Virus record (IMG/VR): IMGVR_UViG_3300037470_000856 | Location: 64,001 to 128,000 of that record | Source of the DNA: a virus | DNA: 64,000 bases | Reading direction: 5' to 3' (one strand) | The notes under the pieces: generated by a model | Databases searched by the model: none | What the model saw: the letters and a program-made list of their open reading frames with translations, nothing else | Told to the model about the DNA's origin: nothing | In this document: in pieces, positions 1 to 64,000 of the stretch | Numbering within the stretch: the stretch's first letter is position 1 | Layout of the letters: the number at the start of each line of letters is the position of its first letter | Program-made: the position numbers and the translations under genes

Positions 1-796
1 CCATCGCGTCCTCGCGCACGATGGGCATCGAGGGACGCGCGTCCTGGTTCTCGACGGGCATCGACATGCGCAGGTTCGCGGACGCCCCTGTCCTCATCTG
101 CGAGACGGGATGCATGGCCGCGCGCGTGCGCGGGGCGGATCGACGGGGAGCCCGAGCCGGAGCGTCATCGTCCTCGACCGAGTTGAGCATGGCGAGGATG
201 TCCGCCTCGGCCTGCGCTCGGACGGCGTCCTCGGGATCCTCGTCCTCGGGATTCTCGTCCTCGTCGCGGGACTGCTCGTAGGTCCACATCTGCGAGTCGA
301 GCACGTCGGCGAGGTTGTCAATCTCCTCGTCGCCGCTGCTCCACAGGGGCGCTATCGCGACCTGTGCCTCGCGCGACTGCAATGGCACCTTGCGCGTCGC
401 CTCGGCGTTGGTTTCCTCGCGCCTGCGCCTCCGGTCCTCCACAGACATGATGGCTCGCTCCTCCGCGCGAGTCGTCTCGATAGTGGTCTTGACGGGGCGC
501 TCGGTGCCGCGGTGCTCCGTCGCACGGACCTGGATGCCCGCGGCCTTGGGCCGGTAGGCCGTCACCTCGGACCCCACCTGGGAGATCCAGCCCTCTCGAA
601 TCGCGCTGCGTAGCTGCGGCGCGTCCGAAAACTCCCGGCCGTCCCTGAGGATGACCGTGCTGCCGTCGTACTTGAACGTCTCGCCAAGCGCCGGACTGTA
701 GCCACCCGTCTGCGTGTCGATGAACCCGAAGGAGACACCCTCCCGGACCAACTTGTAGGTTCGGAACTCGTTGACTTGAAAGTTGATCTCCGACAT
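1..796 (-). CDS. Hypothetical protein, runs off the window (3' truncated)
   Basis: Open frame MSEINFQVNEFRTYKLVREG... from ATG at 796 to the window edge, with GC3-rich codons. Not in the ORF track because it has no stop in the window. Confidence 0.75.
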   Translation of the reverse strand, partial: MSEINFQVNEFRTYKLVREGVSFGFIDTQTGGYSPALGETFKYDGSTVILRDGREFSDAPQLRSAIREGWISQVGSEVTAYRPKAAGIQVRATEHRGTERPVKTTIETTRAEERAIMSVEDRRRRREETNAEATRKVPLQSREAQVAIAPLWSSGDEEIDNLADVLDSQMWTYEQSRDEDENPEDEDPEDAVRAQAEADILAMLNSVEDDDAPARAPRRSAPRTRAAMHPVSQMRTGASANLRMSMPVENQDARPSMPIVREDAM

Positions 797-859
797 GAGC
801 CTCGTCCCGGTTCGTGAAAACCAGTGTGAGACACCCTACCGGTCTACGGAGGCCCGGGT

Positions 860-1153
860 TCAGTGGACGGGCTCCTTAGCCTTTCGATAGGCGATCGGAG
901 GCGCCGCCGCGTCCTGGGAGGCGTCCGAGAACGTCACCACGGCGTCGCCGATCTTGCTCCTGATGCCCTCCAGGAAGTCGCGCCGGACGCGAACTCGAGC
1001 AACCACGGTCGCCTCGTTCTCGGCCGCGGAGTAGACCATGAAGTCGAGGAAGCAGTCGGGGCCTGCCTCCTCGACGACTCGGAAAGCGTTGGCGAAGACG
1101 CCGAACTTGACCGCTTCGTCGACGTTGACGTCGATGTGCTCTGGATTAGGCAT
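860..1153 (-). CDS. Small hypothetical protein, DUF3467-like
   Basis: 97 aa; GVFANAFRV...FLDF...VVARVRV pattern resembles DUF3467. Confidence 0.6.
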   Translation of the reverse strand: MPNPEHIDVNVDEAVKFGVFANAFRVVEEAGPDCFLDFMVYSAAENEATVVARVRVRRDFLEGIRSKIGDAVVTFSDASQDAAAPPIAYRKAKEPVH

Positions 1154-1511
1154 CAGAAAACTCGGTCTCGCTTGGCACTGTACCCTCGGGCTCCACGTCG
1201 AGGTCGCCCGCGTTCCAGCCCAGCTCTCGAAGGCGCTGGACCATCCTGCGGGGGACCTGGAACACGAAGGTCAGGTGCCCGTTGATGAAAAAGGTCTGGG
1301 GTGAGTAAGAGGCATCGGGGCACTCCTCGAAGATGTGCGCGAGCGTGTCGAACTGCTCGGCGACTCGCTCCATCTCGGACGCGATCGCGGCCATCCCCGA
1401 CGGCACGTCCTCCTCGTCTCCGATGACGTGGTCGAACCGCGGGACGGTCAGATGGCAGGTGACCTTCTCTCGAGGGACGGGCAGCCGCAGTACTTTCGAC
1501 TCGGATCCCAT
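1146..1511 (-). CDS. Hypothetical protein
   Basis: Probable start MGSESKVLR at 1511; overlaps the next gene by 8 nt. Confidence 0.65.
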   Translation of the reverse strand: MGSESKVLRLPVPREKVTCHLTVPRFDHVIGDEEDVPSGMAAIASEMERVAEQFDTLAHIFEECPDASYSPQTFFINGHLTFVFQVPRRMVQRLRELGWNAGDLDVEPEGTVPSETEFSDA

Positions 1512-1515
1512 GTGC

Positions 1516-2103
1516 CTAAACCTCGGCAGATATAGGGTCGATACCGTTGGCGGCGAGGAAAGCGTGCAGCTCCGGCGCATTTCGGAACCACTCTCCCTCC
1601 ATGCGCAGATGGGCGAAGCGCGCGTGTAATGCAGCTTCCGTCTCTCGCGTCCCCGGAACGGCTCCGAGCACCACGAGCCGTCGCGCGTTGGCCGTCTGGA
1701 GCGACGCGCGTCGTTGAGGGATCTTCTGGCTCCACCCGATCTTGATCGAGCCGCCCTCCCCCGCCTGGATGAAGTAGACGAGTCCCTCGCGCTCGTTCAC
1801 CGGCACGTAGTGCGCGTCGTACCTCACCGGCGTCGCGTCGACGCGTCCGTGCACCTCGAGCGACTGCCAGAGACCCGTGGACAACACGCCGTACAGGGGA
1901 CGCTCCTCGTCGGGGCCGTAGGCGTAACGCACGCCCCGCTCGTCGGTCTCGGAGAGGCACACGTAGTCGAGCCGGATCACGCGAGAGCGATCGCGCGTGT
2001 CCAGCACTCGGGCTCGGTGCGTGGGGGTGAAGGACTCCGGCGATCCGGGGTAGCAGTCCTCGACGTCCGCGCGCGTCACGATGGGGCGACGAGCCACGCT
2101 CAC
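1516..2103 (-). CDS. T5orf172/GIY-YIG-family domain protein
   Basis: C-terminal VYFIQ...IKIGWS...RRASLQTAN...EAALHARF...GEWF motif. Confidence 0.8.
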   Translation of the reverse strand: MSVARRPIVTRADVEDCYPGSPESFTPTHRARVLDTRDRSRVIRLDYVCLSETDERGVRYAYGPDEERPLYGVLSTGLWQSLEVHGRVDATPVRYDAHYVPVNEREGLVYFIQAGEGGSIKIGWSQKIPQRRASLQTANARRLVVLGAVPGTRETEAALHARFAHLRMEGEWFRNAPELHAFLAANGIDPISAEV

Positions 2104-2129
2104 CTCTACCCGCGCGCGCGGAGATCAGA

Positions 2130-2762
2130 CTACGGGGCCACGCTGTCGAGCATCCAGATCTCGATGGCCTTCTCGACCGCGTACTCGCGGGGCATGAGGC
2201 CGAGCTCGTAGCTCTCGTACAGGCTCTCCGCGCGCGGGCGCATGCGGTCCCTGATGCGGTCCTCGGGCACGCCGAAGGTGCGGGCGACGCGGAAGCTCTC
2301 GCGGTACGCCTGGACCTCGAGCGCCCACCGGCCCTCCGCGGTGATGTACATGAGCCCCATCAGCAGCTCGCCGTGCTCGTCGTACTCGCGGACGTGCACG
2401 AGCTCGTGCCAGAGGATCTCCGCCTGCACGTCCTCGGACTTCTCGTCCCAGTCCACGGAGACGTAGATCTTCGTGGGGAAGGTCGTCGTGAACTTCTGCC
2501 ACTGCTCGATGCCCGACGCCTTCGGCAGGATCTCGATGCCGTGATCCTCGATCTCCTGCATCGCGACGAGCCACGCCTCGTGCGGGTCCGAGGGGATGGC
2601 GCCCTCGGGAGCCATCTCCGAGGTGCGCATCGCCAGCTTCTCGTAGTAGGTGTCGGACGGAACTCCGTCCGCATACTGCGGAGGCGCGTGCACGCGGACG
2701 GACGTTCCGGGGCAGCCGGAGAGGAGCAGGCAGGCGGCGAGAGAGGCGAGTAGCTTCCTCAT
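2130..2762 (-). CDS. Putative lipoprotein zinc metallopeptidase
   Basis: Signal peptide/lipobox [17 protein letters not shown]; HELVH (HExxH) plus downstream EVQAY. Confidence 0.7.
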
Positions 2763-2798
2763 GGTCGAACCACGGGCGGGTATAGAGAGAACAGCGCT

Positions 2799-3152
2799 AT
2801 GTGGTGGGTCTATGTCATCCAGAGCGAGCAGCCGAGATTCACGAAGCGAGGATCGGCGCCCGGGTTCTTCTACGTCGGGTCGACCACCAACCCGGCGCGA
2901 CGCCTGAGGCAGCACAACGGCGAGATCAAGGGCGGAGGTCGCTACACGGCCAAGCACCGACCGTGGGTTCCACGAGCCCTCTACGGCCCCTACGCGGACC
3001 GGAGCGAGGCGTTCAAGGCCGAGATCGCGCTCAAACGAGGCAAGCGGGGAGCGGGTCGCGCGAGATGGTCGTCGAGCGACCACACGCTGTGTCGGGGCGA
3101 CGGGCCCGACCATCCGTGGGTGAAGGACGCTAGCTGGAACCCCGACGCCTAG
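2799..3152 (+). CDS. GIY-YIG nuclease (SLX1/UPF0213-like)
   Basis: WVYVIQS...[27 protein letters not shown]...RPW...AFKAE. The only convincing plus-strand gene. Confidence 0.85.
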
Positions 3153-3541
3153 ACGACCGAGCGTACGTGCTTGATCTTCACGAGGGGGTAGGCTCGCCCT
3201 CGGACAGGCTCGTAGACGACGCCCTCGGACTGTCCTCGATCGACGAGCATCTCTCGACCGTCGGGCGACGCGAGCTCGACGCTGCGGTCGGCCGGGTCGT
3301 AGTCGAACATGACGGCTCGCGTGACGTCCTCGGAGGGACGCCCCCCTCCGGTCTCAAACGAGATGCGCACCGTGTCTCCGGCCTTGAGACCGGTGAGCAG
3401 CACCTCCTGCGACTCGCGGTCGACCGCGAAGTCGCGGATGGGCTTCATGCGCCGCATGGCTCCGAGCAGCTCCTCTCGGAACTCCTCGTTGTCCTTGGCG
3501 AGGCGCAGGATGCTCTTGGTGGTGGGGTCCTTGATGGGCAC
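3149..3541 (-). CDS. Hypothetical protein with the shared N-terminal helical motif ([16 protein letters not shown]) and an SH3-like segment
   Basis: GTG at 3541 preceded by AAGGAG; 130 aa. Confidence 0.75.
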
Positions 3542-3554
3542 GGTAGTCTCCTTG

Positions 3555-6500
3555 TCATCTGGCCGCGTCGAGCAGCGCCTTGCGAAGTTGGGGTCTGGCA
3601 AGCGCGAGGCGCAGCACCCGGGCCGCGGTCTTCTTGGCCTGGATCTTCTCCGCGTACCTCTCGCGCTGCTTCTTGAGGCTCTCTCGACGAGCCAGCAGCG
3701 TCTTGTAGAGCTTGTCCTTCTCGGCGCCCTTCGGGCCCCACTGGTCCACGAGCTTCTTGATCTTGCTCTCGGGGATCTCGAGCACGCGGTCGATGCTGTC
3801 CACGATCTGCTGCGGGGTCGCGTGGTGGAAGACGCTCCCGGACTTGCGGTCGGGATCGGTGAAGGTGTCGAGCTCCGTGACCTCGTCTCCGAACGCGTCG
3901 CCCTTCGGCGCTCCCATCGCGCGGTAGCGGAGGGCGCCCCCGGTGTCCACGCGACGGCCTCGTCCCTCCTCGTCCACGAGCAGGTTGTCGTAGTCGAGAC
4001 CGACCACGTCCCAGTTGCCGAGCCACGCGTCCACGGCGATGCCCTCGAGGACTCCGGGCACGTTGCCCTTGCGGAGGGCGCTCGAGTTCTGCTTGAGCCC
4101 CGGGATGATCTTGCTCGCCACGCTGAACTGGCCGTCGCGCGTGGCCGGAGAGAGATCGGGGACGCCGATGCCGGCGAGCTCGTACAGCTTGCCGGCGAGG
4201 ATCTCGTTGCGGGCACGGTCCTCGGACTTCGGCGTCTTCACGTAGTAGCGGTCGCCGTTCTCGGCCTGGTACAGGCCCCCCGGGTTGCTGCCCGTCTGCG
4301 GCCCCACCTGCTTGAACTCGTCCGAGTCGATGTCGAGCACCTCCTGGGACTTCGGAGCCTCGGTCTTCGCGCCGCCTCCAGTCTCGTCGACCTTGGCCTG
4401 GGTCTTGAGGTCCGAGAGGGCCTTCTGCACCGCCTCCACAAGCTCGGGCTGATCCTCGTACACCTCCCACGCCACTTCCTGGATGTCCGCAACGTCGGAG
4501 CCCGAGAGAGGGGCCCCTTTCTGGACCTTGTCGAGAAGCTCGTGCCAGCCGGACTGCGCCTCCTCGTCCCCCTTGTTCATGTCGAGTTTCACGTCGAGCA
4601 CGTCCACGAGGGTGGACTGCGGGGACTTGGGTTTCGGCTTGGGAGGCACGACCTTGAACCCCTTCCCCCAGTTCCACTCGGCACCCGCGGTGTCCTTGAT
4701 GACCCACTTGCCATCGTCTTCGTCTTGGTACACGTCCGCGACCTCGATCTCGTGTCCCTCGAGGTCGGGGTCCGGCACGACGAGGGTGACGCCGGGCTTC
4801 ACCTTCGGGGGAGGCGGACGATGCCAGTCGTCGGCGCGCTCGACCTTGCGTTCCTTCATCTTCTCCGCGTCGAACGACACGGGCTTGAAGCGGACCTGCT
4901 TGCCCGTCTTGGGGTTGTAGACGAGCGCCTTGAAGTCGTCCTCGTCGGCCGAGACGACCTCCCCGATCATCTCCTTGCCCTTGAACGTGTAGCGAATCTT
5001 GTCGCCGATCTTGAGGTCGGATGGCTTGGTGAGATCAGCCGGCTTCTCAGGCTTCTTCGCCTTCGACTCCGTCTCGTCGGGACCCTTGCTCACGGAGCCG
5101 GGGGCCTCCTGCTGGGCCGTCTCCTGCTGGTACTCGGCGTAGACCTTGGCGGCGAACGCCTTGTCCTTCATGGCCGTCGAGGCCGCGACCTCTGGATACT
5201 TGTCCTTGGTCTTCGGGTTTGGGTTTGGGACCTTCTTCTTGCCGCCCTCGTAGCGCTTGCCGAACCACTCGTCGAAGTCGGCGCCTCCCGACGGCTGCTT
5301 CGGGCTCTCCTGCTGAGCTGGAGACGTGGAGGGGGCGTCGAAGATCGAGACCGCCACGCGCTCGGAGGGCGAGTCGAAGATGGTCGTGGCGCGCTTCGGG
5401 ATCTTCCTGATCTGGGCGAACAGTTCGCGCCGGAACCCAACGTTGACGGAGGCGAAACGCAGGATGCGGACGGCCGCGACGCGGGGCGCCTGCTCCTCGA
5501 TGAGCCAATCCTGTGCGTGGCAGTGCTGTGGCCACCATGTGTCCTTGACCGGCGAGCGCAGCCAGTCATCATCCTCGGGCTCGAACTCGATGACGAGTAC
5601 GTCGTCGTCGAAGACCTCGCCGAACAGCGGGCGCCGCTCGTACGAGGCGAGTTTCATCTTCTCCGAGCTGAAGTCGGACATGGAGTGGGGCATGACCTTG
5701 CCCTCCATGCCGTCCTGGCCGGCCACGACGTACTCATTCTCCGAGTACGGCGGCTTGGCCGAGGAGAGGCTCGCGTAGGTCACCGGAGAGACGAACAGGC
5801 GTGAGACGGGCACCTTGTACCTGACGACGCGCTTTTCTGCGCCCGCGAAGTTGTAGGCCACCTGCGGGTCGATCGAGAAGGACGCGAGTTCCCGCGCCGT
5901 GGTCGTCGTGATCTTCTTGCCCTGCGCGGCACCCTGGACCGGCTTGGTCTTGGTGCCGCGGTAGAGGGTGACGTGGTCGACGCCGAGTGCGTCGTAGACG
6001 AGCTGACTGTACGCCATGGCCTTGGAGATGGCGCGGTGCAGGGCCTCGTTCTTGCGCCCCTCCTCGCGATGGTGCTGGACGTTGGCCGCCTCGAAGTACT
6101 TGGGGCCGCCCTCGACACCGAGGTTCTCAAGGCCACCCATGAGTTTGTGGGCCGTTGTTGCACCGCTCGATCCCTGCCAGGAGGAGAGGGCGCCCTGCCA
6201 CGCCTCCCACTCGTCGTCGGTGAGGAGTTTCTTGAACTCGTCCGCGGCGATGTGCCCGGACTGCGCGAGTTTACGTTCGCCCTCGGTCATGTCGTTCCAC
6301 TGGGTCGCGTTCCCGTGCCAGTAACTCTTGCCCGACGACATGTCTTTCACAATGTCCTTGACCTTGTCGCCGATCAGCTCCTTATACTGCTCGAAGAAAC
6401 GGTCAGCGTCACGAGCGATGGAACTGCCGTGGGCCCACGACGAGGGCGGCGAGAGATGCTGGAGCGCGCCCGTGTGGGTCTCCTCCTTGCCCGCCATCGC

Positions 6501-9239
6501 GGCCTCGTACTCGGCCACGTCCTGGGCGTACTGCTCGTCAATCTCCTTGAGCTTCTTGGTGTACTCCTTGACCTGGGCGTCGTACCCCTTCATCTCCTCC
6601 TTCGTGAGGATTCGGGGCTTGCGCTTGTCGATTTTCGCCTGGTCGAAGGAGGGGGTCTTGAAGGTTTTCTCGCCCGTCGTCTCGTCGTACTTCTCGTACT
6701 TGGCGACGTACGCGGGCGGGTAGATGATGCGGACGCGGAACTTCTCGCCGGGCGTGTCCCAAGACACAACCTCGCCACGGTACGCCGTGCCGTTATGCTC
6801 GTACTCGATGACGTCGCCCTCCTGGACCTGGTCAGGAGACGCGACGAGTTTGCCGCTCGGACGCTCAGGGGGCTCTGGAGCCTTGACCTTCTGCGGCTTG
6901 TCGCCGCGCGAGACCTTGAACTTGCCCTTGGTCTTCTCAAGATTCGACTTAGGGAGGACGACTCCACTCTCGAGACGGATACCGGTGGCCGTGCGGCCTA
7001 CGACGCGCTGCGGGCCGTACTCCTTCGTGTGGACCATGTCGCCCGTCTGGATGGCGTCCCAGTCGACCTCGTGGGTCTCGAGTTTCCATTTCCCCTTGTC
7101 GACCTTCTTGGGCTTCTTGGGCTTCCCCTTGCTCTTGGCCTTGGCGAGTTCCTCTTCCGCGTGGAGTTCCATTATGAGAGAAAACGGGTCGACGGGCTCG
7201 CCCTCCTTCTTGGGCTCCTTCTGAAGGGTCTTGGGGACCTTGGACTTCGGCAGCCTCGAGACCTGCAACTCCTCCTCGAAGGTCTTGGGGGAGACCGTAC
7301 GCGTGTCCTTCACCTGCCCAGTCTTCGGGTTGATGATGTTGTAGACGATCCAGCCGTCGTCGTTCTTGATGACCTGCGCGGTGTAGACCTTGCCGCCGTT
7401 GTACTCGTGGATGCGGAGGACGTCCCACTGCTTGAGTTTATTGGGGTCCGTGACCTCCTTGCCGGTGAGACCCTTCTTGACCTTCATCGGCTTGGTCTTC
7501 GTGGTCTCGACCCCCGTCAGCTTGTCGTCGGCGAGGAACCACGGCTTGCCGATGAACTTAGCGGACTTCGGGCTGTAGTCCTGGAGCATCACGCCAGGAC
7601 CGCGCGGGTCGTCGGGCCCTACCACCTCGATGATCTTGCCAAGGTACTCCTCGTTGAAACCATCGGGGTCCGGGATAAGGATCCAGTCGTCCTTGGAGAG
7701 CTGCGACGACGACTGCACCACGTCGCCGACGTCGGCCTTCTCCTTCTCCTTCTCCTTCTCCTTCTTCTTCTCCTTCGTTTTGGAGAGGCCATCCTCGTCT
7801 ACCCACTTGAGGGACCCGTCGGGCATCTCGATCTGGACCTGCATGAAGCCGCCAGGGTGCTTCTTGGAGGTGATCACCTTGACCTCGACGCCAGTCGGTG
7901 TGTAGACCTTTTCGCCAGTCTCGTAGACTGGCCTGAGTTCCCCCTCCTTGTGGTAAAGGTACGAGTGGGCGCCCGGCAGATCGGGCTTGTCTACGTCGTG
8001 CATGTGCACCCACTCGCCGTTGTCGAGCAGGAACTTGTTGCCATGCTTGCTGTCCTCGACCTTCTTGATCTGGTGCGGCTTGCCCTCCATCCAGACGGTG
8101 TCTCCGGCCGAGACATCCTCGCCTCCGGTAACCTTCCCGCCCTCCGGGACCTGCGACGCAGGGTCCTCAACGACCGTGAAGTGCTGACCCGAGAAGTACG
8201 CCTCCGCCTTCTCCTTGGTGATCTTCTGCGTGCCCTTCCACTTGCCGGTGATGTTGTCGAACTGGCGGTAACGGAAACCCCCGTCCGGCAACATGGAGGT
8301 GATCTTGCCAATGGTGCCCCACGCGTTCCCGAAGAAGATTCCGGGAACGATGTCATCGATGCTGTCGAGTTTCGCCCCGACATCCAGTTTCTTGGGTTTC
8401 GGCTTGGTCTTCTTGACCTTGCCCTCCTCCATCGCAATCTCATCCTCGAAGAAGTAGCCGTCCTCCGCCAAGAGAGCGGGCTTGCCCTTCACCTCGCTGT
8501 ACTTCTCGACGGTGAGAGACTTGTCCTCGTGCCCTATCTCGTAGAACGTGTCTCCGGGCTTGAGCGCGGAGAGAGGGCTTTTCTTCTCGTCATCCTTGTC
8601 CTTCTTCTTGGAAACAAAGAAACTCGACCCGTACCCGATGCCTCCGATCGCGGGACGATCAAAATCAAGCTGGCTGACCCACTCGCCCTCCCCCTCGAAT
8701 TTCACCCGAACCCCGAACTTGTCCGGATCGGGCTCAAACTCCGCGACGACCTTCGGACTTCCGCCGTACCAGACTTGGTCCCCCACTTCGAGGTCCTTGT
8801 TGGTGGACACCTTGGCGCCCTCGGGCAGTTCCGTGATTTTCGGAGGCTCAGGCTCCTCCGCCTCGACGCCCTGCTGCAGCCACGCCTGAAACTCCTTCCT
8901 CACCTTCGCGGCGAAGACATGGTCCTTGAGGGCCGTGCTGAGTTGGACCTCGGGATACTGGTCCTTCGTGTCGGGGTTCGGGTTCTTGACCTTCTTCTTG
9001 CCACCCTCGTAGAACAGCTCGAGGAACTCGACCCACTTTCCGGCGTTGCCGTCGGGAGCGGGCACCTCGGCCGGAGGCGGCTCAGGCGGAGGCGGCTCAG
9101 GCGGCTTCTCCTCCTTCGGAGGCTCAGCCTGCACCGACTCGGGCGAGTCGAAGATGGACAGCGCCACCTTCGAACGCGCCTCGGACTGCTCGGCGATCAA
9201 GTCGACGAAGAAATTTGGCCACTCAAGGTCGGACATCAC
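3555..9239 (-). CDS. Giant multidomain protein: SH3/KOW-like repeats, R-S-E ADP-ribosyltransferase (~5690-6250), PI3/4-kinase/HipA-like kinase (~3660-4320)
   Basis: 1894 aa. ART motifs TLYRG / ASFS / ENEYVV. Kinase motifs GSNPGG...YYVK...NEILA...DAWLGNWD...DN...DTGG. About 11 [L/V]xxGDx[V/I]-like units. Confidence 0.85.
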   Translation of the reverse strand: MMSDLEWPNFFVDLIAEQSEARSKVALSIFDSPESVQAEPPKEEKPPEPPPPEPPPAEVPAPDGNAGKWVEFLELFYEGGKKKVKNPNPDTKDQYPEVQLSTALKDHVFAAKVRKEFQAWLQQGVEAEEPEPPKITELPEGAKVSTNKDLEVGDQVWYGGSPKVVAEFEPDPDKFGVRVKFEGEGEWVSQLDFDRPAIGGIGYGSSFFVSKKKDKDDEKKSPLSALKPGDTFYEIGHEDKSLTVEKYSEVKGKPALLAEDGYFFEDEIAMEEGKVKKTKPKPKKLDVGAKLDSIDDIVPGIFFGNAWGTIGKITSMLPDGGFRYRQFDNITGKWKGTQKITKEKAEAYFSGQHFTVVEDPASQVPEGGKVTGGEDVSAGDTVWMEGKPHQIKKVEDSKHGNKFLLDNGEWVHMHDVDKPDLPGAHSYLYHKEGELRPVYETGEKVYTPTGVEVKVITSKKHPGGFMQVQIEMPDGSLKWVDEDGLSKTKEKKKEKEKEKEKADVGDVVQSSSQLSKDDWILIPDPDGFNEEYLGKIIEVVGPDDPRGPGVMLQDYSPKSAKFIGKPWFLADDKLTGVETTKTKPMKVKKGLTGKEVTDPNKLKQWDVLRIHEYNGGKVYTAQVIKNDDGWIVYNIINPKTGQVKDTRTVSPKTFEEELQVSRLPKSKVPKTLQKEPKKEGEPVDPFSLIMELHAEEELAKAKSKGKPKKPKKVDKGKWKLETHEVDWDAIQTGDMVHTKEYGPQRVVGRTATGIRLESGVVLPKSNLEKTKGKFKVSRGDKPQKVKAPEPPERPSGKLVASPDQVQEGDVIEYEHNGTAYRGEVVSWDTPGEKFRVRIIYPPAYVAKYEKYDETTGEKTFKTPSFDQAKIDKRKPRILTKEEMKGYDAQVKEYTKKLKEIDEQYAQDVAEYEAAMAGKEETHTGALQHLSPPSSWAHGSSIARDADRFFEQYKELIGDKVKDIVKDMSSGKSYWHGNATQWNDMTEGERKLAQSGHIAADEFKKLLTDDEWEAWQGALSSWQGSSGATTAHKLMGGLENLGVEGGPKYFEAANVQHHREEGRKNEALHRAISKAMAYSQLVYDALGVDHVTLYRGTKTKPVQGAAQGKKITTTTARELASFSIDPQVAYNFAGAEKRVVRYKVPVSRLFVSPVTYASLSSAKPPYSENEYVVAGQDGMEGKVMPHSMSDFSSEKMKLASYERRPLFGEVFDDDVLVIEFEPEDDDWLRSPVKDTWWPQHCHAQDWLIEEQAPRVAAVRILRFASVNVGFRRELFAQIRKIPKRATTIFDSPSERVAVSIFDAPSTSPAQQESPKQPSGGADFDEWFGKRYEGGKKKVPNPNPKTKDKYPEVAASTAMKDKAFAAKVYAEYQQETAQQEAPGSVSKGPDETESKAKKPEKPADLTKPSDLKIGDKIRYTFKGKEMIGEVVSADEDDFKALVYNPKTGKQVRFKPVSFDAEKMKERKVERADDWHRPPPPKVKPGVTLVVPDPDLEGHEIEVADVYQDEDDGKWVIKDTAGAEWNWGKGFKVVPPKPKPKSPQSTLVDVLDVKLDMNKGDEEAQSGWHELLDKVQKGAPLSGSDVADIQEVAWEVYEDQPELVEAVQKALSDLKTQAKVDETGGGAKTEAPKSQEVLDIDSDEFKQVGPQTGSNPGGLYQAENGDRYYVKTPKSEDRARNEILAGKLYELAGIGVPDLSPATRDGQFSVASKIIPGLKQNSSALRKGNVPGVLEGIAVDAWLGNWDVVGLDYDNLLVDEEGRGRRVDTGGALRYRAMGAPKGDAFGDEVTELDTFTDPDRKSGSVFHHATPQQIVDSIDRVLEIPESKIKKLVDQWGPKGAEKDKLYKTLLARRESLKKQRERYAEKIQAKKTAARVLRLALARPQLRKALLDAAR

Positions 9240-10678
9240 TGTCTCTCTCCGGTCAGGACCCGTCGGAGGGCTCGTCGGAAGTCAGGGTCCTGGAAGGCGC
9301 GATGTCGGAGCGCGGGCACGAGAGGACTTCCTGCGACCTTCTTCTTGCCGGATGAGCGCCACCTCTCTCGCGCCTCGACGAGATTGTCAAACTCCTCCTC
9401 GGTGATCGGGACGGCCCGCTCGGCGAACCAAGCGAGGCTGTCCACGGGGGCGACGAGGTCGCCCCCGTGGATGACCGGCATCTTGGGCTGCACCCACTTC
9501 ACCGGAAGTCCATCGACGTCGAAGTAGAACCCGCTCTCCTCCGCCCGCTTGGACACCGGGGTCTTGCGCTTGCGCCTGGGGATCTTGGGAAGCAGGAGGG
9601 ACTTGGGCGCATCGAAAATGCTCGAGGGCTCAGATTTCGAGGCAGACTCCTGCCACGCGCGCTCGTAGACCTCACGCTGGCGAGAGGTGAGCGTATGGAA
9701 CCGCTCCATCACGTCCTCGGGGATCTCCTCTCTCCTCTTGTCGCGGACCTTGTCGTCGAGCCCCTTGATCTGGGAGTACAGCGCGTGGTTCTGCTCCTTC
9801 GCCTGGAGCATGGGCTTGAGGTGAAGTTGCAGCTCCATAACGTGCCCGTTGGGCAACCTCGCGTTCAGCACGACGTCCCGGTACCCGGCGGCCGTGGCGG
9901 TCCGAAAGCGATTCCGAGGGCGAGAGACGAGTTCTATGCCGCTCTTCTTGAGCTTGTCGATGACCCCTCGGAGGTCCTCGTACTTATCGACGGCGATCGA
10001 CGCCCGCACGAGGTCGACCGCCCCCTCGGACCAGTTCCCTCCGTAGCGCTCTCGAACCTTGTCCTCCGCGGCCTCGCGCTTCTTCGTCGACCCAATCACC
10101 ACGACGGGGCCCGGGGTCGAGTAGTCGATTTCGCCGTCAGGGTCCTCGTCTCGACGGACGACCTCAGCTCCAAGGGCCTTGTCGATCCCCTCACCGCGAT
10201 CGAGCCAGTCGAGCATCTGATCGTGCCCCTCCTCGGCCTGGGCGAAGAGACGGTCCGGGACGGAGTGCGACTGCAAGGCCCACCTGGGGAGTTTCTCGAT
10301 CTCCGCCTCGGAGAACAGGGCCTTCGGCTTGAACTGACGTCTGTGCTCGCCCGGAGGTGCCCACATGCCGCGCCCCCACATCCTCTGCGTCCTGCGTCCC
10401 TTTTGGCGCTTGAGATTCTCGATGAGAAGTTTCCTCTGCTCCGATTTCTGCGGCGCTCCTGGATCGCGCCCGAACACGTAAGCCTCCCACTGCTCGCGGG
10501 GCAGTGGTGTGCCGTTCTCGTCTTTCTTGCGCTGGACGTAGTCCTCGTACTTGGCGTCGGCCGTGAGGACCCGGGCCAGAGATTCACGAAACGCAGGATC
10601 GCTCGCAGCGCGGTGCCGCAGCGCGCGCACGAGGTTCTGGTCAGAAGCGGATCGAAAGTGGGCCATGCGGGCGTTCAC
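9236..10678 (-). CDS. RelA/SpoT-like nucleotidyltransferase domain protein
   Basis: KKREAAEDK, DLVRASI, GYRDVVLN, MELQLH and HALY match RelA_SpoT synthetase-like motifs. Flanked by repeated helical motifs. Confidence 0.75.
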   Translation of the reverse strand: MNARMAHFRSASDQNLVRALRHRAASDPAFRESLARVLTADAKYEDYVQRKKDENGTPLPREQWEAYVFGRDPGAPQKSEQRKLLIENLKRQKGRRTQRMWGRGMWAPPGEHRRQFKPKALFSEAEIEKLPRWALQSHSVPDRLFAQAEEGHDQMLDWLDRGEGIDKALGAEVVRRDEDPDGEIDYSTPGPVVVIGSTKKREAAEDKVRERYGGNWSEGAVDLVRASIAVDKYEDLRGVIDKLKKSGIELVSRPRNRFRTATAAGYRDVVLNARLPNGHVMELQLHLKPMLQAKEQNHALYSQIKGLDDKVRDKRREEIPEDVMERFHTLTSRQREVYERAWQESASKSEPSSIFDAPKSLLLPKIPRRKRKTPVSKRAEESGFYFDVDGLPVKWVQPKMPVIHGGDLVAPVDSLAWFAERAVPITEEEFDNLVEARERWRSSGKKKVAGSPLVPALRHRAFQDPDFRRALRRVLTGERQ

Positions 10679-10689
10679 CTACGGCGACC

Positions 10690-10705
10690 CGATAGAACGA
10701 AAATC
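10690..10705 (-). promoter_or_regulatory. Putative phage late promoter (copy 5)
   Basis: Minus strand GATTTTCGTTCTATCG, just upstream of the RelA/SpoT-ART/kinase operon. Confidence 0.55.
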
Positions 10706-10797
10706 AGGTCTTGAACGTGAGGAGCGGCCACCACTTCACGACAGGCTCGAGAAGCCTTTCCTTGCGCAGGGTGATGCACTCGACGCCTACCGCCCGG

Positions 10798-11136
10798 TCA
10801 TTCCTCGGGCTCCATCATGACCTGGAGCGGGTGCTCGTACTTCTGCGCGTAGGCCATCGAGAGCACCACCTTGGTCTCGGCGATCTCGTGGGTGTAGACC
10901 CCGACCACCGCCGATCCCGCCTGGTGGACCTTGAGCGTGATCTGAGCCGCCTCCTCCGGAGTTTTACGAAACACCGTGGCAACGAGCTGCACGACGAAGT
11001 CGATGGGCGTGAAGTCGTCGTTAAGGATGATGACGCGATACTTCCGGGGGCGCTGAGTGTGCTGCTCCTTGCGCTCCTTGCGCTCCTTGAGACCGACGCC
11101 TTCTCGGCGTTCCTCCTGGCGGTCCTTCTCCGGCAT
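10798..11136 (-). CDS. clpS: ATP-dependent Clp protease adaptor ClpS
   Basis: YRVIILNDDFTPIDFVV...VHQAGSAVVGVYTHEIAETKV...HPL is the ClpS signature. Confidence 0.95.
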   Translation of the reverse strand: MPEKDRQEERREGVGLKERKERKEQHTQRPRKYRVIILNDDFTPIDFVVQLVATVFRKTPEEAAQITLKVHQAGSAVVGVYTHEIAETKVVLSMAYAQKYEHPLQVMMEPEE

Positions 11137-11172
11137 GACCCCCTCTTATACCCCGGAGTGAATAGGGAGACG

Positions 11173-11397
11173 TCACGACCTCCTCGCGATCGCCGCGTTA
11201 GCCCACATCACGCACTGCTCGAGGTTGGTCAGCGCGGTGGCCTGCTCCCGGCTGCTTGGGCAGAGATCCACGATCGCCTCCGCGAGGTTCTTGGCCTTGT
11301 CGCGCAGGGCTTCGTACTTCGCGGGCTGACCTTCCTTGGGAGGATGGTACATGAAGCGGGTGGCAATCTCTTCGGGGGTGATGGGTGGCATCGACAT
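11173..11397 (-). CDS. Acb2/Tad1-like helical-hairpin nucleotide-signal sponge
   Basis: RFMYHPP...YEALR...PSSREQATALTNLEQCVMWANAAIAR. Start could be 11391, 11397 or 11412. Confidence 0.75.
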   Translation of the reverse strand: MSMPPITPEEIATRFMYHPPKEGQPAKYEALRDKAKNLAEAIVDLCPSSREQATALTNLEQCVMWANAAIARRS

Positions 11398-11414
11398 GCG
11401 ACACTGTACCATCG

Positions 11415-11558
11415 TCACTTCTTGAGAACCCACCGATAGATCGGCGCCCGCTGGATCGGAGGATCGGGGTTCCTGTGCCCCTCCTGCGCGATGTTCCACC
11501 GGCAGAAGTGGTGCCGATTCTCGGGGAGGACCCCGAAGCACCTGCGGTGCTGGCTCAT
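11415..11558 (-). CDS. Possible 47-aa small ORF
   Basis: MSQHRRCFGVLP...RWVLKK fills an intergenic gap; no homology evidence. Confidence 0.3.
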   Translation of the reverse strand: MSQHRRCFGVLPENRHHFCRWNIAQEGHRNPDPPIQRAPIYRWVLKK

Positions 11559-11628
11559 TTCGCTCTGAAACGCGACCTACCTCTACGATAGGGGCCTCAT
11601 CGAAGGAAGGGACTCGACGCGCGGGAAC

Positions 11629-12159
11629 TCACTCCTCGCCGAACAGGTCGAGCACGGAGGGCTGGTTCTCCCCGGTGCTCTCCCGGATCTGATGCTCCGT
11701 GCACAGCTCGCCGTCCCCCATGATGTGGACGAGTTCGTAGCCTCGCTCGATGAGGCCCACGCCCACAAGCCGCCTGCGGTGGCACCCGGCCGGGTCCTGC
11801 TCGCTGCACATGAGCGCGAGCGGGGTCATGGGCGACTCAAGGCCCGTGGCGAGGTCGGCGAGGTCGGCGAGGCCGTCCTGGTACGTCTGCGACGCCCTGA
11901 TCTTCGCGTAGTCCGGGCTGCCACGCGTCCTGAGTTTCGGATCGTCGGGCACGCCGCCGAGGGAGTGCCCGAGCCACACGTACGGGATGCCGGCGAGGCG
12001 CAGGGCCTCGGCCACGTCGTGTCGGTTGAACTGCGGGTTGTGCCGACTGAACGGCTTGCTCCGAACGTCGACGAGCACCTTGACGCCGTGTCGCCTGAGG
12101 CGGTCGATCAAGTGACCGACAGGGCGGTTACTGTGCCCGATGGTGTAGACGGTCTTCAC
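11629..12159 (-). CDS. DUF488 family protein
   Basis: VYTIGHSNR...LVDVRSKPFSRHNPQFN...LGG...ALMCSE...CHRR; GTGA overlap with the upstream stop. Confidence 0.9.
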   Translation of the reverse strand: MKTVYTIGHSNRPVGHLIDRLRRHGVKVLVDVRSKPFSRHNPQFNRHDVAEALRLAGIPYVWLGHSLGGVPDDPKLRTRGSPDYAKIRASQTYQDGLADLADLATGLESPMTPLALMCSEQDPAGCHRRRLVGVGLIERGYELVHIMGDGELCTEHQIRESTGENQPSVLDLFGEE

Positions 12160-12473
12160 CGGCGCCCCGCATTGTACTCGTCCCACATGGACTGCCAGTA
12201 CTCGCGGTCGTACTCCGCGCAGTCGGGGCAGTAGGGGACGGGGACGTTGGGGTCCGGGTCCTCCTCGGTCGGCTCATACGCCGTGTGGGCGTCCCAGAAC
12301 TCGACGCCCTCCGTCGTGCCGCAGTGGGTGCAGAGGAGGCCGGCCCCGTGCTGCTCGCCGTCGAGCCACACGCCGTACAGCATCTCGAGCAGCGCGTCCG
12401 AGAACTCCTCGGATCGCTCGCCGAGCCGAGCCTCAAGACGAAGCATGAACAGCGCGTCGTAGCGCGCCTTCAT
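12156..12473 (-). CDS. Hypothetical zinc-finger protein
   Basis: CTHC...CPDC; ATGA-coupled to RNase HII. Confidence 0.7.
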   Translation of the reverse strand: MKARYDALFMLRLEARLGERSEEFSDALLEMLYGVWLDGEQHGAGLLCTHCGTTEGVEFWDAHTAYEPTEEDPDPNVPVPYCPDCAEYDREYWQSMWDEYNAGRR

Positions 12474-13144
12474 GTGGCGCCGTTTAGCAAGTCCGCAATG
12501 TCTGGTCCATCGACGAAGTCTGGCTTCTTCCTCCACGTCCATGATCTGCGCGCCTCCGGTGGAAGTTCTCCGTGCTTGGCCTCATACGCCTCGAGGAACT
12601 TCCGACTGCCCTCGTTAACATACCCGCCGCCAGTGATCTTGCCGAACTCGGTCTCGTACTTGCGCACGATCTCGTCCATCAGTTCGTCGCGCCGGACCTT
12701 GGCGACGATGGACGCCGCGGACACACAGACATGCCTGGCGTCGGCCTTGTTCTCGGCGACGAAATTTGGCCATCTATCCTGGGAAAGGCGGCCAAAAATG
12801 GGAGCACCGTCGCAGATGATCCTGTCATTGGTCGCCGCCCCGATCTTATTGAGGAGCAGCAGGGCTCCCTCGCGCTCAAGGTCGTCGAGCCGTCCCTGCC
12901 GGACGTATCGGTCGATCACCTCGGGCTCGAACACGACGACCCGATGCTCGCAGCGCGACAGGACAGCGGGGAGCGCGGCGAGCCGAGCCGTCTTGGCCTT
13001 CTGGCCGCTCCCGTACTTCTTGCTGTCCTGGATGCCGAGCTTCCTGAGTTCAGCCTCCTGCTCCGTCGTGAGCAACACGGCCGCCATCACCATCGGTCCG
13101 AGCACGGGACCGCGACCGGCCTCGTCGATGCCAATCAACCTCAT
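12470..13144 (-). CDS. rnhB: Ribonuclease HII
   Basis: GIDEAGRGPVLGPMV, DSKK, ICDG, KAD...VSAASIVAKVRRD, GGY, RRSW. Confidence 0.95.
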   Translation of the reverse strand: MRLIGIDEAGRGPVLGPMVMAAVLLTTEQEAELRKLGIQDSKKYGSGQKAKTARLAALPAVLSRCEHRVVVFEPEVIDRYVRQGRLDDLEREGALLLLNKIGAATNDRIICDGAPIFGRLSQDRWPNFVAENKADARHVCVSAASIVAKVRRDELMDEIVRKYETEFGKITGGGYVNEGSRKFLEAYEAKHGELPPEARRSWTWRKKPDFVDGPDIADLLNGAT

Positions 13145-13392
13145 CGCCTGGGCACCCCTGCCTCCGCCATGCACGCGGGGCAGACGATGCCGTCCTTGTT
13201 GCAGCGTCCGATCTCAATGCGCTTCTGGAGGTCAGCGAGCCCCTTCCAGACGTGCCCTCTTCTGCGCGCGAGCTCAACCTCGAACTCCTCCGTCGGGATG
13301 CTCGAGAGATTGATCCCGAACGCGTCTCCTCGCTCCCTCTGGCGCTCGATGGCCCGTCGCGCCGCGGTGTAACTCTTCCCTGTCTCGGTCAT
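13141..13392 (-). CDS. Hypothetical protein (Cys-containing)
   Basis: MTETGKSYTAARR...CPAC; ATGA overlaps on both sides. Confidence 0.6.
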   Translation of the reverse strand: MTETGKSYTAARRAIERQRERGDAFGINLSSIPTEEFEVELARRRGHVWKGLADLQKRIEIGRCNKDGIVCPACMAEAGVPRR

Positions 13393-13832
13393 CCGGACAC
13401 GGACGACTTTCTTGAATTTCCCACGTCTTCCCTCTTCCTCCGCGCCAACGTGTCTCTCAGGTTCTCGATCCCGAGCGCAAATTCGTCTCCCTCGACGAGA
13501 CGCCTCAGCGCCACGGTGACGTGATCGCGCAGCAGCGTGCGGATCTCGGGGTTGTTCAGCACGTCCTTGAGCGGGGAGGAGAAGCGGGGCTGCGGGACGA
13601 ACACAGAGACGCACGCGAGATGCGGCACGTCGGCGAACCCCGCGGCCCTCACCGCTTCCCGGACGCCGAGGACGTGGGACCCGGAGCGCGTGCGCACCGT
13701 GTTGCCCCAGGAGAAGAAGGTCTCGCCGTCGCCCATCTCTTGGCCGGTGTGCCACTGGAACGCGACGTCGAAGGAGAGACCACCCTGATTGACGCGGAGA
13801 CGGAAGGGTCGTGGAGAATCTATTCGGCCCAC
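13389..13832 (-). CDS. Stand-alone DNA gyrase B transducer-domain protein
   Basis: FDVAFQW...FSWGNTVRTRSGSHVLGVR...CVSVFVPQPRF...KDVLNNPEI parallels the GyrB transducer. No ATPase or TOPRIM part. Confidence 0.65.
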   Translation of the reverse strand: MGRIDSPRPFRLRVNQGGLSFDVAFQWHTGQEMGDGETFFSWGNTVRTRSGSHVLGVREAVRAAGFADVPHLACVSVFVPQPRFSSPLKDVLNNPEIRTLLRDHVTVALRRLVEGDEFALGIENLRDTLARRKREDVGNSRKSSVSG

Positions 13833-14113
13833 CGAGCCTTCGGATCTCGATGTGGGTTGGCCACAGAGGCCGGGCGCCAGTCCGGGTCCACACGGGCGAA
13901 TCGCTCGTGCTCTCGGGAGAACTCTCCGAGGCGCTCGGCGATCTCGTCCTGGGACATGTCCTGCGCGGCATCGTGTCCGATGACGATGTTGATGTGGAGG
14001 GACCGCAGCCATCCCCGGAGCATCTCGATGCCAGCCAAGTGGTTTCTATCGGGTTTCTCCGCGTCGAGGCGAATTTTGCGGAGTTCGAAAAGAGGGTCTT
14101 GGTTCGGGCTCAC
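13820..14113 (-). CDS. Hypothetical protein
   Basis: GTG with AGGAG upstream; VSPNQDPLFELRK... with GC3-rich codons. Confidence 0.6.
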   Translation of the reverse strand: MSPNQDPLFELRKIRLDAEKPDRNHLAGIEMLRGWLRSLHINIVIGHDAAQDMSQDEIAERLGEFSREHERFARVDPDWRPASVANPHRDPKARWAE

Positions 14114-14126
14114 CTGCGTACTACTC

Positions 14127-14591
14127 CTACAGGGTTGTGCCCGCATCGGCGTCGAGGAGCGCCTTGCGGAGCATGTCGAGGTTCGGGGCCTCGGTCTCGA
14201 TCTTGAGTGCAGGCGTGTACCAACCCACCCGGAACGGACGCTCAAGTTCGTGCGGCACATGGATGACGACGTCGGAGTCTCCAAGACCCAGGAGTACTAT
14301 CGTGTCCACGAGCCCCTTCTCCATCGCTGCGGCCGCCACCTCGGCATGATCGTCTTCCGCCAGGAAACGGAACACCTCTTCCAACTCGCGGTCTTCACGA
14401 ATGATGGTGTCGTGGGTGTGGTCCCAAACCCCGTGCTCGCCGTCGAACCAGAAGATCTCCGGGGAGCTCGAGAAAGAGGCACCTCGGATCGTCGCGACGA
14501 CTTCTTCGAGATGCTTCCGGTACTCTCCGCGGACACGCTCGGATTCCTTGAGATCGGAGAGGGCCTTATCTCGGAGTTCCGCCAGTTTCAT
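14127..14591 (-). CDS. Hypothetical protein
   Basis: MKLAELRDKAL... is the well-behaved C-terminal half of the 285-aa ORF; true start uncertain. Confidence 0.6.
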   Translation of the reverse strand: MKLAELRDKALSDLKESERVRGEYRKHLEEVVATIRGASFSSSPEIFWFDGEHGVWDHTHDTIIREDRELEEVFRFLAEDDHAEVAAAAMEKGLVDTIVLLGLGDSDVVIHVPHELERPFRVGWYTPALKIETEAPNLDMLRKALLDADAGTTL

Positions 14592-14608
14592 GGGTAGCCT
14601 CATGCGTT

Positions 14609-14984
14609 CTACTCTCTGAAGAAGCTTGGCCGTCGAGGGCCTCTGAGTGTAGGGGTCGATGCCTCGAGCCGCAGCCAGAGAGCAAAGCCATGCCGCTGCC
14701 CGGCGCGATTTTTTCGATCCCGGATGCGGGTCAACATCACCCGGTCCGTCACAAGGCCCTTGCGCCACGCGAGCAGCTCCTCGGGCGGCAGGTACCCGTG
14801 CCTCGTCGCCGCGGTCACCCCGAAGTAGATCAATCCCGAGCCCTCCTTGGACGGCCCAAGAGTAGGTCCATGTGACGTCCTCGACGGTGAGTTCGGGCAC
14901 CTCCTTGTGGAACTTGGCCATGATGTGTGCCACCAACTCCGGGTGATGCTCCACGACTTGCTTGGGTTTCAGGTGGCGTTCCAT
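14609..14984 (-). pseudogene. Probable frameshifted hypothetical gene
   Basis: Codon bias moves from the MERHLKP...WAV frame to the LIYFGVTAATRHG frame near 14850. Confidence 0.4.
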
Positions 14985-14987
14985 CGC

Positions 14988-15383
14988 TCAATCCGTGAAC
15001 GTCCCATCAGGACCAATGCCCAACGCTCCCCCAAGGCTCTTCGTGCCCGGAGCCTGATGAGAGATCGAGCGGGCCTCCACGGTGCCCAGGAGTTGACGGA
15101 CACCCTTCTTCCACTCCTCGACGTCGTCCCAGTCCAGCGACTTCCCATCGTAGGACAGGAGTCGTTTCAGGGCGACTATCCCAGCCGTCAAGTCCAGCGC
15201 CAAGTCCCCGGGCCAGATGCCCTGATACCCGAGGCGTTGCAGCAGGTCGGCGCAGGCGAACACCTCCACCGTGAAATCCGACCGGAGACCTTTGCGAACT
15301 TTCGCAACGACGTCCTGGAGAGCCTCCGCATAGAACTCCTGGCCCATGTCGCTCTCGACGGGATGGTAACCCCAAGCACCCAT
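14988..15383 (-). CDS. DUF4259-like hypothetical protein
   Basis: N-terminal MGAWG....SD.G.E motif. Confidence 0.55.
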   Translation of the reverse strand: MGAWGYHPVESDMGQEFYAEALQDVVAKVRKGLRSDFTVEVFACADLLQRLGYQGIWPGDLALDLTAGIVALKRLLSYDGKSLDWDDVEEWKKGVRQLLGTVEARSISHQAPGTKSLGGALGIGPDGTFTD

Positions 15384-15409
15384 AGCAGCACCCTACCTGG
15401 CTGGCGGCT

Positions 15410-15556
15410 TCAGGGCCACTCCGAACAGGCGACGACCTCCGGCTTGGTCGCGTCGCGTGCCATGTCCCAGAGGAGCCGCTTCGCCCCGGTGCCGTCGTCC
15501 TGGATGTGGATCCCGGCAGCCTCCGACTGGTCTTCCTTGAGTTTCGTGACCGTCAC
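15410..15556 (-). CDS. Small hypothetical protein (48 aa)
   Basis: GTG preceded by AAGGAG; VTVTKLKEDQSEAAG...EWP. Confidence 0.45.
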   Translation of the reverse strand: MTVTKLKEDQSEAAGIHIQDDGTGAKRLLWDMARDATKPEVVACSEWP

Positions 15557-15605
15557 GCTCCTTCTACTCCGAGCTCAACGCGTTGCTACCGCCGCAGGCG
15601 CCGGC

Positions 15606-16142
15606 TCAGCCCTCTTCCGAGATCGCGTGGAGAAGCTGCGAGCAGACCTGGACCCACTGGCGCATCTTCTTGAAGTGATCCTTCGATCCCTCGTCCTTCG
15701 GCATGCGCACCGAGGTCTGGATGCCGGGGCGCACCGGGTCGTCGAGAGGCAGGTCCCGAGGCACCTCCACGATCGTGCACGTCAGGATCTCGCCCTCGGG
15801 ATGCTCGCTGGAGACGCGAACCTGGGCAGCGCGGAACGTGCCGTGCAGCTCCTTCTTCGATGGGTTCCCGTGGCGGTCGAAGCGGAAGCACTCCGCGAGG
15901 TCCTCGCCGACCGGCCGCCAAGCACCCACGATGCGCCCCGCATCGGCCACGACCACGATTGGCCTTTCGAGGCGAGGGAGCGCAGGCTCGTCCGGCATCC
16001 ACTTGTCCACGTCGTGCAGGTACAGCACCTCCGCGACGAAGCCGTGGGTGACGTCGGCGATGACGCTGAGAGAGTCGATCAGCGTCTCCTGCGAGATGCC
16101 GGGCATCTTGCCGGCCATGAAGTCTCCGAGTGTGAAGGACAT
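15606..16142 (-). CDS. Hypothetical protein
   Basis: ATG at 16142 with AGGAGG RBS; MSFTLGDFMAGK... Confidence 0.75.
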   Translation of the reverse strand: MSFTLGDFMAGKMPGISQETLIDSLSVIADVTHGFVAEVLYLHDVDKWMPDEPALPRLERPIVVVADAGRIVGAWRPVGEDLAECFRFDRHGNPSKKELHGTFRAAQVRVSSEHPEGEILTCTIVEVPRDLPLDDPVRPGIQTSVRMPKDEGSKDHFKKMRQWVQVCSQLLHAISEEG

Positions 16143-16168
16143 GTCCCTCCTTTTACACCTTCGTCGGT

Positions 16169-16392
16169 CCGCGATCCTACGGCTTGCGGAACACCAGGAT
16201 GGGCTCTCGTGCCTGGTCCTGCGACCGGTTGAGAGACGAGGTGGGTCGGTGGCGGTGCAATGGCGGTGACCCCGAGACGACCACTGATCCCACCGGTTCG
16301 CCACAGCCTCAAACCCCATCTCGACCGTAGGTCTGCTCGTCCCGCTCCGCGCTCCACGGACAGACGCCAGTAGCCGCGATCCTCCTACGGCT
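16169..16392. repeat. Imperfect direct repeat flanking a probable methyltransferase-tail remnant
   Basis: ccgcgatcctacggct (16169-16184) and ccgcgatcctcctacggct (16374-16392). The interior minus frame ends REPILVFRKP*. Confidence 0.5.
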
Positions 16393-18901
16393 GATCATCG
16401 AGCATGGGGTCGGGCTTGCGGAAATCTTGGACTGACCCCACCTCACCGCGACGCAGCAGTTTCTCCCGACGCCGGTGCTCCTCGTGACAGAACTTCCCGC
16501 TGTTCTGCTTGCTGTAGTCCACGAACTCCCGGCCACAGTGACGGTACGCGCACGTCTTCGTGCGACGTCGAAACTCGTCGGCCTCCATCATCTCGACGCG
16601 GCATTTGGGGCAGTGCTTCGGACGCCCTCCCGTCAAGGACACCTTGAAGTCTTGGCCGCAGCTTTCGTTCTGGCAGGTGAACACACGATGGTCTTTCCGA
16701 GGATGCCTCCTCCGCTGCGCCCTACGTCGTGCTCGAGTAGCACAGGATTCGCCACAGAACCGGTTGTTCGTCCGCGACGCGTGGAACTGGCGCGTGCACC
16801 CTTCGCACACCTTCACGATCTCCTTCTGTGGGCGCTCTGGCAAAGGCATCACTACCTCGACAGGCTCGCGGAACTCCTGCTCCTCGGCGAGGGCCCCGCG
16901 TCTGCACCACACCAAGACCCACTCGCAATTATCAGCCTTCACCGGCGACGGCATCGCGTACCGTATGCGTTCCGGTTGCCCGAGACCGAGTTCGATGCCG
17001 ATGGCGGCGGTGTCTTCCACGAGGTTGTACTTCACACCCCGGTAGATGAAATCGTCCACGTTCAGCACGAGCCAGCCCCCTGGCGCCAAGGTACGCACGG
17101 CACGCTCCACCACAACCTTCCAGAACCGCTCAAGCCATACCTCGTAGGTCCCATAGCGCGCGCTCGACTGCGTGTTCTCGTCGGCGTAGTGCTCCTGTTT
17201 CCAGTACGGAGGCGATGTGAGCACCATGTCAACGCCGGGGGGAGGCTCAAACTCTTCGGCAGCCACGCAGCTCAGCTCGACGCGCTTTTCAGATCCCGGC
17301 ACGTAACGATCCACCCACCGCGCGAGCTCGTGCAGCCCTTGGAACGATTTCGTGCTCGGCTCGCAGGCGATGTACCGTGCCTTGGCCGAGGAGGTGAGCG
17401 CCCCGAGCATGCGCCCTCCCCATCCCCCGCACGGGTCGAACACGGTGCCCCCCTCGGGGCAGTAACGGTCCACGAGGACCTTCGCCACCGAGGGTCGGAA
17501 GTTGTAGACGCCCGACAGCCGGTAGCGGAGCCCTCTGCGAACGCCGGCCGCGTTGGGGACTTGTCCACGCTCAAGCACCCCCTCAAGGACACGGCGCAGC
17601 TCTGTGTCGTCGTCGAACATGGCCTTCGGACTGACGCGGCTCCCCGCGTTGTGGGCGTCCCAGATGTGAGGCATGAACGCCTGGCAGCTAGACTGACCCA
17701 CCTGCCGCGCCTTGAGGGTGTCTCTTTGCAGGATGTGGCCGAGTTCAAGACGCGCGAGGGTAGACAAGTCCTCTGGCCGTGCGACGTGATAGGGGAACCC
17801 GGCACCTCTCCAGAAAGCGAGCAGATCATCAACTAGCTGATTGTCACCCTTCGCCCATGCCTTGCAGCGCTCGCGAAGTTCCTTCGGCAGCGATATCCTC
17901 TCGCTGGTCTGGATCTTCGGAAGCGGCCGCACTTCCTTCGGCCAGAATCGTTCCGGGAGCTTGTGCAGCATGTCGGGGGTGATATGCGGAGCGACTATCT
18001 CGAACAGGCGCCTTGCTGAGGCGGCTCGAATTTTGACCATCTTGCAGGTGGGATGGTGAGTAGTGACGTAGATCCTCAGGTTGAATCGCCTTCCCAGACC
18101 CTCCGCAATCTCCTGTGCTTGCTCTTCCGAAAAGTCCCCCACAGCGAAAGCCGGGATGCCGCCGTCCTCCAAGGTTCCATCATCGAAATACCAGAACGCC
18201 AAGGACCTCTCCGTCAGAGACTCGATGATCGAGGGCAGGAATACTTTCTCGCCGTTCGGATAGAGCAGCCGCCGCATCGCTTTAAGCCAGACGTGCTGGT
18301 CTGTGCGGAACCCGAAGCCGGCCCGTACCTCACCGGAGTCGTGCATCTGCTTCTCCTCGTAGAACATGGGGCGCGAAATCGGGGACAAAATGTCGTGGAC
18401 GTGCTTGAGGTAGGCGTGCGTGACCTTGAAAATCCCTCGCTCAAGCAGATGCCCGTCGCCCAGCATCGACCCGATGATGACCTCCTTCTGCTCTTCGGTG
18501 AGCTCAACGACCGACGTTGACCGCTCCGTCTTACTGATCGCCTCGATGCCCCACAGTTTCCGGAGCCGTTGGATCGCGGACTTTTTGACGCCGTAGTGCT
18601 TGGCGATTTGGCGCTCGCCCATACGGCTGTAGAGGTCCCGCAGGATGGCGGGCGTCACGTCGTCGAGAGACGGCCCAGCATGGCCCTCCTGCCGTTCCCT
18701 CCTCTGTCGCGGGGTGATGGGGCCGATGCCCCAACGCTTCCTCAAGCGCGCCACAGCAACGTCGCTGAACGCCGTCTCAAGGCCAAGGTCAGCGGCCACC
18801 TTCGCCGCGATCTGCGCGTCGGTCAGCAGATCCTCTTTGTAAAGGCGCCGCAGTTTCATCTCATCCAGGGCCTTGGAGAGCATCCCGTATTTGGTGGCCA
18901 T
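16385..18901 (-). CDS. HTH + LAGLIDADG homing endonuclease + amino-DNA methyltransferase + zinc-finger fusion
   Basis: IIGSMLGDG and LAFWYFDDG (LAGLIDADG_2); FDPCGGWGGR (motif I) and TSPPY (motif IV); C-terminal CxxC repeats. Confidence 0.85.
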   Translation of the reverse strand: MATKYGMLSKALDEMKLRRLYKEDLLTDAQIAAKVAADLGLETAFSDVAVARLRKRWGIGPITPRQRRERQEGHAGPSLDDVTPAILRDLYSRMGERQIAKHYGVKKSAIQRLRKLWGIEAISKTERSTSVVELTEEQKEVIIGSMLGDGHLLERGIFKVTHAYLKHVHDILSPISRPMFYEEKQMHDSGEVRAGFGFRTDQHVWLKAMRRLLYPNGEKVFLPSIIESLTERSLAFWYFDDGTLEDGGIPAFAVGDFSEEQAQEIAEGLGRRFNLRIYVTTHHPTCKMVKIRAASARRLFEIVAPHITPDMLHKLPERFWPKEVRPLPKIQTSERISLPKELRERCKAWAKGDNQLVDDLLAFWRGAGFPYHVARPEDLSTLARLELGHILQRDTLKARQVGQSSCQAFMPHIWDAHNAGSRVSPKAMFDDDTELRRVLEGVLERGQVPNAAGVRRGLRYRLSGVYNFRPSVAKVLVDRYCPEGGTVFDPCGGWGGRMLGALTSSAKARYIACEPSTKSFQGLHELARWVDRYVPGSEKRVELSCVAAEEFEPPPGVDMVLTSPPYWKQEHYADENTQSSARYGTYEVWLERFWKVVVERAVRTLAPGGWLVLNVDDFIYRGVKYNLVEDTAAIGIELGLGQPERIRYAMPSPVKADNCEWVLVWCRRGALAEEQEFREPVEVVMPLPERPQKEIVKVCEGCTRQFHASRTNNRFCGESCATRARRRAQRRRHPRKDHRVFTCQNESCGQDFKVSLTGGRPKHCPKCRVEMMEADEFRRRTKTCAYRHCGREFVDYSKQNSGKFCHEEHRRREKLLRRGEVGSVQDFRKPDPMLDDQP

Positions 18902-18968
18902 ACTCGGGATACTACCGAACCCATGCCCGAACGTCCAGACTAACGGATGAGTCCAACCGTAGACGTAG

Positions 18969-19000
18969 AAAAGGCCACTCCGGCGAACCGGAGCGACCTT
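18969..19000 (-). terminator. Rho-independent terminator after the major capsid gene
   Basis: Minus strand GGTCGCTCCGG-TTCG-CCGGAGTGGCC-TTTT. Confidence 0.8.
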
Positions 19001-19019
19001 CTCAGATCAGTCGCTATTC

Positions 19020-19895
19020 CTAGCGAGTGACCGTCAGGCGCGTCAACCCACGTGGGTTGTAGGCCCCAATGCCAAGGTTCTCGAACACACTGAAGCCAAT
19101 GGTTCTAGCCTTCGGATCGTCGGCAGACAGAACGGTCAGCTCCGTCCTGACCGGGATCCTCCCGAACATCTCGGGTTCGCAACACACGTACACGGTGCCC
19201 GCGGGCACGATGCGGCTCGTGATGACCTGGGAACCCCAGAGGGTGGCCTGGAGGCCGGTCTTGAGCAGTGTCGCCTGGCTCTCGATGTCCAGGATGTCCC
19301 GACCGAACTTGCGGATGTCGGCGTAGTCCCGAGCGTTCAGGTACACGCGCGCGACCCGGAGGTCGTGGCGCTCGATGAGCGCGAAGGCATCGGCCAGCAC
19401 CGCACCGGAGATCGGAGCGACCACCGGGATGTCGGGGTTGGTTCCACCGGGGATCGAGTCGAACCCGTTGGTGGCGATGGCATCCAGAACGGCGAACACT
19501 CGCTCGTCCTCGGCGGCCTGGATCTGCGCTCGCGCGAGGTTCTGGGCACGCTCGATGAGGTCGAAGCGGCGCTCCTTGATCTGGGTGAGGGGAATCTCCG
19601 GGTTCGAGGCGATCTCGAACAGCGGGAAGATCACGCGACGCGGCTTGGTGACCGCGATGATGTTCTCGCCCTCTTCGCCGACCACGAACGCGGTGACGTC
19701 GGGGTCTTTGTCGTAGATGGGCAGAGCACCGTCGGGGAGTTGCTCGACCAGGAAGGTCTTGCGTCCCACCGAGGTGTAGTCTCGCCGAGTACGGAGAGGC
19801 TGCGTCAGCGACGCGGCCAGCTTGGCACGACCCGCGGGGGTCTTGATGTACTCGGAGATGAGTCTTTGCTTCACAGCGTTGGAAACACCGGTCAT
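19020..19895 (-). CDS. Major capsid protein (HK97-like fold)
   Basis: 291 aa, start MTGVSNAVK with AAGGAG RBS; QPLRTRRDY..VGRKTFLVEQLPDGALPIYDKD. Last gene of the protease-scaffold operon, followed by a terminator. Confidence 0.85.
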   Translation of the reverse strand: MTGVSNAVKQRLISEYIKTPAGRAKLAASLTQPLRTRRDYTSVGRKTFLVEQLPDGALPIYDKDPDVTAFVVGEEGENIIAVTKPRRVIFPLFEIASNPEIPLTQIKERRFDLIERAQNLARAQIQAAEDERVFAVLDAIATNGFDSIPGGTNPDIPVVAPISGAVLADAFALIERHDLRVARVYLNARDYADIRKFGRDILDIESQATLLKTGLQATLWGSQVITSRIVPAGTVYVCCEPEMFGRIPVRTELTVLSADDPKARTIGFSVFENLGIGAYNPRGLTRLTVTR

Positions 19896-19911
19896 TGTCT
19901 CTTCTCCTTTC

Positions 19912-20571
19912 CTAGACGCGCTGGTCGTAGACCAACTCGAACTGCTCCGAGTCGGGCGGCATCTTGAGGATGCCCAGCAGGGTGGAGGCCGCCGCACCGT
20001 TTGCGACCTGGGACGTGATCGTCGCGATGTCGAGGGACACCGCGGCGCCGGTTTGGGTGGTGACACGCATCATCAGGTAGCCGTTGCGCGAAGCGACGAG
20101 TTCCTGACCGGCCGTGTAGATGAGGTCGTCGCCCGCGGCGAGCGGAGCGGCGGCGGCCAACGCCTGCGTCTCGAAGAGTTGGTTCCCGTAGGTTCCCTGG
20201 GCGGACACGTAGGTGTTTTTGCCCGAGGCGGGTCCCGGCTGGTTCTCGAACGCGTTCCCGACAGCCGTGTTCACGAACACGCCGAGAGGCTGGATGAGGA
20301 TGTTGTCGGGGGCGCCCGGCTCGACCGGACCTCCGATGAAGTTCGACCCTTGGTCGGGTCGGGTGAAGGCGACGCTGCCGCTCAGGACACCGAGCACTCC
20401 GGTGTTGGTCTGAGTGGAAATCGTGCCTGCGGTGGTGACGATGGGCGGGTTGGTCTGAGTGAAGCCATCCGCCGTCAGAACGCCGGTGGCGTTCCTGATC
20501 CCTACGTGCAAAAGACGCAGGGCAGCGGAGCTCTCGGTCCACCCACCACTCGCCTGTCCAAGCATCGGCAT
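19912..20571 (-). CDS. Putative capsid decoration/cement protein
   Basis: 219 aa, Gly/Ala/Thr-rich, directly upstream of the capsid gene; positional inference. Confidence 0.55.
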   Translation of the reverse strand: MPMLGQASGGWTESSAALRLLHVGIRNATGVLTADGFTQTNPPIVTTAGTISTQTNTGVLGVLSGSVAFTRPDQGSNFIGGPVEPGAPDNILIQPLGVFVNTAVGNAFENQPGPASGKNTYVSAQGTYGNQLFETQALAAAAPLAAGDDLIYTAGQELVASRNGYLMMRVTTQTGAAVSLDIATITSQVANGAAASTLLGILKMPPDSEQFELVYDQRV

Positions 20572-20699
20572 TTGCTGTTGCTCCTTGTTTACTGGCTGAG
20601 TGAGGTGGGGTTCGTGTCGGCGGACCTGGGAATCAGAGTCACTTCACGCTACCGGCCCGAACCATTCACATATAGGCGCCCTGGATAGGGGCTTTACCG

Positions 20700-20742
20700 A
20701 GGTCGAAGGGGCTTATAGGGAAACTAAAAACCCCTTCGACCT
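20700..20742. repeat. 12-bp inverted repeat with AT-rich loop (hairpin)
   Basis: aggtcgaagggg ... ccccttcgacct, downstream of the scaffold stop. Confidence 0.65.
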
Positions 20743-20757
20743 GGAGGGGCCGTTCGA

Positions 20758-22218
20758 CTAGCGCGAGCGGGGGAGTCCGAAGACCTCGGCGACGTCGGGA
20801 GCGGTGTCCCAGATCTTGCCGAGCTCGGCGATCTCATCGTGGGCAGCCTTGGGCATGCCCGCGACGTTGCCAAGCGACTTGGCGCCGGCGGAGGCGGCCT
20901 TGGGCTGCGGGCGCAGCTTGGGGGCGCCGGCCTTCTTGCCGCCCTTCTTCTCGTCGGAGCCGAAGTCGAAGTCGTCCTTCTCGGCCTTCTCGTCGGTGCC
21001 GGCGTCGGCGTCCTCGGGCTCCTCCTTGGACTCCTCCTCCATCTCCTCTTCCTCGCCGCCCTTCTTGGCGGTCTTCGGGAGGTCGAGGTCGGCGTAGAGC
21101 GCGAGCAACTCGTCGTCGGCGGAGGCTTCCTTGTCGGACTCCATGAGGCCCATCGGGTCGGTGCCCGCGGTGATCTCGATGTCGTTCTCGGTCGGGTCGC
21201 CCTCGCCGGCCTTCTTCTCCGAGCCGTTGCTCTGTGCGACGACGGGGGTGTGTGCGGCGGGATCGGGGTTGACGTTGCCGCCCTCGCCCGACTGGATATC
21301 CGCGCCCTTGGCGAGGGGATCCCGGTTGTCCTCGGCCTTCTTGCCGGCCATGACGGACATCTCCTCGTCCATCTCCTCGAGCATGGCGCGGAGCATAGCC
21401 TCTTCCTCCTCTTCCTCCTCTTCCTCCTCCATGGCGCCCTTCTCGCCGGAGTAGCTGTAGTCGGCCTTGTTCTGGTCGACGCCGTCGCCGTCCATGTCCT
21501 CGGCCATGAGGTAGGCCATGAGTTCCTTGTCGCTCATGCCCTCGTCCTCGTCGTCGTCGGCGCCAAAGAAGTGGCCCATCGCCTTGACGATGCGGCCAAG
21601 CGCGCCATCGATCTTGTCGAGGCGGGCGGTCATCTCGTGAGCGGCCTTCTTGCCGCCCTCGTCGAAGAGTTTGGTGCCCTCCGACTCCTCGCCCTTCTCG
21701 AAGTCCTTCTCGAAGTCCTTGTCGTCGTCAGCATCCTCGCCGGCGAGGACGGAGAAGGTCTCCATCGCCGCCTTGAGTTTGGCGTCGTCGAGGTCCATGA
21801 GCCGCACGGCGCGGTCCTCGACCGCGCTGACCAAGGCGTTGGGCAGCATGGCCGACGCGAGGCGGACGCACAGTGCGGCGCGCTGCTCGGCGAGCTGCTT
21901 GAGGGATGCCTGCTTGCCGCCACCCTCCGCCATCGCCTGCTCGGGCTTCTTCTGGAATTCCGAAGTGGCGGGATGGTCGAGTTTCTCCGTCGTCAGGTTG
22001 CCGGGCATCGCCGGAGACGGAGACTCGGGCTCCATCGGCTTGTGGAGGTCTTCCGCCCACGAGATAGTGTCGCCGTTCTCGTACTTGTCGGCGTCGGGAT
22101 CAGGGTAATAGGCTGGGGACGCAGGGCCTTCGGTGCGGTCCACCGCAGGCATCTGCGGAGGCGGCGAAGCCTTCTTGCCCTGCTCGGCCAGTTTTCGGGT
22201 GAGTCGTTGACGTGCCAT
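20758..22218 (-). CDS. Putative prohead scaffolding/core protein
   Basis: 486 aa, very acidic and low-complexity, between protease and capsid genes; many K-x-A motifs. Confidence 0.7.
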   Translation of the reverse strand: MARQRLTRKLAEQGKKASPPPQMPAVDRTEGPASPAYYPDPDADKYENGDTISWAEDLHKPMEPESPSPAMPGNLTTEKLDHPATSEFQKKPEQAMAEGGGKQASLKQLAEQRAALCVRLASAMLPNALVSAVEDRAVRLMDLDDAKLKAAMETFSVLAGEDADDDKDFEKDFEKGEESEGTKLFDEGGKKAAHEMTARLDKIDGALGRIVKAMGHFFGADDDEDEGMSDKELMAYLMAEDMDGDGVDQNKADYSYSGEKGAMEEEEEEEEEEAMLRAMLEEMDEEMSVMAGKKAEDNRDPLAKGADIQSGEGGNVNPDPAAHTPVVAQSNGSEKKAGEGDPTENDIEITAGTDPMGLMESDKEASADDELLALYADLDLPKTAKKGGEEEEMEEESKEEPEDADAGTDEKAEKDDFDFGSDEKKGGKKAGAPKLRPQPKAASAGAKSLGNVAGMPKAAHDEIAELGKIWDTAPDVAEVFGLPRSR

Positions 22219-22245
22219 CGTGGTTTCTCCTCTTGGTGTGCCTGG

Positions 22246-25200
22246 CTAGAACCGGGTCTGCTTTCGCAGCGAAAGGATTCGCCCAAGACGCACCAAGGTC
22301 TTGGCTTCTCCCGTTTGTGGTTTGCGACCGAGCACCTCGGCACAGCGCGCGAGGTACTTATCGAGGGACGGATGCCCGTCGGTAGACCCGACCCGGAGAG
22401 CGGTCCTGTAGAGATCCCTCGAAACTTGGAAGTCGTGGGTCTGCTTGAGCCGGGCGATCCCGTCGATCAACTCCACGTCGGACCGGGCGATGCAAAGCAG
22501 CGCCTCGGTCCCGGCGGCCAGCTTGGCCATGGCCGCCTGGTGGTTGATGTTCTCGTTGGTGGAGGTCTCGAGTTCGGCGGGCGAGGGCTCGTCCTTGTCG
22601 CCCTCGTCGCCCTGCATCTTGTCGCGGAGCTTCTTCTTGATCTTGTCGAGGACGTACTTCTCGACCGCGTCCTCGAGATCCTTCATCGGGTCCGCGTCCT
22701 CGCCCCCGCCCGGGTCGCCTGGCATCCCGGGCATGCCGCCTCCGGCGTCGTCTCCGGCGTCGTCTCCGGGAGGAGCGGTGAGCTGCGCGAGGCGAGCGTG
22801 CGCGAGGCGGGCCTGGCGACGCTCCTCGGCGAGCTCGGCCGCGGTCTTGGATCCCTCGAAGCTGACGGTCATGTCGCGCGCGGCCTTGGCCATCTCGTCC
22901 TCGCTGGCCGTCCACTGGCGCGGGGGCTCCGAGAGGAGGCGCTGCATCTGGCTGCGTGTGTCGAGGTTGATACTGTCGGGCTGCAGGATGTTGCGCATCA
23001 CGGCGCCCTGGAACGCCGGGACGTCGACCCAGGATGCCTCGATGAAGGTAACGCCACCCGTGGGGTCGAGCGTCTCGTGGCCGCACAACTCGGCGACCCG
23101 AAATTTGTTGCCAAGCTGGTCGTACTCGTACTGGCCCTTGCCATACTTGACGTGCTCGCAGTTGTGAACGGCAAGGCCCTCGACCACATATGAATGATCG
23201 CCCTCGACCCCGAAGTTGTGGACCGGACCAGAGTAGGGCTCGCAGGAGACGCCCCGAACGCGGTAAATGAGCCAGTTACCGACGCGCTTGAACCCATCGG
23301 TCACGGCCGACATCGTGACACGGGCTGTCTCCCGGTCAGAGAACCTGACCTCATCACCGAACCCTTGAGGATCGGAGACCACAAGACCGAACGAGGGGAG
23401 CCACCCACGGTGGTCGCGTACGGTAACGGAACCGTCACCGTTCACCACTTGGTCGAGGGTCGCGCTGCGACCTCCAAAGGTGACCTTCTTGTACGAGTAC
23501 AAGCCGCACCGCGCGGCTAAGATGTGCATCTGGTTCAACAGGTTGAGTGATGTAGTGGAGCCAACGATACCGACGTCCGCCTGCGTTGCATCACCGCCGA
23601 GCCACCCGAACAGGACGTGCTTCTGCACCTCAGGACTCCATCGGAGAATTGAGGGATCAAGACGTTTTTCGTGCGAATACTCGCCGCAGTACCGGAAAAA
23701 GAACTCGGCGACCTGGGCATCCATGAAACGGACATCCACGGACCCGCTGTCCTCTGTGCTGCCGGAATTCCGGTTCCGATGCACCCGGACCGACCTGTCT
23801 GCGCTCCCCACCCACTGCCGGTTGCAAACCTTGCACTGGTAACAGTCATCGGCCCCTTTCTTGAACCGGACGTTGTACGCGTACTCCGAGGGAGCCCGGC
23901 ACCCCGGGCACATGACGTCAGAGGAGACCGACCGGCTCGTGCTACGTCGATGGACCGGAGTCACGCTGTCGCGGGCGACCAAGGTGCGCCAGTTTTCCGA
24001 CGAAACCCGTCGCTCGTCGCGGCCGAACTCCTCGTTCAGGAGCTTCTCCACCTCAGCCGCGAGAGTGTCATGCTCGTGGTGGCCGAATGTGAAACTGACC
24101 CCGACCCTCTCACTGTCCCGCTTGATGAAGGATCCCTCGGCCAGGAAATAGCCAATAAGCCGCGCCCTGTTGACGGTAGCGTCGTCTGTGTTCTCCGTCT
24201 CCTGCGGGATGGGGAAAGCGAGATAGTCCCCAGCCCTGAGGTCTCTAGCCGCGACGAATTCCAAGTCCACGTCGAACAGGCGTTTATAATCCCCCATCTC
24301 CACGACGTTCACGGCATAGGGATTCGGGTTTTGCAGCCGCGTGTTGTGGCCTGGGAGGAACCGGCGCCGGAACGCCTTCACCGAACCGCGCTCGTGCTCC
24401 ACCGTACGCCGAAGCGGAGCTCCACAGCCGCACGCGCAGATCTGTGCGGGTCGGAGCGTCCAGTACGGATGGTTGGGGGTGGAGCGCAATCCAACTGGGA
24501 CCCCGTCGACGTCGAGCGAGATGAGATGCCCCTCGTACGGACGGCGCATTGTCTCTGTGACGGCGCCCGTCAAACCTGTGTGGGTAACGACGGCATCTCC
24601 CTCGACAATCTCCTCGATCGGCACGTACCGTCCGTCCGCCAGGAGCACACGGGTGCCGGGAGGGAAACACATCTCGGTCTCGTCCGCAGCCACGTTCCCG
24701 CACTTCGTGCAGATCGTCTCCGTGACGCTGCAGCCCATGCTCATCGTGCCCATGCGGCCCGACTCGATGTCGCGGATCAGGCTCGCGTGGCGACGGCTCG
24801 TGGCGATGAGGATGTCGACGTAGACCGAGTCGCCGATGTCGCGGGCGGCGGCGTCGATGATGCGGCCCTTGGACTGGTCCTCGATCTGGACGTGCTCCAC
24901 GAAGTTGTGGGCGCCGACGAAGGTGCGGTAGCTCTTGAGCAGCACCGGGCGGTCCCACGCGTCGTGGTTGTTGTTGATGTAGATGTCGCACTTCGGGAGG
25001 ATGTGGTAGTTCGCCCACCGCCGATTCACCCGACGTCCCATCTCGCTGACGTTGCCGAGTTTGACGTTCGACACCTCGGAGGTGTCCACCGACGCCACGA
25101 TGGTCGCGTGCGTCAGGAGATACTTCTCCGGGGAGAACTGGTCCTGGAGGATCTCCGACGCCTGCGCCACGAGGTTCGGCGAGCTCGAGGCGGTGCGGAC

Positions 25201-25293
25201 GCGGCCCCTGGCACGCTGCACGAAGTTCCCCCAGTAGTCGATCGACCACGAGGGCTGTGTCACGTCCGCGCGGGCGTACTTGAGGAAGGCCAT
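22246..25293 (-). CDS. Prohead maturation protease, intein-containing
   Basis: Extein motifs HNFVEH, MSMGC and TFIEASWVDVPAF resemble HK97/assemblin-type proteases; position in the head operon. Confidence 0.75.
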   Translation of the reverse strand: MAFLKYARADVTQPSWSIDYWGNFVQRARGRVRTASSSPNLVAQASEILQDQFSPEKYLLTHATIVASVDTSEVSNVKLGNVSEMGRRVNRRWANYHILPKCDIYINNNHDAWDRPVLLKSYRTFVGAHNFVEHVQIEDQSKGRIIDAAARDIGDSVYVDILIATSRRHASLIRDIESGRMGTMSMGCSVTETICTKCGNVAADETEMCFPPGTRVLLADGRYVPIEEIVEGDAVVTHTGLTGAVTETMRRPYEGHLISLDVDGVPVGLRSTPNHPYWTLRPAQICACGCGAPLRRTVEHERGSVKAFRRRFLPGHNTRLQNPNPYAVNVVEMGDYKRLFDVDLEFVAARDLRAGDYLAFPIPQETENTDDATVNRARLIGYFLAEGSFIKRDSERVGVSFTFGHHEHDTLAAEVEKLLNEEFGRDERRVSSENWRTLVARDSVTPVHRRSTSRSVSSDVMCPGCRAPSEYAYNVRFKKGADDCYQCKVCNRQWVGSADRSVRVHRNRNSGSTEDSGSVDVRFMDAQVAEFFFRYCGEYSHEKRLDPSILRWSPEVQKHVLFGWLGGDATQADVGIVGSTTSLNLLNQMHILAARCGLYSYKKVTFGGRSATLDQVVNGDGSVTVRDHRGWLPSFGLVVSDPQGFGDEVRFSDRETARVTMSAVTDGFKRVGNWLIYRVRGVSCEPYSGPVHNFGVEGDHSYVVEGLAVHNCEHVKYGKGQYEYDQLGNKFRVAELCGHETLDPTGGVTFIEASWVDVPAFQGAVMRNILQPDSINLDTRSQMQRLLSEPPRQWTASEDEMAKAARDMTVSFEGSKTAAELAEERRQARLAHARLAQLTAPPGDDAGDDAGGGMPGMPGDPGGGEDADPMKDLEDAVEKYVLDKIKKKLRDKMQGDEGDKDEPSPAELETSTNENINHQAAMAKLAAGTEALLCIARSDVELIDGIARLKQTHDFQVSRDLYRTALRVGSTDGHPSLDKYLARCAEVLGRKPQTGEAKTLVRLGRILSLRKQTRF
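23161..24669 (-). mobile_element. Intein with LAGLIDADG endonuclease in the prohead protease (503 aa)
   Basis: Begins CFPPGTRV, has STPNHP block B and LIGYFLAEG / LFGWLGGD, ends AVHN followed by Cys. Confidence 0.95.
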
Positions 25294-25294
25294 C

Positions 25295-25945
25295 TCAGCA
25301 GGCTCCTTCCGCGGGCGCGCAGTGGTCGTCGAGGATGTCCGAGGCCCGGATCATGAACAGGCACCGCGGACACGCGTGGAGTTTGACCATCTGGCCGTCC
25401 TCCATCTTGTAGGAGGCGCGACGCAGGGTGCCGCCGCACGCCTTGGCGGGGCAGCCGTAGCTCCCGCTCGCGTGCTCGTTCCGGCTCACGCGGTACTTTC
25501 GGTCGCGCGCGTGCCAGTAGAGCGACTTCTTCACGAAGGCCTGAGCGACGCGCTGCGTCATCACGCTGCGGCTGGCGGCCTGCTTGCCCCCGACGCCGTC
25601 GGGGCCGACCTCGTGGACGAGCTCGACCTGGGGGACCTTGCGCTCGATCGTGTTCGTCGCGGGAGCGCCCACGGCCACGTCGCCGGAGATCCCCGCGCCG
25701 CCGGGCACGTCCTCGTGCATCGGGGAGATGAAGGGGTTGTCGCCCGGGTTGACAATCTGGAGGGACTCGACGGGGATGCGGTACGATGTGTGCGGGAACT
25801 GGACGTCGCACATGCCGATCCCGGGCCACGTCGCGACGACGCGCCCGATGTCGGTCGCCCCGCCGTTCACGAGCCGGACGGAGTGCCCGACCTCGAACTC
25901 CTGGCCTCGGGCCTGCCAGTTCCCCTCGTCTGCGCGTCGTTCCAT
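25295..25945 (-). CDS. Hypothetical head-region protein (SH3-like + zinc ribbon)
   Basis: Start MERRADEG; FEVGHSVR...; CPAKAC...CPRC. Confidence 0.7.
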   Translation of the reverse strand: MERRADEGNWQARGQEFEVGHSVRLVNGGATDIGRVVATWPGIGMCDVQFPHTSYRIPVESLQIVNPGDNPFISPMHEDVPGGAGISGDVAVGAPATNTIERKVPQVELVHEVGPDGVGGKQAASRSVMTQRVAQAFVKKSLYWHARDRKYRVSRNEHASGSYGCPAKACGGTLRRASYKMEDGQMVKLHACPRCLFMIRASDILDDHCAPAEGAC

Positions 25946-25950
25946 AGTCC

Positions 25951-26898
25951 CTACGCGGTCAGGCTGTAGCCGTGATCCGCGGCCTCCTTCCCCTTGTCGT
26001 CGGTGCGGTGGCCCGGGACCCACCCCTCGTCCTCGTCGCCCTCCTCCTTCGGTCCCTTGGACTCGTTGCCGGGGACCCGCGACTCCGCCGTGAGGACGTA
26101 GCCGTGCTCGGGGACCGGGACCGACGCCTTCTTGTCGTCCTTCTTGTCGTCCTTCTTGTCGTCCTTCTTGTCGTCCTTCTTGTCGTCCTTCTTGTCGTCC
26201 TTCTTGTCGTCCTTCTTCGCCTTGGCCTCGTCCTTCTTCTTCTGCGCGTTCTCGAGGAACTCGGGCGGCAGGCCGGCGGTGAGGCTGTAGCCGTGCGCGC
26301 TGGCCTCGACGTCGACCTCCTCGACGTCGCCGGGCTCCACGACCTCGACCCCGGACTCCTCAACCTCGGGGGCCGTGGCCTGGGCCGGCTCGTGCTCCTT
26401 CATGCCCTCGCGGATGGCCTTCTCGGCCGCGTCGCAGATCTTCTCGACCGCCTTGGCGCTGGCCTTCGCGGAGATGTCTCCCTCCTTGCCGGCCCTCGAC
26501 TCGCGCATGTCCTTGACGGCCCCCGCGATCCTGCGGAGCGCCTCGATCGCCTCGCTGACGAGGGTCTCGACGTGGTGCTCAAGGGCGCGGCCCATGCAAG
26601 CCCCGACCTCGTTGAGATAGGAGACCCGGTGCGGTCGCTTGAGTGACTCCCGGATCTTCTCCGTCTGCGCGTGCAGGAACCCGTCGAACTCGAGAAGATG
26701 TTCCTTGGCCCCCCCGACGTACTGGACGTGCTCTCGCGCGGAGTCACAAGCATCCTTGAGCCTACCTGCCGCGACCGCCTGGTCCTTGCCGGCGTCCTTG
26801 GCCATCACCTCGGCGACACGGCAAGACCGGGTGAGTTCGTTCTCAAGATCACCCAGCTTGTCGATGTACGCTCGGGTCTGGTGTAGGGAGAGTGCCAT
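25951..26898 (-). CDS. Hypothetical head-region protein with KKDD and HGYxLTA repeats
   Basis: 315 aa; helical N-terminus and low-complexity C-terminus. Confidence 0.75.
   Translation of the reverse strand: MALSLHQTRAYIDKLGDLENELTRSCRVAEVMAKDAGKDQAVAAGRLKDACDSAREHVQYVGGAKEHLLEFDGFLHAQTEKIRESLKRPHRVSYLNEVGACMGRALEHHVETLVSEAIEALRRIAGAVKDMRESRAGKEGDISAKASAKAVEKICDAAEKAIREGMKEHEPAQATAPEVEESGVEVVEPGDVEEVDVEASAHGYSLTAGLPPEFLENAQKKKDEAKAKKDDKKDDKKDDKKDDKKDDKKDDKKDDKKASVPVPEHGYVLTAESRVPGNESKGPKEEGDEDEGWVPGHRTDDKGKEAADHGYSLTA
26128..26217. repeat. Perfect 12-bp tandem repeat (cttcttgtcgtc)x7.5 encoding KKDD
   Basis: Directly visible in the sequence. Confidence 0.95.
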
Positions 26899-26919
26899 TC
26901 GTGCTTCCCAGGGGGGCTA

Positions 26920-27435
26920 CTAGCCGGCGGCGACCGGGACCTTGACGTCGTTGGTGCTCAGGAGTTTGGCCATCTTGGCGATGAGCGCCGAGGCGGCCTT
27001 GGCGTTCGAGAACATGCCGTCCTGCTGGACCTGGCGAAGCTGGTCGAACTCGTCCTGCTTGAAGACGTCCATGTAGGGCTCGTCCTGGTTGCGCAGGAGG
27101 GCGCCGGACTGCTCCTCCCCGATCTCCGCGGGGTTGAACTCGTTCGGCTTCACGTCCTCCATCGTGTAATTCTTCTTCGGGTCCATCTGGGCCCGCTTCG
27201 ACAGGGCGGAGGCGTACCTGGCCAGCTCGGGGTCCTTGAGGGTGCCGTCTTCGGTGCGCTCGACGCCGGCACGCTTCTCGACGTGGTCGGAGAGGATGTC
27301 GCAGCGGAGGGCGAAGTCCTTGGCGATCTTCGCGGAGAGCCTCAAGGTCTCGGTCTCGGACATGAAGAGGGTGGCGAGGCGATCGAGGTCGGCGGTGACC
27401 TGCAGGGCGCCCTGTTTCGTGAGCTGATTCGGCAT
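26920..27435 (-). CDS. Hypothetical head-region protein (first gene of the head operon)
   Basis: 171 aa with AGGAG RBS. Confidence 0.8.
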   Translation of the reverse strand: MPNQLTKQGALQVTADLDRLATLFMSETETLRLSAKIAKDFALRCDILSDHVEKRAGVERTEDGTLKDPELARYASALSKRAQMDPKKNYTMEDVKPNEFNPAEIGEEQSGALLRNQDEPYMDVFKQDEFDQLRQVQQDGMFSNAKAASALIAKMAKLLSTNDVKVPVAAG

Positions 27436-27541
27436 TGAACTTCTCCTGGCGTGTCAGCGAAGAGGTTTGGTTGCTGACGAAAGCGGGCGCGCATAGGACC
27501 CTCAAGATGGAGGGGCAGCCCTTCGTCCTATTTGGGCCGCG

Positions 27542-27557
27542 CTATAAGGCGAAAAAC
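27542..27557 (-). promoter_or_regulatory. Putative phage late promoter (copy 4)
   Basis: Minus strand GTTTTTCGCCTTATAG; 14 nt identical to the copy at 49695. Confidence 0.6.
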
Positions 27558-27726
27558 GGCGACTTCTGCACTTTTTCTGGGAGGCAAACCTCCCCCGAAC
27601 GCGCCCGTCCGACCTCGACCGGAGTTTCTCGGGAGGATCTGACGACTCTCAGGTGCCCAAGGAGGACAAACCGTTCCAGTCAAGGGATCTCTGCATACTC
27701 GGAACCCTTCTAAGGAGCATTCAGGC

Positions 27727-27768
27727 CCCTAGAACCCACGTGGCCGGAGACCGCGTGAGGTTCTAGGG
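27727..27768 (-). terminator. Long hairpin after the 2019-aa gene (possible terminator)
   Basis: ccctagaacc / ggttctaggg perfect 10-bp arms plus inner cacg/cgtg; no clear U-tract. Confidence 0.5.
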
Positions 27769-27781
27769 ATGTTTTCGACCT

Positions 27782-30700
27782 TCAGGCCACGTCGAGCACG
27801 ACGACGGGGCGAAGCGGGTCGTCCGGGTGGAACGACCGGACGTGCGCGAGCCAATCGCCAGCCATACGTCCGTGGCGACCGCGCTCAAGCCACACCTGGG
27901 CAACGCGCTCAACCGCGAAGCGGGTCGGGCCGCGCTCCTCGAAGTCGCCGAACTCGGCGGAGAATTCCTCGCCGGGAGCCTCGCCCCCGCGCGCCGGCTT
28001 CTTCTCGTCCTCGTCGCCACCCTTGTCGGCGTAGCGCTCGGCCTCGTCGCGCTTCTTGAAACTCTTGGGGACGCCGTCCTCGTTCTTGGCGCGCCAGTTC
28101 CCCTGCTCGGTCCCCCAGACGTCGCCGGGGCCGTGCTCCTCGTCGTCCTTGACCTCCTCAGAGTCCGCACTCTCGGGAGTTTCACGATCGGAGGTCTCTG
28201 CCTTCTCATGCTCCTCCCTGGAGCGTGGCTCCTTGGCCTTCTCGTCGGGGTGCGGCAGCGTCTCCTGCTCGAGCACCTCACGCTCGCCGGTCTGCACGAA
28301 GTGGTTGAGCACCGCGGAGGCAGGCGAAATCACCACCTTGTCGAACTTGTCGCGGATCGTGTTGAGGATGGCCTTCGCCTTCTCGCGCAGTCCGGTTCCC
28401 TTCTTGGGATCGAACGTGCCCTCGACCATCTCGAGGTCCTCAGCCGAGGGCTGCTCGCCGTTCCTCTGCGCCTCCGCGATCCGCTCCTGCGCCTCGAGCA
28501 CCTTCTCCATGCGGGGCTTCATCCGGGAGGTCGCCTCGCCGAGCACCTCGGCGCGCGCCTCGGGGTCGTCGGCGTCGGCGATGCCGGCCGCCTGCATGGT
28601 GTCGCGCACGGCCCGGTCTCCCCACTGGTCGTTGAGGATGTCTTGGACCAGGAAGTCCTTCATCATCGCTCGCAGGACGTCGGGCGTGCCGTCGTTCTTC
28701 ATGAGGTCGACGAGGTCCGCGTAGCCATGCTCCTCGTCGCCGCCCGTGGTGAGATCGCCGAGCTGCTCAAAATTCATGTCGTCGAGCCCCTCCTGCATCT
28801 TGCGGCGCGCCTGCTCGGCGAAGTAGTCCTCGGTCGTCCTGAACAGCTCGGACCCCTTCCCGTCCACGACCATCTGCTTGACCAGCGCGGCCATGCCCTT
28901 GCTCGGCTGCGGACGACCTGGGAGCGACTCGCCAGTCACGGCGACCTGCGCGATGTTCATGCCGGTCAAAATCGCGTTGAGCTCCTGCGCCCGGTTGGTC
29001 TCGGGATCGAGACCCTTGAGGGCCCGCGCGACCTGATCGGCCGCGCGCCTGCGCAGGGACGACGGGAGGCGCTCGAACTGCTTGAACGCCGCCTGCGCCC
29101 GCTCCGAGTACTTCTCGGAGTCCATCTCGGTGACGCCGACCGGCGTCCCTCCGATGTTCATCGGGTTGCCCACGATGCGCTCGGCGTAGCTGAGTTGTGC
29201 GAGGCGCTCCGCGAGCTCTTTCGGGTCGGTGAGGCCGTGCAGATCTCCGAACTTGGCGGCTCTCGACGCGACGTCGACGGCCTCCTCGGAGCTTGGGTCC
29301 ATCTGCTTGAGATTCTTGAGCGTGTCCTGGAAATCGATCGAGAAGCTCTCGACCTGCGCCTCGTCGAGGTCGTTGAGGGCGCCGCCGATCTGCGTGGCGA
29401 GGTCGGGGGGAAGCCGCGTTTCCTTGCCGAGCATCTCCTCCATGTTGGTCTGCGCGCGCTCGACGGCGCGCTCGACCTTCTTGGCCCGCTCCTGGCGCAG
29501 CTTCTCCTCGCGCTTCTCCTTGGCGAAGCCCGGGTCCTTGCGCTCGCGCCTGAGCTCGTCGACGCGCGCCTTGGCGTCCGCGTGCTCCTCCTTCTTGTCG
29601 TCGAGCTCGTCCTGCTTGCGCCCCATCTCGCGCTGCATCTTCTGCATCGAGTCGAGTAGCTGCTGCCTGCCGGGGCCCTCTCCCATGTGAGGCAGGTACT
29701 CGTCGCGCTGCTGATTGATCTTGGACTTGAGGTCCTTGATCTCGTCGGTGAGGTCCCCCATCTGGGCCTCGATGTCGCGCATCTCGTCGCGCGCCTGCTC
29801 GAGCTCGACGTGCACGTCCTCGGTGGTGCGCTCCTTGTCCTCCTCGGTCTTCTTCCCCTTGTCGGTGCCCTCCTCCTCGGGCTGCTGCTGGCCCCGCCAC
29901 TTCTCGCGGATCTTGGTCTGCTCGTCAGGGGGCAGCGAGGTGAAGCCGACGTCGTTCCCGGTCTCGGGGTGCTTGAACTTCTGGTTCTTGACCCACTCCT
30001 CGAAACTCAGGCCGCTCTTGGGCTGCACCGGGGCCTCGGCCATGACGTGGCGCAGGGCCACGCGACGCGCGACCTTGTTCCACTTCATGGACAGGTCGGG
30101 GTCTCCCTTGTCGCCGCCGCCCATGCCGTCGAGGTCAGGGTCTTCCTCGTCCAGAGTCCGGTTGTCGCGGAGGTCGTAGCGCGGAGGCTTCTTCTTGGGC
30201 TCCGTGCGGAGCATCTTCTCGACGGCCTCATCCTCCTTCTCCGCGGGCGACTTCGTGGCCGTCTTCGCCTGCGGAGTCCTGATCATCGCGTCCTGAAAGC
30301 GGAAGTCCTTGTTGCGCCCCTTGTTGGGCCCCTTGTTGGGCACGAAGCCCATGCCGCGGTACCACTTCTCGAGGTGCTTCTTCGACGAGCCGAACTCGGA
30401 GGTCGGGGTGAACGTCACGGTCACGCCGTTGCTGTCAACCCAGTCGAGCGTCTCCTCCATTGCTCTCGAGGCGCTGCCCGACCCGCGCCTGTCCTCGTTC
30501 ACCCGGATCAGGTCCACGGACATGTGGCGGTGCTGCGGACGGTAGGCGGCGTGGGAATCTGTGAGGCTGTGCCTCTCGATCATAGACTTGCGCAGAGCGT
30601 CCCACTCCTCGCGGCTCGGGGGCTCGCGCTCGGGCGCGTCCTCGTCGTCGACGCCCATGACCCTGGCCTCCCACTCTTCGCGGGACAGAGCGGGACCTCC

Positions 30701-33700
30701 CTCTCGGCGCTTGCGCTGCACGTAGGCGTCGTAGGTCGGAGCGGCGAGCCTCGCGTTCGGGCGCGGCCGGTACTGCTCCTCGGGCGAATTGTCGACGTGC
30801 CGGCACATGTCGCAGCGTGTCCCGCACCGCCAGTACTCCTCGGAGTCAAAGGGGTAGCCGTCGTCGAGACCGTAGTGGTCGAGCAGCACGTTGAGGCAGC
30901 GCTCGCAGCTCTTCGCGGCGACCATGATGGCGTCGCCGACGTCCCACTGTCCGCTGCGCACCATGGTGTTGACGAGGTCGGTCGGGTACGACGACTCGCC
31001 CGCGCCTACGTCGGTGCTCGTGCCATCCTCGTTCAGACGTAGGATGCTGTGGTGCAAGACGTGGGGGAACTGGCTGTGCATGTACTCGGCGCCCTCGGGG
31101 GGCTGCCACGTCTCGTACTCGCCGAGGTCGCCGCCGCCGAGGCGGTTGCCATGGGCGTCCTCGTACCAGAGGATCGTGAAAATCTGGGGGTCGAACTCAA
31201 GCCCCTCGACGTGAGGGCGCGGACGCTCGTGCTCTCGGGCGATCCGGTAGACGGCCGGCGCGTTGCGGAGCCACCACCGACGGTCTCGGGACACGAGGAC
31301 CGGGGCAACCCCGGCGTGCGCCAAAATGAGGCGCTCGGTGTCGGTGCCGAGGAGCGCCGCCGTGCGCATGATTTTGGGGTCCGACGCCTTCCTCGTGTGG
31401 CTCTCGTTGACGGTGCCGTCCTTCATGTAGCCGTCCTCCAAACCCGGCACGAGGTACTGGCTGCGAAGGGTCGAAGGATCGTGCCCCACGGCCTCCGCCG
31501 TCGCTTCGAGGGCCTTCTTGAACTCGTCCTTGAGTTTCTTCTCGCGCTCCTTTCTGTCCTCGGGGAGTTTGCCCTTACGGACCTTGCGGAGTTGCGCCTT
31601 CATCTCGCGGTTGGCGTGGAACCCACGGAGGTCCTTCGCGGTGATGTCAAGCGGCTCGAGGTACTCGTTGACCTCCTGCGCCGAGACGCTCAGGACGCAG
31701 TCGTTGGGCTTCTTGCCCTTGCACGCCTCCTTGAGCGCCGAGACAACTCGCGGGTTACTGATCTTCTTCTTCTGCTCGACGCCCGACTTGCCGACGTAGG
31801 AGACCGTGACGGAGCCCCGGCCGAGGGTGATGTGCTTGACGCGCCAGGTTGTGACGCCGAAATGGCCCTCCTTGGCGCTGTCGTCGTTCCCGACGCGCTC
31901 AAACGTCTCGTCCATGAGGCCCACGGCCAACGCGAGATCGCGGGTCTTTTCGTCCTTCGACTTCACGTCCTTGCGGACCTTGGTCTGGAGTTTCTTCATC
32001 TGGCGTCGCAGCTTCTCGACGCGCTCCGCCTTCTTGCGGTTGCGGTCGGCCACCTGACGGTCGCTGTACTCGTAGACCGTCATCTCGTCCCCGTCCTTGG
32101 TCTTGACCTTCTTCTTAGACTTGTAGCGGACGGCGATGGCGGAGCACGTCGCCATCTTGCCCAGGTCAGGCTCGCGGGCCTCCATCTTGTCGCGGTAGCG
32201 GAACACGCGGACGGGGATCTTAGGCTCGCGATCATCGGGCAGCAGGTTGCGACGCCGCACCACCTCCGCGTGCTCAGGGACGAGGTACAGGAACAGCGCG
32301 GGGTGCGTGGTGTCGATGGTGAGCTGGCTCGTCGTCCGCATCTTGTCGGTGACGCGAACCGGGTTGAAGGGGCTGTCGGCGTCGTGAATCGCCTTGACGA
32401 GGGCCACCGCGGCGGCCTCGGGGCGTCGCACGTCCTGAAGGCGCTTCTGGGCCTCCCACCGGCGCACGATCGAGCTGACGTAGTCGTCGCCGTGCGTGTA
32501 GCCGGCGTCCGGGTAATTCACACCGTGGTTCGTCCGCGTGTTGACGCGGTCCGAATCGAGCTCAGTGACATGCGCAGGGTGATTCTTGCTGCACTCGATG
32601 CTGAACAGCTTGTTGCCGTCCGCCACAAACGTGTGTCCCCGGATGCCGCCGTTGTCGGTGCGCAGGGATCCCACGGCGTCGTCGATGTTGTCAAACGCGA
32701 GCGCGCGGTAGATCTTGGGGCCGTCCTTGGAGGTCAAGGGCCTCTTGCCCTTGCCCTTCCCCGGCGACTTTTTCTTGCCCTCGGCCTCGTCGCGTACGAC
32801 CATGAGGGTGGTGTTGACGGCCGCGATGCCGTGCTCGTTGACCCCCTCGAGGTAGCCGGTGACCGTGTCGAGGACGACGGCCATCTCGGTGCCGTCCTTC
32901 TCGATGTGCACGATCTCGAGCTTCGCGTCGTAGGCTCGGTCGCGGTTCTTGAGCAGGCACAGGCTGTCGCCGAAACGGCGCCCCGCGATGATGCACGCCT
33001 CCCTCAGCATGGCGGTCTTCTTGACGGACCTTCCCGAGTCGAGCACGACGATCTCGGACGTGTACGGCTTGCCTCGCACCTCGGTCACCGTGACGACCCC
33101 GTCGTAGCCGTCCTTCTGGAGCGCCTTGGTCAGCGCCTGCCCGCGCTTGCGGTACCGTCGCTCGAGCTGCGCCTTCCACGAGTTGTCGTCGTAAATCAGC
33201 CCGTCGGGGTCGGTGTTGACGGCGAGCACGAGAGGGTTGTCGAGTTTCACGGTGCCCGTGACGTATCCGGGCAGCGGGTCGTCGTCGTCGTCGTCGGTAG
33301 TTTTGTGCGTGACGTAGAACCCCGCGGGCTCGATCTTCTGCTGGTACGGGTCCGACCCCTTCGGGGCCCGCGGTGCCTTCTCGGTGTTGCGCAGGAACTC
33401 AAACTCGACCGGCGTGCCCGTCTCGAACTTGCGACCGCGCTCCTCGACGGTGCGGAGGGGCATCTCGTCGGACCTCCGCGAACTACTCCAGCGCTCGTAG
33501 ACCTTCCGCTGTTCGGCGTCCGGCAGCGAGTCGAAGACGACGTCGTTGCCCGTGTCGGGGTTGCGGAAACGCTGCCCCTTCACCAAGTCGAGAAACTCCC
33601 TGGAGTACGCAGCCTGCTTGCGCCGGTCGGCTCGCCAGATCTTGTAGAGACCGATGACGCGGTTCTTCTTGCGGCCCTTGGGGATCGGCTCGATCTCCAC

Positions 33701-33841
33701 GGACGGCACCCCGCGATCGTCGTCGAACAGGCGCACGACCCGGCCGCGCTTGTTCTTGCCGAACAGCACCTCGTCGCCGACCTTGAAGTCGTCCTGCGCT
33801 GCCAGGTGGCGCATGGCCACGCGTGCGACGAGAGCACTCAC
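27782..33841 (-). CDS. Giant multidomain protein: KOW, ART-like, Ntn-hydrolase (C45-like), DNA topoisomerase IB, GNAT, coiled coil
   Basis: Likely start GTG at 33841 (GTGA overlap), 2019 aa. TopoIB motifs RVGN, GKSG, KDLR, GH, QYL. Ntn motifs CIIAG...KNRD...EGVNEHG. GNAT motifs RRGSG...WYRGMGF. ART-like motifs GFY...NPL...GYDGV...EIVV. Confidence 0.85.
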   Translation of the reverse strand: MSALVARVAMRHLAAQDDFKVGDEVLFGKNKRGRVVRLFDDDRGVPSVEIEPIPKGRKKNRVIGLYKIWRADRRKQAAYSREFLDLVKGQRFRNPDTGNDVVFDSLPDAEQRKVYERWSSSRRSDEMPLRTVEERGRKFETGTPVEFEFLRNTEKAPRAPKGSDPYQQKIEPAGFYVTHKTTDDDDDDPLPGYVTGTVKLDNPLVLAVNTDPDGLIYDDNSWKAQLERRYRKRGQALTKALQKDGYDGVVTVTEVRGKPYTSEIVVLDSGRSVKKTAMLREACIIAGRRFGDSLCLLKNRDRAYDAKLEIVHIEKDGTEMAVVLDTVTGYLEGVNEHGIAAVNTTLMVVRDEAEGKKKSPGKGKGKRPLTSKDGPKIYRALAFDNIDDAVGSLRTDNGGIRGHTFVADGNKLFSIECSKNHPAHVTELDSDRVNTRTNHGVNYPDAGYTHGDDYVSSIVRRWEAQKRLQDVRRPEAAAVALVKAIHDADSPFNPVRVTDKMRTTSQLTIDTTHPALFLYLVPEHAEVVRRRNLLPDDREPKIPVRVFRYRDKMEAREPDLGKMATCSAIAVRYKSKKKVKTKDGDEMTVYEYSDRQVADRNRKKAERVEKLRRQMKKLQTKVRKDVKSKDEKTRDLALAVGLMDETFERVGNDDSAKEGHFGVTTWRVKHITLGRGSVTVSYVGKSGVEQKKKISNPRVVSALKEACKGKKPNDCVLSVSAQEVNEYLEPLDITAKDLRGFHANREMKAQLRKVRKGKLPEDRKEREKKLKDEFKKALEATAEAVGHDPSTLRSQYLVPGLEDGYMKDGTVNESHTRKASDPKIMRTAALLGTDTERLILAHAGVAPVLVSRDRRWWLRNAPAVYRIAREHERPRPHVEGLEFDPQIFTILWYEDAHGNRLGGGDLGEYETWQPPEGAEYMHSQFPHVLHHSILRLNEDGTSTDVGAGESSYPTDLVNTMVRSGQWDVGDAIMVAAKSCERCLNVLLDHYGLDDGYPFDSEEYWRCGTRCDMCRHVDNSPEEQYRPRPNARLAAPTYDAYVQRKRREGGPALSREEWEARVMGVDDEDAPEREPPSREEWDALRKSMIERHSLTDSHAAYRPQHRHMSVDLIRVNEDRRGSGSASRAMEETLDWVDSNGVTVTFTPTSEFGSSKKHLEKWYRGMGFVPNKGPNKGRNKDFRFQDAMIRTPQAKTATKSPAEKEDEAVEKMLRTEPKKKPPRYDLRDNRTLDEEDPDLDGMGGGDKGDPDLSMKWNKVARRVALRHVMAEAPVQPKSGLSFEEWVKNQKFKHPETGNDVGFTSLPPDEQTKIREKWRGQQQPEEEGTDKGKKTEEDKERTTEDVHVELEQARDEMRDIEAQMGDLTDEIKDLKSKINQQRDEYLPHMGEGPGRQQLLDSMQKMQREMGRKQDELDDKKEEHADAKARVDELRRERKDPGFAKEKREEKLRQERAKKVERAVERAQTNMEEMLGKETRLPPDLATQIGGALNDLDEAQVESFSIDFQDTLKNLKQMDPSSEEAVDVASRAAKFGDLHGLTDPKELAERLAQLSYAERIVGNPMNIGGTPVGVTEMDSEKYSERAQAAFKQFERLPSSLRRRAADQVARALKGLDPETNRAQELNAILTGMNIAQVAVTGESLPGRPQPSKGMAALVKQMVVDGKGSELFRTTEDYFAEQARRKMQEGLDDMNFEQLGDLTTGGDEEHGYADLVDLMKNDGTPDVLRAMMKDFLVQDILNDQWGDRAVRDTMQAAGIADADDPEARAEVLGEATSRMKPRMEKVLEAQERIAEAQRNGEQPSAEDLEMVEGTFDPKKGTGLREKAKAILNTIRDKFDKVVISPASAVLNHFVQTGEREVLEQETLPHPDEKAKEPRSREEHEKAETSDRETPESADSEEVKDDEEHGPGDVWGTEQGNWRAKNEDGVPKSFKKRDEAERYADKGGDEDEKKPARGGEAPGEEFSAEFGDFEERGPTRFAVERVAQVWLERGRHGRMAGDWLAHVRSFHPDDPLRPVVVLDVA

Positions 33842-36800
33842 CGGCGCAGCTCCTCGATCACCCGGTCGGTCAAGTGTTGTCCCTTGACCGCGAGCTTGGG
33901 GTCCTGGAGGATGATGTGACGAGCCGTCGGCACGATGTGACGACGGTCGGGCCCGGGCAGCTTGAGGACGTCGATGATGCGGGGGTTGTCCACGGGCGGC
34001 TTGATGAGTTTCTCGACGAGCGCGACAGCGTCCTTCTCGGGCATCGAGACGGTCAGGGCTCGCAGGCGGTCGCGTCCCGACGGATCGAGGAAGGAGATCG
34101 GCGTGGAGGCGGGCACGCCCAGCTCGAGCAGGTCGAGCAAGAACTGCACCTTTCGGTTGCGCCGGAGCTGGTTCGCCATGTACGCGGCGAAGGGCTTCTG
34201 CTCCTGGATCATCTCGGACACCACGTCGAGCAGCCCGAGCATCTTCATCTCCTTGAGGGAGCGCCGGGCGGTCGGCTGGTTGAGGACGTCGTTGACGAGG
34301 ATGGACGCGACGGCCTCCCATGGCATGCGCTTGAGCTTGGGCGCGTTCTTGCGGATCGACCGGATCACGTCGGGAGGGATCTTGAACCCGTACTTGCCCG
34401 TGAACTTGATAGCCCGGAGCATGCGCGTGGGGTCGTCGGAAAACACCCGGTCGGGCTCCTGCGGGCACTTGATGACGCGGCGCTTGAGGTCGGCTCGGCC
34501 GCACCCCGTCAGGTCGATGATCTCCGCCTTGTCGGGCCCGTGCGCCAGGTCGAGCATGCGCCACAGCAGCGTGTTGTGGACTACCACCCCGTTTGCAACG
34601 AAGGCCGGCTCGATCCCGTCACCCATCGAGATGTCGAATACGTCTTGGTCTCCGGCGTCCTCAACCGAGACGACCTCAACGTACTGGTATCCCAGTTCAA
34701 ACAACCGTTGGAGTTTGACATGTTCACTTGCGCTGATAGCCATGAGGCTCGCCAGGAACTCCCCGAAATCACCGCGAACGTAAGCGTCGTGCAGAAGTCG
34801 TTTCGGACGGCGGAGCGCCTCCAAAATACCGCTTTCGGCGACCTCACCACCCTCGTCCGTTCGGTACATCGAAGGTCCTTGGTTGTTTCCGACCCGTGTC
34901 CTGCGTCCCTTCAAAAACCCTTGGAGGTGTTCTTTCGGGACCCCATACCGGTTCCGGCTCTTGCAGGTCTGCTGCGCGTAGTCGAACCCCTTGGTCACCA
35001 TCCACGGCTGGATCTTTTCCCACAGGAGGGCCGAGTCCACGGCATTGAGGTAGACGAACCTGTCCTTCACCTTGCTCAGGACGCCGTGAGCACCGAGGAG
35101 CGCCTGCAACTGCTGTCGGACATGAGGCGACGCCGAGCAGAAGGTGATACGACCCGTGTCAAGTCGAATGGAGCCGTCACCCTCGAGGTAGGCGGCCAAG
35201 AAGGCCCACTGACTCCGCTCGTCGGCTTGGAGGATGGACCAAGGCACCACCTTGTGGTGAGAAGGAGACTTTCCATCCCGCGCACCTCCGCAGTACAGGC
35301 CCAGTTCATCCAGCCACCCCACAACTGCCTTGCTGTCGGCGTAGATGTCGTAGCCGTCTGAGTTCGCGACGAACTCGACGCCCCGCAAGACCCTCACCGA
35401 GCCCTTCTCGATCACCTTGTTCTGCAAAGGTTGGAACCCGAACACAGTGTTGAAACACTCGACGTAGCGGGAAATGAGAGCCCGATCCGAGTTGCTGAAT
35501 GACACCCGCTTGTGTGTGTTCGATCCCTCAGCCACCACGCACCCGATCACGAACGCCAGCTCGGGCGTCATCGCTTCGGGTTTGTGCGCCGCCTTGAGAG
35601 TGCCGCGCTTCGGCTGTGCGGGGTCTTTCAACTCCAAAGTCAGCGGCTCCTGCCTCGTCACCTGCCGCACGGGAACGCAGAGAAGGTCGCCCTCTTCAAG
35701 TTGATCGGCCTGCACCCAAACGTGGTTGTGCCCTCGGAGGACCAAGACTGGATGGTGGTGCGTGCAGGAGAAGGAGTGGCCCCACTCGGTCGTCACCCGA
35801 AGCGTAGGGGCACAGCCGCTGTACTGCCACCCCACAGCCACCGCGGGACCGTCTTTCCCCGCCACGGTCAAATTGAGATCCTGATGGTCTCCCTTCTCTC
35901 GAGAGGCGATCTGGTCGATGCGAAGGATGCCCCTCTCCGTAGGAATGAGGGTGTCTCCGGCCATGCAGTTGAAGGTGAACTCCCGGCGCAGGACGTCCTC
36001 CTCGATCGTCGCGGGGGCGACCGAGTGGGGCTTGTACCCCTTGCCGCCGCTGCCCCCGTAGCTCTCCTTGCGGGCGTTGGCGATCTCGAGCACCTCGCCG
36101 TCGAGATCCTCGCCGCCCACGATCCACGGCCCCTTCACGGTCAGGATGGCGACGCCGTACTGGTTCGTCGTTACGTTGGTCGGCGCCGGGATGTTCCGGG
36201 CGATCTGCTTGGCGAGCCAGTCGGAGTCGCGGCCGGCCTTGGTCATGTCGATGACGATGTCGATGTCCTTGATCGGCTGGTTGATCAGAAAGTTGCGCAC
36301 AGCCCCGCCCACGACGTAGGTGTCCCGGCCCACCCCGAGGCGACGGGTGAGATCGGACAGCCACTTCATCAGGGCCACGTTTTTGCGATGGACGGAGCCT
36401 TCCACGGTCAAGGATGCTACCCGACGCCGGATCCACGTCGAGGCGACCTTCGCCGCGGAGGGCCCCATCTTGAGCTTGTGGACCTCGGGGAGCCCCCAAA
36501 CCTCCATCTCGTCGAAGGCCCATGATCCCTCGGGCACGGGGCCGTCCCACTCGGCGTCCATGCCGGGCATGTAGGCGAGGGTGACGTGGGGCTTGTACTC
36601 GGGGAAGCTGTCCCCGACCTCAATGCCCGCGTCGTGGAGCTCCTGCTTGACGCGGTGCTTGAAGCCCGACAGATCCTTGTCGAACTCGACGGCGACGTGC
36701 GGGACGCGGCGATCCTTGTCGTGGTGATCGAAGTACTCGAGTCCGTTGAGCCGCGCCTCGCACTTGGGCCACCACTTGCGGCAGCACTCGCGGAGCACCT

Positions 36801-37944
36801 CGACGAGCTTCTCCTGCTGCTTCTCGCCCTTGAAGTCGCCGATGTAGAGGAACGTGACGTGGCTCGGAGAGTCGTCGTTCTCGCCCAGGCTCGGAAACTT
36901 CTTCGCCAGGTCCTTGGGCAGCGGGATGAACATGCCGACGGACTCGCCGTCCCCGGTCTTGCTTCCCGTGGCCTTGGCTGTCTTGCCCTTGGGGTACTCG
37001 CCGTACTTCTCGCCCACGACGCCGTCGGGCACCCTGCGCTCGCGCACGATGTCCTTCGGCATCTCGGACTTCTCGTTCTTCCAGGCCTCGAAATGCTTCT
37101 CGCAGAACCAGGCGCGCCCGCGACCGTCTGCCCAGATGCCCTCGCGCTCGGGCGGCTTCTCGCATCCGGCGTGCATGCACTTCGACATGCTGTGACGGCT
37201 GGCGGCGTATCTCCAGAGCTGCGCCACCCGGATCGCGGTTTTCCGGCTGCCTCCGCGCCACTCCGCGAACTCCTTCTGCACCTGGGCGCGGAAGTGCGGA
37301 CTCGTTTTGAGCAGCGTGGAGGCAGCTACCTCGGGGTAGCGCTTCCGCGTCTGCGGATTGGTGTTCAGGACCTTCTTCTTGCCACCGTCGTAGCGTTCCG
37401 CGAGGAACTGCTCCCACTCGGCGCTGGTGGGCTTGCCAGGGTCCTTGGGAGGCTCCTTCTTGGGAGGCTCCTTCTTGGGCTCGGGCTTTTTCTTCGGCTG
37501 CTCCTCGGAGGCCGGCCCCACACGCTCTCCGTGGAGCGCGTTCTTGCCTCGGCCCAACTGGCTCGACGGGCGGTCCACGAGGGCGAACAGGCGTCCTCGA
37601 TCCACAAATCTCAGACCGTGCTTCGGGGCCACGTCCGAGAATTCCATGAGGGGGCCCGAGAACAGGGAGGAGCCGTCGGGCTTCTTGATGTGCACCTCGG
37701 TGTTCGTCACCTTGTCGGCCCACGCCTTGGCCTCGTCCTCCGTCTTGAACCCTTGCAAGACGGCGCCGCCCCTCTGCTGGTGCGCGATCGCCTTGTGCCG
37801 GTCCACCACGCGGACGGGGCCCGAGGGCCACTGGTTCGGGTTCACGTCGGCGACGACGGCGTAGTTGGCCTTCGCCTTCGCCACCCGCACGCGCAGCCAA
37901 GAGTTTGCGGCTTTCGTGAAGTTCTGAATTGCGGAACGCGGCAC
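33838..37944 (-). CDS. Multidomain protein: repeat module + 2H phosphoesterase + class II CCA/poly(A)-type nucleotidyltransferase with intein
   Basis: HVTF and HVTL (two HxT motifs); VVGGAVRN...DIDI, EDVLRREFTFN, DDPTRMLRAIKF. Confidence 0.9.
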   Translation of the reverse strand: MPRSAIQNFTKAANSWLRVRVAKAKANYAVVADVNPNQWPSGPVRVVDRHKAIAHQQRGGAVLQGFKTEDEAKAWADKVTNTEVHIKKPDGSSLFSGPLMEFSDVAPKHGLRFVDRGRLFALVDRPSSQLGRGKNALHGERVGPASEEQPKKKPEPKKEPPKKEPPKDPGKPTSAEWEQFLAERYDGGKKKVLNTNPQTRKRYPEVAASTLLKTSPHFRAQVQKEFAEWRGGSRKTAIRVAQLWRYAASRHSMSKCMHAGCEKPPEREGIWADGRGRAWFCEKHFEAWKNEKSEMPKDIVRERRVPDGVVGEKYGEYPKGKTAKATGSKTGDGESVGMFIPLPKDLAKKFPSLGENDDSPSHVTFLYIGDFKGEKQQEKLVEVLRECCRKWWPKCEARLNGLEYFDHHDKDRRVPHVAVEFDKDLSGFKHRVKQELHDAGIEVGDSFPEYKPHVTLAYMPGMDAEWDGPVPEGSWAFDEMEVWGLPEVHKLKMGPSAAKVASTWIRRRVASLTVEGSVHRKNVALMKWLSDLTRRLGVGRDTYVVGGAVRNFLINQPIKDIDIVIDMTKAGRDSDWLAKQIARNIPAPTNVTTNQYGVAILTVKGPWIVGGEDLDGEVLEIANARKESYGGSGGKGYKPHSVAPATIEEDVLRREFTFNCMAGDTLIPTERGILRIDQIASREKGDHQDLNLTVAGKDGPAVAVGWQYSGCAPTLRVTTEWGHSFSCTHHHPVLVLRGHNHVWVQADQLEEGDLLCVPVRQVTRQEPLTLELKDPAQPKRGTLKAAHKPEAMTPELAFVIGCVVAEGSNTHKRVSFSNSDRALISRYVECFNTVFGFQPLQNKVIEKGSVRVLRGVEFVANSDGYDIYADSKAVVGWLDELGLYCGGARDGKSPSHHKVVPWSILQADERSQWAFLAAYLEGDGSIRLDTGRITFCSASPHVRQQLQALLGAHGVLSKVKDRFVYLNAVDSALLWEKIQPWMVTKGFDYAQQTCKSRNRYGVPKEHLQGFLKGRRTRVGNNQGPSMYRTDEGGEVAESGILEALRRPKRLLHDAYVRGDFGEFLASLMAISASEHVKLQRLFELGYQYVEVVSVEDAGDQDVFDISMGDGIEPAFVANGVVVHNTLLWRMLDLAHGPDKAEIIDLTGCGRADLKRRVIKCPQEPDRVFSDDPTRMLRAIKFTGKYGFKIPPDVIRSIRKNAPKLKRMPWEAVASILVNDVLNQPTARRSLKEMKMLGLLDVVSEMIQEQKPFAAYMANQLRRNRKVQFLLDLLELGVPASTPISFLDPSGRDRLRALTVSMPEKDAVALVEKLIKPPVDNPRIIDVLKLPGPDRRHIVPTARHIILQDPKLAVKGQHLTDRVIEELRR
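34573..35967 (-). mobile_element. Intein with LAGLIDADG endonuclease in the CCA-type nucleotidyltransferase (465 aa)
   Basis: Begins CMAGDTLI, has CTHHHP and VIGCVVAEG / FLAAYLEGDG, ends VVHN followed by Thr. Confidence 0.95.
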
Positions 37945-37970
37945 GCGGAAGGTCTCCGCTAGACGGGACG

Positions 37971-37986
37971 CGATAGACCGAAAACC
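37971..37986 (-). promoter_or_regulatory. Putative phage late promoter (copy 3)
   Basis: Minus strand GGTTTTCGGTCTATCG, about 28 nt upstream of the start at 37944. Confidence 0.55.
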
Positions 37987-37990
37987 GTCG

Positions 37991-38527
37991 CTAAAACCCG
38001 CTTGGCCGTGATCTTCGCCGGGCCTGTCGGGCGGCTTCCTCAGCGGCCGCGGCCTCCTGCTCGAGCATCTCGGCCTCGCTCTCCGCGAGCTCGCGGGCGT
38101 GCTCCACCTGATCCCTTGCGTGCCGTGCCTGCTTCCGGGCCGTCTCGGCCCGACCCTCGGCGATCTCGGCCTTGGCTTCGCCGAACGACTGCACCCGCAT
38201 CTTGCGGCCTCCCGTCATTGGAGAATGCACATGGTCGGGAGGTACCGGAACGAAGGGCCCCGTCAGGTTCCTCGGATCGGCCGGCACCGTGATTCCCCCC
38301 ATGTCGGGAATCGGAGGGCCTTCGTGGTAGGCCCCGCGCTCGGGGTATTCCTCGGCCACGCGATGACCTTCTCGGGCCTGCTCCATCTGGCGCTGGATGA
38401 CGCCCCTGGTCGGCGCGAGCACCTCGACGATGTGCTCCTCGGGATCCCCGTCTCCGGGCATCATGGAGGTGCGGTTCTCGATGAGTGCGTGGAGGGTCTC
38501 AATCTCCTCGTCCAAAAGGTCGGTCAC
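37991..38527 (-). CDS. Hypothetical protein
   Basis: 178 aa, coupled to the portal stop. Confidence 0.75.
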   Translation of the reverse strand: MTDLLDEEIETLHALIENRTSMMPGDGDPEEHIVEVLAPTRGVIQRQMEQAREGHRVAEEYPERGAYHEGPPIPDMGGITVPADPRNLTGPFVPVPPDHVHSPMTGGRKMRVQSFGEAKAEIAEGRAETARKQARHARDQVEHARELAESEAEMLEQEAAAAEEAARQARRRSRPSGF

Positions 38528-40506
38528 TCTTCGCTCTTCTTCCTGGTCCCGATCAGACGCTCGACCACCGCGTCGGCGATCTTGGCGACCATGTCGTCGG
38601 AGAGCTCAAGGGCCTTGGCGGAGGCGGTCCGGAGCGATGCGAAACGTCCCATGGGCCCCTCCTCCGGCTTCGTGTAGTCGAGCCCGAGCCGCTCGGCGAT
38701 CTTCTCGGCGATGTTGGAGTTCTCGGCGAGCTGGTCTCCAGTGCGACCGTAGACGGACCGAAGCACCTCGTTGAACTGCGCGTCGTTGAAGGTGGCGAAG
38801 TCCCGCTCGAGGCGCTCCTTGACCACCACGGGGTCGATGTTGAGCAGGTCGAGGATGGTCTCGACGTCCAGGGACCCCTTCTGGTAGAGTTGCATGAGCG
38901 CATCGAAGGTGTCCTGGTTGTCCCGGAGCGCGAGCCTCGTGAAACTCAGCTTCGGGTAGATGACGACCATTTCGCCGTCCGCGTCCTTCTCCACGAATCC
39001 CATGCGGCGGCACATGGGCTTGAAGAAGTACTGCTCGACGAGACGCTGCACGTTCTCGCGCAGCAGCATGTAGCGCGTGTTGATGACCTCGAGGTTGATC
39101 CGGTCACCGCTGTAGGAGGACTCGCCGTTGAGCAGCGTCTCGGTCACGCCGAGGCCCGCGTAGAGCTGCCGGCTGATCAGGTCGTACTCGCCGGTGAGCT
39201 CGAGCAGGCGCCCGTTCGAGTTCATCTCCTCCCAGGTGACCGGGAAGTTCGTGACGATCGAGTAATCCGGGTCCTGAAGCGCAAGGTCAATCTGGTCGCG
39301 CAGGTTCTCCGTGTCAGACTCGCTCATGTCCTCCGCGTACACGAGCCGCACGGGCGTCATGTGGCGCGAGGCGATGGATGTCTGTGCCTGGCGGAGTTTG
39401 TCGAAGTAGACGAGGACGCGGAGGCAGCGCTGGAGGATGCTGTGGCCGCGAGGCTCGTACTGCGACTTCTTGTTCGCCATGTAGTGGACGAACGAACCCC
39501 CGTCGGGGTCCGTCGAAAGCGGAATGTTGTCGCCTCGACGCAGGGCTTCGACGACGACGGGGTCCATCGACTCGGCGACGCGCTGCGCGTTCCTGTCGCC
39601 CTGCTCCGCCATCTCGAGAACGTGTTTCGTCTTCGCGTCGGGGATCAACTCGATGATGACTTGGTCCGTGAACGGGAAAGTCTGGATGTGCACCTGCTCG
39701 GGAGGCAGGATGCGGATGTTCGTGAGACCCCGGTAGTTCTGCTTGAGCCAGTCGACCGCGAGGTCGTCGGCCTCGTCTCGCTCGACCCACTCCTCCCTCA
39801 GCGTGCTGTCGCGCTCGACGCGACGCACGATCTTCTCCCGGATCTCCCGAGGCATCTCCGGGTTTCCATCCTCGCAGAAGATGAACACCTCGCCGATGAG
39901 AAAGTAGTCGTGGACGATCTCGAGCAGCCGCTGCAGCAGCCCGATGTTCTCCACCCACTTCTCGCAGAACCTCAGGGCCCTGTCCGCGAGGTCCCGGCTC
40001 TTGGCCTTCGGACGCGCGAGCCGGACCTTCGACAGGGGAAGCTCCGTGTGCAGGTCGATGGCCTGCCCGACGAACGGCTCGTTGTTATAGAAGAACCGGT
40101 AGTAGTTCCACTGCTCGTTGAGCGACTGTGGGAGCTCGAGGAAGTCGGGGGACAACTCGGGCGAGTAGAAGTTGCCCGCGGACGCCTGCGAGACCGCGCC
40201 GGGTCCCGCGTTGCCCCCGAAACCTCCGCCCCCTCCGAAACCTCCGCCCCCTCCGACCACGCCGCCACCGAAGCCAGTACCCCCGAACGAACCGGAGCCC
40301 GGGCCGCAGGAGGCAGCCACCTTGGCGCGGAAGCTCGTGGTCGCCTTCGACCTCATGGAGCCGACAACGACGCGCGATGGCTTGCCCACGCGGACGTGGG
40401 TCCGGTGGTTGGGCACCTCTGCGACGACGCGCTCGTCCTCGTTCCGCCGCGTAGACGCGACGGTCGCGGGGCCTGCGATCGCCTTACCTGATCCTTCCGC
40501 TGGCAT
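38524..40506 (-). CDS. Portal protein
   Basis: FYNNEPFVGQAIDLHTELPLS, YFLIGEVF, PRGHSILQR, LYAGLGV..LL.GE..Y; lies near the terminase gene. Confidence 0.8.
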   Translation of the reverse strand: MPAEGSGKAIAGPATVASTRRNEDERVVAEVPNHRTHVRVGKPSRVVVGSMRSKATTSFRAKVAASCGPGSGSFGGTGFGGGVVGGGGGFGGGGGFGGNAGPGAVSQASAGNFYSPELSPDFLELPQSLNEQWNYYRFFYNNEPFVGQAIDLHTELPLSKVRLARPKAKSRDLADRALRFCEKWVENIGLLQRLLEIVHDYFLIGEVFIFCEDGNPEMPREIREKIVRRVERDSTLREEWVERDEADDLAVDWLKQNYRGLTNIRILPPEQVHIQTFPFTDQVIIELIPDAKTKHVLEMAEQGDRNAQRVAESMDPVVVEALRRGDNIPLSTDPDGGSFVHYMANKKSQYEPRGHSILQRCLRVLVYFDKLRQAQTSIASRHMTPVRLVYAEDMSESDTENLRDQIDLALQDPDYSIVTNFPVTWEEMNSNGRLLELTGEYDLISRQLYAGLGVTETLLNGESSYSGDRINLEVINTRYMLLRENVQRLVEQYFFKPMCRRMGFVEKDADGEMVVIYPKLSFTRLALRDNQDTFDALMQLYQKGSLDVETILDLLNIDPVVVKERLERDFATFNDAQFNEVLRSVYGRTGDQLAENSNIAEKIAERLGLDYTKPEEGPMGRFASLRTASAKALELSDDMVAKIADAVVERLIGTRKKSEE

Positions 40507-40547
40507 TGCTGCTCATCTCCTGTGGTCCTGTATTCTGTGGGTGCAGA

Positions 40548-41006
40548 TCACCCGACGTCGAGATCGAGATCGACCTCCACGTTGGCTTCGTCAAGCTCGG
40601 TCGTGCGAACGCGGCGAAGACAGTTCATGGCGTCCTTAATGGCACGGATGATCTGGACCTGAGCGCGGTGCTCGGCGCTGTGGCGAGGGAGGGAGACCTC
40701 GCACGCGTCCCGGAGAGCGGCCCGCAAGGAGCAACTGGCCGCGAGAATGTGCCTTGTCGCTCGGACGTTGGCCTCGTTCAGGGTCCGCAGACGGCGTCCC
40801 TTCTGGTCTCGGGCCTCGCGAATGGACGTCTCCCGGCGGCGTTCCTGCTTCTCGTGCCGGACCCGTCGCCGTTTTGCGGCCTCACGCTCCTGGAGCCCCA
40901 GGAGCTCCAGGCGGTGCGCTTCGACCTGCGCGAGGATAACCTCCCGGATCGTCTGGCGATCGACGGGAAGTTCACGGTCCTGGTCGTTGTCCTGACCTTC
41001 AGACAT
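40548..41006 (-). CDS. Hypothetical protein (basic, helical)
   Basis: 152-aa ORF in the terminase-portal operon. Confidence 0.7.
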   Translation of the reverse strand: MSEGQDNDQDRELPVDRQTIREVILAQVEAHRLELLGLQEREAAKRRRVRHEKQERRRETSIREARDQKGRRLRTLNEANVRATRHILAASCSLRAALRDACEVSLPRHSAEHRAQVQIIRAIKDAMNCLRRVRTTELDEANVEVDLDLDVG

Positions 41007-41015
41007 CTCGACACC

Positions 41016-41273
41016 CTACCGAAAAGACGGCTCCTTGGTGACGTAACCGTGCTTGACGGCCAGCTTGAGAATCTTGCGGAGAAGCACCACGTCGCGAGCC
41101 GATCCCCTGAACAGGCGCTCCCACGAGCCGCCGGCTCGGGCGAACGCGCGGGCCACCCTGTCGAACTCCTTCGGCAGATGAAGGCACTTCGGCTTCATGA
41201 AATTGTCGAGTTGATAGGCGATGAACCGGTGGTCCGCCCGGTTGGGGTCGCCCGGCATGATCCCCTTCGCCAT
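41016..41273 (-). CDS. Hypothetical protein
   Basis: 85-aa ORF directly after the terminase gene. Confidence 0.7.
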   Translation of the reverse strand: MAKGIMPGDPNRADHRFIAYQLDNFMKPKCLHLPKEFDRVARAFARAGGSWERLFRGSARDVVLLRKILKLAVKHGYVTKEPSFR

Positions 41274-41276
41274 GGC

Positions 41277-44200
41277 CTATCGCCCCCGCCTGCGAGGAAC
41301 CTGCCGCTTCGGGTCGGAGCCGCCGAGCAGCCTCTTCCTGTGGTTGATGCGTCGGACCTTGGCCGAGACGCCGGGCTGGTTCGGATCGGCGTTCGTCTGG
41401 GAGCCCGCGATGTGCTTCAGCTTCCCAAGATGCATACTCGCGAGATAGAGCGAGCGCGCGAGCGCGTCCGCCATATCGTCGTGCTTCCCGTCGGACTGCG
41501 GCGCCTGGACGTCGATGATGTACTTGGCCTTGTAGGTCGCTTGGAGGGAGCGGATCTCCTCAAGGTACTCAAGGTGCTCGGGAGGGGTCTCCTCGCGCCG
41601 GAGGTATGCCTGCTTCTCCTGGTCGGTGATGTCGTAGAGGGAGAGGCGCGACGTATCACCGACGCGGTCCCACAACAGCGACTTGAAGTTCTGCCAGATC
41701 TGGCTCTTCTCGGTCTGCGAGAAGAGTTTGCCCTCGAGCATGGTCAGGCCCTTCTTAGCGAGCGCCTGCTCAAGGGGGATGGCGCCCCACTGGTCGAAGA
41801 GGCCCTTGTAGAACCGGAAGCGGCGGGAGAGCAGGTAGATCCAGTTGGCGACGTCCTCGAACTCAAGCCGGTCCTTGTCGATGAACTCGCCCTCGCCGGC
41901 CTTCATCTTGCCGATGAAGTCGAGGATGATGCGGCCCTGCGGGTCGATGTGCGTGATGGCGATCGACGAGGCGTCGTGGACGAGGCCGAGGTCGAACCCG
42001 ACGAAGTACGCCTGCCGAGGCTCCCCGCGGTGACGTGGGCGAAGGTTCTTGTCGATGCAGTCCCACAGATCCTGGTCCGAGTCGAGCCAGCCGAGGGTGC
42101 GGTCGGTGAACTCAGCCCCGAACTCAACCTGGAACTTGCGCGGGTCGAAGGCGTACTCCTCCTTGAACGCGGCCGCGGACATGGTCGGGTTCACCTCCCA
42201 CGTCGGCGCCTGCACGGCGAGCATGTTGCGGGTAGAGTCCCCCCCGTTCATCGCCTGCTTGAACTTGTCGTAGAAAAGACCCTGCTTGCCGAGGGGGCTC
42301 GAGATCATGATGATCCGGCCCTCGGACTCGGTGTCATCGCCGTCGGCCGGGTTGCCGAACGCGTCCTTCGGAGTGAACGTCTTGTTCGACGGCGACAGGG
42401 CCGTGTAGACCTCCTCGGCCGAGCTGCCGCCCTGCTCGAGGAAGTGCGCGACCTCGTCGAGGATGATGACGATGTTGCCCGGACCGCGGAGGCTCTTGGC
42501 GTTGCAGGCCGCGAACGAGACGCGCACGGAGGCGCGGGCCCGGGGGTTCTCGACGTAGGAACCGAACTCCTCGATGTCGTACGGAGTCTGGAAACGCGCG
42601 TAGGAGAGGGTGTTGTTCGCCGTGTACCGCTTGAAGAACGAGCACTTGGCGAAGTGGTGGCTCACCTCCTCGTAAAGAAGACCCGCCTGGTCCTTGCCCG
42701 TCGCCACCGAGAGGAGGCGGATCGGGTTGGAGGGGGCGAGCCCGTAATACCTCTGCGGGTTGCCTTTGTTGATCAGCTTGTACGTCTCGTACGCGGAGAT
42801 GCACGCGGAGATCGTCGTGTTGTGATTGGTCAGACCGTTGGCCACGAAGCTCTCGCCCTCGGGCACGTTGAGATCGTAGACCTCGTCATGGTCCTCCACC
42901 ACGAACTCGACGGGATCGTAGAAGTAATCGGCGGAGAAAATCTCGTCGAAATGCTCGATGAAGTCACGAGACGCTCCTTGGCCCAGGGCCACCGGTCGCG
43001 CCTCCCTCCAACGGGGGTAGGTCATCTCGTCGGGCGCAGAGAGCTTGATCGTGTTGCCGAGTTTGTCGCGCAGCTTGGACCGTTGCCAGCCATTGCCCAT
43101 GCTTTTGTGCTCCGTGGGAACGGAGTCCAGCAGTCTCCGGCACCACGAGCGCTGGTGAGGAACACCCTCCGTGTCGCCCCTCTCTCGGGACACCGACCGA
43201 ATCTTTGCGACAAGAGGGGCCATCTTCTTGCGCGTCATGAACCCCACGCGCTCAGCAAACATCGTGCGCGACCGCAACCCCCGAATCGTGAGGACGTGGT
43301 AGTCGCGTCGATGCTTCTTGTTCCACTTGGCCTTGCGACGGCTCACAATGCCCAAGTTAAGGAGCAACACCTGAACCTCGCGAGCAAGACGCTCGCTGGC
43401 CGTCGAGAACGAGACGGTGTTTCCGACTGACTCGACGTCTCCGTCCGTCTCGAACAGACCCCGCAGGAACGCCTGCACGACAGGTACCGGAGACTTCATG
43501 ATCGACCACGGGACGTGCTTGCTGTACCGGTCGCAGTCCCAGTCCCACCCCAGCTCGTGCAGGAATTCGCGAGCGGCCACGCTGTGAAAGCGCAACGCAC
43601 CCGTGTTCTCCGTCCTCTTGTCCATCGTGCGTGTGGATGGCCCGAGCAGCTCCTCGAAGAGACCCTCAGCCAGTTCCCACATCTCGTCGTGCTCGACGGT
43701 CATGCAGATGCCGTTCTGGGGCTTCCAGTGACCGTCTCCCACCAGCATCCCGAGAAGGAGGCCCCACTTCTCGTCGACGTGAGCTGGGAATTGAACGTTC
43801 TTGCGTCCCGGATGAAGCAGACGCTCGACAACATCGGTCGTCGAGACCTGTTCGGACGCCCACAGATCCGTCCCACGGTGAACCGCGATCTGATCTCTCT
43901 CACGGATCTCGTCCAGCCTGCGCCAGTCGATGACCCCTTCCTCCGTCATAACCCTGACGCGGTGGTTGGGGGTGCCCGCGATCTCGTACCCGCAGTGCGT
44001 CTTGACTCGACGAATCTCTCGGTGGCCTCCTCGATAGAAGTAGGCCGACTTGCTGCGCTTCCGTGCCCCCTCCTGTGCGACGGTGATCTCGAGAGGGAAG
44101 TGCTCCTCGCCAGGGTACTGAACCCACGACAAGAAATCGTCGAAGCTGTCGATCCTGACCACTCCTTGGTCGGTGAAAACGAGAGTGTCGCCGACAACAC

Positions 44201-44564
44201 ATTTGCCCGAGCGGCGTCCGATGGGGAGGATGAGGTTGCGACGCTCGTGGCCCGGCTCTACCTCGGCGATGTTGCACTCATCGCGGTCGTGCTTCCACCG
44301 CAGGTACTCGGCCTCGGTGAACCACTGCTCATTCTCCCGTTTCCAGTCCGTGATGCGGAACCGGTTGTTCGAATTGTCGTCGAGCGGGATGCCGTAGTGC
44401 GCCTTGAGGATGACGCGCTGGACGGGCCAGAGCTTGAAATTGAGGCCCCAGTCCGCCTCGATGAACGTGACGATGTCGACGACGTCGCGCTTGCCGTCGT
44501 CGACATGGAGACGCCCGGCGTTTAGTGCGATCCGGGCAAGGTTCGCTGCTGCCTTCCCTGCCAC
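41277..44564 (-). CDS. terL: Terminase large subunit, intein-containing
   Basis: Walker A GRRSGK|TT split by the intein; Walker B VIILDE; ISSP coupling motif; nuclease GFDLG...HDDMADA. Confidence 0.92.
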   Translation of the reverse strand: MAGKAAANLARIALNAGRLHVDDGKRDVVDIVTFIEADWGLNFKLWPVQRVILKAHYGIPLDDNSNNRFRITDWKRENEQWFTEAEYLRWKHDRDECNIAEVEPGHERRNLILPIGRRSGKCVVGDTLVFTDQGVVRIDSFDDFLSWVQYPGEEHFPLEITVAQEGARKRSKSAYFYRGGHREIRRVKTHCGYEIAGTPNHRVRVMTEEGVIDWRRLDEIRERDQIAVHRGTDLWASEQVSTTDVVERLLHPGRKNVQFPAHVDEKWGLLLGMLVGDGHWKPQNGICMTVEHDEMWELAEGLFEELLGPSTRTMDKRTENTGALRFHSVAAREFLHELGWDWDCDRYSKHVPWSIMKSPVPVVQAFLRGLFETDGDVESVGNTVSFSTASERLAREVQVLLLNLGIVSRRKAKWNKKHRRDYHVLTIRGLRSRTMFAERVGFMTRKKMAPLVAKIRSVSRERGDTEGVPHQRSWCRRLLDSVPTEHKSMGNGWQRSKLRDKLGNTIKLSAPDEMTYPRWREARPVALGQGASRDFIEHFDEIFSADYFYDPVEFVVEDHDEVYDLNVPEGESFVANGLTNHNTTISACISAYETYKLINKGNPQRYYGLAPSNPIRLLSVATGKDQAGLLYEEVSHHFAKCSFFKRYTANNTLSYARFQTPYDIEEFGSYVENPRARASVRVSFAACNAKSLRGPGNIVIILDEVAHFLEQGGSSAEEVYTALSPSNKTFTPKDAFGNPADGDDTESEGRIIMISSPLGKQGLFYDKFKQAMNGGDSTRNMLAVQAPTWEVNPTMSAAAFKEEYAFDPRKFQVEFGAEFTDRTLGWLDSDQDLWDCIDKNLRPRHRGEPRQAYFVGFDLGLVHDASSIAITHIDPQGRIILDFIGKMKAGEGEFIDKDRLEFEDVANWIYLLSRRFRFYKGLFDQWGAIPLEQALAKKGLTMLEGKLFSQTEKSQIWQNFKSLLWDRVGDTSRLSLYDITDQEKQAYLRREETPPEHLEYLEEIRSLQATYKAKYIIDVQAPQSDGKHDDMADALARSLYLASMHLGKLKHIAGSQTNADPNQPGVSAKVRRINHRKRLLGGSDPKRQVPRRRGR
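42819..44201 (-). mobile_element. Intein with LAGLIDADG endonuclease in the terminase Walker A (461 aa)
   Basis: Begins CVVGDTLV, has GTPNHR and LLGMLVGDG / FLRGLFETDG, ends TNHN followed by Thr. Confidence 0.95.
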
Positions 44565-44568
44565 GAAC

Positions 44569-45267
44569 TCACGACCCCCTCATCCTCTTGCGGGCCTCTT
44601 CCTCCCACGTCTCGTCGGTCATGCGCTCCGACAGTTCGACAAAGACGGTCTCGGCCTGGTCGCGCGGGACGCCTCCCTTGTGCATGGACTCCCGGAAGCA
44701 GTCGAGCATGAACTCAAACAGCTTGCGGAAGGCCGGGCTCTCAAGGTCGATCATGCGACCCGCGAGCTGTTCCTTGCGCTTGATCCACGTCTCGCCGAGG
44801 GCCTTGAGGGCGTTGATGCGACGGATGGAGAGTTGGCTCGTCTCCTTGCCGGTACGCTCGGCCTCGATGCGCTCGAAGTTGAGCGACGCGGCCTCCTGCG
44901 CGAACCCGGTCATGACGAGATGGAGCACGTCCTCCGCGTCGATGCCCGACTCGAGCTGCTGGAGCAGCGCGTCGTTCTCGAAGAACTCCTGCTTCTGCTG
45001 CACGAGCACCGCGACCGTCTGGTTGACGGGAGGCGGGGGCTTCGGTACCGGGGCCTGCTTGCGGCGCCCGGGCTTGTCCTGCATCACGACGAGTTTGCCG
45101 CGGTGGACGACAATCTCGTCCGAGTCGAGGATCGCGTCGAGACCGTCACTCGCTACATCGCGGTAGCGCTCGTTCCCCTTCTCGTCGATCACCTTCACCC
45201 GGACGGCGTCGTCCGGGATCATGGAGAGGATCTGGTCTCGTGTCTTCTTGGCTGCGCTCATGCTCAC
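44569..45267 (-). CDS. Hypothetical protein, candidate terminase small subunit
   Basis: 232 aa, helical, immediately upstream of terL; positional inference only. Confidence 0.45.
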   Translation of the reverse strand: MSMSAAKKTRDQILSMIPDDAVRVKVIDEKGNERYRDVASDGLDAILDSDEIVVHRGKLVVMQDKPGRRKQAPVPKPPPPVNQTVAVLVQQKQEFFENDALLQQLESGIDAEDVLHLVMTGFAQEAASLNFERIEAERTGKETSQLSIRRINALKALGETWIKRKEQLAGRMIDLESPAFRKLFEFMLDCFRESMHKGGVPRDQAETVFVELSERMTDETWEEEARKRMRGS

Positions 45268-45279
45268 CGTGCCCGGCTA

Positions 45280-45903
45280 CTAGGGAGCCACCCCGTTCGG
45301 CGTACCGGGCGGAAGTATGGTGGGGGGCTCGACTGGACCCTCTCCGATGCCCTGGCTGAGGACGCCATCCTCGGCGACGTACGTGAAGTCGAAGTTCATC
45401 TCGCCGCCTCTGTAGGCGGCGACGAAACGCAGGGTCGCCTGCCCCTGCGGGCCGTTGACCGTCACGACCGCCCCGACCAAGACGGCCGAGTAACCGGGTA
45501 GCGCGTCGATGGCCGCCTCGATGTTGGCGGCCGTCGCCGCAACCCCGCCCCCGGTGACGAAGTCGCGATTCGAGACGAGCTCGAACGGTCCGACGAAGAG
45601 GCTCGCCGAGGTCCCCGCGAAGACGTCGCTGACCACTTCGACGTCGCCGGTCGGAGGAGGCGTCCCGACGAACGGGTCGAGCCGCGCGTTGATCGTGTTG
45701 GTGATGACAGACCGCGCGGGCGCGTAGGTGTCGTTCGTCAGGTTGTCCGAGAACCCGAGGTTCTGGACGTGCTGGAAGACGAACCCCGTCCTCGTCTTGG
45801 TGGGGGCCATGTGGGACGTGTCCGAGCCCGTGATGAGGCTCTGCGTCGGCCGCGAGAAGTTCGCGACGAGCAGTTCGTACGGGGGCTGTGCGGCGGTGGG
45901 CAT
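45280..45903 (-). CDS. Hypothetical, probably virion structural protein
   Basis: 207 aa, Thr/Gly/Val-rich. Confidence 0.6.
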   Translation of the reverse strand: MPTAAQPPYELLVANFSRPTQSLITGSDTSHMAPTKTRTGFVFQHVQNLGFSDNLTNDTYAPARSVITNTINARLDPFVGTPPPTGDVEVVSDVFAGTSASLFVGPFELVSNRDFVTGGGVAATAANIEAAIDALPGYSAVLVGAVVTVNGPQGQATLRFVAAYRGGEMNFDFTYVAEDGVLSQGIGEGPVEPPTILPPGTPNGVAP

Positions 45904-45906
45904 GGC

Positions 45907-46380
45907 TTACCTCTCTGCGGCCTCCTTGGATCGCAGCACCTGCCGCAGAAGGTACTGGTTGGTCTCGTGGTCGCTGGCGATCGACATCAGAAAATCGTCC
46001 ATCCCGAGGCTGAGCTCACCGAGACCCTTGAGGCGGTCATAGCACTTGCGCGTCACATCCTGAAAATCGTTCTCGGACAGCAGACCGCGCTCGTGGAGGC
46101 ACGGAACCTGAATCCATCGAGCCACGAACTTCTGGAATTTCGGAGAGACGTGGGCGGCCGAGACGACCTCGGGGCCGTAGGTGCCAACCATCTTCTCCGC
46201 GAGCGTGTCGATCTGGTCGGCGACACTCTCGTAGAGGCGCTGAAACAGCAGGTGATTGCCATAGTAGGCGGAGCCGCGCGTCTGCCAGTGCGACTCCTGG
46301 TAGTTCCAGATCTGCGCGCGGAGCAGCCCGAGCAGGTGCTGCAGCAGGTAGATCGCCGTCTGCTTCTCGGGGGTCATCAC
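45907..46380 (-). CDS. Dps/ferritin-like protein
   Basis: SHWQTRG..YYGNHLLFQRLY....QIDTLAEK matches the Dps ferroxidase pattern. Confidence 0.8.
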   Translation of the reverse strand: MMTPEKQTAIYLLQHLLGLLRAQIWNYQESHWQTRGSAYYGNHLLFQRLYESVADQIDTLAEKMVGTYGPEVVSAAHVSPKFQKFVARWIQVPCLHERGLLSENDFQDVTRKCYDRLKGLGELSLGMDDFLMSIASDHETNQYLLRQVLRSKEAAER

Positions 46381-48646
46381 AACTCAAACCCCCCGAAGAA
46401 TATACCGTCGAGGCTGGGGCGGGTCGCGTCCTCGGTCTCCACCTCGTCGAGCGACGAGTTGTGCAGGCCGAACTCGTCCACCGGGTTGGGATTGGACGCG
46501 GCCCGGATGTCATTGTCGTGGAACATCGACGCCGTCTCCTCGGCGTCGCTCATGTCGTGCGACGCCAGTGCCTGGCGCCGGAACGCCTCGGCCCCGTCGG
46601 GGATCTCGTCGATGAGCGTCTTGTTGTACTTCTGGCAGACGCCGTCCACGTTCTTGAACACGCAGCCGTCGCACCGCTCCATGGCGAGCACGTAGCGGAG
46701 CTGGTTCGCACGGTGGCGCAGCGCCCCCTCCTCGCACCCCTTCGCGGTTTTGGGCGTCGCGTAGGCCGCCGCGTCCACGTAGAGGTGACCCGAAAGACCC
46801 TCGTGCTTCCCGCGGACATGGACGAGTTGCTGCTGTGCCGCCCATTTCACGCGGGGCTCCACACGATAAGCGATGAGCGAGTCGAGGTCTCGCGACGCGA
46901 ACCCCTCGCTCATCTGCTGACGAGCCCACCGGACTGTCTGGGCGATCTCCTTCGGAGACACAACCTGCTCGGGGTGACGGTACTCCGCCTCCCGCTGCAC
47001 GGCGCCCTGGTACTCGCGAGGCTGGCCCGCGTTCTCGTCGTCGTAGTAGCCACCCTTGACGAGCACGGGGTCCATCTCGGCCGCGATCATCTTGCGCTCG
47101 GCGTCATCGAACAGGCTCCCCACCATCTCGCGCAGGCCTGGGCCGTCAACCTCGCGCTTGAGCACGGCGTCGAGCACCTTGGCGAACTTCTCCCGCGCGG
47201 CCTGGTAGCGGGCCTCGAGACGCTTGAACCCCTCGAGCAGCCGATGACGCTCGGCCTCCTCGGAGACGGACGCGGTGCGGGCGTGGTACTGCGCCTGCTT
47301 GCCCCGCCCCCCGGCCGCGGCGAACTCCTCGGCCGTGATGGACACGCGAGCGTCGCCGGACATGCCCCCGCTGTACTCGGCCGTCTTGGTCCGTGCCGCG
47401 AGCCGGTGTGCCATGCGGAGGCGCGTCTGCATCGGCTGGTCGGAGTCCATGAGGATCTTGGTCTCATCGAGCGTGATCAGGTTCACTCTCGCCAGGGCGC
47501 CGAGTTTCCTGGCGAGTTGGCGTCGCTGCGCCTCGGACTCCTTCCCAGAAAGGTCGAGGCGCTCGCGCTGCTGCCGATACGCGAGGATGGTCTGCACGGC
47601 CTCATGACGAGAGACCCGATCGGCCTCCACCGTGTGGCGGACCTTGGTGGTCTCGACGTGGGTGGTCGGGACCTTTTCCTCCGCCAGGAAGGCGTGCTGG
47701 AGCGCGACGCGCTTGTCCATTACCGTAGCCGTGCGATCGAGACGGCCGGTGGCATCGAGTTTGGGGGAGTAGTGGTCGTAGGCGTCGTTCCAGTCGATCT
47801 GGTTCGGGTGCTCGACGAGCGTGAGGCCGAGGCTGCACGCACAGCTCGAGCAATCCTGCCCGCACGCGGCGACCATGTAGCGAGCGCCCTTGGCGGCCTT
47901 CACGAGCTCGTCGCGCCACTTGCCTCGCTCGAGACCTGGGTACGCCGAGGCTCGTACGTAGACCTTGCCCGCGAGCCCGTGCTCGGCCTCGACGGCCTTC
48001 ACGGCGTTGGCAATCTTGCGTGCCGACGCGACGTTCATCTGAGACGCGAGACGCCGCTTGATGGAGCCCATCAGCTCGCCGGCCGCGGACCGACGCATGG
48101 TCGACTGCACCAGAGCCGCGAGTTTGTCGGCGTGCAAGGTGTCGTCATCCTCCTCTCCCTGGAACGCGTCCTCGTAGCGAACCGCGTCGCGTTCTCTGAG
48201 GTCGAGACGCACGATGCCGTCCGTGCGATCACCCCACGCCTCCTGGAGCTCGCGGATGCCATTGTCGACGGGCTTGTCGGGCAGCCGCGTGGGGTCCTGG
48301 GCGGCGCCCCCGAACCATGTGTGGTCGACGATCCCCATGTCCGCGCGGTCGACGTCGAAGTCGATCGTCGGGTGGACTTCGCTCGCCACGATGCCGAGGC
48401 CCTCGAGATTGAGACCCTCCTTGTCATCCTGCGCGAGCACGTCGAGCTCCTCCTCAAGTGCGAGGATCATCCCGTCGGGGAGTTGCGCCATGCCGGAGGT
48501 GGCCGGCTGCGGCACCGGCTGCGATCCCGGGTTCTCTCGAAGGCCGTGCTCGTACTCCATGTCGTGCCAGAAGCCGTCCATCATGTAGTTAGAGCCCCAG
48601 TTCTCGTTGAGCTCGGCGGGAAGTTTGGACTCAGACTTCTTGGACA

Positions 48647-48647
<1 letters not shown>
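46377..48647 (-). CDS. Large hypothetical protein with Cys clusters
   Basis: 756 aa; two related YVxAxAY...Cys segments. Confidence 0.75.
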
Positions 48648-49669
<1,022 letters not shown>

Positions 49670-49694
49670 TGTGAAACTTCCTGCCAAGGGATGT

Positions 49695-49710
49695 CTATAA
49701 GGCGAAAACC
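49695..49710 (-). promoter_or_regulatory. Putative phage late promoter (copy 2)
   Basis: Minus strand GGTTTTCGCCTTATAG, about 27 nt upstream of GTG at 49669. Confidence 0.6.
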
Positions 49711-49757
49711 ACGCCCGCTCGGCCGCTACGGCCCAGACGCAACACGCGCCCTGTGTC

Positions 49758-50339
49758 CTACACCTTGAGTGGCTCGCCAGAATCATCGAACAGGCGCGAG
49801 ATCACGAAGCTGTTGCCCATGTTCTCGAAGGCCCACAAGTCTTTCGTGGCCTTGTGGACGAGTTCGTTGTTGTTGTTGTTGTCGCCCCCCCGAAGGAACC
49901 CAGAAAGATCACCGAGGCTCGAAACACGCATCGCGAAGTTGCTCGCGCGCTTACGGTTAGGAGCAGCCGCATGAAGGTGTTCGGGGTGGATCGCCATGAA
50001 CTGCCCGGCATCGAATTTCACGAAGACCCACCCTCCGAGTCCGGTCTGGTCCCCCTCGACCGTGCGCACCATGACGACGGTGCCCTCCGCGTCGGGAACT
50101 GGCGGGTCGGCGTAGGACAAGACGCTCCCGATGTTCGTCACGAACGAAACGCGCGTCCCCGCCTCCACCGGGATCTCGAGCGCGTTGGCGGCCCGTCCTC
50201 GATCGGTGAGGGACCGAAGGCCGGCAAACTCGACACGCTCCTCATGCTCCTCACGACTGCTCAGGTAGTCGTCGAGCGCCGAGGCCGTACGGCTCTGCTG
50301 ACCGAGCATCAGGTTCTCCCAGAATTCGTCGTTGGACAT
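49758..50339 (-). CDS. Hypothetical protein
   Basis: 193 aa with AGGAG RBS; SH3-like centre; LVHKATKDLW. Confidence 0.75.
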   Translation of the reverse strand: MSNDEFWENLMLGQQSRTASALDDYLSSREEHEERVEFAGLRSLTDRGRAANALEIPVEAGTRVSFVTNIGSVLSYADPPVPDAEGTVVMVRTVEGDQTGLGGWVFVKFDAGQFMAIHPEHLHAAAPNRKRASNFAMRVSSLGDLSGFLRGGDNNNNNELVHKATKDLWAFENMGNSFVISRLFDDSGEPLKV

Positions 50340-50349
50340 GACTGTTCTC

Positions 50350-51957
50350 CTAGATATCGCGCTTCACAACGTAGTTGATGGTCAGCGCCTGCGGAGCGCC
50401 AAAGGCGATATCGAACCCGAGGACGGTCTTGGCCGCGTTCGGCACGAACGGGATGTCCGTGACAGCGACCGGAGGCCCCTCGGGCTCGATAAGGACCGTG
50501 TAAGCGGTGTCGGGCTGTGGCTCCGGGAAGAGCACCGTCACCACCATCCCGGCCGCGAACACGGCCGACCCGTAGGCAGTCGTCTCGGCCAGCGTCCCCG
50601 TGCTGGCGCCGACCAGAGCACCGCGCGTGCAGTTACTCAGAACCGTGGCCGGGGCGACTCCGCCGACGATCATCGGACCGAACGCGCACCTGCGCGCCGT
50701 GAAACTCTGCGCAGGCGCGTCGCCGCTGTATGTTGTGGACCCGGCGACCGTGCAGTCCGTCAGCGTCAGGCTGCCCACGCCGACGTAGCCCGCCAAAAGC
50801 CCCGTGCCGCCGATCAACACGTTGTTGAGTTCGTAGATCGAGGTTCCGATGACGGGGAGATCGGGGTTCGTGTTATCGTAGTTGAGAGCCGCCCCTTCGA
50901 TCTCGACGCCGTACAGGTGGCACGCGGCGCAGTCGTCGACACTGAAGGTCGTGCCGGTCGCGGCTTCGAGCCAGTTGCCCCCGCTCACATAGAGGTTGTT
51001 GACGGCCGAGGCACGCAGGGTGAACCCGGTCGCCGCGGCGGGCACAAGGTCGCAGCCGAGGACCTGGATCAGGTCATCTCCGACCGTCGATCCTGGCGAG
51101 CTGTCCGCGCCCCCGGTGAGCGTCGCACCCGAAGGGACGATGACCAGGACGACCGTGCTCAAGAGCGTGATGGCGTTGCCCGCCACGCCGTCCTCAAGGG
51201 CTCGGATCGTCACGACGGAGCCCGTGACGGTGGCTACCACGAGACCCGTGATGCCGTTGACGGGGTCGTTGATCGCATCGGCCAGGTTGGCGGCAGTCGT
51301 GTTCTCGTCCGTCCCCAGCTCGAACTCTCCGGGCGCCGGGACGCTGCCGTTGGCGATGGCTGTGAAGGTGGTGCCGTCGACGTCCGCGACGTCGCCGATG
51401 TTAGGAACTGAGGCGATAGTGAACGACCCCGCTGCGAACTGCGCGCTCGAGATGTCGATGCAGGCCTCGCCGGGCTCTGTGTTCTCGATCCGCATGTCGC
51501 GGATCGCGACGCGGCGAGGAACCGTGTTGACGCCCTCGCGCATGCGGAGGGTCGAGACGGCCGAGGCGTTGCGTAGTCGCACGGTGCCGAGACCCTGGAG
51601 GGTCACCCCGTCTTTGAGGAAGTAGACGTCCTCGACGTAGAAGCCCGGAGCCACGAAGACCGTCCATGGGTCGTTCACGTCGGACCCGTCGGGCACCGCG
51701 TCGAGGGCCGCCTGGATGGTCGTGATCGGGTCGCCGTTGGCGTCCTTGCTCGCGCCAGCGCCGGTCGGGGAGACCACGATCGTGTTGTTGACCTGCTGGA
51801 GGCCCGCAAGTTCATAGAGGCTGATGCCTCCGGGGATGCGAATGTCCGTGAACCGCAGCGACCCGTCGCTCACGGCGGCCTCGATCAGGCGTGGGCCCGC
51901 GGGGGCGTCGGCGTTCTCGACTTCGTATGCGTCACTTCTGAATGGAGGCTGCGCCAT
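50350..51957 (-). CDS. Putative virion structural protein with beta-helix-like region
   Basis: 535 aa; TTIQAALDA...VFVAPGFYVEDV beta-helix cap motif; Thr/Gly/Ala-rich. Confidence 0.6.
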   Translation of the reverse strand: MAQPPFRSDAYEVENADAPAGPRLIEAAVSDGSLRFTDIRIPGGISLYELAGLQQVNNTIVVSPTGAGASKDANGDPITTIQAALDAVPDGSDVNDPWTVFVAPGFYVEDVYFLKDGVTLQGLGTVRLRNASAVSTLRMREGVNTVPRRVAIRDMRIENTEPGEACIDISSAQFAAGSFTIASVPNIGDVADVDGTTFTAIANGSVPAPGEFELGTDENTTAANLADAINDPVNGITGLVVATVTGSVVTIRALEDGVAGNAITLLSTVVLVIVPSGATLTGGADSSPGSTVGDDLIQVLGCDLVPAAATGFTLRASAVNNLYVSGGNWLEAATGTTFSVDDCAACHLYGVEIEGAALNYDNTNPDLPVIGTSIYELNNVLIGGTGLLAGYVGVGSLTLTDCTVAGSTTYSGDAPAQSFTARRCAFGPMIVGGVAPATVLSNCTRGALVGASTGTLAETTAYGSAVFAAGMVVTVLFPEPQPDTAYTVLIEPEGPPVAVTDIPFVPNAAKTVLGFDIAFGAPQALTINYVVKRDI

Positions 51958-51966
51958 GGTCTACTC

Positions 51967-52410
51967 CTAGACGAACACGTCGTACTGAACCGTCCCCGTG
52001 TAGGTCACGTTGAGCTCGATGTCGAAGCCCGTGGTGGTCTTGTTAACGATCCGCCAGTCGATGAATTCCTCGAGCGTCACGTACACGCGGTAGTTCGTGT
52101 TCGCGAACGGCGTGGCGAACACGATCGACTGGCTCGTCTGGTCGACGAAGTTGAGAGTCCCATTTACTGCGCTCGACTGTGCCAAGATGTTCTCCACATC
52201 CGCCTTCGCGGCGTTGATCTCGTCGAGGACGCAGCCTGGGATCTGCGTGTTCGAGCCGCAGATGCTGCCGTTCGGCGACTTGATGCCGCTGACTCCGCAG
52301 GTCCCGTCCTGGTTGACGTCGATGGTGAACATCCACGACGGGTTGCATGGGTCGTTGACCCGCACCATGTAGACGAAGCAACTCTTGATGCGCGTTCGAA
52401 CACCCGACAT
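51967..52410 (-). CDS. Hypothetical, probably structural protein
   Basis: C-terminal IVFATPFANTNYRV...KTTTGFDI resembles the C-terminus of the neighbouring 535-aa protein. Confidence 0.65.
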   Translation of the reverse strand: MSGVRTRIKSCFVYMVRVNDPCNPSWMFTIDVNQDGTCGVSGIKSPNGSICGSNTQIPGCVLDEINAAKADVENILAQSSAVNGTLNFVDQTSQSIVFATPFANTNYRVYVTLEEFIDWRIVNKTTTGFDIELNVTYTGTVQYDVFV

Positions 52411-52411
52411 C

Positions 52412-52729
52412 TCACCAGATCCAGTTGGTTTCGAGTCCGCGCTTCGCGAGCCAGCGCTCCAGGGTCCTCAGGGCGTCACGGTCCGAGGACCACACGTAGA
52501 ATCCCTCGAAGTCCTCGCTGACTCCGAGATCGGGGATGGGCTGAACTTCCGAACCACCTGAGCCGAGCTTGAGTTTTCCATCCCGGAACGAGCGCAGCAC
52601 CGAGGCGTAGTCTTTCGCGTTCGGGTTGAACACGCGGAACCGGTACTCGGGACTGGCCTGCGCCAGCAGCCACTGCCGGGCGACCTTCTTGGTCATGATG
52701 GCCCGACGTGCTGAGTGTTCCTCGGACAT
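52412..52729 (-). CDS. Hypothetical protein
   Basis: 105 aa; N-terminal KKVARQWL motif. Confidence 0.75.
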   Translation of the reverse strand: MSEEHSARRAIMTKKVARQWLLAQASPEYRFRVFNPNAKDYASVLRSFRDGKLKLGSGGSEVQPIPDLGVSEDFEGFYVWSSDRDALRTLERWLAKRGLETNWIW

Positions 52730-52754
52730 GGGTTGCTCCTCGCCGGCCGTCCGG

Positions 52755-53531
52755 CTAGCCCTCCTTGCACCCGCTGAGGTCGATAACCACCGAGGGGACG
52801 GGCATCTTGCCGTCCGGCTCCGCGATCTCGTCGGCGACGGGCTTGATCATCCCCCCAACGTAGTTGACAGCACCGATCGCAGCGGTGCCCTTCTTGCAGT
52901 TGGCGCTCTGTAACTTCGTCGCGTAGTGCAGGACCGCGGCGATGGTGATGCCGGCGATGGCCTCGACGAGCGCGGCCGCCTCGGGGTGACCCATCGTAGC
53001 CGCGACGTCGGGCTCGACCGGGGGCTCGGGCTCCTCTGGGAGGGCTTCCTCGGCCGGAGAAACTTCCTCGGCCGCGGGCTCCGGCTCGGCCGGGGGGGCT
53101 TCTTCGGACGGCGCCTCTTCCTTGGCCGGAGCGACGTAACCCGCGATCTGTGTCACGACGACGATCGGCCCGTGAAGGCTCACGCTCTCGGTCACGTCCG
53201 CGTCGGCCCGGAGTGCCAAGCACCCGGACACGTCGATGTCGACGGCCGGGATGACGATCTTGTCCTGGAGACGCCCGGCGAGCACCTCGGCCGCGCTGTC
53301 GAACGCGGTGATGAGGAATGTGGCAGCGACGCACCCTTCGAAGTTCTTGGCCTTGATCGCCTCGTTGTAGCCAATCATGGACGCCGTGCCGCCGCCCGCG
53401 AACGCGACCTGGATCAGGGGGAAGTATTCCTCGGGATTCGCAGTGCCTTTGGTGGGCCTGCATCCGCCGAGGGCGATCGGGAGGATGAGAAGGGCGCTTG
53501 CTGCGAGTTTGCCGAACCGGGCCATGGACAT
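52755..53531 (-). CDS. Putative lipoprotein
   Basis: MSMARFGKLAASALLILPIALGG-C lipobox; Pro/Glu-rich linker. Confidence 0.65.
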   Translation of the reverse strand: MSMARFGKLAASALLILPIALGGCRPTKGTANPEEYFPLIQVAFAGGGTASMIGYNEAIKAKNFEGCVAATFLITAFDSAAEVLAGRLQDKIVIPAVDIDVSGCLALRADADVTESVSLHGPIVVVTQIAGYVAPAKEEAPSEEAPPAEPEPAAEEVSPAEEALPEEPEPPVEPDVAATMGHPEAAALVEAIAGITIAAVLHYATKLQSANCKKGTAAIGAVNYVGGMIKPVADEIAEPDGKMPVPSVVIDLSGCKEG

Positions 53532-53552
53532 GGTCTCCTACCCGATGTGCCA

Positions 53553-53568
53553 AAATAGGAGGAAAACC
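53553..53568 (-). promoter_or_regulatory. Putative phage late promoter (copy 1)
   Basis: Minus strand GGTTTTCCTCCTATTT, about 23 nt upstream of the start at 53531. Confidence 0.5.
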
Positions 53569-53579
53569 GGCGCCCGGGG

Positions 53580-54191
53580 TCAGTCCACGACGAAGTGGAC
53601 CTTCTCGTCCCACTTCGGGCGGTCCACCTCACGCATGATGTTCAAGTTCTCCGCGATGGCCTGAAAGATTTTCGCGTAGGGTCCCATCTGCGGGTTCTCG
53701 ACCATCCTACGCGTGGACCGCATGAACCGGTGCCGCACCTTACCCTGCGTGATGCGCATGGCCTTGGCCACCGCGCTCTGGCAAGTCGTCTCATACATCC
53801 GCATCATGATCTCGACGTCCTCCTCGTCGCCGAGGAACTCCCGAAGCGCGCGCTCCATCTCGTGCTCCAAAATGTCGGGCAGGCTGAGCACGAACTGGAT
53901 GCGAGCTGTCGCGCGCTGCAGCCGGTAGCAGACGGTCGGCTGGCTCACCCGGAAAATCTCGGCGATGTCGGTCTGCGTCTTGTGGGAGAAGAAGTAGAGT
54001 TCGACAAAGTCGGCCTCGCGCAGGGGGAGTTCCTGCATGATCTCCCGGACGCGCTCGAGGTTGCGAGCAGACTCCTCGGTGGGCTCCTCGGAGAGGACCT
54101 GCTCGAGGAACTCCATGTTGTCCTCGACGCTAACGCGGGACTCTATCTCGGAAGGGTCTACGGATCGGCAATCGGCCCAAACGCTTGGCAT
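53580..54191 (-). CDS. Tandem sigma-70 region-4-like HTH protein
   Basis: LPLREADFVELYFFSHKTQTDIAEIFRVSQPTVCYRL and a second HTH QSAVAKAMRITQGKVRHRF. Confidence 0.75.
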   Translation of the reverse strand: MPSVWADCRSVDPSEIESRVSVEDNMEFLEQVLSEEPTEESARNLERVREIMQELPLREADFVELYFFSHKTQTDIAEIFRVSQPTVCYRLQRATARIQFVLSLPDILEHEMERALREFLGDEEDVEIMMRMYETTCQSAVAKAMRITQGKVRHRFMRSTRRMVENPQMGPYAKIFQAIAENLNIMREVDRPKWDEKVHFVVD

Positions 54192-54197
54192 CGGTAC

Positions 54198-54731
54198 TCA
54201 CACGGTCTCCAAGAACACCTTCGGCACCTTGAAGATGACTACGAGGGAACGCAGCTCAAAGCGGACGATCGCGTAATCGCCCTCCACGTCGAGGACTTCG
54301 CCCTCGAGTTTACTGTAAATTCCGTCCGTTACCAAAACAGTCATGCCTGGGACGATGTCGGACGCGACCTCCTCGTTGAGCTGTCGCCGAAGTTCGGTGA
54401 CTCGAGAGTCGGGAATCGTCGAGAGGACCCGGATCCCCCGTGGCCCCTTGCGTTCCGAGAGGACCTGCTCCACGAGTTTCGTCTGCTCGAGACGGAAGTA
54501 GCGCACCTCGTCGAGTCCCGTAGCGACGAAGGCGTACCCCTCCATGAGATGCACGGCGACGCTGCGGCCCTTCTTCTCGTAGATCCAGGCCGGCACGAAC
54601 ACCGGCCAGTCCGAGTCTACCTCCAGGGCCTTGCGAATCTCCTGTGCGAGGGTGCCATTCTCGACGAGTTTCTCGCCTGGTTGGCTCAGCTCAAGAGCTA
54701 CCCACGTCGTTGAGTCTCGCTGGTCTGCCAC
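54198..54731 (-). CDS. NusG/RfaH-family transcription factor
   Basis: NGN domain (VFVP...LMEGYAFV) plus KOW (PGMTVLVTDGIYSKLEGEV). Confidence 0.85.
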   Translation of the reverse strand: MADQRDSTTWVALELSQPGEKLVENGTLAQEIRKALEVDSDWPVFVPAWIYEKKGRSVAVHLMEGYAFVATGLDEVRYFRLEQTKLVEQVLSERKGPRGIRVLSTIPDSRVTELRRQLNEEVASDIVPGMTVLVTDGIYSKLEGEVLDVEGDYAIVRFELRSLVVIFKVPKVFLETV

Positions 54732-56163
54732 TGGACGACTGTTCCTCTGTCAGCTCAATGACCCGGCGCTTGAGTATTTGGGCGAACGCGCCCGCCTCCA
54801 AGGAGGGGAGCTCTCCCGCCGAAGGCCGAATTTCTCGGCCCCGAAGGGTGTTCTGCGCGAGCGGGTGAATGCCGATGCCCATGCGTGTGAGAATCGGTCC
54901 TTCGGCTACAGTACCCGTGCTCGTCACCTGTTTCTCGGCAATCGAAGCGTTCTGAGGCTTCGGCTTCGGTGATTGTTCGATAGGAGCGGAAGCCAAGTTC
55001 CCGGCCAGTGGAGAAGTGGCAGTCGAGGTCGAAACCGACGCTGGAGCGCCCGTGACGGCCGGGACGGCCACCTCGCTGCGCGTGGCAACCACAACAATCC
55101 CGGCGCGGCGCTGATGAAGAGCCGCGACGTCGCAGGCGAACATAGCGGACGAGGCGTGCGCAGGGCGCGACGCGAACCGCTGTGCGAACTCGACGAGGAA
55201 TTCCTTGTGGAGATCTCCTGCCGCCTGGAGGCGATCCCGGTCCCAGTAGGACGGCACCGAGGCGGCACCAAAGCGCGAGAGACGATACGCGATCATACAC
55301 ACGTCGGCCATGCGCTCGTACCGGGTGGCCGGCGAGACCTTCTCGTCGAGTTCGTCGAGGGCCTTCACGACGGCCGCCTGGTCGGACCCGATCTTCTCGA
55401 GCAGGTCGAGGTACAGGGCGTTCGCGTCCATGTGGAGGTACGCGGTGACGTTGGCCAGGTTGACCTTGCCGAGCATCGAGACGCCCTCGACGGCCTTGAT
55501 GGAGTCGCGGACGTGGCACTCGCACACCTCAGCGACGAGGGGGAGCACGTCGGGCTCGTACTCGATCTTCTCCTCCTCGCAGATGTACGCGAGCCGGGCA
55601 CCGATCTCGTTCGGAGTGTTCTGGCGGAGACGAAACAGCGGCGCGCAGCGGGAGAGAATGGCTCCCCGCATCTTCTCGGGTTCCGTCGTGCAGAAGATGC
55701 AGACGAGCTGCTTGTCCTGCGTACCGCGGAGGTTGTCCTCGAGCGGCTTGAGCATCGCGTCCATGGCCTGGCGCGAGAGCTCGTGGCACTCGTCGAAGAG
55801 GTAGATCTTGCGCTTGCCCGAGAAACTCCCGAACTGTGCCTCCTGCGTGATGCGCTTGACGTCGTCCTTGCCCGAGTTGGTCGCGGCGTCGACCTCGAGG
55901 AAGTTCTCGGACTTGTCTGCCAGCATCGCCTTGCACGACTGACACTCGTCGCAGGGCTCCCCGTCCTGCGGGTTCTCGCACAGCAGGGCTCGCGCGAGGA
56001 TGCGGCCGCACGTTGTCTTGCCGCCACCGTGGGCCCCCGCGAACACGTAGCTCTGCCGGAAACCATGGCCCGTGCGCACATACTCCTTGCAGACCTTGAT
56101 GGTCGCGTCCTGGCCCAGCACGTCTGCGTAGCGCAGCGGTCGATACTTGGTGTCGAGGCTCAC
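54691..56163 (-). CDS. dnaX: DNA polymerase III gamma/tau clamp-loader subunit
   Basis: LDTKYRP...GQ, GAHGGGKTT, C4 zinc motif, EVDAA, DECH, TTEPEK, ILSRC. Confidence 0.93.
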   Translation of the reverse strand: MSLDTKYRPLRYADVLGQDATIKVCKEYVRTGHGFRQSYVFAGAHGGGKTTCGRILARALLCENPQDGEPCDECQSCKAMLADKSENFLEVDAATNSGKDDVKRITQEAQFGSFSGKRKIYLFDECHELSRQAMDAMLKPLEDNLRGTQDKQLVCIFCTTEPEKMRGAILSRCAPLFRLRQNTPNEIGARLAYICEEEKIEYEPDVLPLVAEVCECHVRDSIKAVEGVSMLGKVNLANVTAYLHMDANALYLDLLEKIGSDQAAVVKALDELDEKVSPATRYERMADVCMIAYRLSRFGAASVPSYWDRDRLQAAGDLHKEFLVEFAQRFASRPAHASSAMFACDVAALHQRRAGIVVVATRSEVAVPAVTGAPASVSTSTATSPLAGNLASAPIEQSPKPKPQNASIAEKQVTSTGTVAEGPILTRMGIGIHPLAQNTLRGREIRPSAGELPSLEAGAFAQILKRRVIELTEEQSSSGRPARLNDVGSS

Positions 56164-56217
56164 GTCTCCTCTTCTACCCCTCCGGGCCGACGGGCCAGGA
56201 ATCTACCCGTGCCAGCC

Positions 56218-56772
56218 CTAGTTGTCATCGTCATCGTCGGCGCCGTTGAGGGCGTCGAGCACGTCGTCGAGGTCGTCCGTGTCGGCCACCCGCTTGCGTA
56301 CCTCGGCCGCGTGCTCCTCGGCCTTCTTGCCGAACATCTGCTCGATGATGCTGAGCGTGTCCTCGTCCATCGGCCGCCACATGCCGTGGCGCTCGACCTC
56401 CTCCTTGTAGCCGACGAAGTCGGGAGGCCGGAGGCTGCACTTGAGGCCCCCGTTCTTCTCGTCCTCCTCGACCTTCATCGCGCACAGGTGGTGGTCGAGG
56501 AGCGCCTCGCGCTGGTTATCGGCGAGTTCGTTCCACACGTCGGCGCCCAGCTCGACGATGAACTTGTAGTCGAACTTCTTGTCCGTCAGGACCCTCATCA
56601 GCGGGGGAGCCCTCTTCGTGTTGCCCGGGATCACCAGGCCGCACTTCTCGGTCGCCTTGTCCTTGAACACGACGACGATGTCATCCTCGATCAGCGCGAG
56701 GTGGGGGTGATGATTGGCGATGAGCGTCTTCACGATGCTCATCACTTCCTTGCCGGCTTTCCAGTAGTCCAC
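56218..56772 (-). CDS. Putative phage metallopeptidase-like protein
   Basis: W..L...QREALLDHHLC...PPDF...EVERHG.W; the HExxH motif is degenerate. Confidence 0.65.
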   Translation of the reverse strand: MDYWKAGKEVMSIVKTLIANHHPHLALIEDDIVVVFKDKATEKCGLVIPGNTKRAPPLMRVLTDKKFDYKFIVELGADVWNELADNQREALLDHHLCAMKVEEDEKNGGLKCSLRPPDFVGYKEEVERHGMWRPMDEDTLSIIEQMFGKKAEEHAAEVRKRVADTDDLDDVLDALNGADDDDDN

Positions 56773-56784
56773 GATTGTTCTCCT

Positions 56785-57477
56785 TCAGAGGTGGGGAAAC
56801 GTTTCCCGGAGGGCCTCGACGCCGCCCTTGTCCCAGATGGCGCCCGGGTCCTCTCCGGCGCGCCCGTAGCGAATCCTGCTGCACGCTACCCGAGCGCCAT
56901 TCAGGTATTTCAACGCGTCGTCGGTGCCCTTACGGCCGGCCGCGTCGTTGTCGTAGGCCATGTAGACGTCGCCGAGCACCCACCGTCGCAGGAACTCGAC
57001 GTGCTTCCAGGTGAGATGGGCGGAGTTCGACCCCAGGATGGCCTGCTCTCGGGTGACGGCGTGGAGCATGGCCCACACGTCGTAGCGGCCCTCCACGACG
57101 ACGACGTCGCGTCCCGCCCAGATGCCCGACATCGCCGACGGCATGCCCGACCAGACCACGTTCCAGCGCGCGGCGGGGAGGAGGTACAGGTCGTCGTCCT
57201 TCCGGTACGGCGTCCGGCTGTCGAAACCCATCAGCTTCCCCCGCGGGCTGTAGAGCGGGTAGATGAGTTTGCCCTCAAAGCGGTCGAAGTGCTCGCCGAA
57301 ATGGTGGTGCAGTCTCGGGTCCGGGCACGGGTCCGGGGGCGTCTCGAACGTCCTGATGCCCCACTCGTCGATGATCTGGTCGGTGGCTCCGCGGCCCATC
57401 ACGTAGTCGCGCCCCTCCTCGGAGATCGAGCAGAGCGAGAACGCGGAGGCCAACCACGCACCGACCGTGGTCGTCAT
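56785..57477 (-). CDS. DnaG-like TOPRIM primase lacking the zinc-binding domain
   Basis: DYVMGRG, LIYPL...GFDSR, VVVEGRYD, AYDNDAAGRKG, EDPG; ATGA-coupled start. Confidence 0.85.
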   Translation of the reverse strand: MTTTVGAWLASAFSLCSISEEGRDYVMGRGATDQIIDEWGIRTFETPPDPCPDPRLHHHFGEHFDRFEGKLIYPLYSPRGKLMGFDSRTPYRKDDDLYLLPAARWNVVWSGMPSAMSGIWAGRDVVVVEGRYDVWAMLHAVTREQAILGSNSAHLTWKHVEFLRRWVLGDVYMAYDNDAAGRKGTDDALKYLNGARVACSRIRYGRAGEDPGAIWDKGGVEALRETFPHL

Positions 57478-58058
57478 GCGACCCCCACGGCGGCGCCGGG
57501 GATCTCTTCCGGGCCGAGACGGGCGGCCACGGCGATTCCGCGGCTCGCGTTGTGGATGACGGTGAAGGCATTGTACTGGCCGATGGTGCCGAGGGTGCCG
57601 ACGAACCCGCGGTCCACCGGGACGACGGCCAGCGCGTTGAGGGGCATCCACTCCGCGTGCAACACCGTGATCTCGGGCAGCACGACGCCCTCGAGATTCG
57701 TGTCGGGTGCCACGAGAATCTCGAGCGGCTTGAGCTCGTAGGACGCGACGTGCTCGACACACATGAGGACTCCCTCGGTGGTGAGATCCTGGACGTTCCC
57801 CCACTCGGCCTGGCGCCCCATGTGCGTGACCGCCGCAACAACGTCGGCCTCGATCCCCTGACGCTTGCGCACGGCGGCGCGGATGATTCCGGTCTGAGAC
57901 GGCGCCGCGACCCACTGCACGGAGCGCGTGCTCGAGACAAGGTACGGCGCGAGGTCGGCGTTGACGTGAAACTCCATCATGAGAGGAGCGGCCGCTCCTC
58001 GGCGCGTCTGCTTCACCGTGGAGTCGAAGTTGACAATCTCAAGCAGGCTAGCGCCCAT
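57474..58058 (-). CDS. Hypothetical protein
   Basis: Start M(M)GASLLEIV with GGAGG RBS. Confidence 0.7.
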   Translation of the reverse strand: MGASLLEIVNFDSTVKQTRRGAAAPLMMEFHVNADLAPYLVSSTRSVQWVAAPSQTGIIRAAVRKRQGIEADVVAAVTHMGRQAEWGNVQDLTTEGVLMCVEHVASYELKPLEILVAPDTNLEGVVLPEITVLHAEWMPLNALAVVPVDRGFVGTLGTIGQYNAFTVIHNASRGIAVAARLGPEEIPGAAVGVA

Positions 58059-58569
58059 CATCGTCCTCCACGAGCGGGCGTTCGGGCACGACGTCGGGTT
58101 CCTCGATGTTCTCGCCGAAAAATGCCAAGATACCCGGGCCCTCCGAATCAGAGGGTGCCTTCCTGTCGACGTTCTGGCCGGGGCCCAGGGCCCACATGAG
58201 CGCCGCCACGTCCGGGTACTCCTTCGCGATGAGGCCGATGTTGACTGCACTGCCGTCGAGCCCGAGTTTCCTCTTGAACTCGTCCTTAAGTTCCTCGCCC
58301 GACTTCCGGTGGTGGAAGTAAGGACACTCGGCCGCCTGCTGATCCCCGGCCATGCTCGAGTCGCAGACGACGGCGTTGCGGTTTCGCCCGTCGGGGCAGT
58401 ACCCGCAGACGCGGATGACAGCACGGTTCGCGGTGTGCAGCGGGAGGCGGATCTGTTCGTTATGAGCGCAGTTCTGCGGGCGCTGATCGAGGGCGTGCTC
58501 TACATAGTTCTTGCGGTGACGGAAAATCACCTGCTTGAGTTTCTGCTTGATCTGACCCTCCGTCTTCAC
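58048..58569 (-). CDS. Cys-rich hypothetical protein
   Basis: 173 aa; GTGA overlap. Confidence 0.7.
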   Translation of the reverse strand: MKTEGQIKQKLKQVIFRHRKNYVEHALDQRPQNCAHNEQIRLPLHTANRAVIRVCGYCPDGRNRNAVVCDSSMAGDQQAAECPYFHHRKSGEELKDEFKRKLGLDGSAVNIGLIAKEYPDVAALMWALGPGQNVDRKAPSDSEGPGILAFFGENIEEPDVVPERPLVEDDDGR

Positions 58570-59240
58570 CCTGCTACCTCCTTCTTCTTGAGATCCCGCG
58601 CCGTCACCTTACGGAAAACCGCCCGGTCTTTCACGTAGGTCACGTAGTACGCGCTGGAGGCAGCCCCCACAAGGGCCTCATCGTGGGAGATCAGGAGAAT
58701 GTCGAGGTCGAGGCGCTTTGAGAGCGTCGACAGGAACCTCGCCGCGCGATCGACGTACCGATTCGCCACGGCCGCCAGCGTCTCGTCGAGCAGGAGGAGC
58801 GGCCGCATCTTCCGGCGGAAGATGACCGTAATGCGCATGAGCACGCTCTGCATGGTGAGAATCGAGCCGCCGAACGACTGATCGGCCACACCCTCGACGA
58901 CGGTGCCGTCCTTGCGCTCGCGCGCGGTGAAGAACGTGACGGACACTTTTCCGCGAGCCTCCTCCACCTCCGCGCGCACGGAGAGGTTCTGGTCGTGGAA
59001 GATCTCTTGGAGCCCCTCGGTCTGGAGTTTCTCGACTGCCTTGACGCCGTCGGTGACCTCCGCGTCGATCAGGCGTCGCAGCAGGTTGCCGACGAGGTCG
59101 AGCAACTCGTCCTCGTTCTCGAGCGCCTTGATCTCCGCGTCGTTCTCCGCGATCTGAGCCTCCAGCGCTGCCCGGAGGGCCAAAGCCTTCGTGGCCTTGG
59201 CCCTCGCGCGGGTCAGGTCTGGGAGCTCGGGCAGAGACAT
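58566..59240 (-). CDS. Rad50/SbcC-like ABC ATPase, C-terminal half only
   Basis: Coiled coil, then SFGG signature, LLLLDE Walker B and ISHD; no Walker A. Confidence 0.8.
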   Translation of the reverse strand: MSLPELPDLTRARAKATKALALRAALEAQIAENDAEIKALENEDELLDLVGNLLRRLIDAEVTDGVKAVEKLQTEGLQEIFHDQNLSVRAEVEEARGKVSVTFFTARERKDGTVVEGVADQSFGGSILTMQSVLMRITVIFRRKMRPLLLLDETLAAVANRYVDRAARFLSTLSKRLDLDILLISHDEALVGAASSAYYVTYVKDRAVFRKVTARDLKKKEVAG

Positions 59241-59244
59241 CGGC

Positions 59245-60399
59245 TCACTGCAACCAGACGAAGAGGGTGAGGTAGTCGTCGCCGTCGCGGTCCTCGCGAA
59301 ACCGGACCCATCCGCCCTTCGGCTTCCTGGTCTTCTTATCACGCTGCGGGTTGAGCCCGAACCTGAGGGTGTCTCCGCGATGCTGGCTGAGGAGTTTGAG
59401 CAGGTACGGGTACGCGACGTCGAACCCTTCCGCGGGCATGTCGGCCTGTGCATTCTCGGCCGTGTCACGCTCGATGGTCTCAAGGTGCATCGTCACCTTG
59501 TCGCCCGAGGTGCTCGTCATGGACAGCGCCACGGTGCCGCCCGCGAGAGCGAAGTTGAGGCGTGTGTCCTCCTTGGAGGCCGACGCCGTGAGGGCGTTGA
59601 TGGTCGACTGCAGGTCGTCCGTCTTAAGGACCCACGAATGCGGATCGTCGGGCTTCTTGTCGAGGATGATGTCCGGGAACGCGTGGTGCGGGCGCCCCAC
59701 CGAAAGGACGCCCTGGTCCTGGCGCACCAGGAACAGGCACCGCTCGTGCTCGCGTACCTCTACGGGGCCATCTCCGCACGAGCCGAGGAAGGAGATCACC
59801 TGCCCGAGGTCCTTGCCGTGAATGCGCAGGTTGCTGTTCTTGAGCTCCTTGATGGTCACGACCGCGAGCGCGCCCTTGTCCGTGGCCTGGAGAGACTCGT
59901 TGTGAACCTCGGTGACGGCCAGCTTCGGCGTGGTCGTGTCCTTGTCCGAAATGAAGAGTTTGACGTGGCTCAGCGCTCCATGGAGACGCTTGGCGCTGAT
60001 GGTCGTTCCCTTCGGGGCCTCGGACAACGTCTCGTCCCAGAAGGGGAACTGCGACGGGTCGAGGGACTGGAACTTCCCAACCCCTTTGGGGCTCGTCGCC
60101 CTCACGGTGCCCTCCACGAGTTGGAGGCTCAAGGGCGCGTCCTCGACGGCCGCGATCCACTTGTTGAGACGCCACGACTCGACCGTGAACGCATCGCTGC
60201 TCTCGTCCCCGCTGACGTTGCAGCCCGCGATGGGCATCGAGCAGCCGAGACGGTTGTTGTTCGACAGCACCTCGACGACTCCATCGTCGCGCCGCCGAAA
60301 GACGTAGTGGGTGGTGAGATCGCCTCCGGTCGAGGCGGTACCGATCGACACCACCTGGAGGGCCGCCTCGAGATCAGGCTTGGCAACTTCGATTTTCAT
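59245..60399 (-). CDS. dnaN: DNA polymerase III beta sliding clamp
   Basis: 384 aa; MKIEV...LEAALQ, LDPSQFP, LQATD; near dnaX. Confidence 0.8.
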   Translation of the reverse strand: MKIEVAKPDLEAALQVVSIGTASTGGDLTTHYVFRRRDDGVVEVLSNNNRLGCSMPIAGCNVSGDESSDAFTVESWRLNKWIAAVEDAPLSLQLVEGTVRATSPKGVGKFQSLDPSQFPFWDETLSEAPKGTTISAKRLHGALSHVKLFISDKDTTTPKLAVTEVHNESLQATDKGALAVVTIKELKNSNLRIHGKDLGQVISFLGSCGDGPVEVREHERCLFLVRQDQGVLSVGRPHHAFPDIILDKKPDDPHSWVLKTDDLQSTINALTASASKEDTRLNFALAGGTVALSMTSTSGDKVTMHLETIERDTAENAQADMPAEGFDVAYPYLLKLLSQHRGDTLRFGLNPQRDKKTRKPKGGWVRFREDRDGDDYLTLFVWLQ

Positions 60400-60677
60400 G
60401 GGGTTCCTTCTCCTCCGATGAACGGAGCCAGAGCCCGTTCTGCTTCTTCGGTGTCCTTCTTGAGGACACTGATCTGCTCGCGATACTTGCCCTCAAGCTG
60501 CGCGATGATGTCGTCGATCTTGTCCGGGTCGATGTTCTTCGCCCGGCACTCGGCCTCGACGGCGGCGAGACCGGACTCGGCCTGCTCCTTGCGCCCCTTG
60601 AGACGCTCGATGGCCTCCGCCACCTTTTTCCTGCGCTCGACGATCTGGTCGAGTTCCTGGTCGAGGTTCTCGCTCAT
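60396..60677 (-). CDS. Coiled-coil hypothetical protein
   Basis: 93 aa, heptad-rich. Confidence 0.75.
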   Translation of the reverse strand: MSENLDQELDQIVERRKKVAEAIERLKGRKEQAESGLAAVEAECRAKNIDPDKIDDIIAQLEGKYREQISVLKKDTEEAERALAPFIGGEGTP

Positions 60678-60688
60678 GGTCCCTCCTT

Positions 60689-61615
60689 CTACTCGCTGCC
60701 GAAACCGAACTTCACGACCGATCCCTCGGCCTGGTCAATGACCGGAAGACTCCGAATTTTACGTTGTCGCTTGGCGGCGTTCTCGGCCTTCGCCTCCTGG
60801 CGCTGCGGGCACACGGACTCGTAGTCGCAGAAGCGGCAGACCTTGTAGGAGGGGGTAGCCTTGAACTTCTCCGTCTCCTGGCCTCGGCGCACCTTCTTGG
60901 CTCGATCCACGAGGGCCACGAGATCCCGTTTCATGAAATCCACCCAGTCCACTCCCTGCTCGCCCGATCCCTCTTCGTAGGGGTAGCGAAACCAGACGAA
61001 CCCGAGCCGGTCCGGCATCCGCCGGTAGGCCAGGGAGAAGCACAACGCATACCAGCGGAGCTGGTCCTGATCGACCCACTTCATCTTGGTCCCGCTGTTC
61101 TTGCCGTCGAGCAGCGTGATGCCCACATCATCGCGCCGGATCACGAAGTCGGCGCGCCCCCCGAGGGGGAGCCAGTTCGCGGCGAACCCGTAGAGCTCGA
61201 CCTCGCTGCGCGCGTAGACCCCGAGCAGCTTGTGGGCCTTCATGGTCTGGAGGTAGCCCAGGACGCCGTCGATGCAGACGGTCTCCATCTCCTGGAAGGA
61301 GGGCGCGTCGTCCCAGTCGATGTAGAACCTCGGCAGCGTCGAGGTGAGTTTCTCCTTCGTCGTGTCGACGAGGAGCTTCGTGAGGCCGCTCTGCTGCTTC
61401 CACAACTCCTTGTTGTAGAAGTCCTCGAGGACCGCCTGGATCACGATGCCCATGACTGCGTGGTGCATCGACTTGTCGAGCGGCTTGGGCTTGCCCTTGC
61501 CGGGGCCCCGGCCGAGGTCGAGGTCCCCCCACCCGTACTGCCACAGGCACTTCTGAGGGCACTCCTCGTAGGCTTGGAGATGGGACCAGTACAGGGTCCT
61601 GACGTGCTTCACCAT
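60689..61615 (-). CDS. PD-(D/E)XK (RecB/Cas4-like) nuclease
   Basis: SHLQAYEECP, GRADF...LLDGK, QLRWY, CRFCDYESVC. Confidence 0.9.
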   Translation of the reverse strand: MVKHVRTLYWSHLQAYEECPQKCLWQYGWGDLDLGRGPGKGKPKPLDKSMHHAVMGIVIQAVLEDFYNKELWKQQSGLTKLLVDTTKEKLTSTLPRFYIDWDDAPSFQEMETVCIDGVLGYLQTMKAHKLLGVYARSEVELYGFAANWLPLGGRADFVIRRDDVGITLLDGKNSGTKMKWVDQDQLRWYALCFSLAYRRMPDRLGFVWFRYPYEEGSGEQGVDWVDFMKRDLVALVDRAKKVRRGQETEKFKATPSYKVCRFCDYESVCPQRQEAKAENAAKRQRKIRSLPVIDQAEGSVVKFGFGSE

Positions 61616-61627
61616 CGCGCGATCACC

Positions 61628-62611
61628 CTACCTGCGCGCCCTGTCGATGTATTCAACGGCGCGCTCCTTGACCCGGTCGGGCAGGTCGAGCCCCGCGATG
61701 ATCTCCGGGAAGGGCTTGTCCGAGGACGCCTCAAGCTCCCTCTTCACCGACTCCACGAACGCGTCGACGGTCATCGCCCTCGTCTCCTCGCGCACTCGCT
61801 TCTCCATGTCGAAGATCTCCGTGGCGGGCTTGACAGTGATTTTCACGAACTCGAGGGTGGGGGGCATCTTGCGATCCCGGGGCCAGAACCCCATGACGAC
61901 GACGCCCGGCTCGCGCTCCACGTTGTCCTGGGTCAGGGCCCCGCGCGTCAGGCTCCCGACATTCACCACCCACTTATCGTCGGCGATCTGCTTGACCCCC
62001 TGGTTCTTGTGCCAGTGGCCGAACGCCCAGACGTCCACATTCGGGTTCAGCTTGGGGAGGTCGGAGTAGCGCAGGATGTCCTCGCCCTTGAACATTTCAC
62101 CGCCCTGGGGAGAGGCGAGGACGTGCGCGTTGCAGACGAGGTAATCCTCGTCGCGGCGCTCGACGGCGCGGAACCTGTCGAGGTCGTAGCGCGGGCCGTG
62201 GTACGGGATGCCCACGACGCGGACCTTCACGCCGTCCTTCTCCAGGACGCACTCGTGCTCGTCGTAGAGACGCAGGAACACCCCCGAGGCGAATAGCACC
62301 TCGAGCGGGTTCTCGTGGAGGTTGCCGAGCTGTGCGAGGCGCACGTCGTGGTTGCCGACGTTGGCGAACACCGGGCACGGGTAGCCAGCGTGGACCCGGG
62401 CCACGCGGCTCACGAGGCGGTGGGGCGTGCGGATGGGCGTCTTGTCGTCGAAGAAATCGCCCCCGTCGATGACCGCGTCGCACGTGTACTTCCGCGCGAT
62501 CTCCCCGACCTCGGTGAGTTTCACCATCACGGTGTCGGCCCAGTCGTCGACGCGGGACTCAGGCCCCGAGTCGCTCGTGTGCACATCCGTGCGCCAGAGG
62601 AGGCGAATCAT
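61628..62611 (-). CDS. Mre11/SbcD-like metallophosphoesterase
   Basis: TDVH, GGDFFD, GNHD, AH, FGHWH, NVGSL. Confidence 0.9.
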   Translation of the reverse strand: MIRLLWRTDVHTSDSGPESRVDDWADTVMVKLTEVGEIARKYTCDAVIDGGDFFDDKTPIRTPHRLVSRVARVHAGYPCPVFANVGNHDVRLAQLGNLHENPLEVLFASGVFLRLYDEHECVLEKDGVKVRVVGIPYHGPRYDLDRFRAVERRDEDYLVCNAHVLASPQGGEMFKGEDILRYSDLPKLNPNVDVWAFGHWHKNQGVKQIADDKWVVNVGSLTRGALTQDNVEREPGVVVMGFWPRDRKMPPTLEFVKITVKPATEIFDMEKRVREETRAMTVDAFVESVKRELEASSDKPFPEIIAGLDLPDRVKERAVEYIDRARR

Positions 62612-62649
62612 CAGGGATTCTACCCACCCCCGAGGTCAGCTTCGTGAAA

Positions 62650-63192
62650 CTACGAGTCCACTCCGCGACGTCGTCGACGCTTCTTGGAAACGCGCTCCGC
62701 GAACTCTTCCCCGTAGTACCACGTCAATTCTTCGTCCTTCTTGATCGTCCGCGCTGCCCAGAAGTGGTAGTTCTCGTCCATCTCGAGATTGGGGTCGTCG
62801 AAGTGGTTGAGGAACCGGAACTCGTTGGTCCCGACGCGCCAGCCCGTCGGCTCGGCGGCGGGGTCCTCCTCGTCGTAGTTGTAGATGACGTAGCGCTCGT
62901 TACTCCGCGTCACGTCGCCATCGTCCACACCCTCGTACGTTCCCACGTAGGTGCCCTTTCGGATGTACTGGCCCGCGAAGACGCCGCGCTCGTGGATGGG
63001 GGACGTGGCGACGTAGACGACGCACCGGGTCTTCTCGATCTCCTCTTGGAGAATCGACACTGCCTGCATGATGCAGGTCTCGCAGATGGTCGGGCCCTCC
63101 CGGAGCGTCCTCCCGTGGCGCCACAGGGTCGTATGGTTTCGCGAGGTCGACCGATCGCAGAACGAGCAGGCGGGCTTGGGCGCCTTGGCCAT
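62650..63192 (-). CDS. ClpX-type C4 zinc finger fused to SET-domain methyltransferase
   Basis: CSFC...GPTICETC; SPIHERGVFA...YEG...RFLNH..PN...IKKDEELTWYY. Confidence 0.85.
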   Translation of the reverse strand: MAKAPKPACSFCDRSTSRNHTTLWRHGRTLREGPTICETCIMQAVSILQEEIEKTRCVVYVATSPIHERGVFAGQYIRKGTYVGTYEGVDDGDVTRSNERYVIYNYDEEDPAAEPTGWRVGTNEFRFLNHFDDPNLEMDENYHFWAARTIKKDEELTWYYGEEFAERVSKKRRRRRGVDS

Positions 63193-63378
63193 GACCAGAC
63201 ACCTTACCGGGGTAGGGTGCATCGTGTCGCGAAGGAAACGCAGGGGGAGCGGGACGGCGTCACGGAAGCGTGACCGAGATCTTGTTGCCCGCTACGAGTG
63301 TCTCGGATGCGGTCGGAAGTGGGGCGAGAGTCTCGACGAGCTGCAACGGATGCGGGCCGACGGGAGTCTTCCCTCGAC

Positions 63379-63693
63379 CTACTCGGGAACGAACTGCTCC
63401 TGCAGACACCCTTGGAAACGTCTCCCCGACGGCGCTGCTTTCGTGGCCGAGCCGGGTCCGTCGGGAACTTCGAGACCGCAAGCACAACACCTCGGCACGA
63501 CAAGGTCATCGTCCATCACCCCGTGGCACCCTTCCGCTCCGCATCGTCGAAAGTCGAAAGCCCAGTCGTCAGAATCGTCGGCCGTCGCCGGCCACACCTT
63601 CTTCGCGACTTCCCTCCCCTCCACACGGTCGAGTTGCAGGAGGTTCGTGAAGAACTGGGTGAAGAACTGGGCGAAGATCTCGATCTTGGTCAT
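63379..63693 (-). CDS. Hypothetical Cys-containing protein
   Basis: Start MTKIEIFAQ with AGGA RBS. Confidence 0.55.
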   Translation of the reverse strand: MTKIEIFAQFFTQFFTNLLQLDRVEGREVAKKVWPATADDSDDWAFDFRRCGAEGCHGVMDDDLVVPRCCACGLEVPDGPGSATKAAPSGRRFQGCLQEQFVPE

Positions 63694-63706
63694 CGTGGTC
63701 GTCCTT

Positions 63707-64000
63707 TCAGACCGCGTAGCCTTCTTCGGGTGCGTCGTCTCTGTCTCCCACGAGCCACTCCAGGACGTCCACAAGACCACCGTAGATGATGCGCACGCGC
63801 TCCTGCTGTGCCAACGCAGCTGCAGCGAGGCGATGGTGGCCATCGAGGACGACGGGGTACGGCAGGATGCGGCCGCCTTCGCACACATTGTCCACTTCGA
63901 TCGGGTCCGGAGGGATGTCCTCGCGCATCGCGTCGAGGAAGAAACGGATGCGGCCGTAGTCGTAGCTGCCGAAACCGGCGGGACGCTTCCACGGGTCCAC
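63707..64000 (-). CDS. ParB/Srx-like domain protein (5' truncated)
   Basis: PIEV...VVLDGHHRLAAA. Confidence 0.75.
   Translation of the reverse strand: MDPWKRPAGFGSYDYGRIRFFLDAMREDIPPDPIEVDNVCEGGRILPYPVVLDGHHRLAAAALAQQERVRIIYGGLVDVLEWLVGDRDDAPEEGYAV

Follow-up and report, generated by a model that had tools for sequence, protein, structure and literature searches.

Candidate capsid-packaged polyvalent proteins, apparently built from tagged units, in the head module of a huge phage related to phage G

The window, a stretch of 64,000 nucleotides from IMG/VR record IMGVR_UViG_3300037470_000856, is the head module of an uncultured huge phage with 65% GC that is kin to Bacillus phage G. An earlier note on this DNA had reported four giant ORFs of 1894, 480, 2019 and 1368 aa, and we recovered all four, on the minus strand; their products are designated here A1894, B480, C2019 and D1368. 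The genes are real, because their orthologs occur in independent huge-phage contigs, from three to four related metagenomic phages. The genes needed for the description that follows are listed below, with positions inside proteins in residues; M1, M2 and M3 are short shared modules, and the leader helices are of two types, the amphipathic [RK]VAxx[WYHF] helix (RVA) and the helix-Pro-helix M4.

3149..3541, minus strand: small gene, ~130 aa, a fifth gene that belongs to the first operon; M4-like leader and small beta domain
3555..9239, minus strand: A1894; SIFDSP motif, M1 (66-121), SH3-like repeats (four clear copies within 141-1463), probable DRAT-like ART (~960-1230), two SIFD motifs (1283-1300), second M1 (1319-1373), kinase-like domain as a lead (1640-1867), M4-like C-terminal helix
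9236..10678, minus strand: B480; M4 leader helix-hairpin (16-41), M3 (44-78), RelA/SpoT-like NTase lead (~115-350), SIFDAP (359-366), second M4 copy at the C-terminus (453-478)
19020..19898, minus strand: major capsid protein, the true start being probably Met57 of the ORF
22246..25293, minus strand: prohead protease gene, with an intein between its extein parts (aa 1-209 and 712-1015)
27782..33841, minus strand: C2019; RVA leader (7), SH3-like domain, M2 (78-122), polyvalent-associated domain whose fold was not assigned (125-285), Cys-Ntn hydrolase (284-560), TopoIB (569-822), unassigned region, M3 (1037-1072), probable GNAT (1086-1203), KTATKS/KKPPR linker, RVA tag (1260), second M2 (1274-1318), conserved helical region (1380-1900), conserved tail (1971-2019)
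33838..37944, minus strand: D1368; N-terminal leader, M1 (175-229), RVA tag (239), Zn-ribbon-like stretch, 2H phosphoesterase with two HxT motifs (~340-495), RVA tag (499), CCA-type NTase in two parts (540-672 and 1125-1368) with a LAGLIDADG intein between them (~673-1124)
38524..40506, minus strand: portal gene, adjoining the D1368/C2019 operon on its upstream side

The giant genes form two operons, the first with the 480-aa gene, the 1894-aa gene and the small gene, and the second with the 1368-aa and 2019-aa genes; within each pair (480/1894 and 1368/2019) the giant genes overlap by 4 nt (GTGA). In the related phage G001, the domain of the small gene is joined to the C-terminus of a 1248-aa paralog. 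The 1368/2019 pair sits between the portal and prohead protease genes, a position that is kept in the relatives examined, and the first operon lies downstream of the capsid gene. In G001, G002, G003 and G005 the portal-protease slot is taken up by large multi-domain proteins; G004 has several smaller genes there, and the 485-kb phage LR745208, whose major capsid protein is 89% identical to that of our phage, has a 508-aa HAD-TopoIB protein. Giants of this kind were not found in the portal-protease slot of phage G itself. A syntenic block of unannotated genes separates the cargo operon from the tail genes; it includes a conserved 1222-aa protein headed by M2, and PHROG annotation of the genes around this protein was uninformative.

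As the earlier note had proposed, the operons share a promoter-like element. The 14-nt sequence TTTTCGNNYTATMG occurs in five copies on the 141-kb contig, with ~0 expected; all five lie on the coding strand, and several are kept at orthologous sites in relatives. Each of the two cargo operons has the element ahead of it, as do the head and terminase/portal operons:

10690..10703, minus strand: TTTTCGTTCTATCG, before the operon of the 480-aa, 1894-aa and small genes; an identical copy precedes the G001 ortholog (L031:1368)
27542..27555, minus strand: TTTTCGCCTTATAG, before the head operon (171-aa gene, then protease, scaffold and capsid protein); a relaxed copy occupies the same place in G001
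37971..37984, minus strand: TTTTCGGTCTATCG, before the 1368-aa and 2019-aa genes; kept just past the portal gene in G001, G002 and G005
49695..49708, minus strand: TTTTCGCCTTATAG, before the operon in which the terminase and portal genes lie; kept in L009 and L010

The proposal that these proteins string together unrelated enzymes, two ARTs among them, held in large part. TopoIB, 2H phosphoesterase, CCA-type NTase and Cys-Ntn hydrolase domains were confirmed, and the DRAT-like ART and the GNAT are probable; the kinase-like and RelA/SpoT-like regions are leads only, and the supposed second ART (C2019 125-285) was not confirmed. At least two unrelated domains are found in a single chain in C2019 (TopoIB, Ntn hydrolase and GNAT), in D1368 (2H phosphoesterase and CCA NTase) and in A1894 (DRAT-like ART and the kinase-like lead).

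The TopoIB of C2019 matches Pfam Topoisom_I (E 1.6e-27), and its catalytic R-K-R-H-Y residues, within FERVGN, VGKSG, DLRGF, GHDPS and SQY, align with those of the variola TopoIB 2h7f. The preceding domain was assigned to the Cys-Ntn hydrolases from the Pfam AAT match of its G001 ortholog (25.2 bits, cut-off 23.2) and from a structure model (pTM 0.70) with 66 Foldseek matches at E<=1e-3; among the matches listed, all those with a named function are Cys-Ntn hydrolases. The best match was 4wl2 (E 1e-7), and TM-scores were low (0.35-0.5) because the model is weak in parts. Residues 1086-1203 probably constitute a GNAT; this region matches phrog_10691 and proteins annotated as DarB-like. Residues 125-285 gave no family matches; their homologs occur in proteins with DarA_C, ddrB-ParB, LPD38 and ART-PolyVal, the last located elsewhere in the chain, and the G001 ortholog of C2019 contains an additional ART between duplicated M2 copies. 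The conserved C-terminal region of C2019 had no homolog in the loci examined of phage G, Tunturi_5 and LR745208.

In D1368, the 2H phosphoesterase scored 32.1 bits with 2_5_RNA_ligase2 (cut-off 27) and 28.9 bits with AKAP7_NLS, and contains the triplet HVT twice. The CCA NTase scored 49 bits with PolyA_pol, with its RNA-binding part below threshold, and its G001 ortholog lacks the intein and is 79-86% identical across the aligned blocks. A probable DRAT-like ART in A1894 is suggested by a match that is sub-threshold in this protein and above threshold in its homologs. The kinase-like fold of A1894 1640-1867 is a lead, drawn from a HipA_2 match at E 0.18, ESM scores of 0.90-0.93 to HipA_2, PI3_PI4_kinase and actin-fragmin kinase clusters, and the invariant columns GSNxG, YxK, NWD..N and DxGG. 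Likewise, B480 ~115-350 is a lead for a RelA/SpoT-like NTase: it had no Pfam match (GrpB, E 0.02), its ESM feature score was 0.95, to clusters with RelA_SpoT in 17-34% of their members, and its model gave TM 0.58-0.66. Single-sequence and profile searches of PDB sequences returned nothing useful for A1894, B480, the Ntn domain or the kinase-like domain, and a peptide-pattern search of IMG/VR yielded no close relatives of A1894 or B480; relatives of these two, including a G001 ortholog of B480 with 50% identity, came from searching the records of related phages.

The claim that these proteins share short modules was borne out beyond chance, with BLAST E values of 1e-8 to 1e-20, and otherwise unrelated cargo proteins have N-terminal leaders and modules in common. 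Among metagenomic proteins, 77 carry M1 and 61 carry M2, mostly at the N-terminus and with varied payload enzymes; among single-copy carriers the module is N-terminal in 51 of 68 for M1 and in 37 of 45 for M2, and in the 22 multi-copy proteins the median copy-to-copy spacing is 213 aa. Leader helices are enriched ~8-fold directly upstream of modules, and tags occur at termini and internal junctions alike. M1 is often joined to RNA-repair enzymes (CCA NTase and HAD_SAK), whose place of action could be the cytoplasm, and is also found in 2H-containing proteins. A stand-alone 2H protein of G002 carries at its end tag peptides identical to those flanking the fused 2H domain. Because related phages have the units as separate genes or as reordered fusions, the giants are, as read from these comparisons, fusions of individually tagged units.

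The expectation that in related phages the modules would attach to variable enzymes near head genes stood in its first part: variable enzymes are attached, but the module genes are not restricted to the head module. In the near-complete G002 and G005, M1 and M2 genes are dispersed around the genome and do not have the promoter-like element. Neither M1 nor M2 was present in the 50,697 GenBank phage records searched, and the M1, M2 and M3 unit heads had no match in Pfam or PHROGs. M1 and M2 are not variants of one module (hhalign probability 0.9%). A model of leader plus M2 consists of helix, beta-hairpin and helix, and had no fold match (best Foldseek E 0.9, best VIA Z 4.0).

The earlier note had also read [K/R]-x-A motifs at domain borders as a cleavage code. 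This was rejected: the motif occurs at chance frequency, with 68 seen as against 73.2 ± 7.7 in shuffled sequences, and of 26 sites only five are kept in all four orthologs compared. KTATKS and KWNKVxxRVA are other conserved junction peptides. The sole cleavage predicted to have a mechanistic basis is at the following site in C2019:

32990..32995, minus strand: Ala283-Cys284 codons, predicted self-cleavage site; five orthologs all keep the A-C pair

Cys-Ntn enzymes need a free N-terminal Cys, which is generated by autoproteolysis. In the model, Cys284 opens the first beta-strand of the Ntn domain, and 283 residues precede it in the chain. Since the Cys-Ntn fold, an invariant Cys at the first strand and the known chemistry of the family coincide, we infer that C2019 cuts itself ahead of this nucleophile. 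Fold and first-strand Cys match those of the self-processing isopenicillin N acyltransferase, acid ceramidase, NAAA and penicillin V acylase; unlike in these enzymes, the segment before the Cys of C2019 is 283 residues long and has domains of its own, and self-cleavage would therefore split a polyprotein too. Further cutting of the giants by the prohead protease is possible, but the analysis lent it no support.

The reading that we favour, and hold to be somewhat better than an even bet, is that the two operons are late operons that encode polyvalent cargo proteins, which are taken up into the capsid and reach the host along with the DNA. Packaging is supported indirectly, by the conserved gene position, by the polyvalent-associated domain of C2019 and by the kinase-like domain that A1894 shares with a protein annotated as particle-associated. 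Both operons would be expressed late, alongside the head proteins. Each giant is a chain of units, in which a leader helix is followed by a module (M1, M2 or M3) and by a payload enzyme, the payloads being the TopoIB, Cys-Ntn hydrolase, GNAT, DRAT-like ART, kinase-like, RelA/SpoT-like, 2H phosphoesterase and CCA-adding enzymes. The leaders and modules, or the conserved C-terminal region of C2019, would mediate loading into the prohead; C2019 would cut itself ahead of Cys284 to give an active Ntn hydrolase; and the giants would enter the host together with the DNA, where they may act in takeover, counter-defence and tRNA repair.

Phage P1 packages the Dar antirestriction proteins DarA, DarB, DdrA and DdrB in its head. 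Like these, the giants are large and multi-domain, the GNAT region resembles DarB-like-annotated proteins, and the domain at 125-285 co-occurs with DarA_C and ddrB-ParB; unlike them, the giants contain no DarA, DarB or DdrB domain, and they come from another capsid lineage and have other addressing pieces.

The idea of capsid-packaged polyvalent proteins is not new, as it was predicted by Iyer et al. 2017 (PMC5512222). As in their proteins, unrelated enzyme domains, ART and GNAT among them, share a polypeptide encoded beside the virion genes of a portal-terminase phage, and relatives of C2019 125-285 keep company with the domains of that class named above; for both groups, uptake into the capsid followed by injection is a prediction. 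In contrast, Pfam searches of the four giants themselves detected no MuF, MPTase, LPD family, ART-PolyVal or ddrB-ParB; their heads are instead a repeated leader with M1, M2 or M3, their enzyme set comprises a TopoIB, a Cys-Ntn hydrolase, a 2H phosphoesterase and an intein-split CCA NTase, and the phage that encodes them is one of the huge phages of the phage G lineage. In phiKZ and SPN3US, ejection proteins have N-terminal propeptides that are cut by gp175 or gp245, those of SPN3US being 20 to 254 residues long (PMC10052503), and leader plus module are similar in size to these propeptides. The internal proteins and Alt of T4, which bear the capsid targeting sequence and are cut by the prohead protease gp21, are likewise made late and addressed to the prohead N-terminally. 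Unlike in T4, phiKZ and SPN3US, no cleavage motif was established here, the modules recur internally, and whole units are chained.

A further counterpart is gp129 of Yersinia phage fHe-Yen8-01, whose kinase-like domain is 44% identical to that of A1894 (E 5e-43, 231 aligned positions). This 2146-aa protein combines the kinase-like domain with an ART, and its GenBank record, the one source for its particle association, describes it as 'phage particle associated protein' and 'ADP-ribosyltransferase toxin'. Unlike A1894, it is encoded by a 92-kb phage of Enterobacteria, lacks M1 and M2, and has an ART of the exoenzyme family, not a DRAT-like one.

A different account, which we regard as rather unlikely and yet the most serious of those without packaging, is that the giants are cytoplasmic multi-enzyme proteins, late or constitutive, that never enter the capsid, and that leaders and modules bind a common partner (nucleic acid, the ribosome or a replication compartment), thereby gathering RNA-repair, DNA-topology and host-modifying enzymes. 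It would accommodate the recurrence of M1 on CCA-adding enzymes, HAD_SAK RNA-repair phosphatases and 2H-containing proteins, the dispersal of module genes in G002 and G005, where they lie apart from the head genes and lack the promoter-like element, and the failure to detect a hallmark capsid anchor such as MuF. However, it is at odds with a portal-protease position kept across the lineage, with a promoter-like element common to the head and terminase operons, and with the homologous kinase-like and ART giant that is annotated as particle-associated. Moreover, an ART, a kinase-like enzyme and a GNAT made late would be of little use unless carried to the next cell, for which T4 Alt provides a precedent (cited in PMC5512222). 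The particle proteome of phage G includes so many non-structural proteins (PMC12484599) that it was left out of the evidence.

That the giants are instead displayed or attached parts of the virion (neck, fibres or head surface), with the modules as docking pieces for accessory domains, appears improbable. M2 does head the conserved 1222-aa protein of the syntenic block described above, the SH3-like repeats and long helical region have the look of structural or fibre-like proteins, and there is a weak tape-measure PHROG match; but TopoIB, CCA-adding, 2H, RelA/SpoT-like and kinase-like activities need cytoplasmic substrates, and no receptor-binding or depolymerase domains were detected. Still more improbable, to the point that we give it very little weight, is that an unfoldase or protease, for instance a phage ClpX, recognises the helical tags, which would then serve turnover control rather than packaging. 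Phage G encodes ClpX and ClpP (PMC12484599); however, the contig and three relatives estimated to be at least 90% complete yielded no ClpX zinc-finger match that passed the curated cut-off, leading us to reject ClpX as the tag reader, and the tags lie at internal junctions besides the termini.

The packaging reading can be taken further, in a form that we offer as tentative and doubtful. Leaders and M1, M2 and M3 might constitute a portable capsid-address code across a large clade of uncultured huge phages, by which any enzyme with a unit head is loaded; the giants would have been fused from addressed units, and self-cleaving domains or the prohead protease would then resolve them inside the head. 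If so, this would be a general programmable system for protein loading that differs from both MuF anchors and the capsid targeting sequence of T4.

If the favoured reading of capsid-packaged cargo is true, huge phages of the phage G lineage bring into the host a ready enzyme kit, with a topoisomerase, protein modifiers, a possible alarmone-type enzyme and a tRNA-repair pair, and the polyvalent-protein prediction of 2017 would extend to megaphages. M1, M2 and the two leader types, found in ~135 metagenomic proteins, would then be named address pieces, and possible tags for loading foreign proteins into capsids.

The window spans bases 64001–128000 of a 141-kb viral contig. This contig, with a G+C content of about 65% and estimated by CheckV to represent 31% of a genome, carries nearly all genes of the window on the minus strand. 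PHROG and Pfam scans located the head genes, listed here with the four giant genes, all present as the earlier note gave them, and a small neighbouring gene:

3149–3541, small gene of ~130 aa, after the A1894 gene
3555–9239, minus strand, giant protein A1894
9236–10678, minus strand, giant protein B480
19020–20066, major capsid protein, start probably Met57
20758–22218, acidic scaffold-like protein
22246–25293, prohead protease, intein-bearing
27782–33841, minus strand, giant protein C2019
33838–37944, minus strand, giant protein D1368
38524–40506, portal
41277–44564, large terminase, intein-bearing

The capsid protein shares 89% identity with its counterpart in LR745208, a 485-kb uncultured phage, 48% with the one in Tunturiibacter phage Tunturi_5 and 38% with the one in Bacillus phage G, and from these identities we assign the window as the head module of a phage G-lineage huge phage.

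Selfish elements are dense in the window. Inteins occur in three genes (large terminase, prohead protease and the CCA-type nucleotidyltransferase, NTase, of D1368), and a DNA methyltransferase fused to a LAGLIDADG homing endonuclease lies directly 3' of the capsid gene (16385–18901). The portal gene of the related huge phage G005 appears to bear an insert (1149 aa vs 660 aa). A run of DKKD repeats (~26030–26100, minus strand) is found within the gene of a 315-aa head-operon protein (25951–26898), upstream of a 242-aa gene.

Each pair of cargo genes (B480/A1894 and D1368/C2019) is joined by a 4-nt GTGA overlap of TGA stop and GTG start (9236–9239 and 33838–33841), which suggests translational coupling within each cargo operon. 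Four of the enzyme domains previously proposed for the giants were confirmed. The TopoIB of C2019 was matched by Pfam with an E value of 1.6e-27, and its catalytic R, K, R, H and Y align with those of variola TopoIB; D1368 contains the 2H phosphoesterase and the CCA-type NTase, interrupted by a LAGLIDADG intein and intein-free in the ortholog from the related phage G001. The fourth is a Cys-Ntn hydrolase (C2019 284–560), whose G001 ortholog scores above the Pfam AAT cut-off. In its AlphaFold model (pTM 0.70, mean pLDDT 61.6), strand 1 begins at the invariant Cys, and Foldseek returned 66 PDB matches at E ≤ 1e-3; among the matches listed, all those with a named function are Cys-Ntn hydrolases (penicillin V acylase, bile salt hydrolase, isopenicillin N acyltransferase, acid ceramidase and NAAA), with TM-scores of just 0.35–0.5 because the model is weak in parts.

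The remaining assignments are graded. Residues ~960–1230 of A1894 probably form a DRAT-like ADP-ribosyltransferase (ART), scoring 19.4 bits against that family, under the cut-off of 25, with the homologs P0069 and P0010 above it across the aligned region. A GNAT domain is likewise probable at C2019 1086–1203, from sub-threshold matches to four GNAT families, phrog_10691 (E 3.4e-15) and tblastn matches to proteins annotated as DarB-like. Two domains are leads only. The kinase-like region of A1894 (1640–1867) has ESM-Atlas neighbours with HipA_2, PI3_PI4_kinase or actin-fragmin kinase and invariant columns GSNxG, YxK, NWD..N and DxGG, with neither Pfam nor PDB matching it at accepted thresholds. 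Its family is very large: 4759 cluster representatives were recovered at E ≤ 1e-3, and chains of 700 to 7000 aa make up most of the top 150. In B480, the RelA/SpoT-like domain has an ESM feature score of 0.95 to clusters with RelA_SpoT in 17–34% of members and a model TM of 0.58–0.66, with no Pfam match and GrpB at E 0.02. The second ART that had been proposed, at C2019 125–285, was not confirmed: it has no family match, and the ART-PolyVal of homologous proteins sits elsewhere in the chain.

Fragment BLAST bore out the short modules said to be shared by the giants:

M1, YEGGKKKVxNPNPxTKxxYPEV, two copies in A1894 and one in D1368
M2, FxNPxTGNxVxFxSLPxxEQ, two copies in C2019 and one N-terminal copy in a 1222-aa protein encoded just beyond the window
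M3, one copy each in B480 and C2019
M4, LVxALRHRAxxDPxFRxxLxRVL, at both ends of B480

A1894 and B480 together hold four copies of a further motif, SIFD[SA]P, and a six-frame scan of the contig for [IVL]FD[SA]P yielded as sole further match a VFDAP in another protein. Profile searches of 5.8 billion proteins recovered M1 in 77 proteins and M2 in 61, with lengths of 94 to 1994 aa, in which the modules are attached to variable domains (CCA NTase, DRAT-like ART, PI3/PI4-kinase-like, HAD_SAK_1, DUF3293, beta-solenoid transferase and TopoIB). The module starts at or before residue 110 in 51/68 single-copy carriers of M1 and 37/45 of M2; of the 22 multi-copy proteins, 20 have their first copy at the N-terminal end, and successive copies lie a median of 213 residues apart. 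Two kinds of short amphipathic leader, [RK][VIM]Axx[WYHF] (RVA type) and a helix-Pro-helix M4 leader, are enriched ~8-fold directly upstream of the modules, each preceding 12% of copies vs a background of 1.3–1.5%. The RVA-type pattern, picked post hoc so that the statistic is indicative only, occurs 18 times in the 87 genes of the contig vs 5.2 ± 2.5 expected, at N-termini, C-termini and domain joints. No relatedness was detectable between M1 and M2; the M2 model is a helix, beta-hairpin and helix without a significant fold match.

Other proteins carry similar pieces. The 1222-aa protein (genome 59045–62713, minus strand), which carries M2 at residues 9–52 and closes with an RVA-type tag, has orthologs of 1063–1313 aa in many contigs; its gene belongs to a syntenic, unannotated block between a cargo operon and tail genes. 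A portable DUF5661 module of ~45 aa is found at the C-terminal end of a 379-aa terminase-operon protein (48647–49786) and at residues 1159–1201 of the G001 C2019 ortholog (within 4378–13755 of its locus). The 171-aa protein opening the head operon (26920–27435) shares the motif K[VI]A[MK]DFAxRCD[LI]LSD, which matches the RVA-tag pattern, with its two paralogs in LR745208 (26417–27082 and 28541–29176 of that locus); it may be a scaffold-type protein, or the match may be a coincidence.

In portal-anchored IMG/VR loci of closer relatives, the slot after the portal gene holds large proteins whose architecture differs between phages. In G001, 2H and CCA share a 707-aa protein that lacks M1, and the C2019 ortholog is 3125 aa long, with an A1894-type ART between duplicated M2 copies and the DUF5661 module preceding TopoIB. 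In G002 the 2H is a stand-alone protein of 212 aa and the C2019 ortholog lacks the 125–285 domain and GNAT; in G004 the 2H likewise stands by itself, and a separate 751-aa gene corresponds to the conserved C-terminal region of C2019. LR745208, the nearest GenBank relative, has in this slot only a 508-aa protein (29202–30728 of its locus) joining a HAD-type phosphatase (DxDGT motif) to TopoIB, and its end repeats the linker (KxATKxPAE...KPPRxDLR) and tag (VASRW) seen in the giants. Genes begin and end at module borders: the stand-alone 2H of G002 starts with QRVAKATGTKAG and ends with an RVA-type tag, and the same peptides flank the internal 2H of D1368. The small gene at 3149–3541 has its own M4-like leader, and in G001 its domain forms the fused C-terminal part of a 1248-aa paralog. 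The extreme C-terminus, SFHPDDPxRPxVVLDAA, is almost identical across all C2019 orthologs. From these borders and the fused and separate forms, the giants resemble individually tagged units that have been fused.

The common element noted before the cargo, head and terminase operons was recovered, including before both cargo operons. The contig contains five copies of TTTTCGNNYTATMG vs ~0 in shuffles (0.24 for the looser form TTTTCGNNNTAT), each of them on the coding strand, in the short gap that precedes a gene:

10690–10703, before B480
27542–27555, before the head operon
37971–37984, before D1368
49695–49708, before the operon running through the terminase and portal genes
outside the window, before a tail-module gene

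It is kept at orthologous places in G001, G002 and G005, including the gaps just after the portal and before the B480 ortholog, and is absent from the more distant G003, G004 and LR745208 and near the dispersed M1/M2 genes of G002 and G005. Most simply, the element would act as a promoter of structural-gene operons, probably late, that is not specific to cargo.

The earlier note had also proposed that the giants are targeted to the prohead and cut at [K/R]-x-A. As a cleavage code this motif failed, with 68 sites in the four proteins vs 73.2 ± 7.7 in shuffled sequences; at one per ~85 residues, chance alone puts a site near any domain border. Only 5/26 sites in C2019 are kept in all four orthologs, mostly inside folded domains. 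KTATKS, after GNAT, and KWNKVxxRVAxR, before the second M2, are conserved junction peptides, and nothing points to cutting there. The sole cut with a mechanistic basis is a predicted self-cleavage ahead of Cys284 of C2019. Ntn hydrolases of the Cys class require a free N-terminal Cys, which is made by autoproteolysis in isopenicillin N acyltransferase, acid ceramidase and NAAA; in C2019, the 283 preceding residues comprise a small beta domain, M2 and the 125–285 domain.

Capsid packaging of the giants is putative, and the evidence is indirect. Neither M1 nor M2 turned up in any of the GenBank phage records searched, and published virion proteomes therefore do not extend to them. In favour count the conserved slot between portal and protease, the promoter-like element common to cargo and head genes, and the argument made for T4 Alt that late-made host-modifying enzymes are useful only if carried into the next cell (PMC5512222). 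The C2019 125–285 domain also co-occurs, in homologous proteins, with DarA_C, ddrB-ParB, LPD38 and ART-PolyVal, Pfam families built from polyvalent proteins, two of them named after the head-packaged Dar proteins of P1. Moreover, gp129 of Yersinia phage fHe-Yen8-01, a 2146-aa protein annotated in its record as 'phage particle associated protein', holds a copy of the A1894 kinase-like domain (44% identical, E 5e-43) and an ADP-ribosyltransferase domain. TopoIB is packaged in poxvirus virions. Against packaging count the dispersal of module-bearing genes in near-complete relatives, the frequent joining of M1 to RNA-repair enzymes and the absence of a MuF-type anchor from the giants.

Polyvalent proteins are the class closest to the giants, and their description already includes the prediction that such multi-enzyme proteins are packaged, delivered and processed by peptidases embedded in them (Iyer et al. 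2017, PMC5512222), as restated in a 2021 jumbo-phage survey. Head cargo that is addressed and processed has experimental precedents in T4, with its capsid targeting sequence and gp21, and in the phiKZ/SPN3US group; in SPN3US, N-terminal propeptides of 20–254 residues are cut at A-x-E (PMC10052503). For the giants, loading, cutting and injection are putative. What is new is the defined unit heads (two leader types with M1, M2 or M3), which matched nothing in the family libraries searched and are used across ~135 metagenomic proteins, together with a clear fused-versus-split series among relatives, the enzyme set and an embedded hydrolase predicted to process itself.

Follow-up and report, generated by a model that had tools for sequence, protein, structure and literature searches.

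In phage T4, an N-terminal address is common to the internal proteins IPI-III and Alt, which are packed into the prohead, processed by gp21 and injected with the DNA (PMC9026906, PMC10052503, PMC5512222). The giant phages SPN3US, phiKZ and 201phi2-1 have internal head proteins with N-terminal propeptides of 20-254 residues, which the prohead protease cleaves off after A-x-E (PMC10052503). For ADP-ribosyltransferases (ARTs), Nudix and 2H enzymes of myoviruses, head packaging is often predicted from fusion to MuF or to the portal protein (PMC9503650, PMC5512222). Polyvalent proteins of phages and conjugative elements (Iyer et al. 2017) combine at least two effector domains and are encoded in or near the packaging or head genes.

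The window studied here, a stretch of 64,000 nucleotides from an uncultured jumbo phage (positions 64,001 to 128,000 of the 141-kb IMG/VR record IMGVR_UViG_3300037470_000856), encodes two giant proteins that share a short module. Both resemble polyvalent proteins, as they join effectors (ART and a kinase-like region in one; 2H and CCA domains in the other) and lie in or near the packaging and head genes. The module itself differs: none of the Pfam polyvalent-protein families detected here corresponds to it, and the part of Iyer et al. (2017) covered by keyword search contained nothing matching it. The two reading frames and the three module copies are located as follows:

3555-9239, minus strand: ORF 1, a protein of 1894 aa organized in two units of leader/SIFD motif, module, beta-rich repeats and enzyme
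8880-9035, minus strand: module copy 1, residues 69-120 of ORF 1
5121-5276, minus strand: module copy 2, residues 1322-1373 of ORF 1
33838-37944, minus strand: ORF 2, a protein of 1368 aa with the module, a 2H phosphoesterase and an intein-split CCA/poly(A)-polymerase head
37258-37416, minus strand: module copy 3, residues 177-229 of ORF 2

The peptides that the first-pass annotation had quoted for these three copies are exactly reproduced by the reverse complement and are absent from the plus-strand frames, that is, the module is encoded on the minus strand. When aligned, the copies, each of about 55 residues, have 22 invariant positions in 56 columns and pairwise identities of 46-57%. A profile made from them, when run on the entire 141-kb record translated in six frames, matched exactly these three copies (domain E values of 3e-38 to 4e-35), the next-best match having an E value of 5.3. 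The DNA of the three copies differs at many synonymous sites and, thus, the conservation is at the protein level and does not reflect a recent DNA repeat. BLASTP similarity between the two giant proteins consists of the module only (E values of 2e-11 and 5e-11), with the next alignment at an E value of 0.33.

The enzymatic regions of the two proteins are:

5691-6452, minus strand: DRAT-like ART region of ORF 1 (approximately residues 930-1183), identified by BLAST to small module-bearing DRAT homologs
3639-4352, minus strand: kinase-like region of ORF 1 (approximately residues 1630-1867), with a Gly-rich loop, Lys, DxxxxN and DxG-like motifs
36565-36873, minus strand: 2H phosphoesterase domain of ORF 2 (residues 358-460), matching Pfam 2_5_RNA_ligase2 (1.4e-7) and AKAP7_NLS (1.2e-6)
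35953-36321, minus strand: nucleotidyltransferase (CCA-adding/PolyA_pol) head domain of ORF 2 (residues 542-664), matching Pfam PolyA_pol (9.8e-13) and phrog_2244 (3.9e-29)

Each copy precedes a different enzymatic block, as had been proposed, with caveats on the DRAT-like and kinase-like assignments. Between copy 1 and the DRAT-like ART that follows it lie about 800 aa of beta-rich repeats; the match of ORF 1 to Pfam DRAT (E value of 6.4e-4, 19.4 bits) is under the curated 25-bit cut-off, and the small module-bearing proteins to which this region aligns pass that cut-off in the aligned region. Copy 2 is followed by the region that we call kinase-like from its motifs alone, which has no match in Pfam and is kept in eight module-bearing relatives. 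Copy 3 precedes the 2H phosphoesterase and the CCA/poly(A)-polymerase head domain, which is interrupted by an intein containing a LAGLIDADG domain; the ORF 2 ortholog P0021 has no intein. Orthologs of ORF 1 are present in L001/L011 and L002/L013.

The suggestion that the module is undescribed agrees with all catalog searches. Within the giant proteins, it has no match at E values up to 0.01 in Pfam-A, PHROGs v4 or NCBIfam r20, and module-only queries and small homologs gave only chance-level matches to unrelated families (E values of 0.008-0.9). The module profile retrieved nothing at E values up to 10 from PDB sequences, and there was no match in the ESM Atlas. Fold searches, which are a weak test for a domain of 55 residues, gave best values of E 5 (Foldseek against PDB), Z 3.6 (VIA-align against 48,161 chains) and E 2.6 (BFVD), and by the same weak test no similarity to a known DNA-binding domain. 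Nothing matching the module was found in those portions of the polyvalent-protein and jumbo-phage comparative-genomics literature that were text-searched for related terms.

Structure prediction with AlphaFold2 was confident (pLDDT of 84-92 for copy 1 in its context and 95-97 for a small homolog) and yielded identical secondary structure in the two contexts: a helix, a basic beta-hairpin with a long Asn/Pro loop that carries the GGKKKVxNPNPxT motif, a short helix and a long helix. Disorder is predicted for the leader (pLDDT of about 40-55) and for the linker that follows the module (about 48-70), which makes the module independent of the attached enzyme. Thus, in the models, the module is an autonomous, self-folding domain with flexible linkers on either side. 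It is basic, with a mean net charge of +3.5 and a median pI of 9.5. Across 161 copies, Asn19 is invariant, and conservation reaches at least 91% at Gly13, Asn21, Thr24, Val31, Thr35 and Trp53. Basic residues make up about 80% at the KKK positions, position 25 has K/R in 88% and Lys38 is conserved in 82%. Such conservation of a polar surface among widely differing phages points to a ligand that is the same whatever the host.

Searching 1.84 billion proteins with a profile retrieved 220 clusters with E values up to 1e-3, including 164 with E values up to 1e-10. Every one comes from a metagenome or from a contig of an uncultured phage, and jumbo phages account for many of them. The module is found in none of 50,697 sequenced phage records and in no cultured phage, and a single match, on a MAG contig, was obtained among 185,579 bacterial and archaeal species genomes. 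The module is therefore phage-restricted and almost absent from bacterial and archaeal genomes. The carrier contigs span 43-66% GC and range from moderate-size contigs of varied GC to fragments rated by CheckV as parts of phages of about 450-530 kb, with up to four module copies per contig, and one complete genome of 435 kb.

Typing of the partner domains in 106 module homologs identified DRAT-like ARTs in 27, exoenzyme-type ARTs in 17, PI3/PI4-kinase-like domains in five and HAD_SAK in four, along with GNAT (one homolog has a GNAT fold), NUDIX, SAM-lyase/DUF3293 and peptidase domains; in about half, the enzyme part has no annotation. One module-linked protein bears the name of DNA glycosylase in its source. 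The module is fused, at either end of the protein, to at least eight unrelated enzyme folds. The module starts within the first 120 residues in 134 of the 161 copies, and most carriers are single-enzyme proteins rather than polyvalent ones; giant carrier proteins have two or three modules. A tandem two-module protein and stand-alone leader-plus-module genes of 84-96 aa were also found. The products of these stand-alone genes resemble small basic internal proteins. The best explanation of these architectures is a mobile adaptor, one copy of which sits on flexible linkers beside each of many unrelated host-modifying enzymes. Alternatively, the module could lack a specific function, serving only as a spacer or stable folding nucleus and having spread by duplication together with the ART family. 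As about 40% of the typed partners are ARTs, descent with one enzyme family could account for part of the distribution, but the near-invariance of a surface-exposed polar/basic motif in 161 copies, the fusion to so many folds at either protein end and the stand-alone forms make this explanation highly improbable.

On the minus strand of the window, the gene order is terminase, portal, 2H/CCA protein, TopoIB polyprotein, head protease, scaffold candidate and major capsid protein. ORF 2 is located between the portal and head-protease genes, with ORF 1 some 10 kb downstream of the capsid gene. In the related phage L015, the capsid protein of which is 85% identical to that of the window, the TopoIB polyprotein encoded upstream of the protease and capsid itself carries the module. 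The head protease has only a weak PHROG match, too little to assign it to a family or to a cutting rule; the Pfam S77 and S78 profiles gave no match (S77 in five records), a possible difference from T4 that carries little weight, as the S77 control was silent too. Small module homologs in other contigs have early or nucleotide-metabolism genes, not head genes, as neighbors.

This context also bears on the possibility that the module is an intracellular localization signal, which would direct proteins made after infection to a phage compartment or replication factory and not to the virion. Jumbo-phage contigs are numerous among the carriers, sorting of proteins into a nucleus-like shell is reported for some jumbo phages (PMC9365700), and an independent, surface-exposed domain on linkers would suit such sorting. 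The placement of the giant carriers in or near the head morphogenesis block, the occurrence of the module in moderate-size contigs of varied GC and leaders that are closer to prohead propeptides than to anything known for nuclear import all argue against it, and we consider it quite improbable.

Most module copies are preceded, as judged by eye, by an N-terminal amphipathic leader and an acidic linker; in the giant proteins, the leader is of the DW..FF plus SIFDxP type. The short elements of ORF 1 include:

9141-9158, minus strand: SIFDSP short linear motif upstream of copy 1, conserved in orthologs
5331-5384, minus strand: two SIFD-type motifs (TIFDSP and SIFDAP) upstream of copy 2
3558-3620, minus strand: C-terminal amphipathic 'type 2' tag, with the pattern of the N-terminal leaders of many small homologs

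An internal amphipathic leader-like peptide is additionally present near 5483, slightly upstream of the TIFDSP and SIFDAP motifs. Where the module is C-terminal, the leader stays at the N-terminus, and thus leader and module are separable elements. Within the same genome, the 480-aa protein at 9236-10678, which has a SIFD motif, and the TopoIB polyprotein have a leader but no module, so whatever the leaders do can be done without it. The short leaders look more like the actual address peptide than the module does, and, because module-less proteins also have them, it is unlikely that the packaging signal is the module itself.

The SIFD motifs, located 20-60 residues upstream of the modules in the giant proteins and their orthologs, raise the possibility that the module is a peptide receptor for SIFDxP repeats or leaders, in cis or in trans, with multivalent contacts condensing effectors into an internal prohead body. 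The presence of the motif in the module-less 480-aa neighbor and the multivalency of giant proteins with two or three modules fit this idea, and the weak structural neighbors of the module include peptide-binding MLLE domains at noise level (Z 3.0-3.4). However, MLLE domains are all-helical, the leader helix is undocked in the full-length model of a small homolog (pLDDT of about 40-55), and most small homologs lack SIFD motifs. We regard a peptide receptor as improbable.

Compared with T4, the likeness is that diverse non-structural proteins, including an ART, share an N-terminal address, here a candidate recognized from sequence, and that small basic internal proteins occur beside large enzymes (PMC9026906, PMC10052503, PMC5512222). 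A T4-type capsid-targeting sequence is an unfolded N-terminal peptide of about 10 residues that ends in L/I-x-E and is cut off by a gp21-family (S77) protease. The module was considered as such a sequence and rejected, being a folded domain of about 55 residues that also occurs internally and C-terminally, with a separate leader of its own; the separate upstream leaders may be the functional analog. Many leaders are followed in the acidic linker by Ala-x-Glu-like strings, which, together with the jumbo-phage setting, recall giant-phage propeptides, although the propeptide-bearing proteins have no detectable homology to the module-bearing ones. These strings may merely reflect Glu-rich linkers. 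Similarly to the module, MuF (SPP1 gp7/Mu F) is a phage-specific N-terminal domain common to unrelated payloads (ART, Nudix, 2H), encoded adjacent to portal/head genes in proteins interpreted as virion-delivered (PMC5512222, PMC9503650). MuF has no sequence relationship to the module and is several times larger, whereas the module has its short stand-alone forms. Phage_Mu_F (PF04233) was detected in none of the 106 homologs and none of five carrier records, with control genomes matched, which places the module in an analogous architectural position.

The reading of the module as a DNA-binding, packaging or ejection tag, put forward in the first-pass annotation, is compatible with the evidence, and is favored by the restriction to phages, the attachment to enzyme classes considered head-packaged in the literature, the head-gene position of ORF 2 and of the L015 polyprotein, and the basic conserved surface. 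As the module occurs in no cultured phage, packaging, cleavage and DNA binding are what we infer from these features. The module is probably a shared docking handle, most likely serving delivery with the phage DNA. More specifically, we propose, tentatively and with somewhat less than even confidence, that it is a nucleic-acid-binding adaptor that tethers virion-delivered effector enzymes. By analogy with T4 capsid-targeting sequences and giant-phage propeptides, the short amphipathic leader (DW..FF plus SIFDxP in the giant proteins) would carry the protein into the prohead, with or without cleavage; the conserved basic hairpin of the folded module (GGKKKVxNPNPxT and the conserved Lys/Arg) would bind a universally conserved ligand, most likely nucleic acid in the form of packaged or entering phage DNA; and the enzyme, thereby held in the head, would exit with the genome and act early in the infected cell.

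The main alternative is that the module docks enzymes onto one conserved host hub (RNA polymerase, ribosome or RNA/tRNA) in early takeover, whether or not they travel in the virion. ART, GNAT and kinase enzymes have precedents as phage modifiers of host RNA polymerase (T4 Alt/Mod, phiKMV Rac; PMC7824862), which suit this alternative as well as they suit a virion adaptor; moreover, the 2H plus CCA, HAD_SAK and NUDIX partners act on RNA ends, the small homologs are flanked by early or nucleotide-metabolism genes, and the basic hairpin could bind RNA as well as DNA. Nevertheless, the SAM-lyase-like, source-named DNA glycosylase and TopoIB polyprotein partners have no common protein target, and a host-protein ligand should change along with the host, whereas the polar surface stays near-invariant across contigs of 43-66% GC. 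The leaders that mostly accompany the module are typical of prohead-targeted proteins, and in this phage clade the module lies within the head gene block. We hold docking onto a host hub to be possible but rather unlikely.

A bolder version of the adaptor reading, which we consider doubtful, is that the module is a new nucleic-acid-binding fold, a 'genome escort' handle that clamps a changeable set of enzymes onto the phage chromosome in the capsid, such that a toolkit of ART, kinase, GNAT, NUDIX and RNA-repair activities would enter the cell on the incoming DNA and act locally. If so, the payloads of jumbo phages would follow a loading rule that is general and portable and that differs from both the T4 peptide tag and MuF.

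Even under recruitment to a host target, this compact and well-folded domain is widespread, has no counterpart in the searched libraries and deserves a family entry. If it is a handle for a delivered payload, it would be a sequence marker for injected effectors in viromes, useful given that most module-linked enzymes currently have no annotation, and a small portable tag to try for loading foreign proteins into phage particles. It would also be a second, domain-based solution to cargo loading in phages, besides T4-type peptides and MuF.

The first-pass annotation described a module of about 50 residues common to two otherwise unrelated giant proteins, perhaps a DNA-binding, packaging or ejection tag. 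Reverse complementing the sequence reproduces the module peptides exactly, placing them on the minus strand; all plus-strand frames of the same intervals give unrelated peptides. Two copies, at 8880-9035 and 5121-5276, correspond to residues 69-120 and 1322-1373, respectively, of the 1894-aa product of ORF 3555-9239 (minus strand), a giant ADP-ribosyltransferase (ART)/kinase-like protein, and the third (37258-37416) is residues 177-229 of the 1368-aa 2H/CCA protein encoded by ORF 33838-37944 (minus strand). The three can be aligned with 22 of 56 columns invariant, and BLASTP of one giant protein against the other aligns the module alone, in agreement with the description of the carriers as otherwise unrelated. 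A three-copy profile run against the six frames of the 141,029-bp record retrieved only these copies (domain E-values 3e-38 to 4e-35), with the next-best match at E = 5.3. At the DNA level, the copies show many synonymous differences, which indicates that the protein sequence is maintained by selection and rules out recent DNA duplication as their origin.

AlphaFold2, using a 36-row alignment, predicted the module core at pLDDT 84-92 as a helix, a strand, an 11-residue Asn/Pro loop, a second strand, a short helix and a long helix. Identical elements (pLDDT 95-97) are found in the full-length model of a 343-aa homologue, where the N-terminal leader helix (approximately 40-55) and the linker between module and enzyme (approximately 48-70) are of low pLDDT, and the enzyme, a confidently predicted GNAT fold, is folded apart from the module. 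Thus, the module is predicted to be an independent domain on flexible tethers. The enzyme domain of the metagenomic homologue P0150 adopts a GNAT fold, and its Foldseek neighbours include the tRNA-acetylating toxins TacT, AtaT and GmvT. For the module itself, Foldseek searches of PDB and BFVD, a wide VIA-align search and a sequence profile search of PDB identified no meaningful neighbour, and the MLLE and DnaT fold rows returned by VIA-align (Z of about 3) were discarded as noise. A resemblance between the hairpin and H-NS-type C-terminal domains was given no weight, since neither the Pfam nor the fold searches supported it. Across 161 copies, Asn19 is invariant, and conservation reaches 91% or more at Gly13, Asn21, Thr24, Val31, Thr35 and Trp53. 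Basic residues occupy the three Lys positions ahead of the first strand in about 80% of copies, position 25 holds Lys or Arg in 88%, and Lys38 is present in 82%. The module has a mean net charge of +3.5 and a median pI of 9.5. The conserved aromatic and aliphatic positions fit a small hydrophobic core, and the conserved polar ones are grouped on the hairpin, probably the functional surface.

A profile of the module, searched against 1.84 billion representative proteins, retrieved 220 clusters at E ≤ 1e-3 (164 at E ≤ 1e-10), all from metagenomes. By tblastn, neither the module nor one small homologue matched any of 50,697 deposited phage genomes, and a pattern scan of one genome per species across 185,579 prokaryote species produced a single match, on a 19-kb MAG contig. 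Profile searches with the giant proteins, the module and the small homologues brought up no model for the module in Pfam, PHROGs or NCBIfam, and an ESM Atlas search with the module gave no usable match. The IMG/VR contigs that carry it range from 31 to 435 kb, with up to four copies each; several are rated 19-40% complete, and one, of 435 kb, is a complete genome that has terminal repeats. Because the GC content of the carriers varies from 43% to 66%, the family spans quite different phages. What is new here is a well-folded, widespread domain that is absent from the searched libraries and recurs as a common element.

The module starts within the first 120 residues in 134 of the 161 copies and lies at most 40 residues from the C-terminus in 18. 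Among 106 homologues typed by partner, we identified DRAT-like ARTs (27), exoenzyme-type ARTs (17), PI3/PI4-kinase-like domains (5), HAD_SAK (4) and DUF3293/SAM-lyase-like domains (3), followed by GNAT and NUDIX domains and a metallopeptidase, about half being untyped. Matches of 15 homologues to phrog_595, ‘head maturation protease’, were rejected as virion evidence, because that profile is a mis-named fusion and the matches lie in its ART region. That one small domain accompanies at least eight enzyme folds with no relation to one another speaks for a role in logistics, not catalysis.

Most modules appear to be preceded by a short amphipathic leader; the leader classes were assigned by inspection of printed N-termini and are uncounted, regular expressions being too strict on homologues and noisy on non-coding GC-rich frames. 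One kind has the form Arg-Val-Ala-x-Arg-aromatic-Leu and the other is a longer helix-Pro-helix; in the giant proteins, the leader begins with DW..FF, followed by one to three SIFDxP motifs. The linker between leader and module is acidic and then basic and Pro-rich. Proteins with a C-terminal module have their leader at the N-terminus all the same, so the leader is position-bound and the module is not. Complete stand-alone leader-module genes (84 and 96 aa) and a two-module protein also exist, all from short, low-coverage contigs. In two unrelated contigs (L009, 9902-12279; L016, 9101-10228), tandem paralogues adjoin one another, each with its own leader and module. The motif (S/T)(I/L)F(D/E)xP, which could be a docking or cleavage motif, is repeated in the disordered linkers ahead of modules and in a 480-aa neighbour of the ART/kinase-like protein:

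9141-9158, 5331-5384 and 9605-9622, minus strand: SIFD-type motifs, conserved in distant orthologues on the viral contigs L010, L011 and L013

The window spans bases 64001-128000 of its record, a single viral contig with a GC content of 64.5% and a CheckV completeness of about 31%, so that the phage genome is probably about 450 kb. All likely genes read in the window are on the minus strand, and both carriers can be placed relative to the head genes.

Head-gene block and genes beyond it, in transcription order
41277-44564, minus strand: large terminase with an intein, first in the block
38524-40506, minus strand: portal, after the terminase and followed by one small ORF
33838-37944, minus strand: 2H/CCA protein with the third module copy, after that small ORF
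27782-33820, minus strand: polyprotein of about 2000 aa with a topoisomerase IB (TopoIB) core, after the 2H/CCA protein and followed by several small ORFs
22246-25293, minus strand: head maturation protease with an intein, after the small ORFs
20758-22218, minus strand: acidic scaffold candidate, between protease and capsid
19020-20066, minus strand: major capsid protein, after the scaffold candidate
9236-10678, minus strand: 480-aa protein, about 10 kb past the capsid gene
3555-9239, minus strand: ART/kinase-like protein with the first two module copies, next gene after the 480-aa protein

As to protease type, the Peptidase_S78 profile gave no match, nor did Peptidase_S77, for which the control was silent too. 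Inteins with Hint and LAGLIDADG domains interrupt the large terminase, the head protease and the CCA enzyme, and a methyltransferase protein (16385-18901, minus strand) contains a LAGLIDADG endonuclease domain without a Hint match, an unusually high load for a single 64-kb stretch. A 315-aa acidic protein (25951-26898, minus strand) contains a Lys/Asp repeat resembling (KDD)n, and a peptide, HGY(S/V)LTA, that occurs three times, the third time at the extreme C-terminus; this peptide may be another head-block tag or cleavage motif. In the scaffold candidate, a stretch near ‘VRLASAM.P’ resembles the helix-Pro-helix leaders of module-bearing proteins; if this likeness is real, cargo leaders may imitate a scaffold motif.

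In the 2H/CCA protein, the module is followed by a 2H phosphoesterase and a CCA/poly(A)-polymerase head split by the LAGLIDADG-containing intein. The ART/kinase-like protein consists of two units sharing one plan and ends in an amphipathic helix-Pro-helix tag. Unit 1 opens with a leader bearing a SIFD-type motif and continues with the module; beta-rich repeats spanning about 800 residues follow, and then a DRAT-like ART, which scores under the cut-off against Pfam DRAT (E = 6e-4) and aligns by BLAST to small relatives that pass it. Unit 2 runs from an internal amphipathic peptide through two SIFD-type motifs, the module and further repeats to a domain recognisable as kinase-like only by its motifs and their conservation in eight relatives. 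Its catalytic-loop region (3848-4058) shows 74-86% nucleotide identity over 65-140 bases to genes annotated ‘ADP-ribosyltransferase’ in Pseudomonas phages Dolphis and Jeremy and Aeromonas phage ST4; thus, unlike the module, the kinase-like domain has relatives in cultured phages.

Leaders without a module occur in the same genome, at both ends of the 480-aa protein and at junctions in the TopoIB polyprotein. The 480-aa protein combines these helix-Pro-helix tags with an internal SIFDAP; by eye, its centre has a RelA/SpoT- or GrpB-type nucleotidyltransferase look, Pfam GrpB scores at chance level (E = 0.07), and the Pfam search returned nothing at 1e-3. It shares a ‘Y..YVQRK...REEWEA’ stretch with the TopoIB polyprotein. 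The latter also contains two copies of a second, roughly 40-aa shared module, whose core reads F-(K/R)-N-P-(E/D)-T-G-N...SLP..EQ, a third copy of which lies in a 1223-aa ORF just upstream of the window start (whole-record 59048-62716, minus strand). The metagenomic protein P0151 carries both this and the 55-residue module, which are therefore distinct elements.

Two related contigs have three genes side by side: the 480-aa gene, the orthologue of the ART/kinase gene, and one for a third giant that bears the module (module, repeats, ART). The block of CCA, 2H, TopoIB polyprotein, small ORFs, protease, scaffold candidate, capsid is conserved in another contig, L015, whose capsid protein is 85% identical; in that contig, the module is present on the TopoIB polyprotein itself. 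Within the clade, then, the module moves between cargo-like proteins of the head block. In more distant contigs, small homologues are found among thymidine kinase, methylase, nuclease and RNA ligase genes, and one is near ArdC/MPTase-type genes.

The concepts of tagged, head-delivered phage effectors and of polyvalent proteins are established, and ART, Nudix, 2H and GNAT domains have been argued, from comparative genomics, to be packaged into myovirus heads via MuF, portal or protease fusions (PMC9503650, PMC5512222); MuF is absent from the 106 homologues and from five carrier records. The leaders look like the propeptides and targeting peptides found at the N-termini of proteins of T4 and SPN3US-type giant phages (PMC10052503). 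Since leaders are also present without the module, we take the leader, not the module, to be the putative address of the protein. A near-invariant basic hairpin across compositionally very different phages suggests a ligand that is constant across hosts, most simply nucleic acid. The main rival reading, in which the enzymes are recruited to RNA or a conserved host hub, is supported by the precedents of ART, GNAT and kinase as RNA-polymerase modifiers (PMC7824862) and by the RNA-end enzymes among the module partners, and we consider it somewhat less likely than the reading favoured below; a peptide receptor or cargo network appears improbable. Tentatively, we favour the module as a DNA-tethering adaptor for virion-delivered enzymes: the leader would address the protein, the basic hairpin would bind the host-independent ligand, and the module would thereby tether to DNA an enzyme delivered with the virion.

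Follow-up and report, generated by a model that had tools for sequence, protein, structure and literature searches.

The window analysed here is a 64,000-nucleotide stretch of the IMG/VR virus record IMGVR_UViG_3300037470_000856 (positions 64,001 to 128,000). On its minus strand a single ORF, running from a GTG at 33841 to a stop at 27782, encodes by translation a 2019-residue protein, and the gene is flanked by that of the portal and by those of the head-maturation protease, the scaffold and the major head protein (Table 1). The protein begins at the GTG with VSALVARVA|MRHLAAQ and combines an Ntn hydrolase domain with a type IB topoisomerase (TopoIB), a weak GNAT-like match and a DarB-like phage segment. 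Several unrelated effector domains on one polypeptide in a head-gene context characterize polyvalent proteins, and this is the arrangement found here. The family search of the 2019-residue protein returned no peptidase family besides the Ntn domain, and the 18-kb region surrounding the gene had no megablast match among GenBank phages.

The modules of this protein are shuffled among its relatives, and TopoIB accompanies the Ntn domain in six of the 12 large relatives scanned. In a relative with a 3125-residue version of the polyprotein (L005), the start is identical and the junction, ...KKMASFHREA|C, lies at the same place, with a different module upstream; judging by the sequence, the Ntn module is shuffled as a cassette that retains the REA|C junction. 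An HExxH string was also noticed by eye near the C-terminus of L005.

Table 1. Features of the polyprotein gene and the neighbouring protease gene (positions in the window).
Feature	Position	Strand	Basis or remark
2019-residue multi-domain ('polyvalent') head-module protein, holds the Ntn domain	27782..33841	-	ORF and translation
Linker KKTA-MLREA, residues 275-282, two [KR]-x-A sites	32996..33019	-	second site, R280-E-A282, abuts the nucleophile
Cys283 codon TGC, predicted N-terminal nucleophile	32993..32995	-	family-invariant; superposes on known nucleophiles
Predicted Cys-Ntn hydrolase domain, residues 283-548	32198..32995	-	model, structural matches, invariant columns
K562-M-A564, first [KR]-x-A past the Ntn domain	32150..32158	-	14 residues beyond the last strand; TopoIB module next
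Type IB topoisomerase catalytic core, residues 599-791	31469..32047	-	Pfam PF01028, E 1.6e-27
Head-maturation protease gene with intein, candidate [KR]-x-A cutter	22246..25293	-	phrog_18299, E 8e-7; Hint and LAGLIDADG matches

Fold and catalytic residues of the embedded domain

Re-reading of the minus strand at 32100-33100 together with its translation gave ...VKKTAMLREA-CIIAGRRFGDSLCLLKNRDRAYD...EGVNEHG...RTNH..., the motif string on which the initial annotation had placed a C45-like Ntn hydrolase within the 2019-residue ORF, at 32190-33020; this span corresponds to the domain plus its linker. The codon proposed for the nucleophile is indeed TGC and directly follows KKTAMLREA, and given the limits of the ORF this Cys is residue 283. 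The motif residues of the domain are K298, R300, D301 and R302 (KNRDR), N335 (EGVNEHG), N438 (RTNH) and R460. Aligning 51 stand-alone relatives showed that C1, K16, R18, D19, R20, Y22, N53 (the Asn of EGVNEHG), N156 (that of RTNH) and R178 are invariant; these motifs are not due to chance. The motifs holding the invariant R18, D19, N53, N156 and R178 resemble those of BSH and IAT, and the residues may be equivalent.

AlphaFold2 on the single domain sequence was unusable (pLDDT 36.8), and the model obtained from the 51-sequence alignment was used instead (pLDDT 91.1, pTM 0.89). In this model the domain is confidently built from C283 to about Y548, and Cys283 opens the first beta-strand (model residues 2-8). 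Foldseek at E<=0.001 matched 97 PDB chains, with Cys-Ntn enzymes throughout among the matches listed, while VIA-align gave Z scores of 16-21 across 195-246 residues, namely 21.0 for CV2077 (PDB 3gvz, the best structural match, over 222 residues), 19.9 for NAAA, 18.6 for both acid ceramidase and IAT, and 16-17.6 for BSH/PVA. Every top structural alignment begins at model residue 1 and places it on the known nucleophile (NAAA 126/128, with C126; acid ceramidase C143; IAT C103; BSH/PVA C2/C1). The model and its matches have the four-layer alpha-beta-beta-alpha Ntn fold of the cysteine class. According to the model, residues 283-548 are a Cys-Ntn hydrolase domain, and structure prediction, the check set beforehand for the proposed fold, bore it out.

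At the sequence level the relationship is distant. The Pfam family AAT (PF03417) matched the domain with 21.4 bits against a curated cut-off of 23.2 (E 2.3e-4) and the NCBIfam family C45_proenzyme (NF040521) with 42.5 bits against 85 (E 4.9e-11). Since the E-values are significant and the scores lie under the curated cut-offs, the domain is a distant relative of C45 that falls outside the family as its curators define it. The original C45-like call was right at the superfamily level. AAT was matched by 26 of the 51 relatives (best E 8.2e-10), some of them above the PF03417 cut-off. With phmmer the domain matched no PDB sequence, the family profile reached IAT among PDB sequences only at E 0.29, and PHROGs holds no family for the domain.

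Residues preceding the nucleophile and prohead protease types

The domain belongs to a large, viral and unannotated family (411 clusters and 467 IMG/VR contigs), in which the Cys is present in all 144 representatives having an N-terminus. The homologous region starts exactly at this Cys in nearly every match, whether stand-alone or embedded, and embedded domains sit up to 1,558 residues deep. Among the 144 representatives the residues before the Cys are [KR]-x-[ASG] in 90, [LIV]-x-E in 45 and the initiator Met in six; the junction of the 2019-residue protein, REA|C, is of the first class. The leader of a stand-alone relative may comprise 0-50 residues, and many leaders are just 4-5 residues long. 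The motif R[VI]AxR occurs in the [KR]xA leaders 10 times against 0.2 expected and is also found at the start of the 2019-residue polyprotein. The [LIV]xE leaders resemble the capsid-targeting sequences of T4, which gp21 removes by cutting after Glu (PMC7411985, PMC9026906), and in relatives of this class from phages with Peptidase_S77 the leader ends, directly before the Cys, in the site type of the resident prohead protease.

The protease of the window is of another kind. Peptidase_S77 and S78 (Pfam) are absent from the whole 141-kb record, and searches of Pfam, NCBIfam and PDB sequences left the protease unclassified, phrog_18299 ('head maturation protease') being its sole family match. Homologues of its N-extein were found on six of nine [KR]xA-class contigs and none of 14 [LIV]xE-class contigs, and Peptidase_S77 (gp21 type) on 11 of the 14 and none of the nine (Fisher, 8e-4 and 3e-4, respectively, on samples that include near-duplicates and amount to about 9 vs 8 independent groups). 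Leader class is largely clade-bound on the domain tree, with seven changes over 141 tips; together with the near-duplicate contigs this means that the correlation with protease type may partly reflect shared ancestry.

No [KR]xA site lies within the Ntn domain of the 2019-residue protein (about 3.3 expected). Across the [KR]xA class, 80 internal sites were observed against 202 expected, and 41 of the 90 domains are free of them. There is no depletion in the other leader class (observed/expected 1.18), and the reversed-motif control gave a ratio of 0.99 inside the domain. Per 100 residues, the density of sites is 7.0 immediately before the Cys, does not exceed 0.7 within the domain and rises again to 3.3 over the 30 residues that follow. 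Of the 59 multi-domain relatives belonging to the [KR]xA class, 45 have a site immediately past the domain, compared with 46% of background windows. Over the whole 2019-residue protein [KR]xA is not enriched (26 vs 27 expected), and thus the argument holds for the placement of the sites only and not for their number. The TopoIB module contains three internal [KR]xA sites.

Proposed unmasking of the nucleophile

Ntn hydrolases are textbook self-activating enzymes, and their nucleophile needs a free N-terminus for activity. Since this is established Ntn chemistry, a cut at A|C would be required for activity of the embedded domain, and cleavage at A282|C283 is what we infer. The best explanation, to which we assign a probability of slightly under 0.6, is that the domain is a capsid-cargo Ntn zymogen, which the prohead protease encoded by the phage itself would cut out and unmask. 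The module 283-548 would be a catalytically intact cysteine Ntn amidohydrolase (predicted) carried as cargo of a head-packaged polyvalent protein. While embedded, Cys283 would be blocked by its peptide bond to Ala282, and the enzyme would therefore be a zymogen. During head maturation the prohead protease would most likely cut after [K/R]-x-A on both flanks, at REA|C283 and KMA|T565, releasing an enzyme of about 31 kDa with a free N-terminal Cys, whose activity would be confined to the capsid interior and then, upon ejection, to the next host. The packaging, the cut at A|C and the identity of the cutting protease are all parts that we infer. The predicted substrate should be a linear amide; a hint that gamma-glutamyl compounds, or products of these, are involved comes from the recurrent direct fusion of the Ntn domain to ChaC/GGACT domains.

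The chief rival, which we hold to be unlikely but which deserves to be weighed, is autoproteolysis. Cys283 and the domain's own oxyanion hole would attack the Ala282-Cys283 bond by the N-to-S acyl shift known from IAT, penicillin V acylase, NAAA and acid ceramidase, the residues at -3 and -1 would be structural, and the prohead protease would have no role at the junction. To our knowledge, all characterised Cys-Ntn proenzymes of the superfamily (IAT, PVA, NAAA, acid ceramidase) self-activate. Furthermore, the nearest sequence family (NF040521) has autoproteolysis in its name, 'C45 family autoproteolytic acyltransferase/hydrolase', and the structural neighbours include precursor/mature pairs of self-activating enzymes (2x1c/2x1d, 6dxw/6dxx, 5u81/5u7z). 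The domain retains every catalytic-type invariant residue and presumably all those needed for self-activation, while a leader of just 4-5 residues is what self-processed propeptides typically have and is short for a protease substrate; these points speak against cleavage in trans. However, autoproteolysis leaves unexplained the two sharp classes at -3 to -1 that track the protease type of the phage, the match of one class to the measured gp21 site type, the avoidance of internal [KR]xA limited to the class that carries it in the leader, and the [KR]xA site past the C-terminal end of the module. The peak of sites on that side is not explicable by Ntn self-cleavage, and the six relatives that begin with M-C need no propeptide chemistry. 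The evidence thus leans towards trans- rather than auto-cleavage at A282|C283, a choice that the initial annotation had left open.

It is improbable, in our view, that no cut occurs at A|C and that the embedded domain is a non-catalytic binding or structural module (a pseudo-enzyme), or Cys283 an ordinary internal thiol. Cleavage has been observed for no member of the family, and other modules of the polyprotein fold without processing. However, pseudo-enzymes usually lose catalytic-type residues, whereas the 144 representatives all retain the Cys together with the Ntn-type residues, and the homology begins at the Cys nearly always, be it after a short leader, a linker or an initiator Met. More doubtful still is an internal start at Met278 (ATG 33008-33010) yielding a separate product MLREA-C..., like the many relatives annotated M-x-[KR]-x-A|C, so that no upstream cut of the polyprotein would be needed: the residue at -5 is a Met here, as it is in several embedded relatives (AMDRTA|C, AMDREA|C, VMSKEA|C, SMPRTA|C) and 24 relatives are annotated with a start five residues ahead of the Cys, but the sole upstream purine-rich stretch, GGAAGG, is 16-21 nt away from the ATG, farther than a ribosome-binding site typically is, the Met of L005 is at -8, a Met at -5 also occurs inside long N-terminal leaders where it is not a start, and removal of the five-residue leader would be needed all the same.

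Relation to known systems

The C45/IAT enzymes (PF03417, NF040521) are the nearest sequence family and share the Cys-Ntn fold. Both they and the present domain are proenzymes whose Cys is exposed by a cut directly before it, as predicted here. In C45 proenzymes an N-terminal subunit of about 100 residues stays bound; it is absent in this family, because the profile matches begin at positions 100-117 of 313 (domain residues 9-23), and its place upstream of the Cys is taken by an unrelated module or just a short leader. C45 enzymes are self-cleaving; for this domain, cleavage by a viral protease is more likely. NAAA and acid ceramidase (MEROPS C89) as well as BSH and penicillin V acylase (C59) have the same fold (Z 16-20) with the nucleophile Cys superposed, but no significant sequence match to the domain (phmmer against PDB). 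Their motif positions are similar, with a basic-N-x-D strand after the Cys, a G-x-N-E-x-G loop and a T-N turn, and may be catalytically equivalent. Found in cells, in lysosomes or secreted, these enzymes activate themselves or are unmasked when Met is removed, and we know of none that is a virion cargo or a polyprotein module. The KNRDR motif recalls the NRDE motif of NRDE/TANGO2-like proteins, to which 3gvz presumably belongs. The viral fold matches include NRDE/TANGO2 proteins of giant viruses, and Pfam TANGO2 was touched by one of the 51 relatives (E 0.01). Proteins of the TANGO2 type begin with M-C, without a leader.

The logic proposed here for the prohead protease and its cargo is that of T4 IPI-III and Alt, in which a short N-terminal leader loads the cargo in the prohead and is removed at the protease (gp21) site, and the cargo is ejected into the host. 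In T4 the cut merely frees the cargo, while the cut proposed for this domain would, in addition, generate the catalytic residue. The phage of the window has another protease type and another presumed site ([KR]-x-A), and since the Ntn domain is internal in the polyprotein, unlike T4 cargo, two cuts would be needed.

For polyvalent proteins, proteolytic release of parts has been proposed, with a built-in zincin peptidase as the agent (Iyer et al., 2017; PMC5512222). The likeness to the present protein lies in the string of effector domains beside head genes and in the shuffled modules (TopoIB, 2H, CCA-type nucleotidyltransferase, ParB-like, GNAT-like), but the zincin-like peptidase was not found in the 2019-residue protein. 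The text of that survey contains no occurrence of Ntn hydrolase or type IB topoisomerase domains (Iyer et al., 2017). No relevant paper emerged from literature searches on Ntn hydrolases and phage prohead proteases, on Ntn domains in polyvalent proteins, or on phages and C45 peptidases.

Exposure of the nucleophile by a separate viral protease would, if true, be a new regulatory solution for the Ntn class. We regard it as an even call that there is such a switch, in which a capsid-maturation protease creates the N-terminus and the cut-site code is rewritten per phage lineage ([LIV]-x-E with the gp21 type, [K/R]-x-A with the type of this huge phage), the enzyme being armed only in the capsid and ejected as an effector, possibly acting with ChaC-type domains on gamma-glutamyl compounds. 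The residues before the Cys would also be a built-in marker of the cut site ([K/R]-x-A) of a previously uncharacterised prohead protease type, allowing cargo to be read from sequence across a clade of huge phages. The family is abundant in viral metagenomes and may bear on what huge phages inject into their hosts. Cultured carriers, as revealed by tblastn with two different family members as queries, are two only, the Chryseobacterium phages MA9V-1 and MA9V-2. In MA9V-1, the leader MTSANNNEFLNE directly precedes the Cys, residue 13, in gene MA9V1_182.

The Ntn domain and its host protein

The polyprotein carrying the Ntn domain is encoded in a minus-strand head module (table below). The source is a 141-kb IMG/VR virus record with a completeness estimate of only 31%, indicating a very large phage.

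Features of the head module in minus-strand gene order, with the polyprotein of the relative contig L005
Feature	Position	Strand	Remarks
Large terminase with intein	41277-44564	minus	LAGLIDADG endonuclease in intein
Portal		minus	between large terminase and 2H/CCA-type protein (gene order)
2H-phosphoesterase + poly(A)-polymerase/CCA-type head domain, with intein	33838-37944	minus	LAGLIDADG; directly upstream of polyprotein
Polyprotein ORF	27782-33841	minus	GTG start, 2019 aa (ORF call, translation)
Type IB topoisomerase (TopoIB) core in polyprotein	residues 599-791	minus	E 1.6e-27
Three small ORFs		minus	between polyprotein and head-maturation protease (gene order)
Head-maturation protease with intein	22246-25293	minus	LAGLIDADG endonuclease in intein
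Acidic scaffold-like protein	20758-22218	minus	between protease and major head protein
Major head protein		minus	beyond scaffold-like protein, last in gene order
L005 polyprotein	L005:3460-12837	plus	3125 aa

Besides Ntn and TopoIB, the polyprotein contains a weak GNAT-like match and a stretch common to DarB-like phage proteins. LAGLIDADG-bearing inteins occupy three head-module genes (large terminase, 2H/CCA-type protein and head-maturation protease), and an intein within a prohead protease seems unusual. In addition, a minus-strand ORF at 16385-18901 encodes two domains in one protein, a LAGLIDADG_2 homing endonuclease and an N6/N4 DNA methylase.

The initial annotation had read VKKTAMLREA-CIIAGRRFGDSLCLLKNRDR...EGVNEHG...RTNH as a C45/choloylglycine-hydrolase-like pattern; the string is indeed present on the minus strand, and the TGC codon at 32995-32993 encodes Cys283 of the polyprotein. 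Pfam AAT (C45) scored the domain at 21.4 bits (cut-off 23.2), NCBIfam C45_proenzyme gave E 4.9e-11 but a score of 42.5 bits (cut-off 85), and a PDB sequence search returned no direct match; sequence evidence alone for an Ntn identity is weak. A library-wide HMMER search yielded 411 cluster representatives (139 with E below 1e-30), with almost all alignments starting at query residue 1 (the Cys), and AAT matched 26 of 51 stand-alone relatives (best 8.2e-10). The single-sequence model was unusable (pLDDT 36.8), and the model from a 51-sequence alignment reached pLDDT 91.1 and pTM 0.89. All Foldseek matches listed for the domain model were Cys-Ntn enzymes, bearing out the fold originally suggested. 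The top VIA-align match was 3gvz (Z 21.0), and residue 1 of the model fell on the nucleophile of NAAA beta chains (residues 126/128, Z 19.9), acid ceramidase (residue 143, Z 18.6), isopenicillin-N acyltransferase (IAT; residue 103, Z 18.6), and bile-salt hydrolases and penicillin V acylases (residues 1-2, Z 16-17.6). Columns C1, K16, R18, D19, R20, Y22, N53, N156 and R178 were invariant in the 51-sequence alignment. Given the model quality, the structural matches on the nucleophile and the invariant columns, the predicted Cys-Ntn fold and the assignment of Cys283 as nucleophile are well supported. The annotated likeness holds at superfamily level; measured against the curated cut-offs, the domain is distantly related to C45 and falls outside that family. 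Furthermore, C45 proenzymes carry an N-terminal subunit of ~100 residues, which the Ntn domain lacks.

Residues and leaders preceding the cysteine

Among 150 representatives surveyed, 6 were N-terminally truncated, and the Cys was present in all 144 others. Its position in the host protein varies between residues 2 and 1558. It was preceded by [KR]-x-[ASG] in 90 of the 144, by x-x-E in 45 (43 with L/I/V at -3), by the initiator Met only in 6 and by other residues in 3. In Chryseobacterium phage MA9V-1 the stand-alone homologue starts with MTSANNNEFLNE|C, and its alignment to the domain runs onward from the Cys (33% identity, E 8e-49). In T4, leaders of 10-20 residues load IPI-III and Alt into the prohead and are removed by gp21, which cleaves on the C-terminal side of a Glu that follows a short motif (PMC7411985, PMC9026906). 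The [LIV]xE leaders resemble these capsid-targeting sequences, e.g., MKTVSEF...LNE|C and MQLLNYNEFIEQINE|C. In [KR]xA leaders R-[VI]-[AT]-x-R is frequent (10 observed, 0.2 expected); it also occurs at the polyprotein N-terminus (VSALVARVAMRH) and at residues 1256-1265. The related peptide R-[VI]-A-x-R-[HYFW] is found at 33815-33841 (the polyprotein N-terminus), at residues 1256-1265 and 1974-1995 before internal modules, and in leaders of stand-alone relatives (P0017, P0035, P0053, P0059 and others), and is a candidate capsid-targeting tag of this phage clade. Beyond the terminal copy, leaders were enriched in the motif of their own class (z 2.7 and 3.1), with no enrichment of the other class's motif.

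The Ntn domain of L005 is 82% identical to that of the window. A ParB-like module is inserted before it and a DUF5661 module follows, while the ...HREA|C junction is retained, so the domain behaves as a cassette bounded by [KR]xA-type sites. Together with a second repeat at the N-terminus that has an ART-like region, these modules are missing from the window's version, as is an HExxH string (VHEMTH) close to the L005 C-terminus, which could be a zincin peptidase typical of polyvalent proteins.

Protease type, site placement and proposed cleavage

We propose that the prohead protease would cut the polyprotein directly before Cys283, unmasking the Ntn nucleophile, a reading of the sequence comparisons to which we give a probability of about 0.58. 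We lean towards such trans-cleavage because of the protease type, the extra leader sites, site avoidance within the domain and the flanking sites. To our knowledge, self-activation is the rule in all characterised relatives, and the Ntn domain retains the residues needed; self-cleavage at A|C is a serious alternative, considered less likely than trans-cleavage.

Larger IMG/VR contigs with the domain (14 [LIV]xE and 9 [KR]xA, near-duplicates included) were compared for their proteases. Peptidase_S77 (T4 gp21-type) was found in 11/14 [LIV]xE contigs versus 0/9 [KR]xA contigs (Fisher 3e-4), one of the latter being 619 kb and 92% complete, while homologues of the window's protease (N-extein query) were found in 0/14 versus 6/9 (Fisher 8e-4), a correlation that is partly phylogenetic, since leader classes mostly track the domain tree (7 changes over 141 tips) and near-duplicates are included. 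The two types were mutually exclusive among the sampled contigs. MA9V-1 carries S77; neither S77 nor S78 was found in the window's own 141-kb record.

Within [KR]xA-class domains, [KR]xA sites are depleted (80 observed versus 202 expected, ratio 0.40), with 79/90 domains below expectation and 41/90 site-free, versus ratios of 1.18 in [LIV]xE-class domains and 0.99 for the reversed motif. The window's domain has none (3.35 expected, p about 0.03). The number of sites per 100 aa, taken over 59 multi-domain proteins of the [KR]xA class, was 7.0 directly before the Cys, 0.06-0.7 within the domain and 3.3 across the 30 residues past it. A site at +262..+310 was present in 45/59 of them versus 46% of background windows (p 3e-6), the window's own being K562-M-A564|T. 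Such a C-terminal-edge site cannot arise as a by-product of Ntn self-cleavage. The polyprotein as a whole showed no [KR]xA enrichment (26 versus 27 expected), and its TopoIB module contains three sites. Absence of cleavage at A|C and an internal translation start at Met278 are given little weight.

The scaffold-like protein contains 17 [KR]-x-A versus 8 expected (z 3.6), mostly G-K-K-A, as would be expected if it were degraded by a protease of such specificity.

Distribution and companion modules

Among 50,697 GenBank phage records, the family occurs only in Chryseobacterium phages MA9V-1 and MA9V-2 (PMC10537231, PMC13414440), annotated as hypothetical, and a feature-based atlas returned only viral 'hypothetical protein' clusters. 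Ntn and topoisomerase I domains are absent from the text of the polyvalent-protein survey (PMC5512222), and our literature search found no description of a phage Ntn domain exposed by a prohead protease.

The structural model predicts hydrolysis of a linear amide. TopoIB accompanies the domain in 6/12 scanned relatives; other companions are 2H phosphoesterase, CCA-type nucleotidyltransferase, RNA ligase, HAD, superoxide dismutase, DUF5661 and ChaC/GGACT. The last is fused directly after Ntn in at least four relatives (P0098, P0104, P0116, P0140), mostly with no [KR]xA between, and precedes it in P0005. These fusions may be a clue to gamma-glutamyl compounds or a common substrate pathway, and are taken as a lead, nothing more. 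Finally, P0104 and P0033 unite CCA-type, Ntn and TopoIB domains in one polypeptide, and P0024 joins a 2H domain with the Ntn domain.
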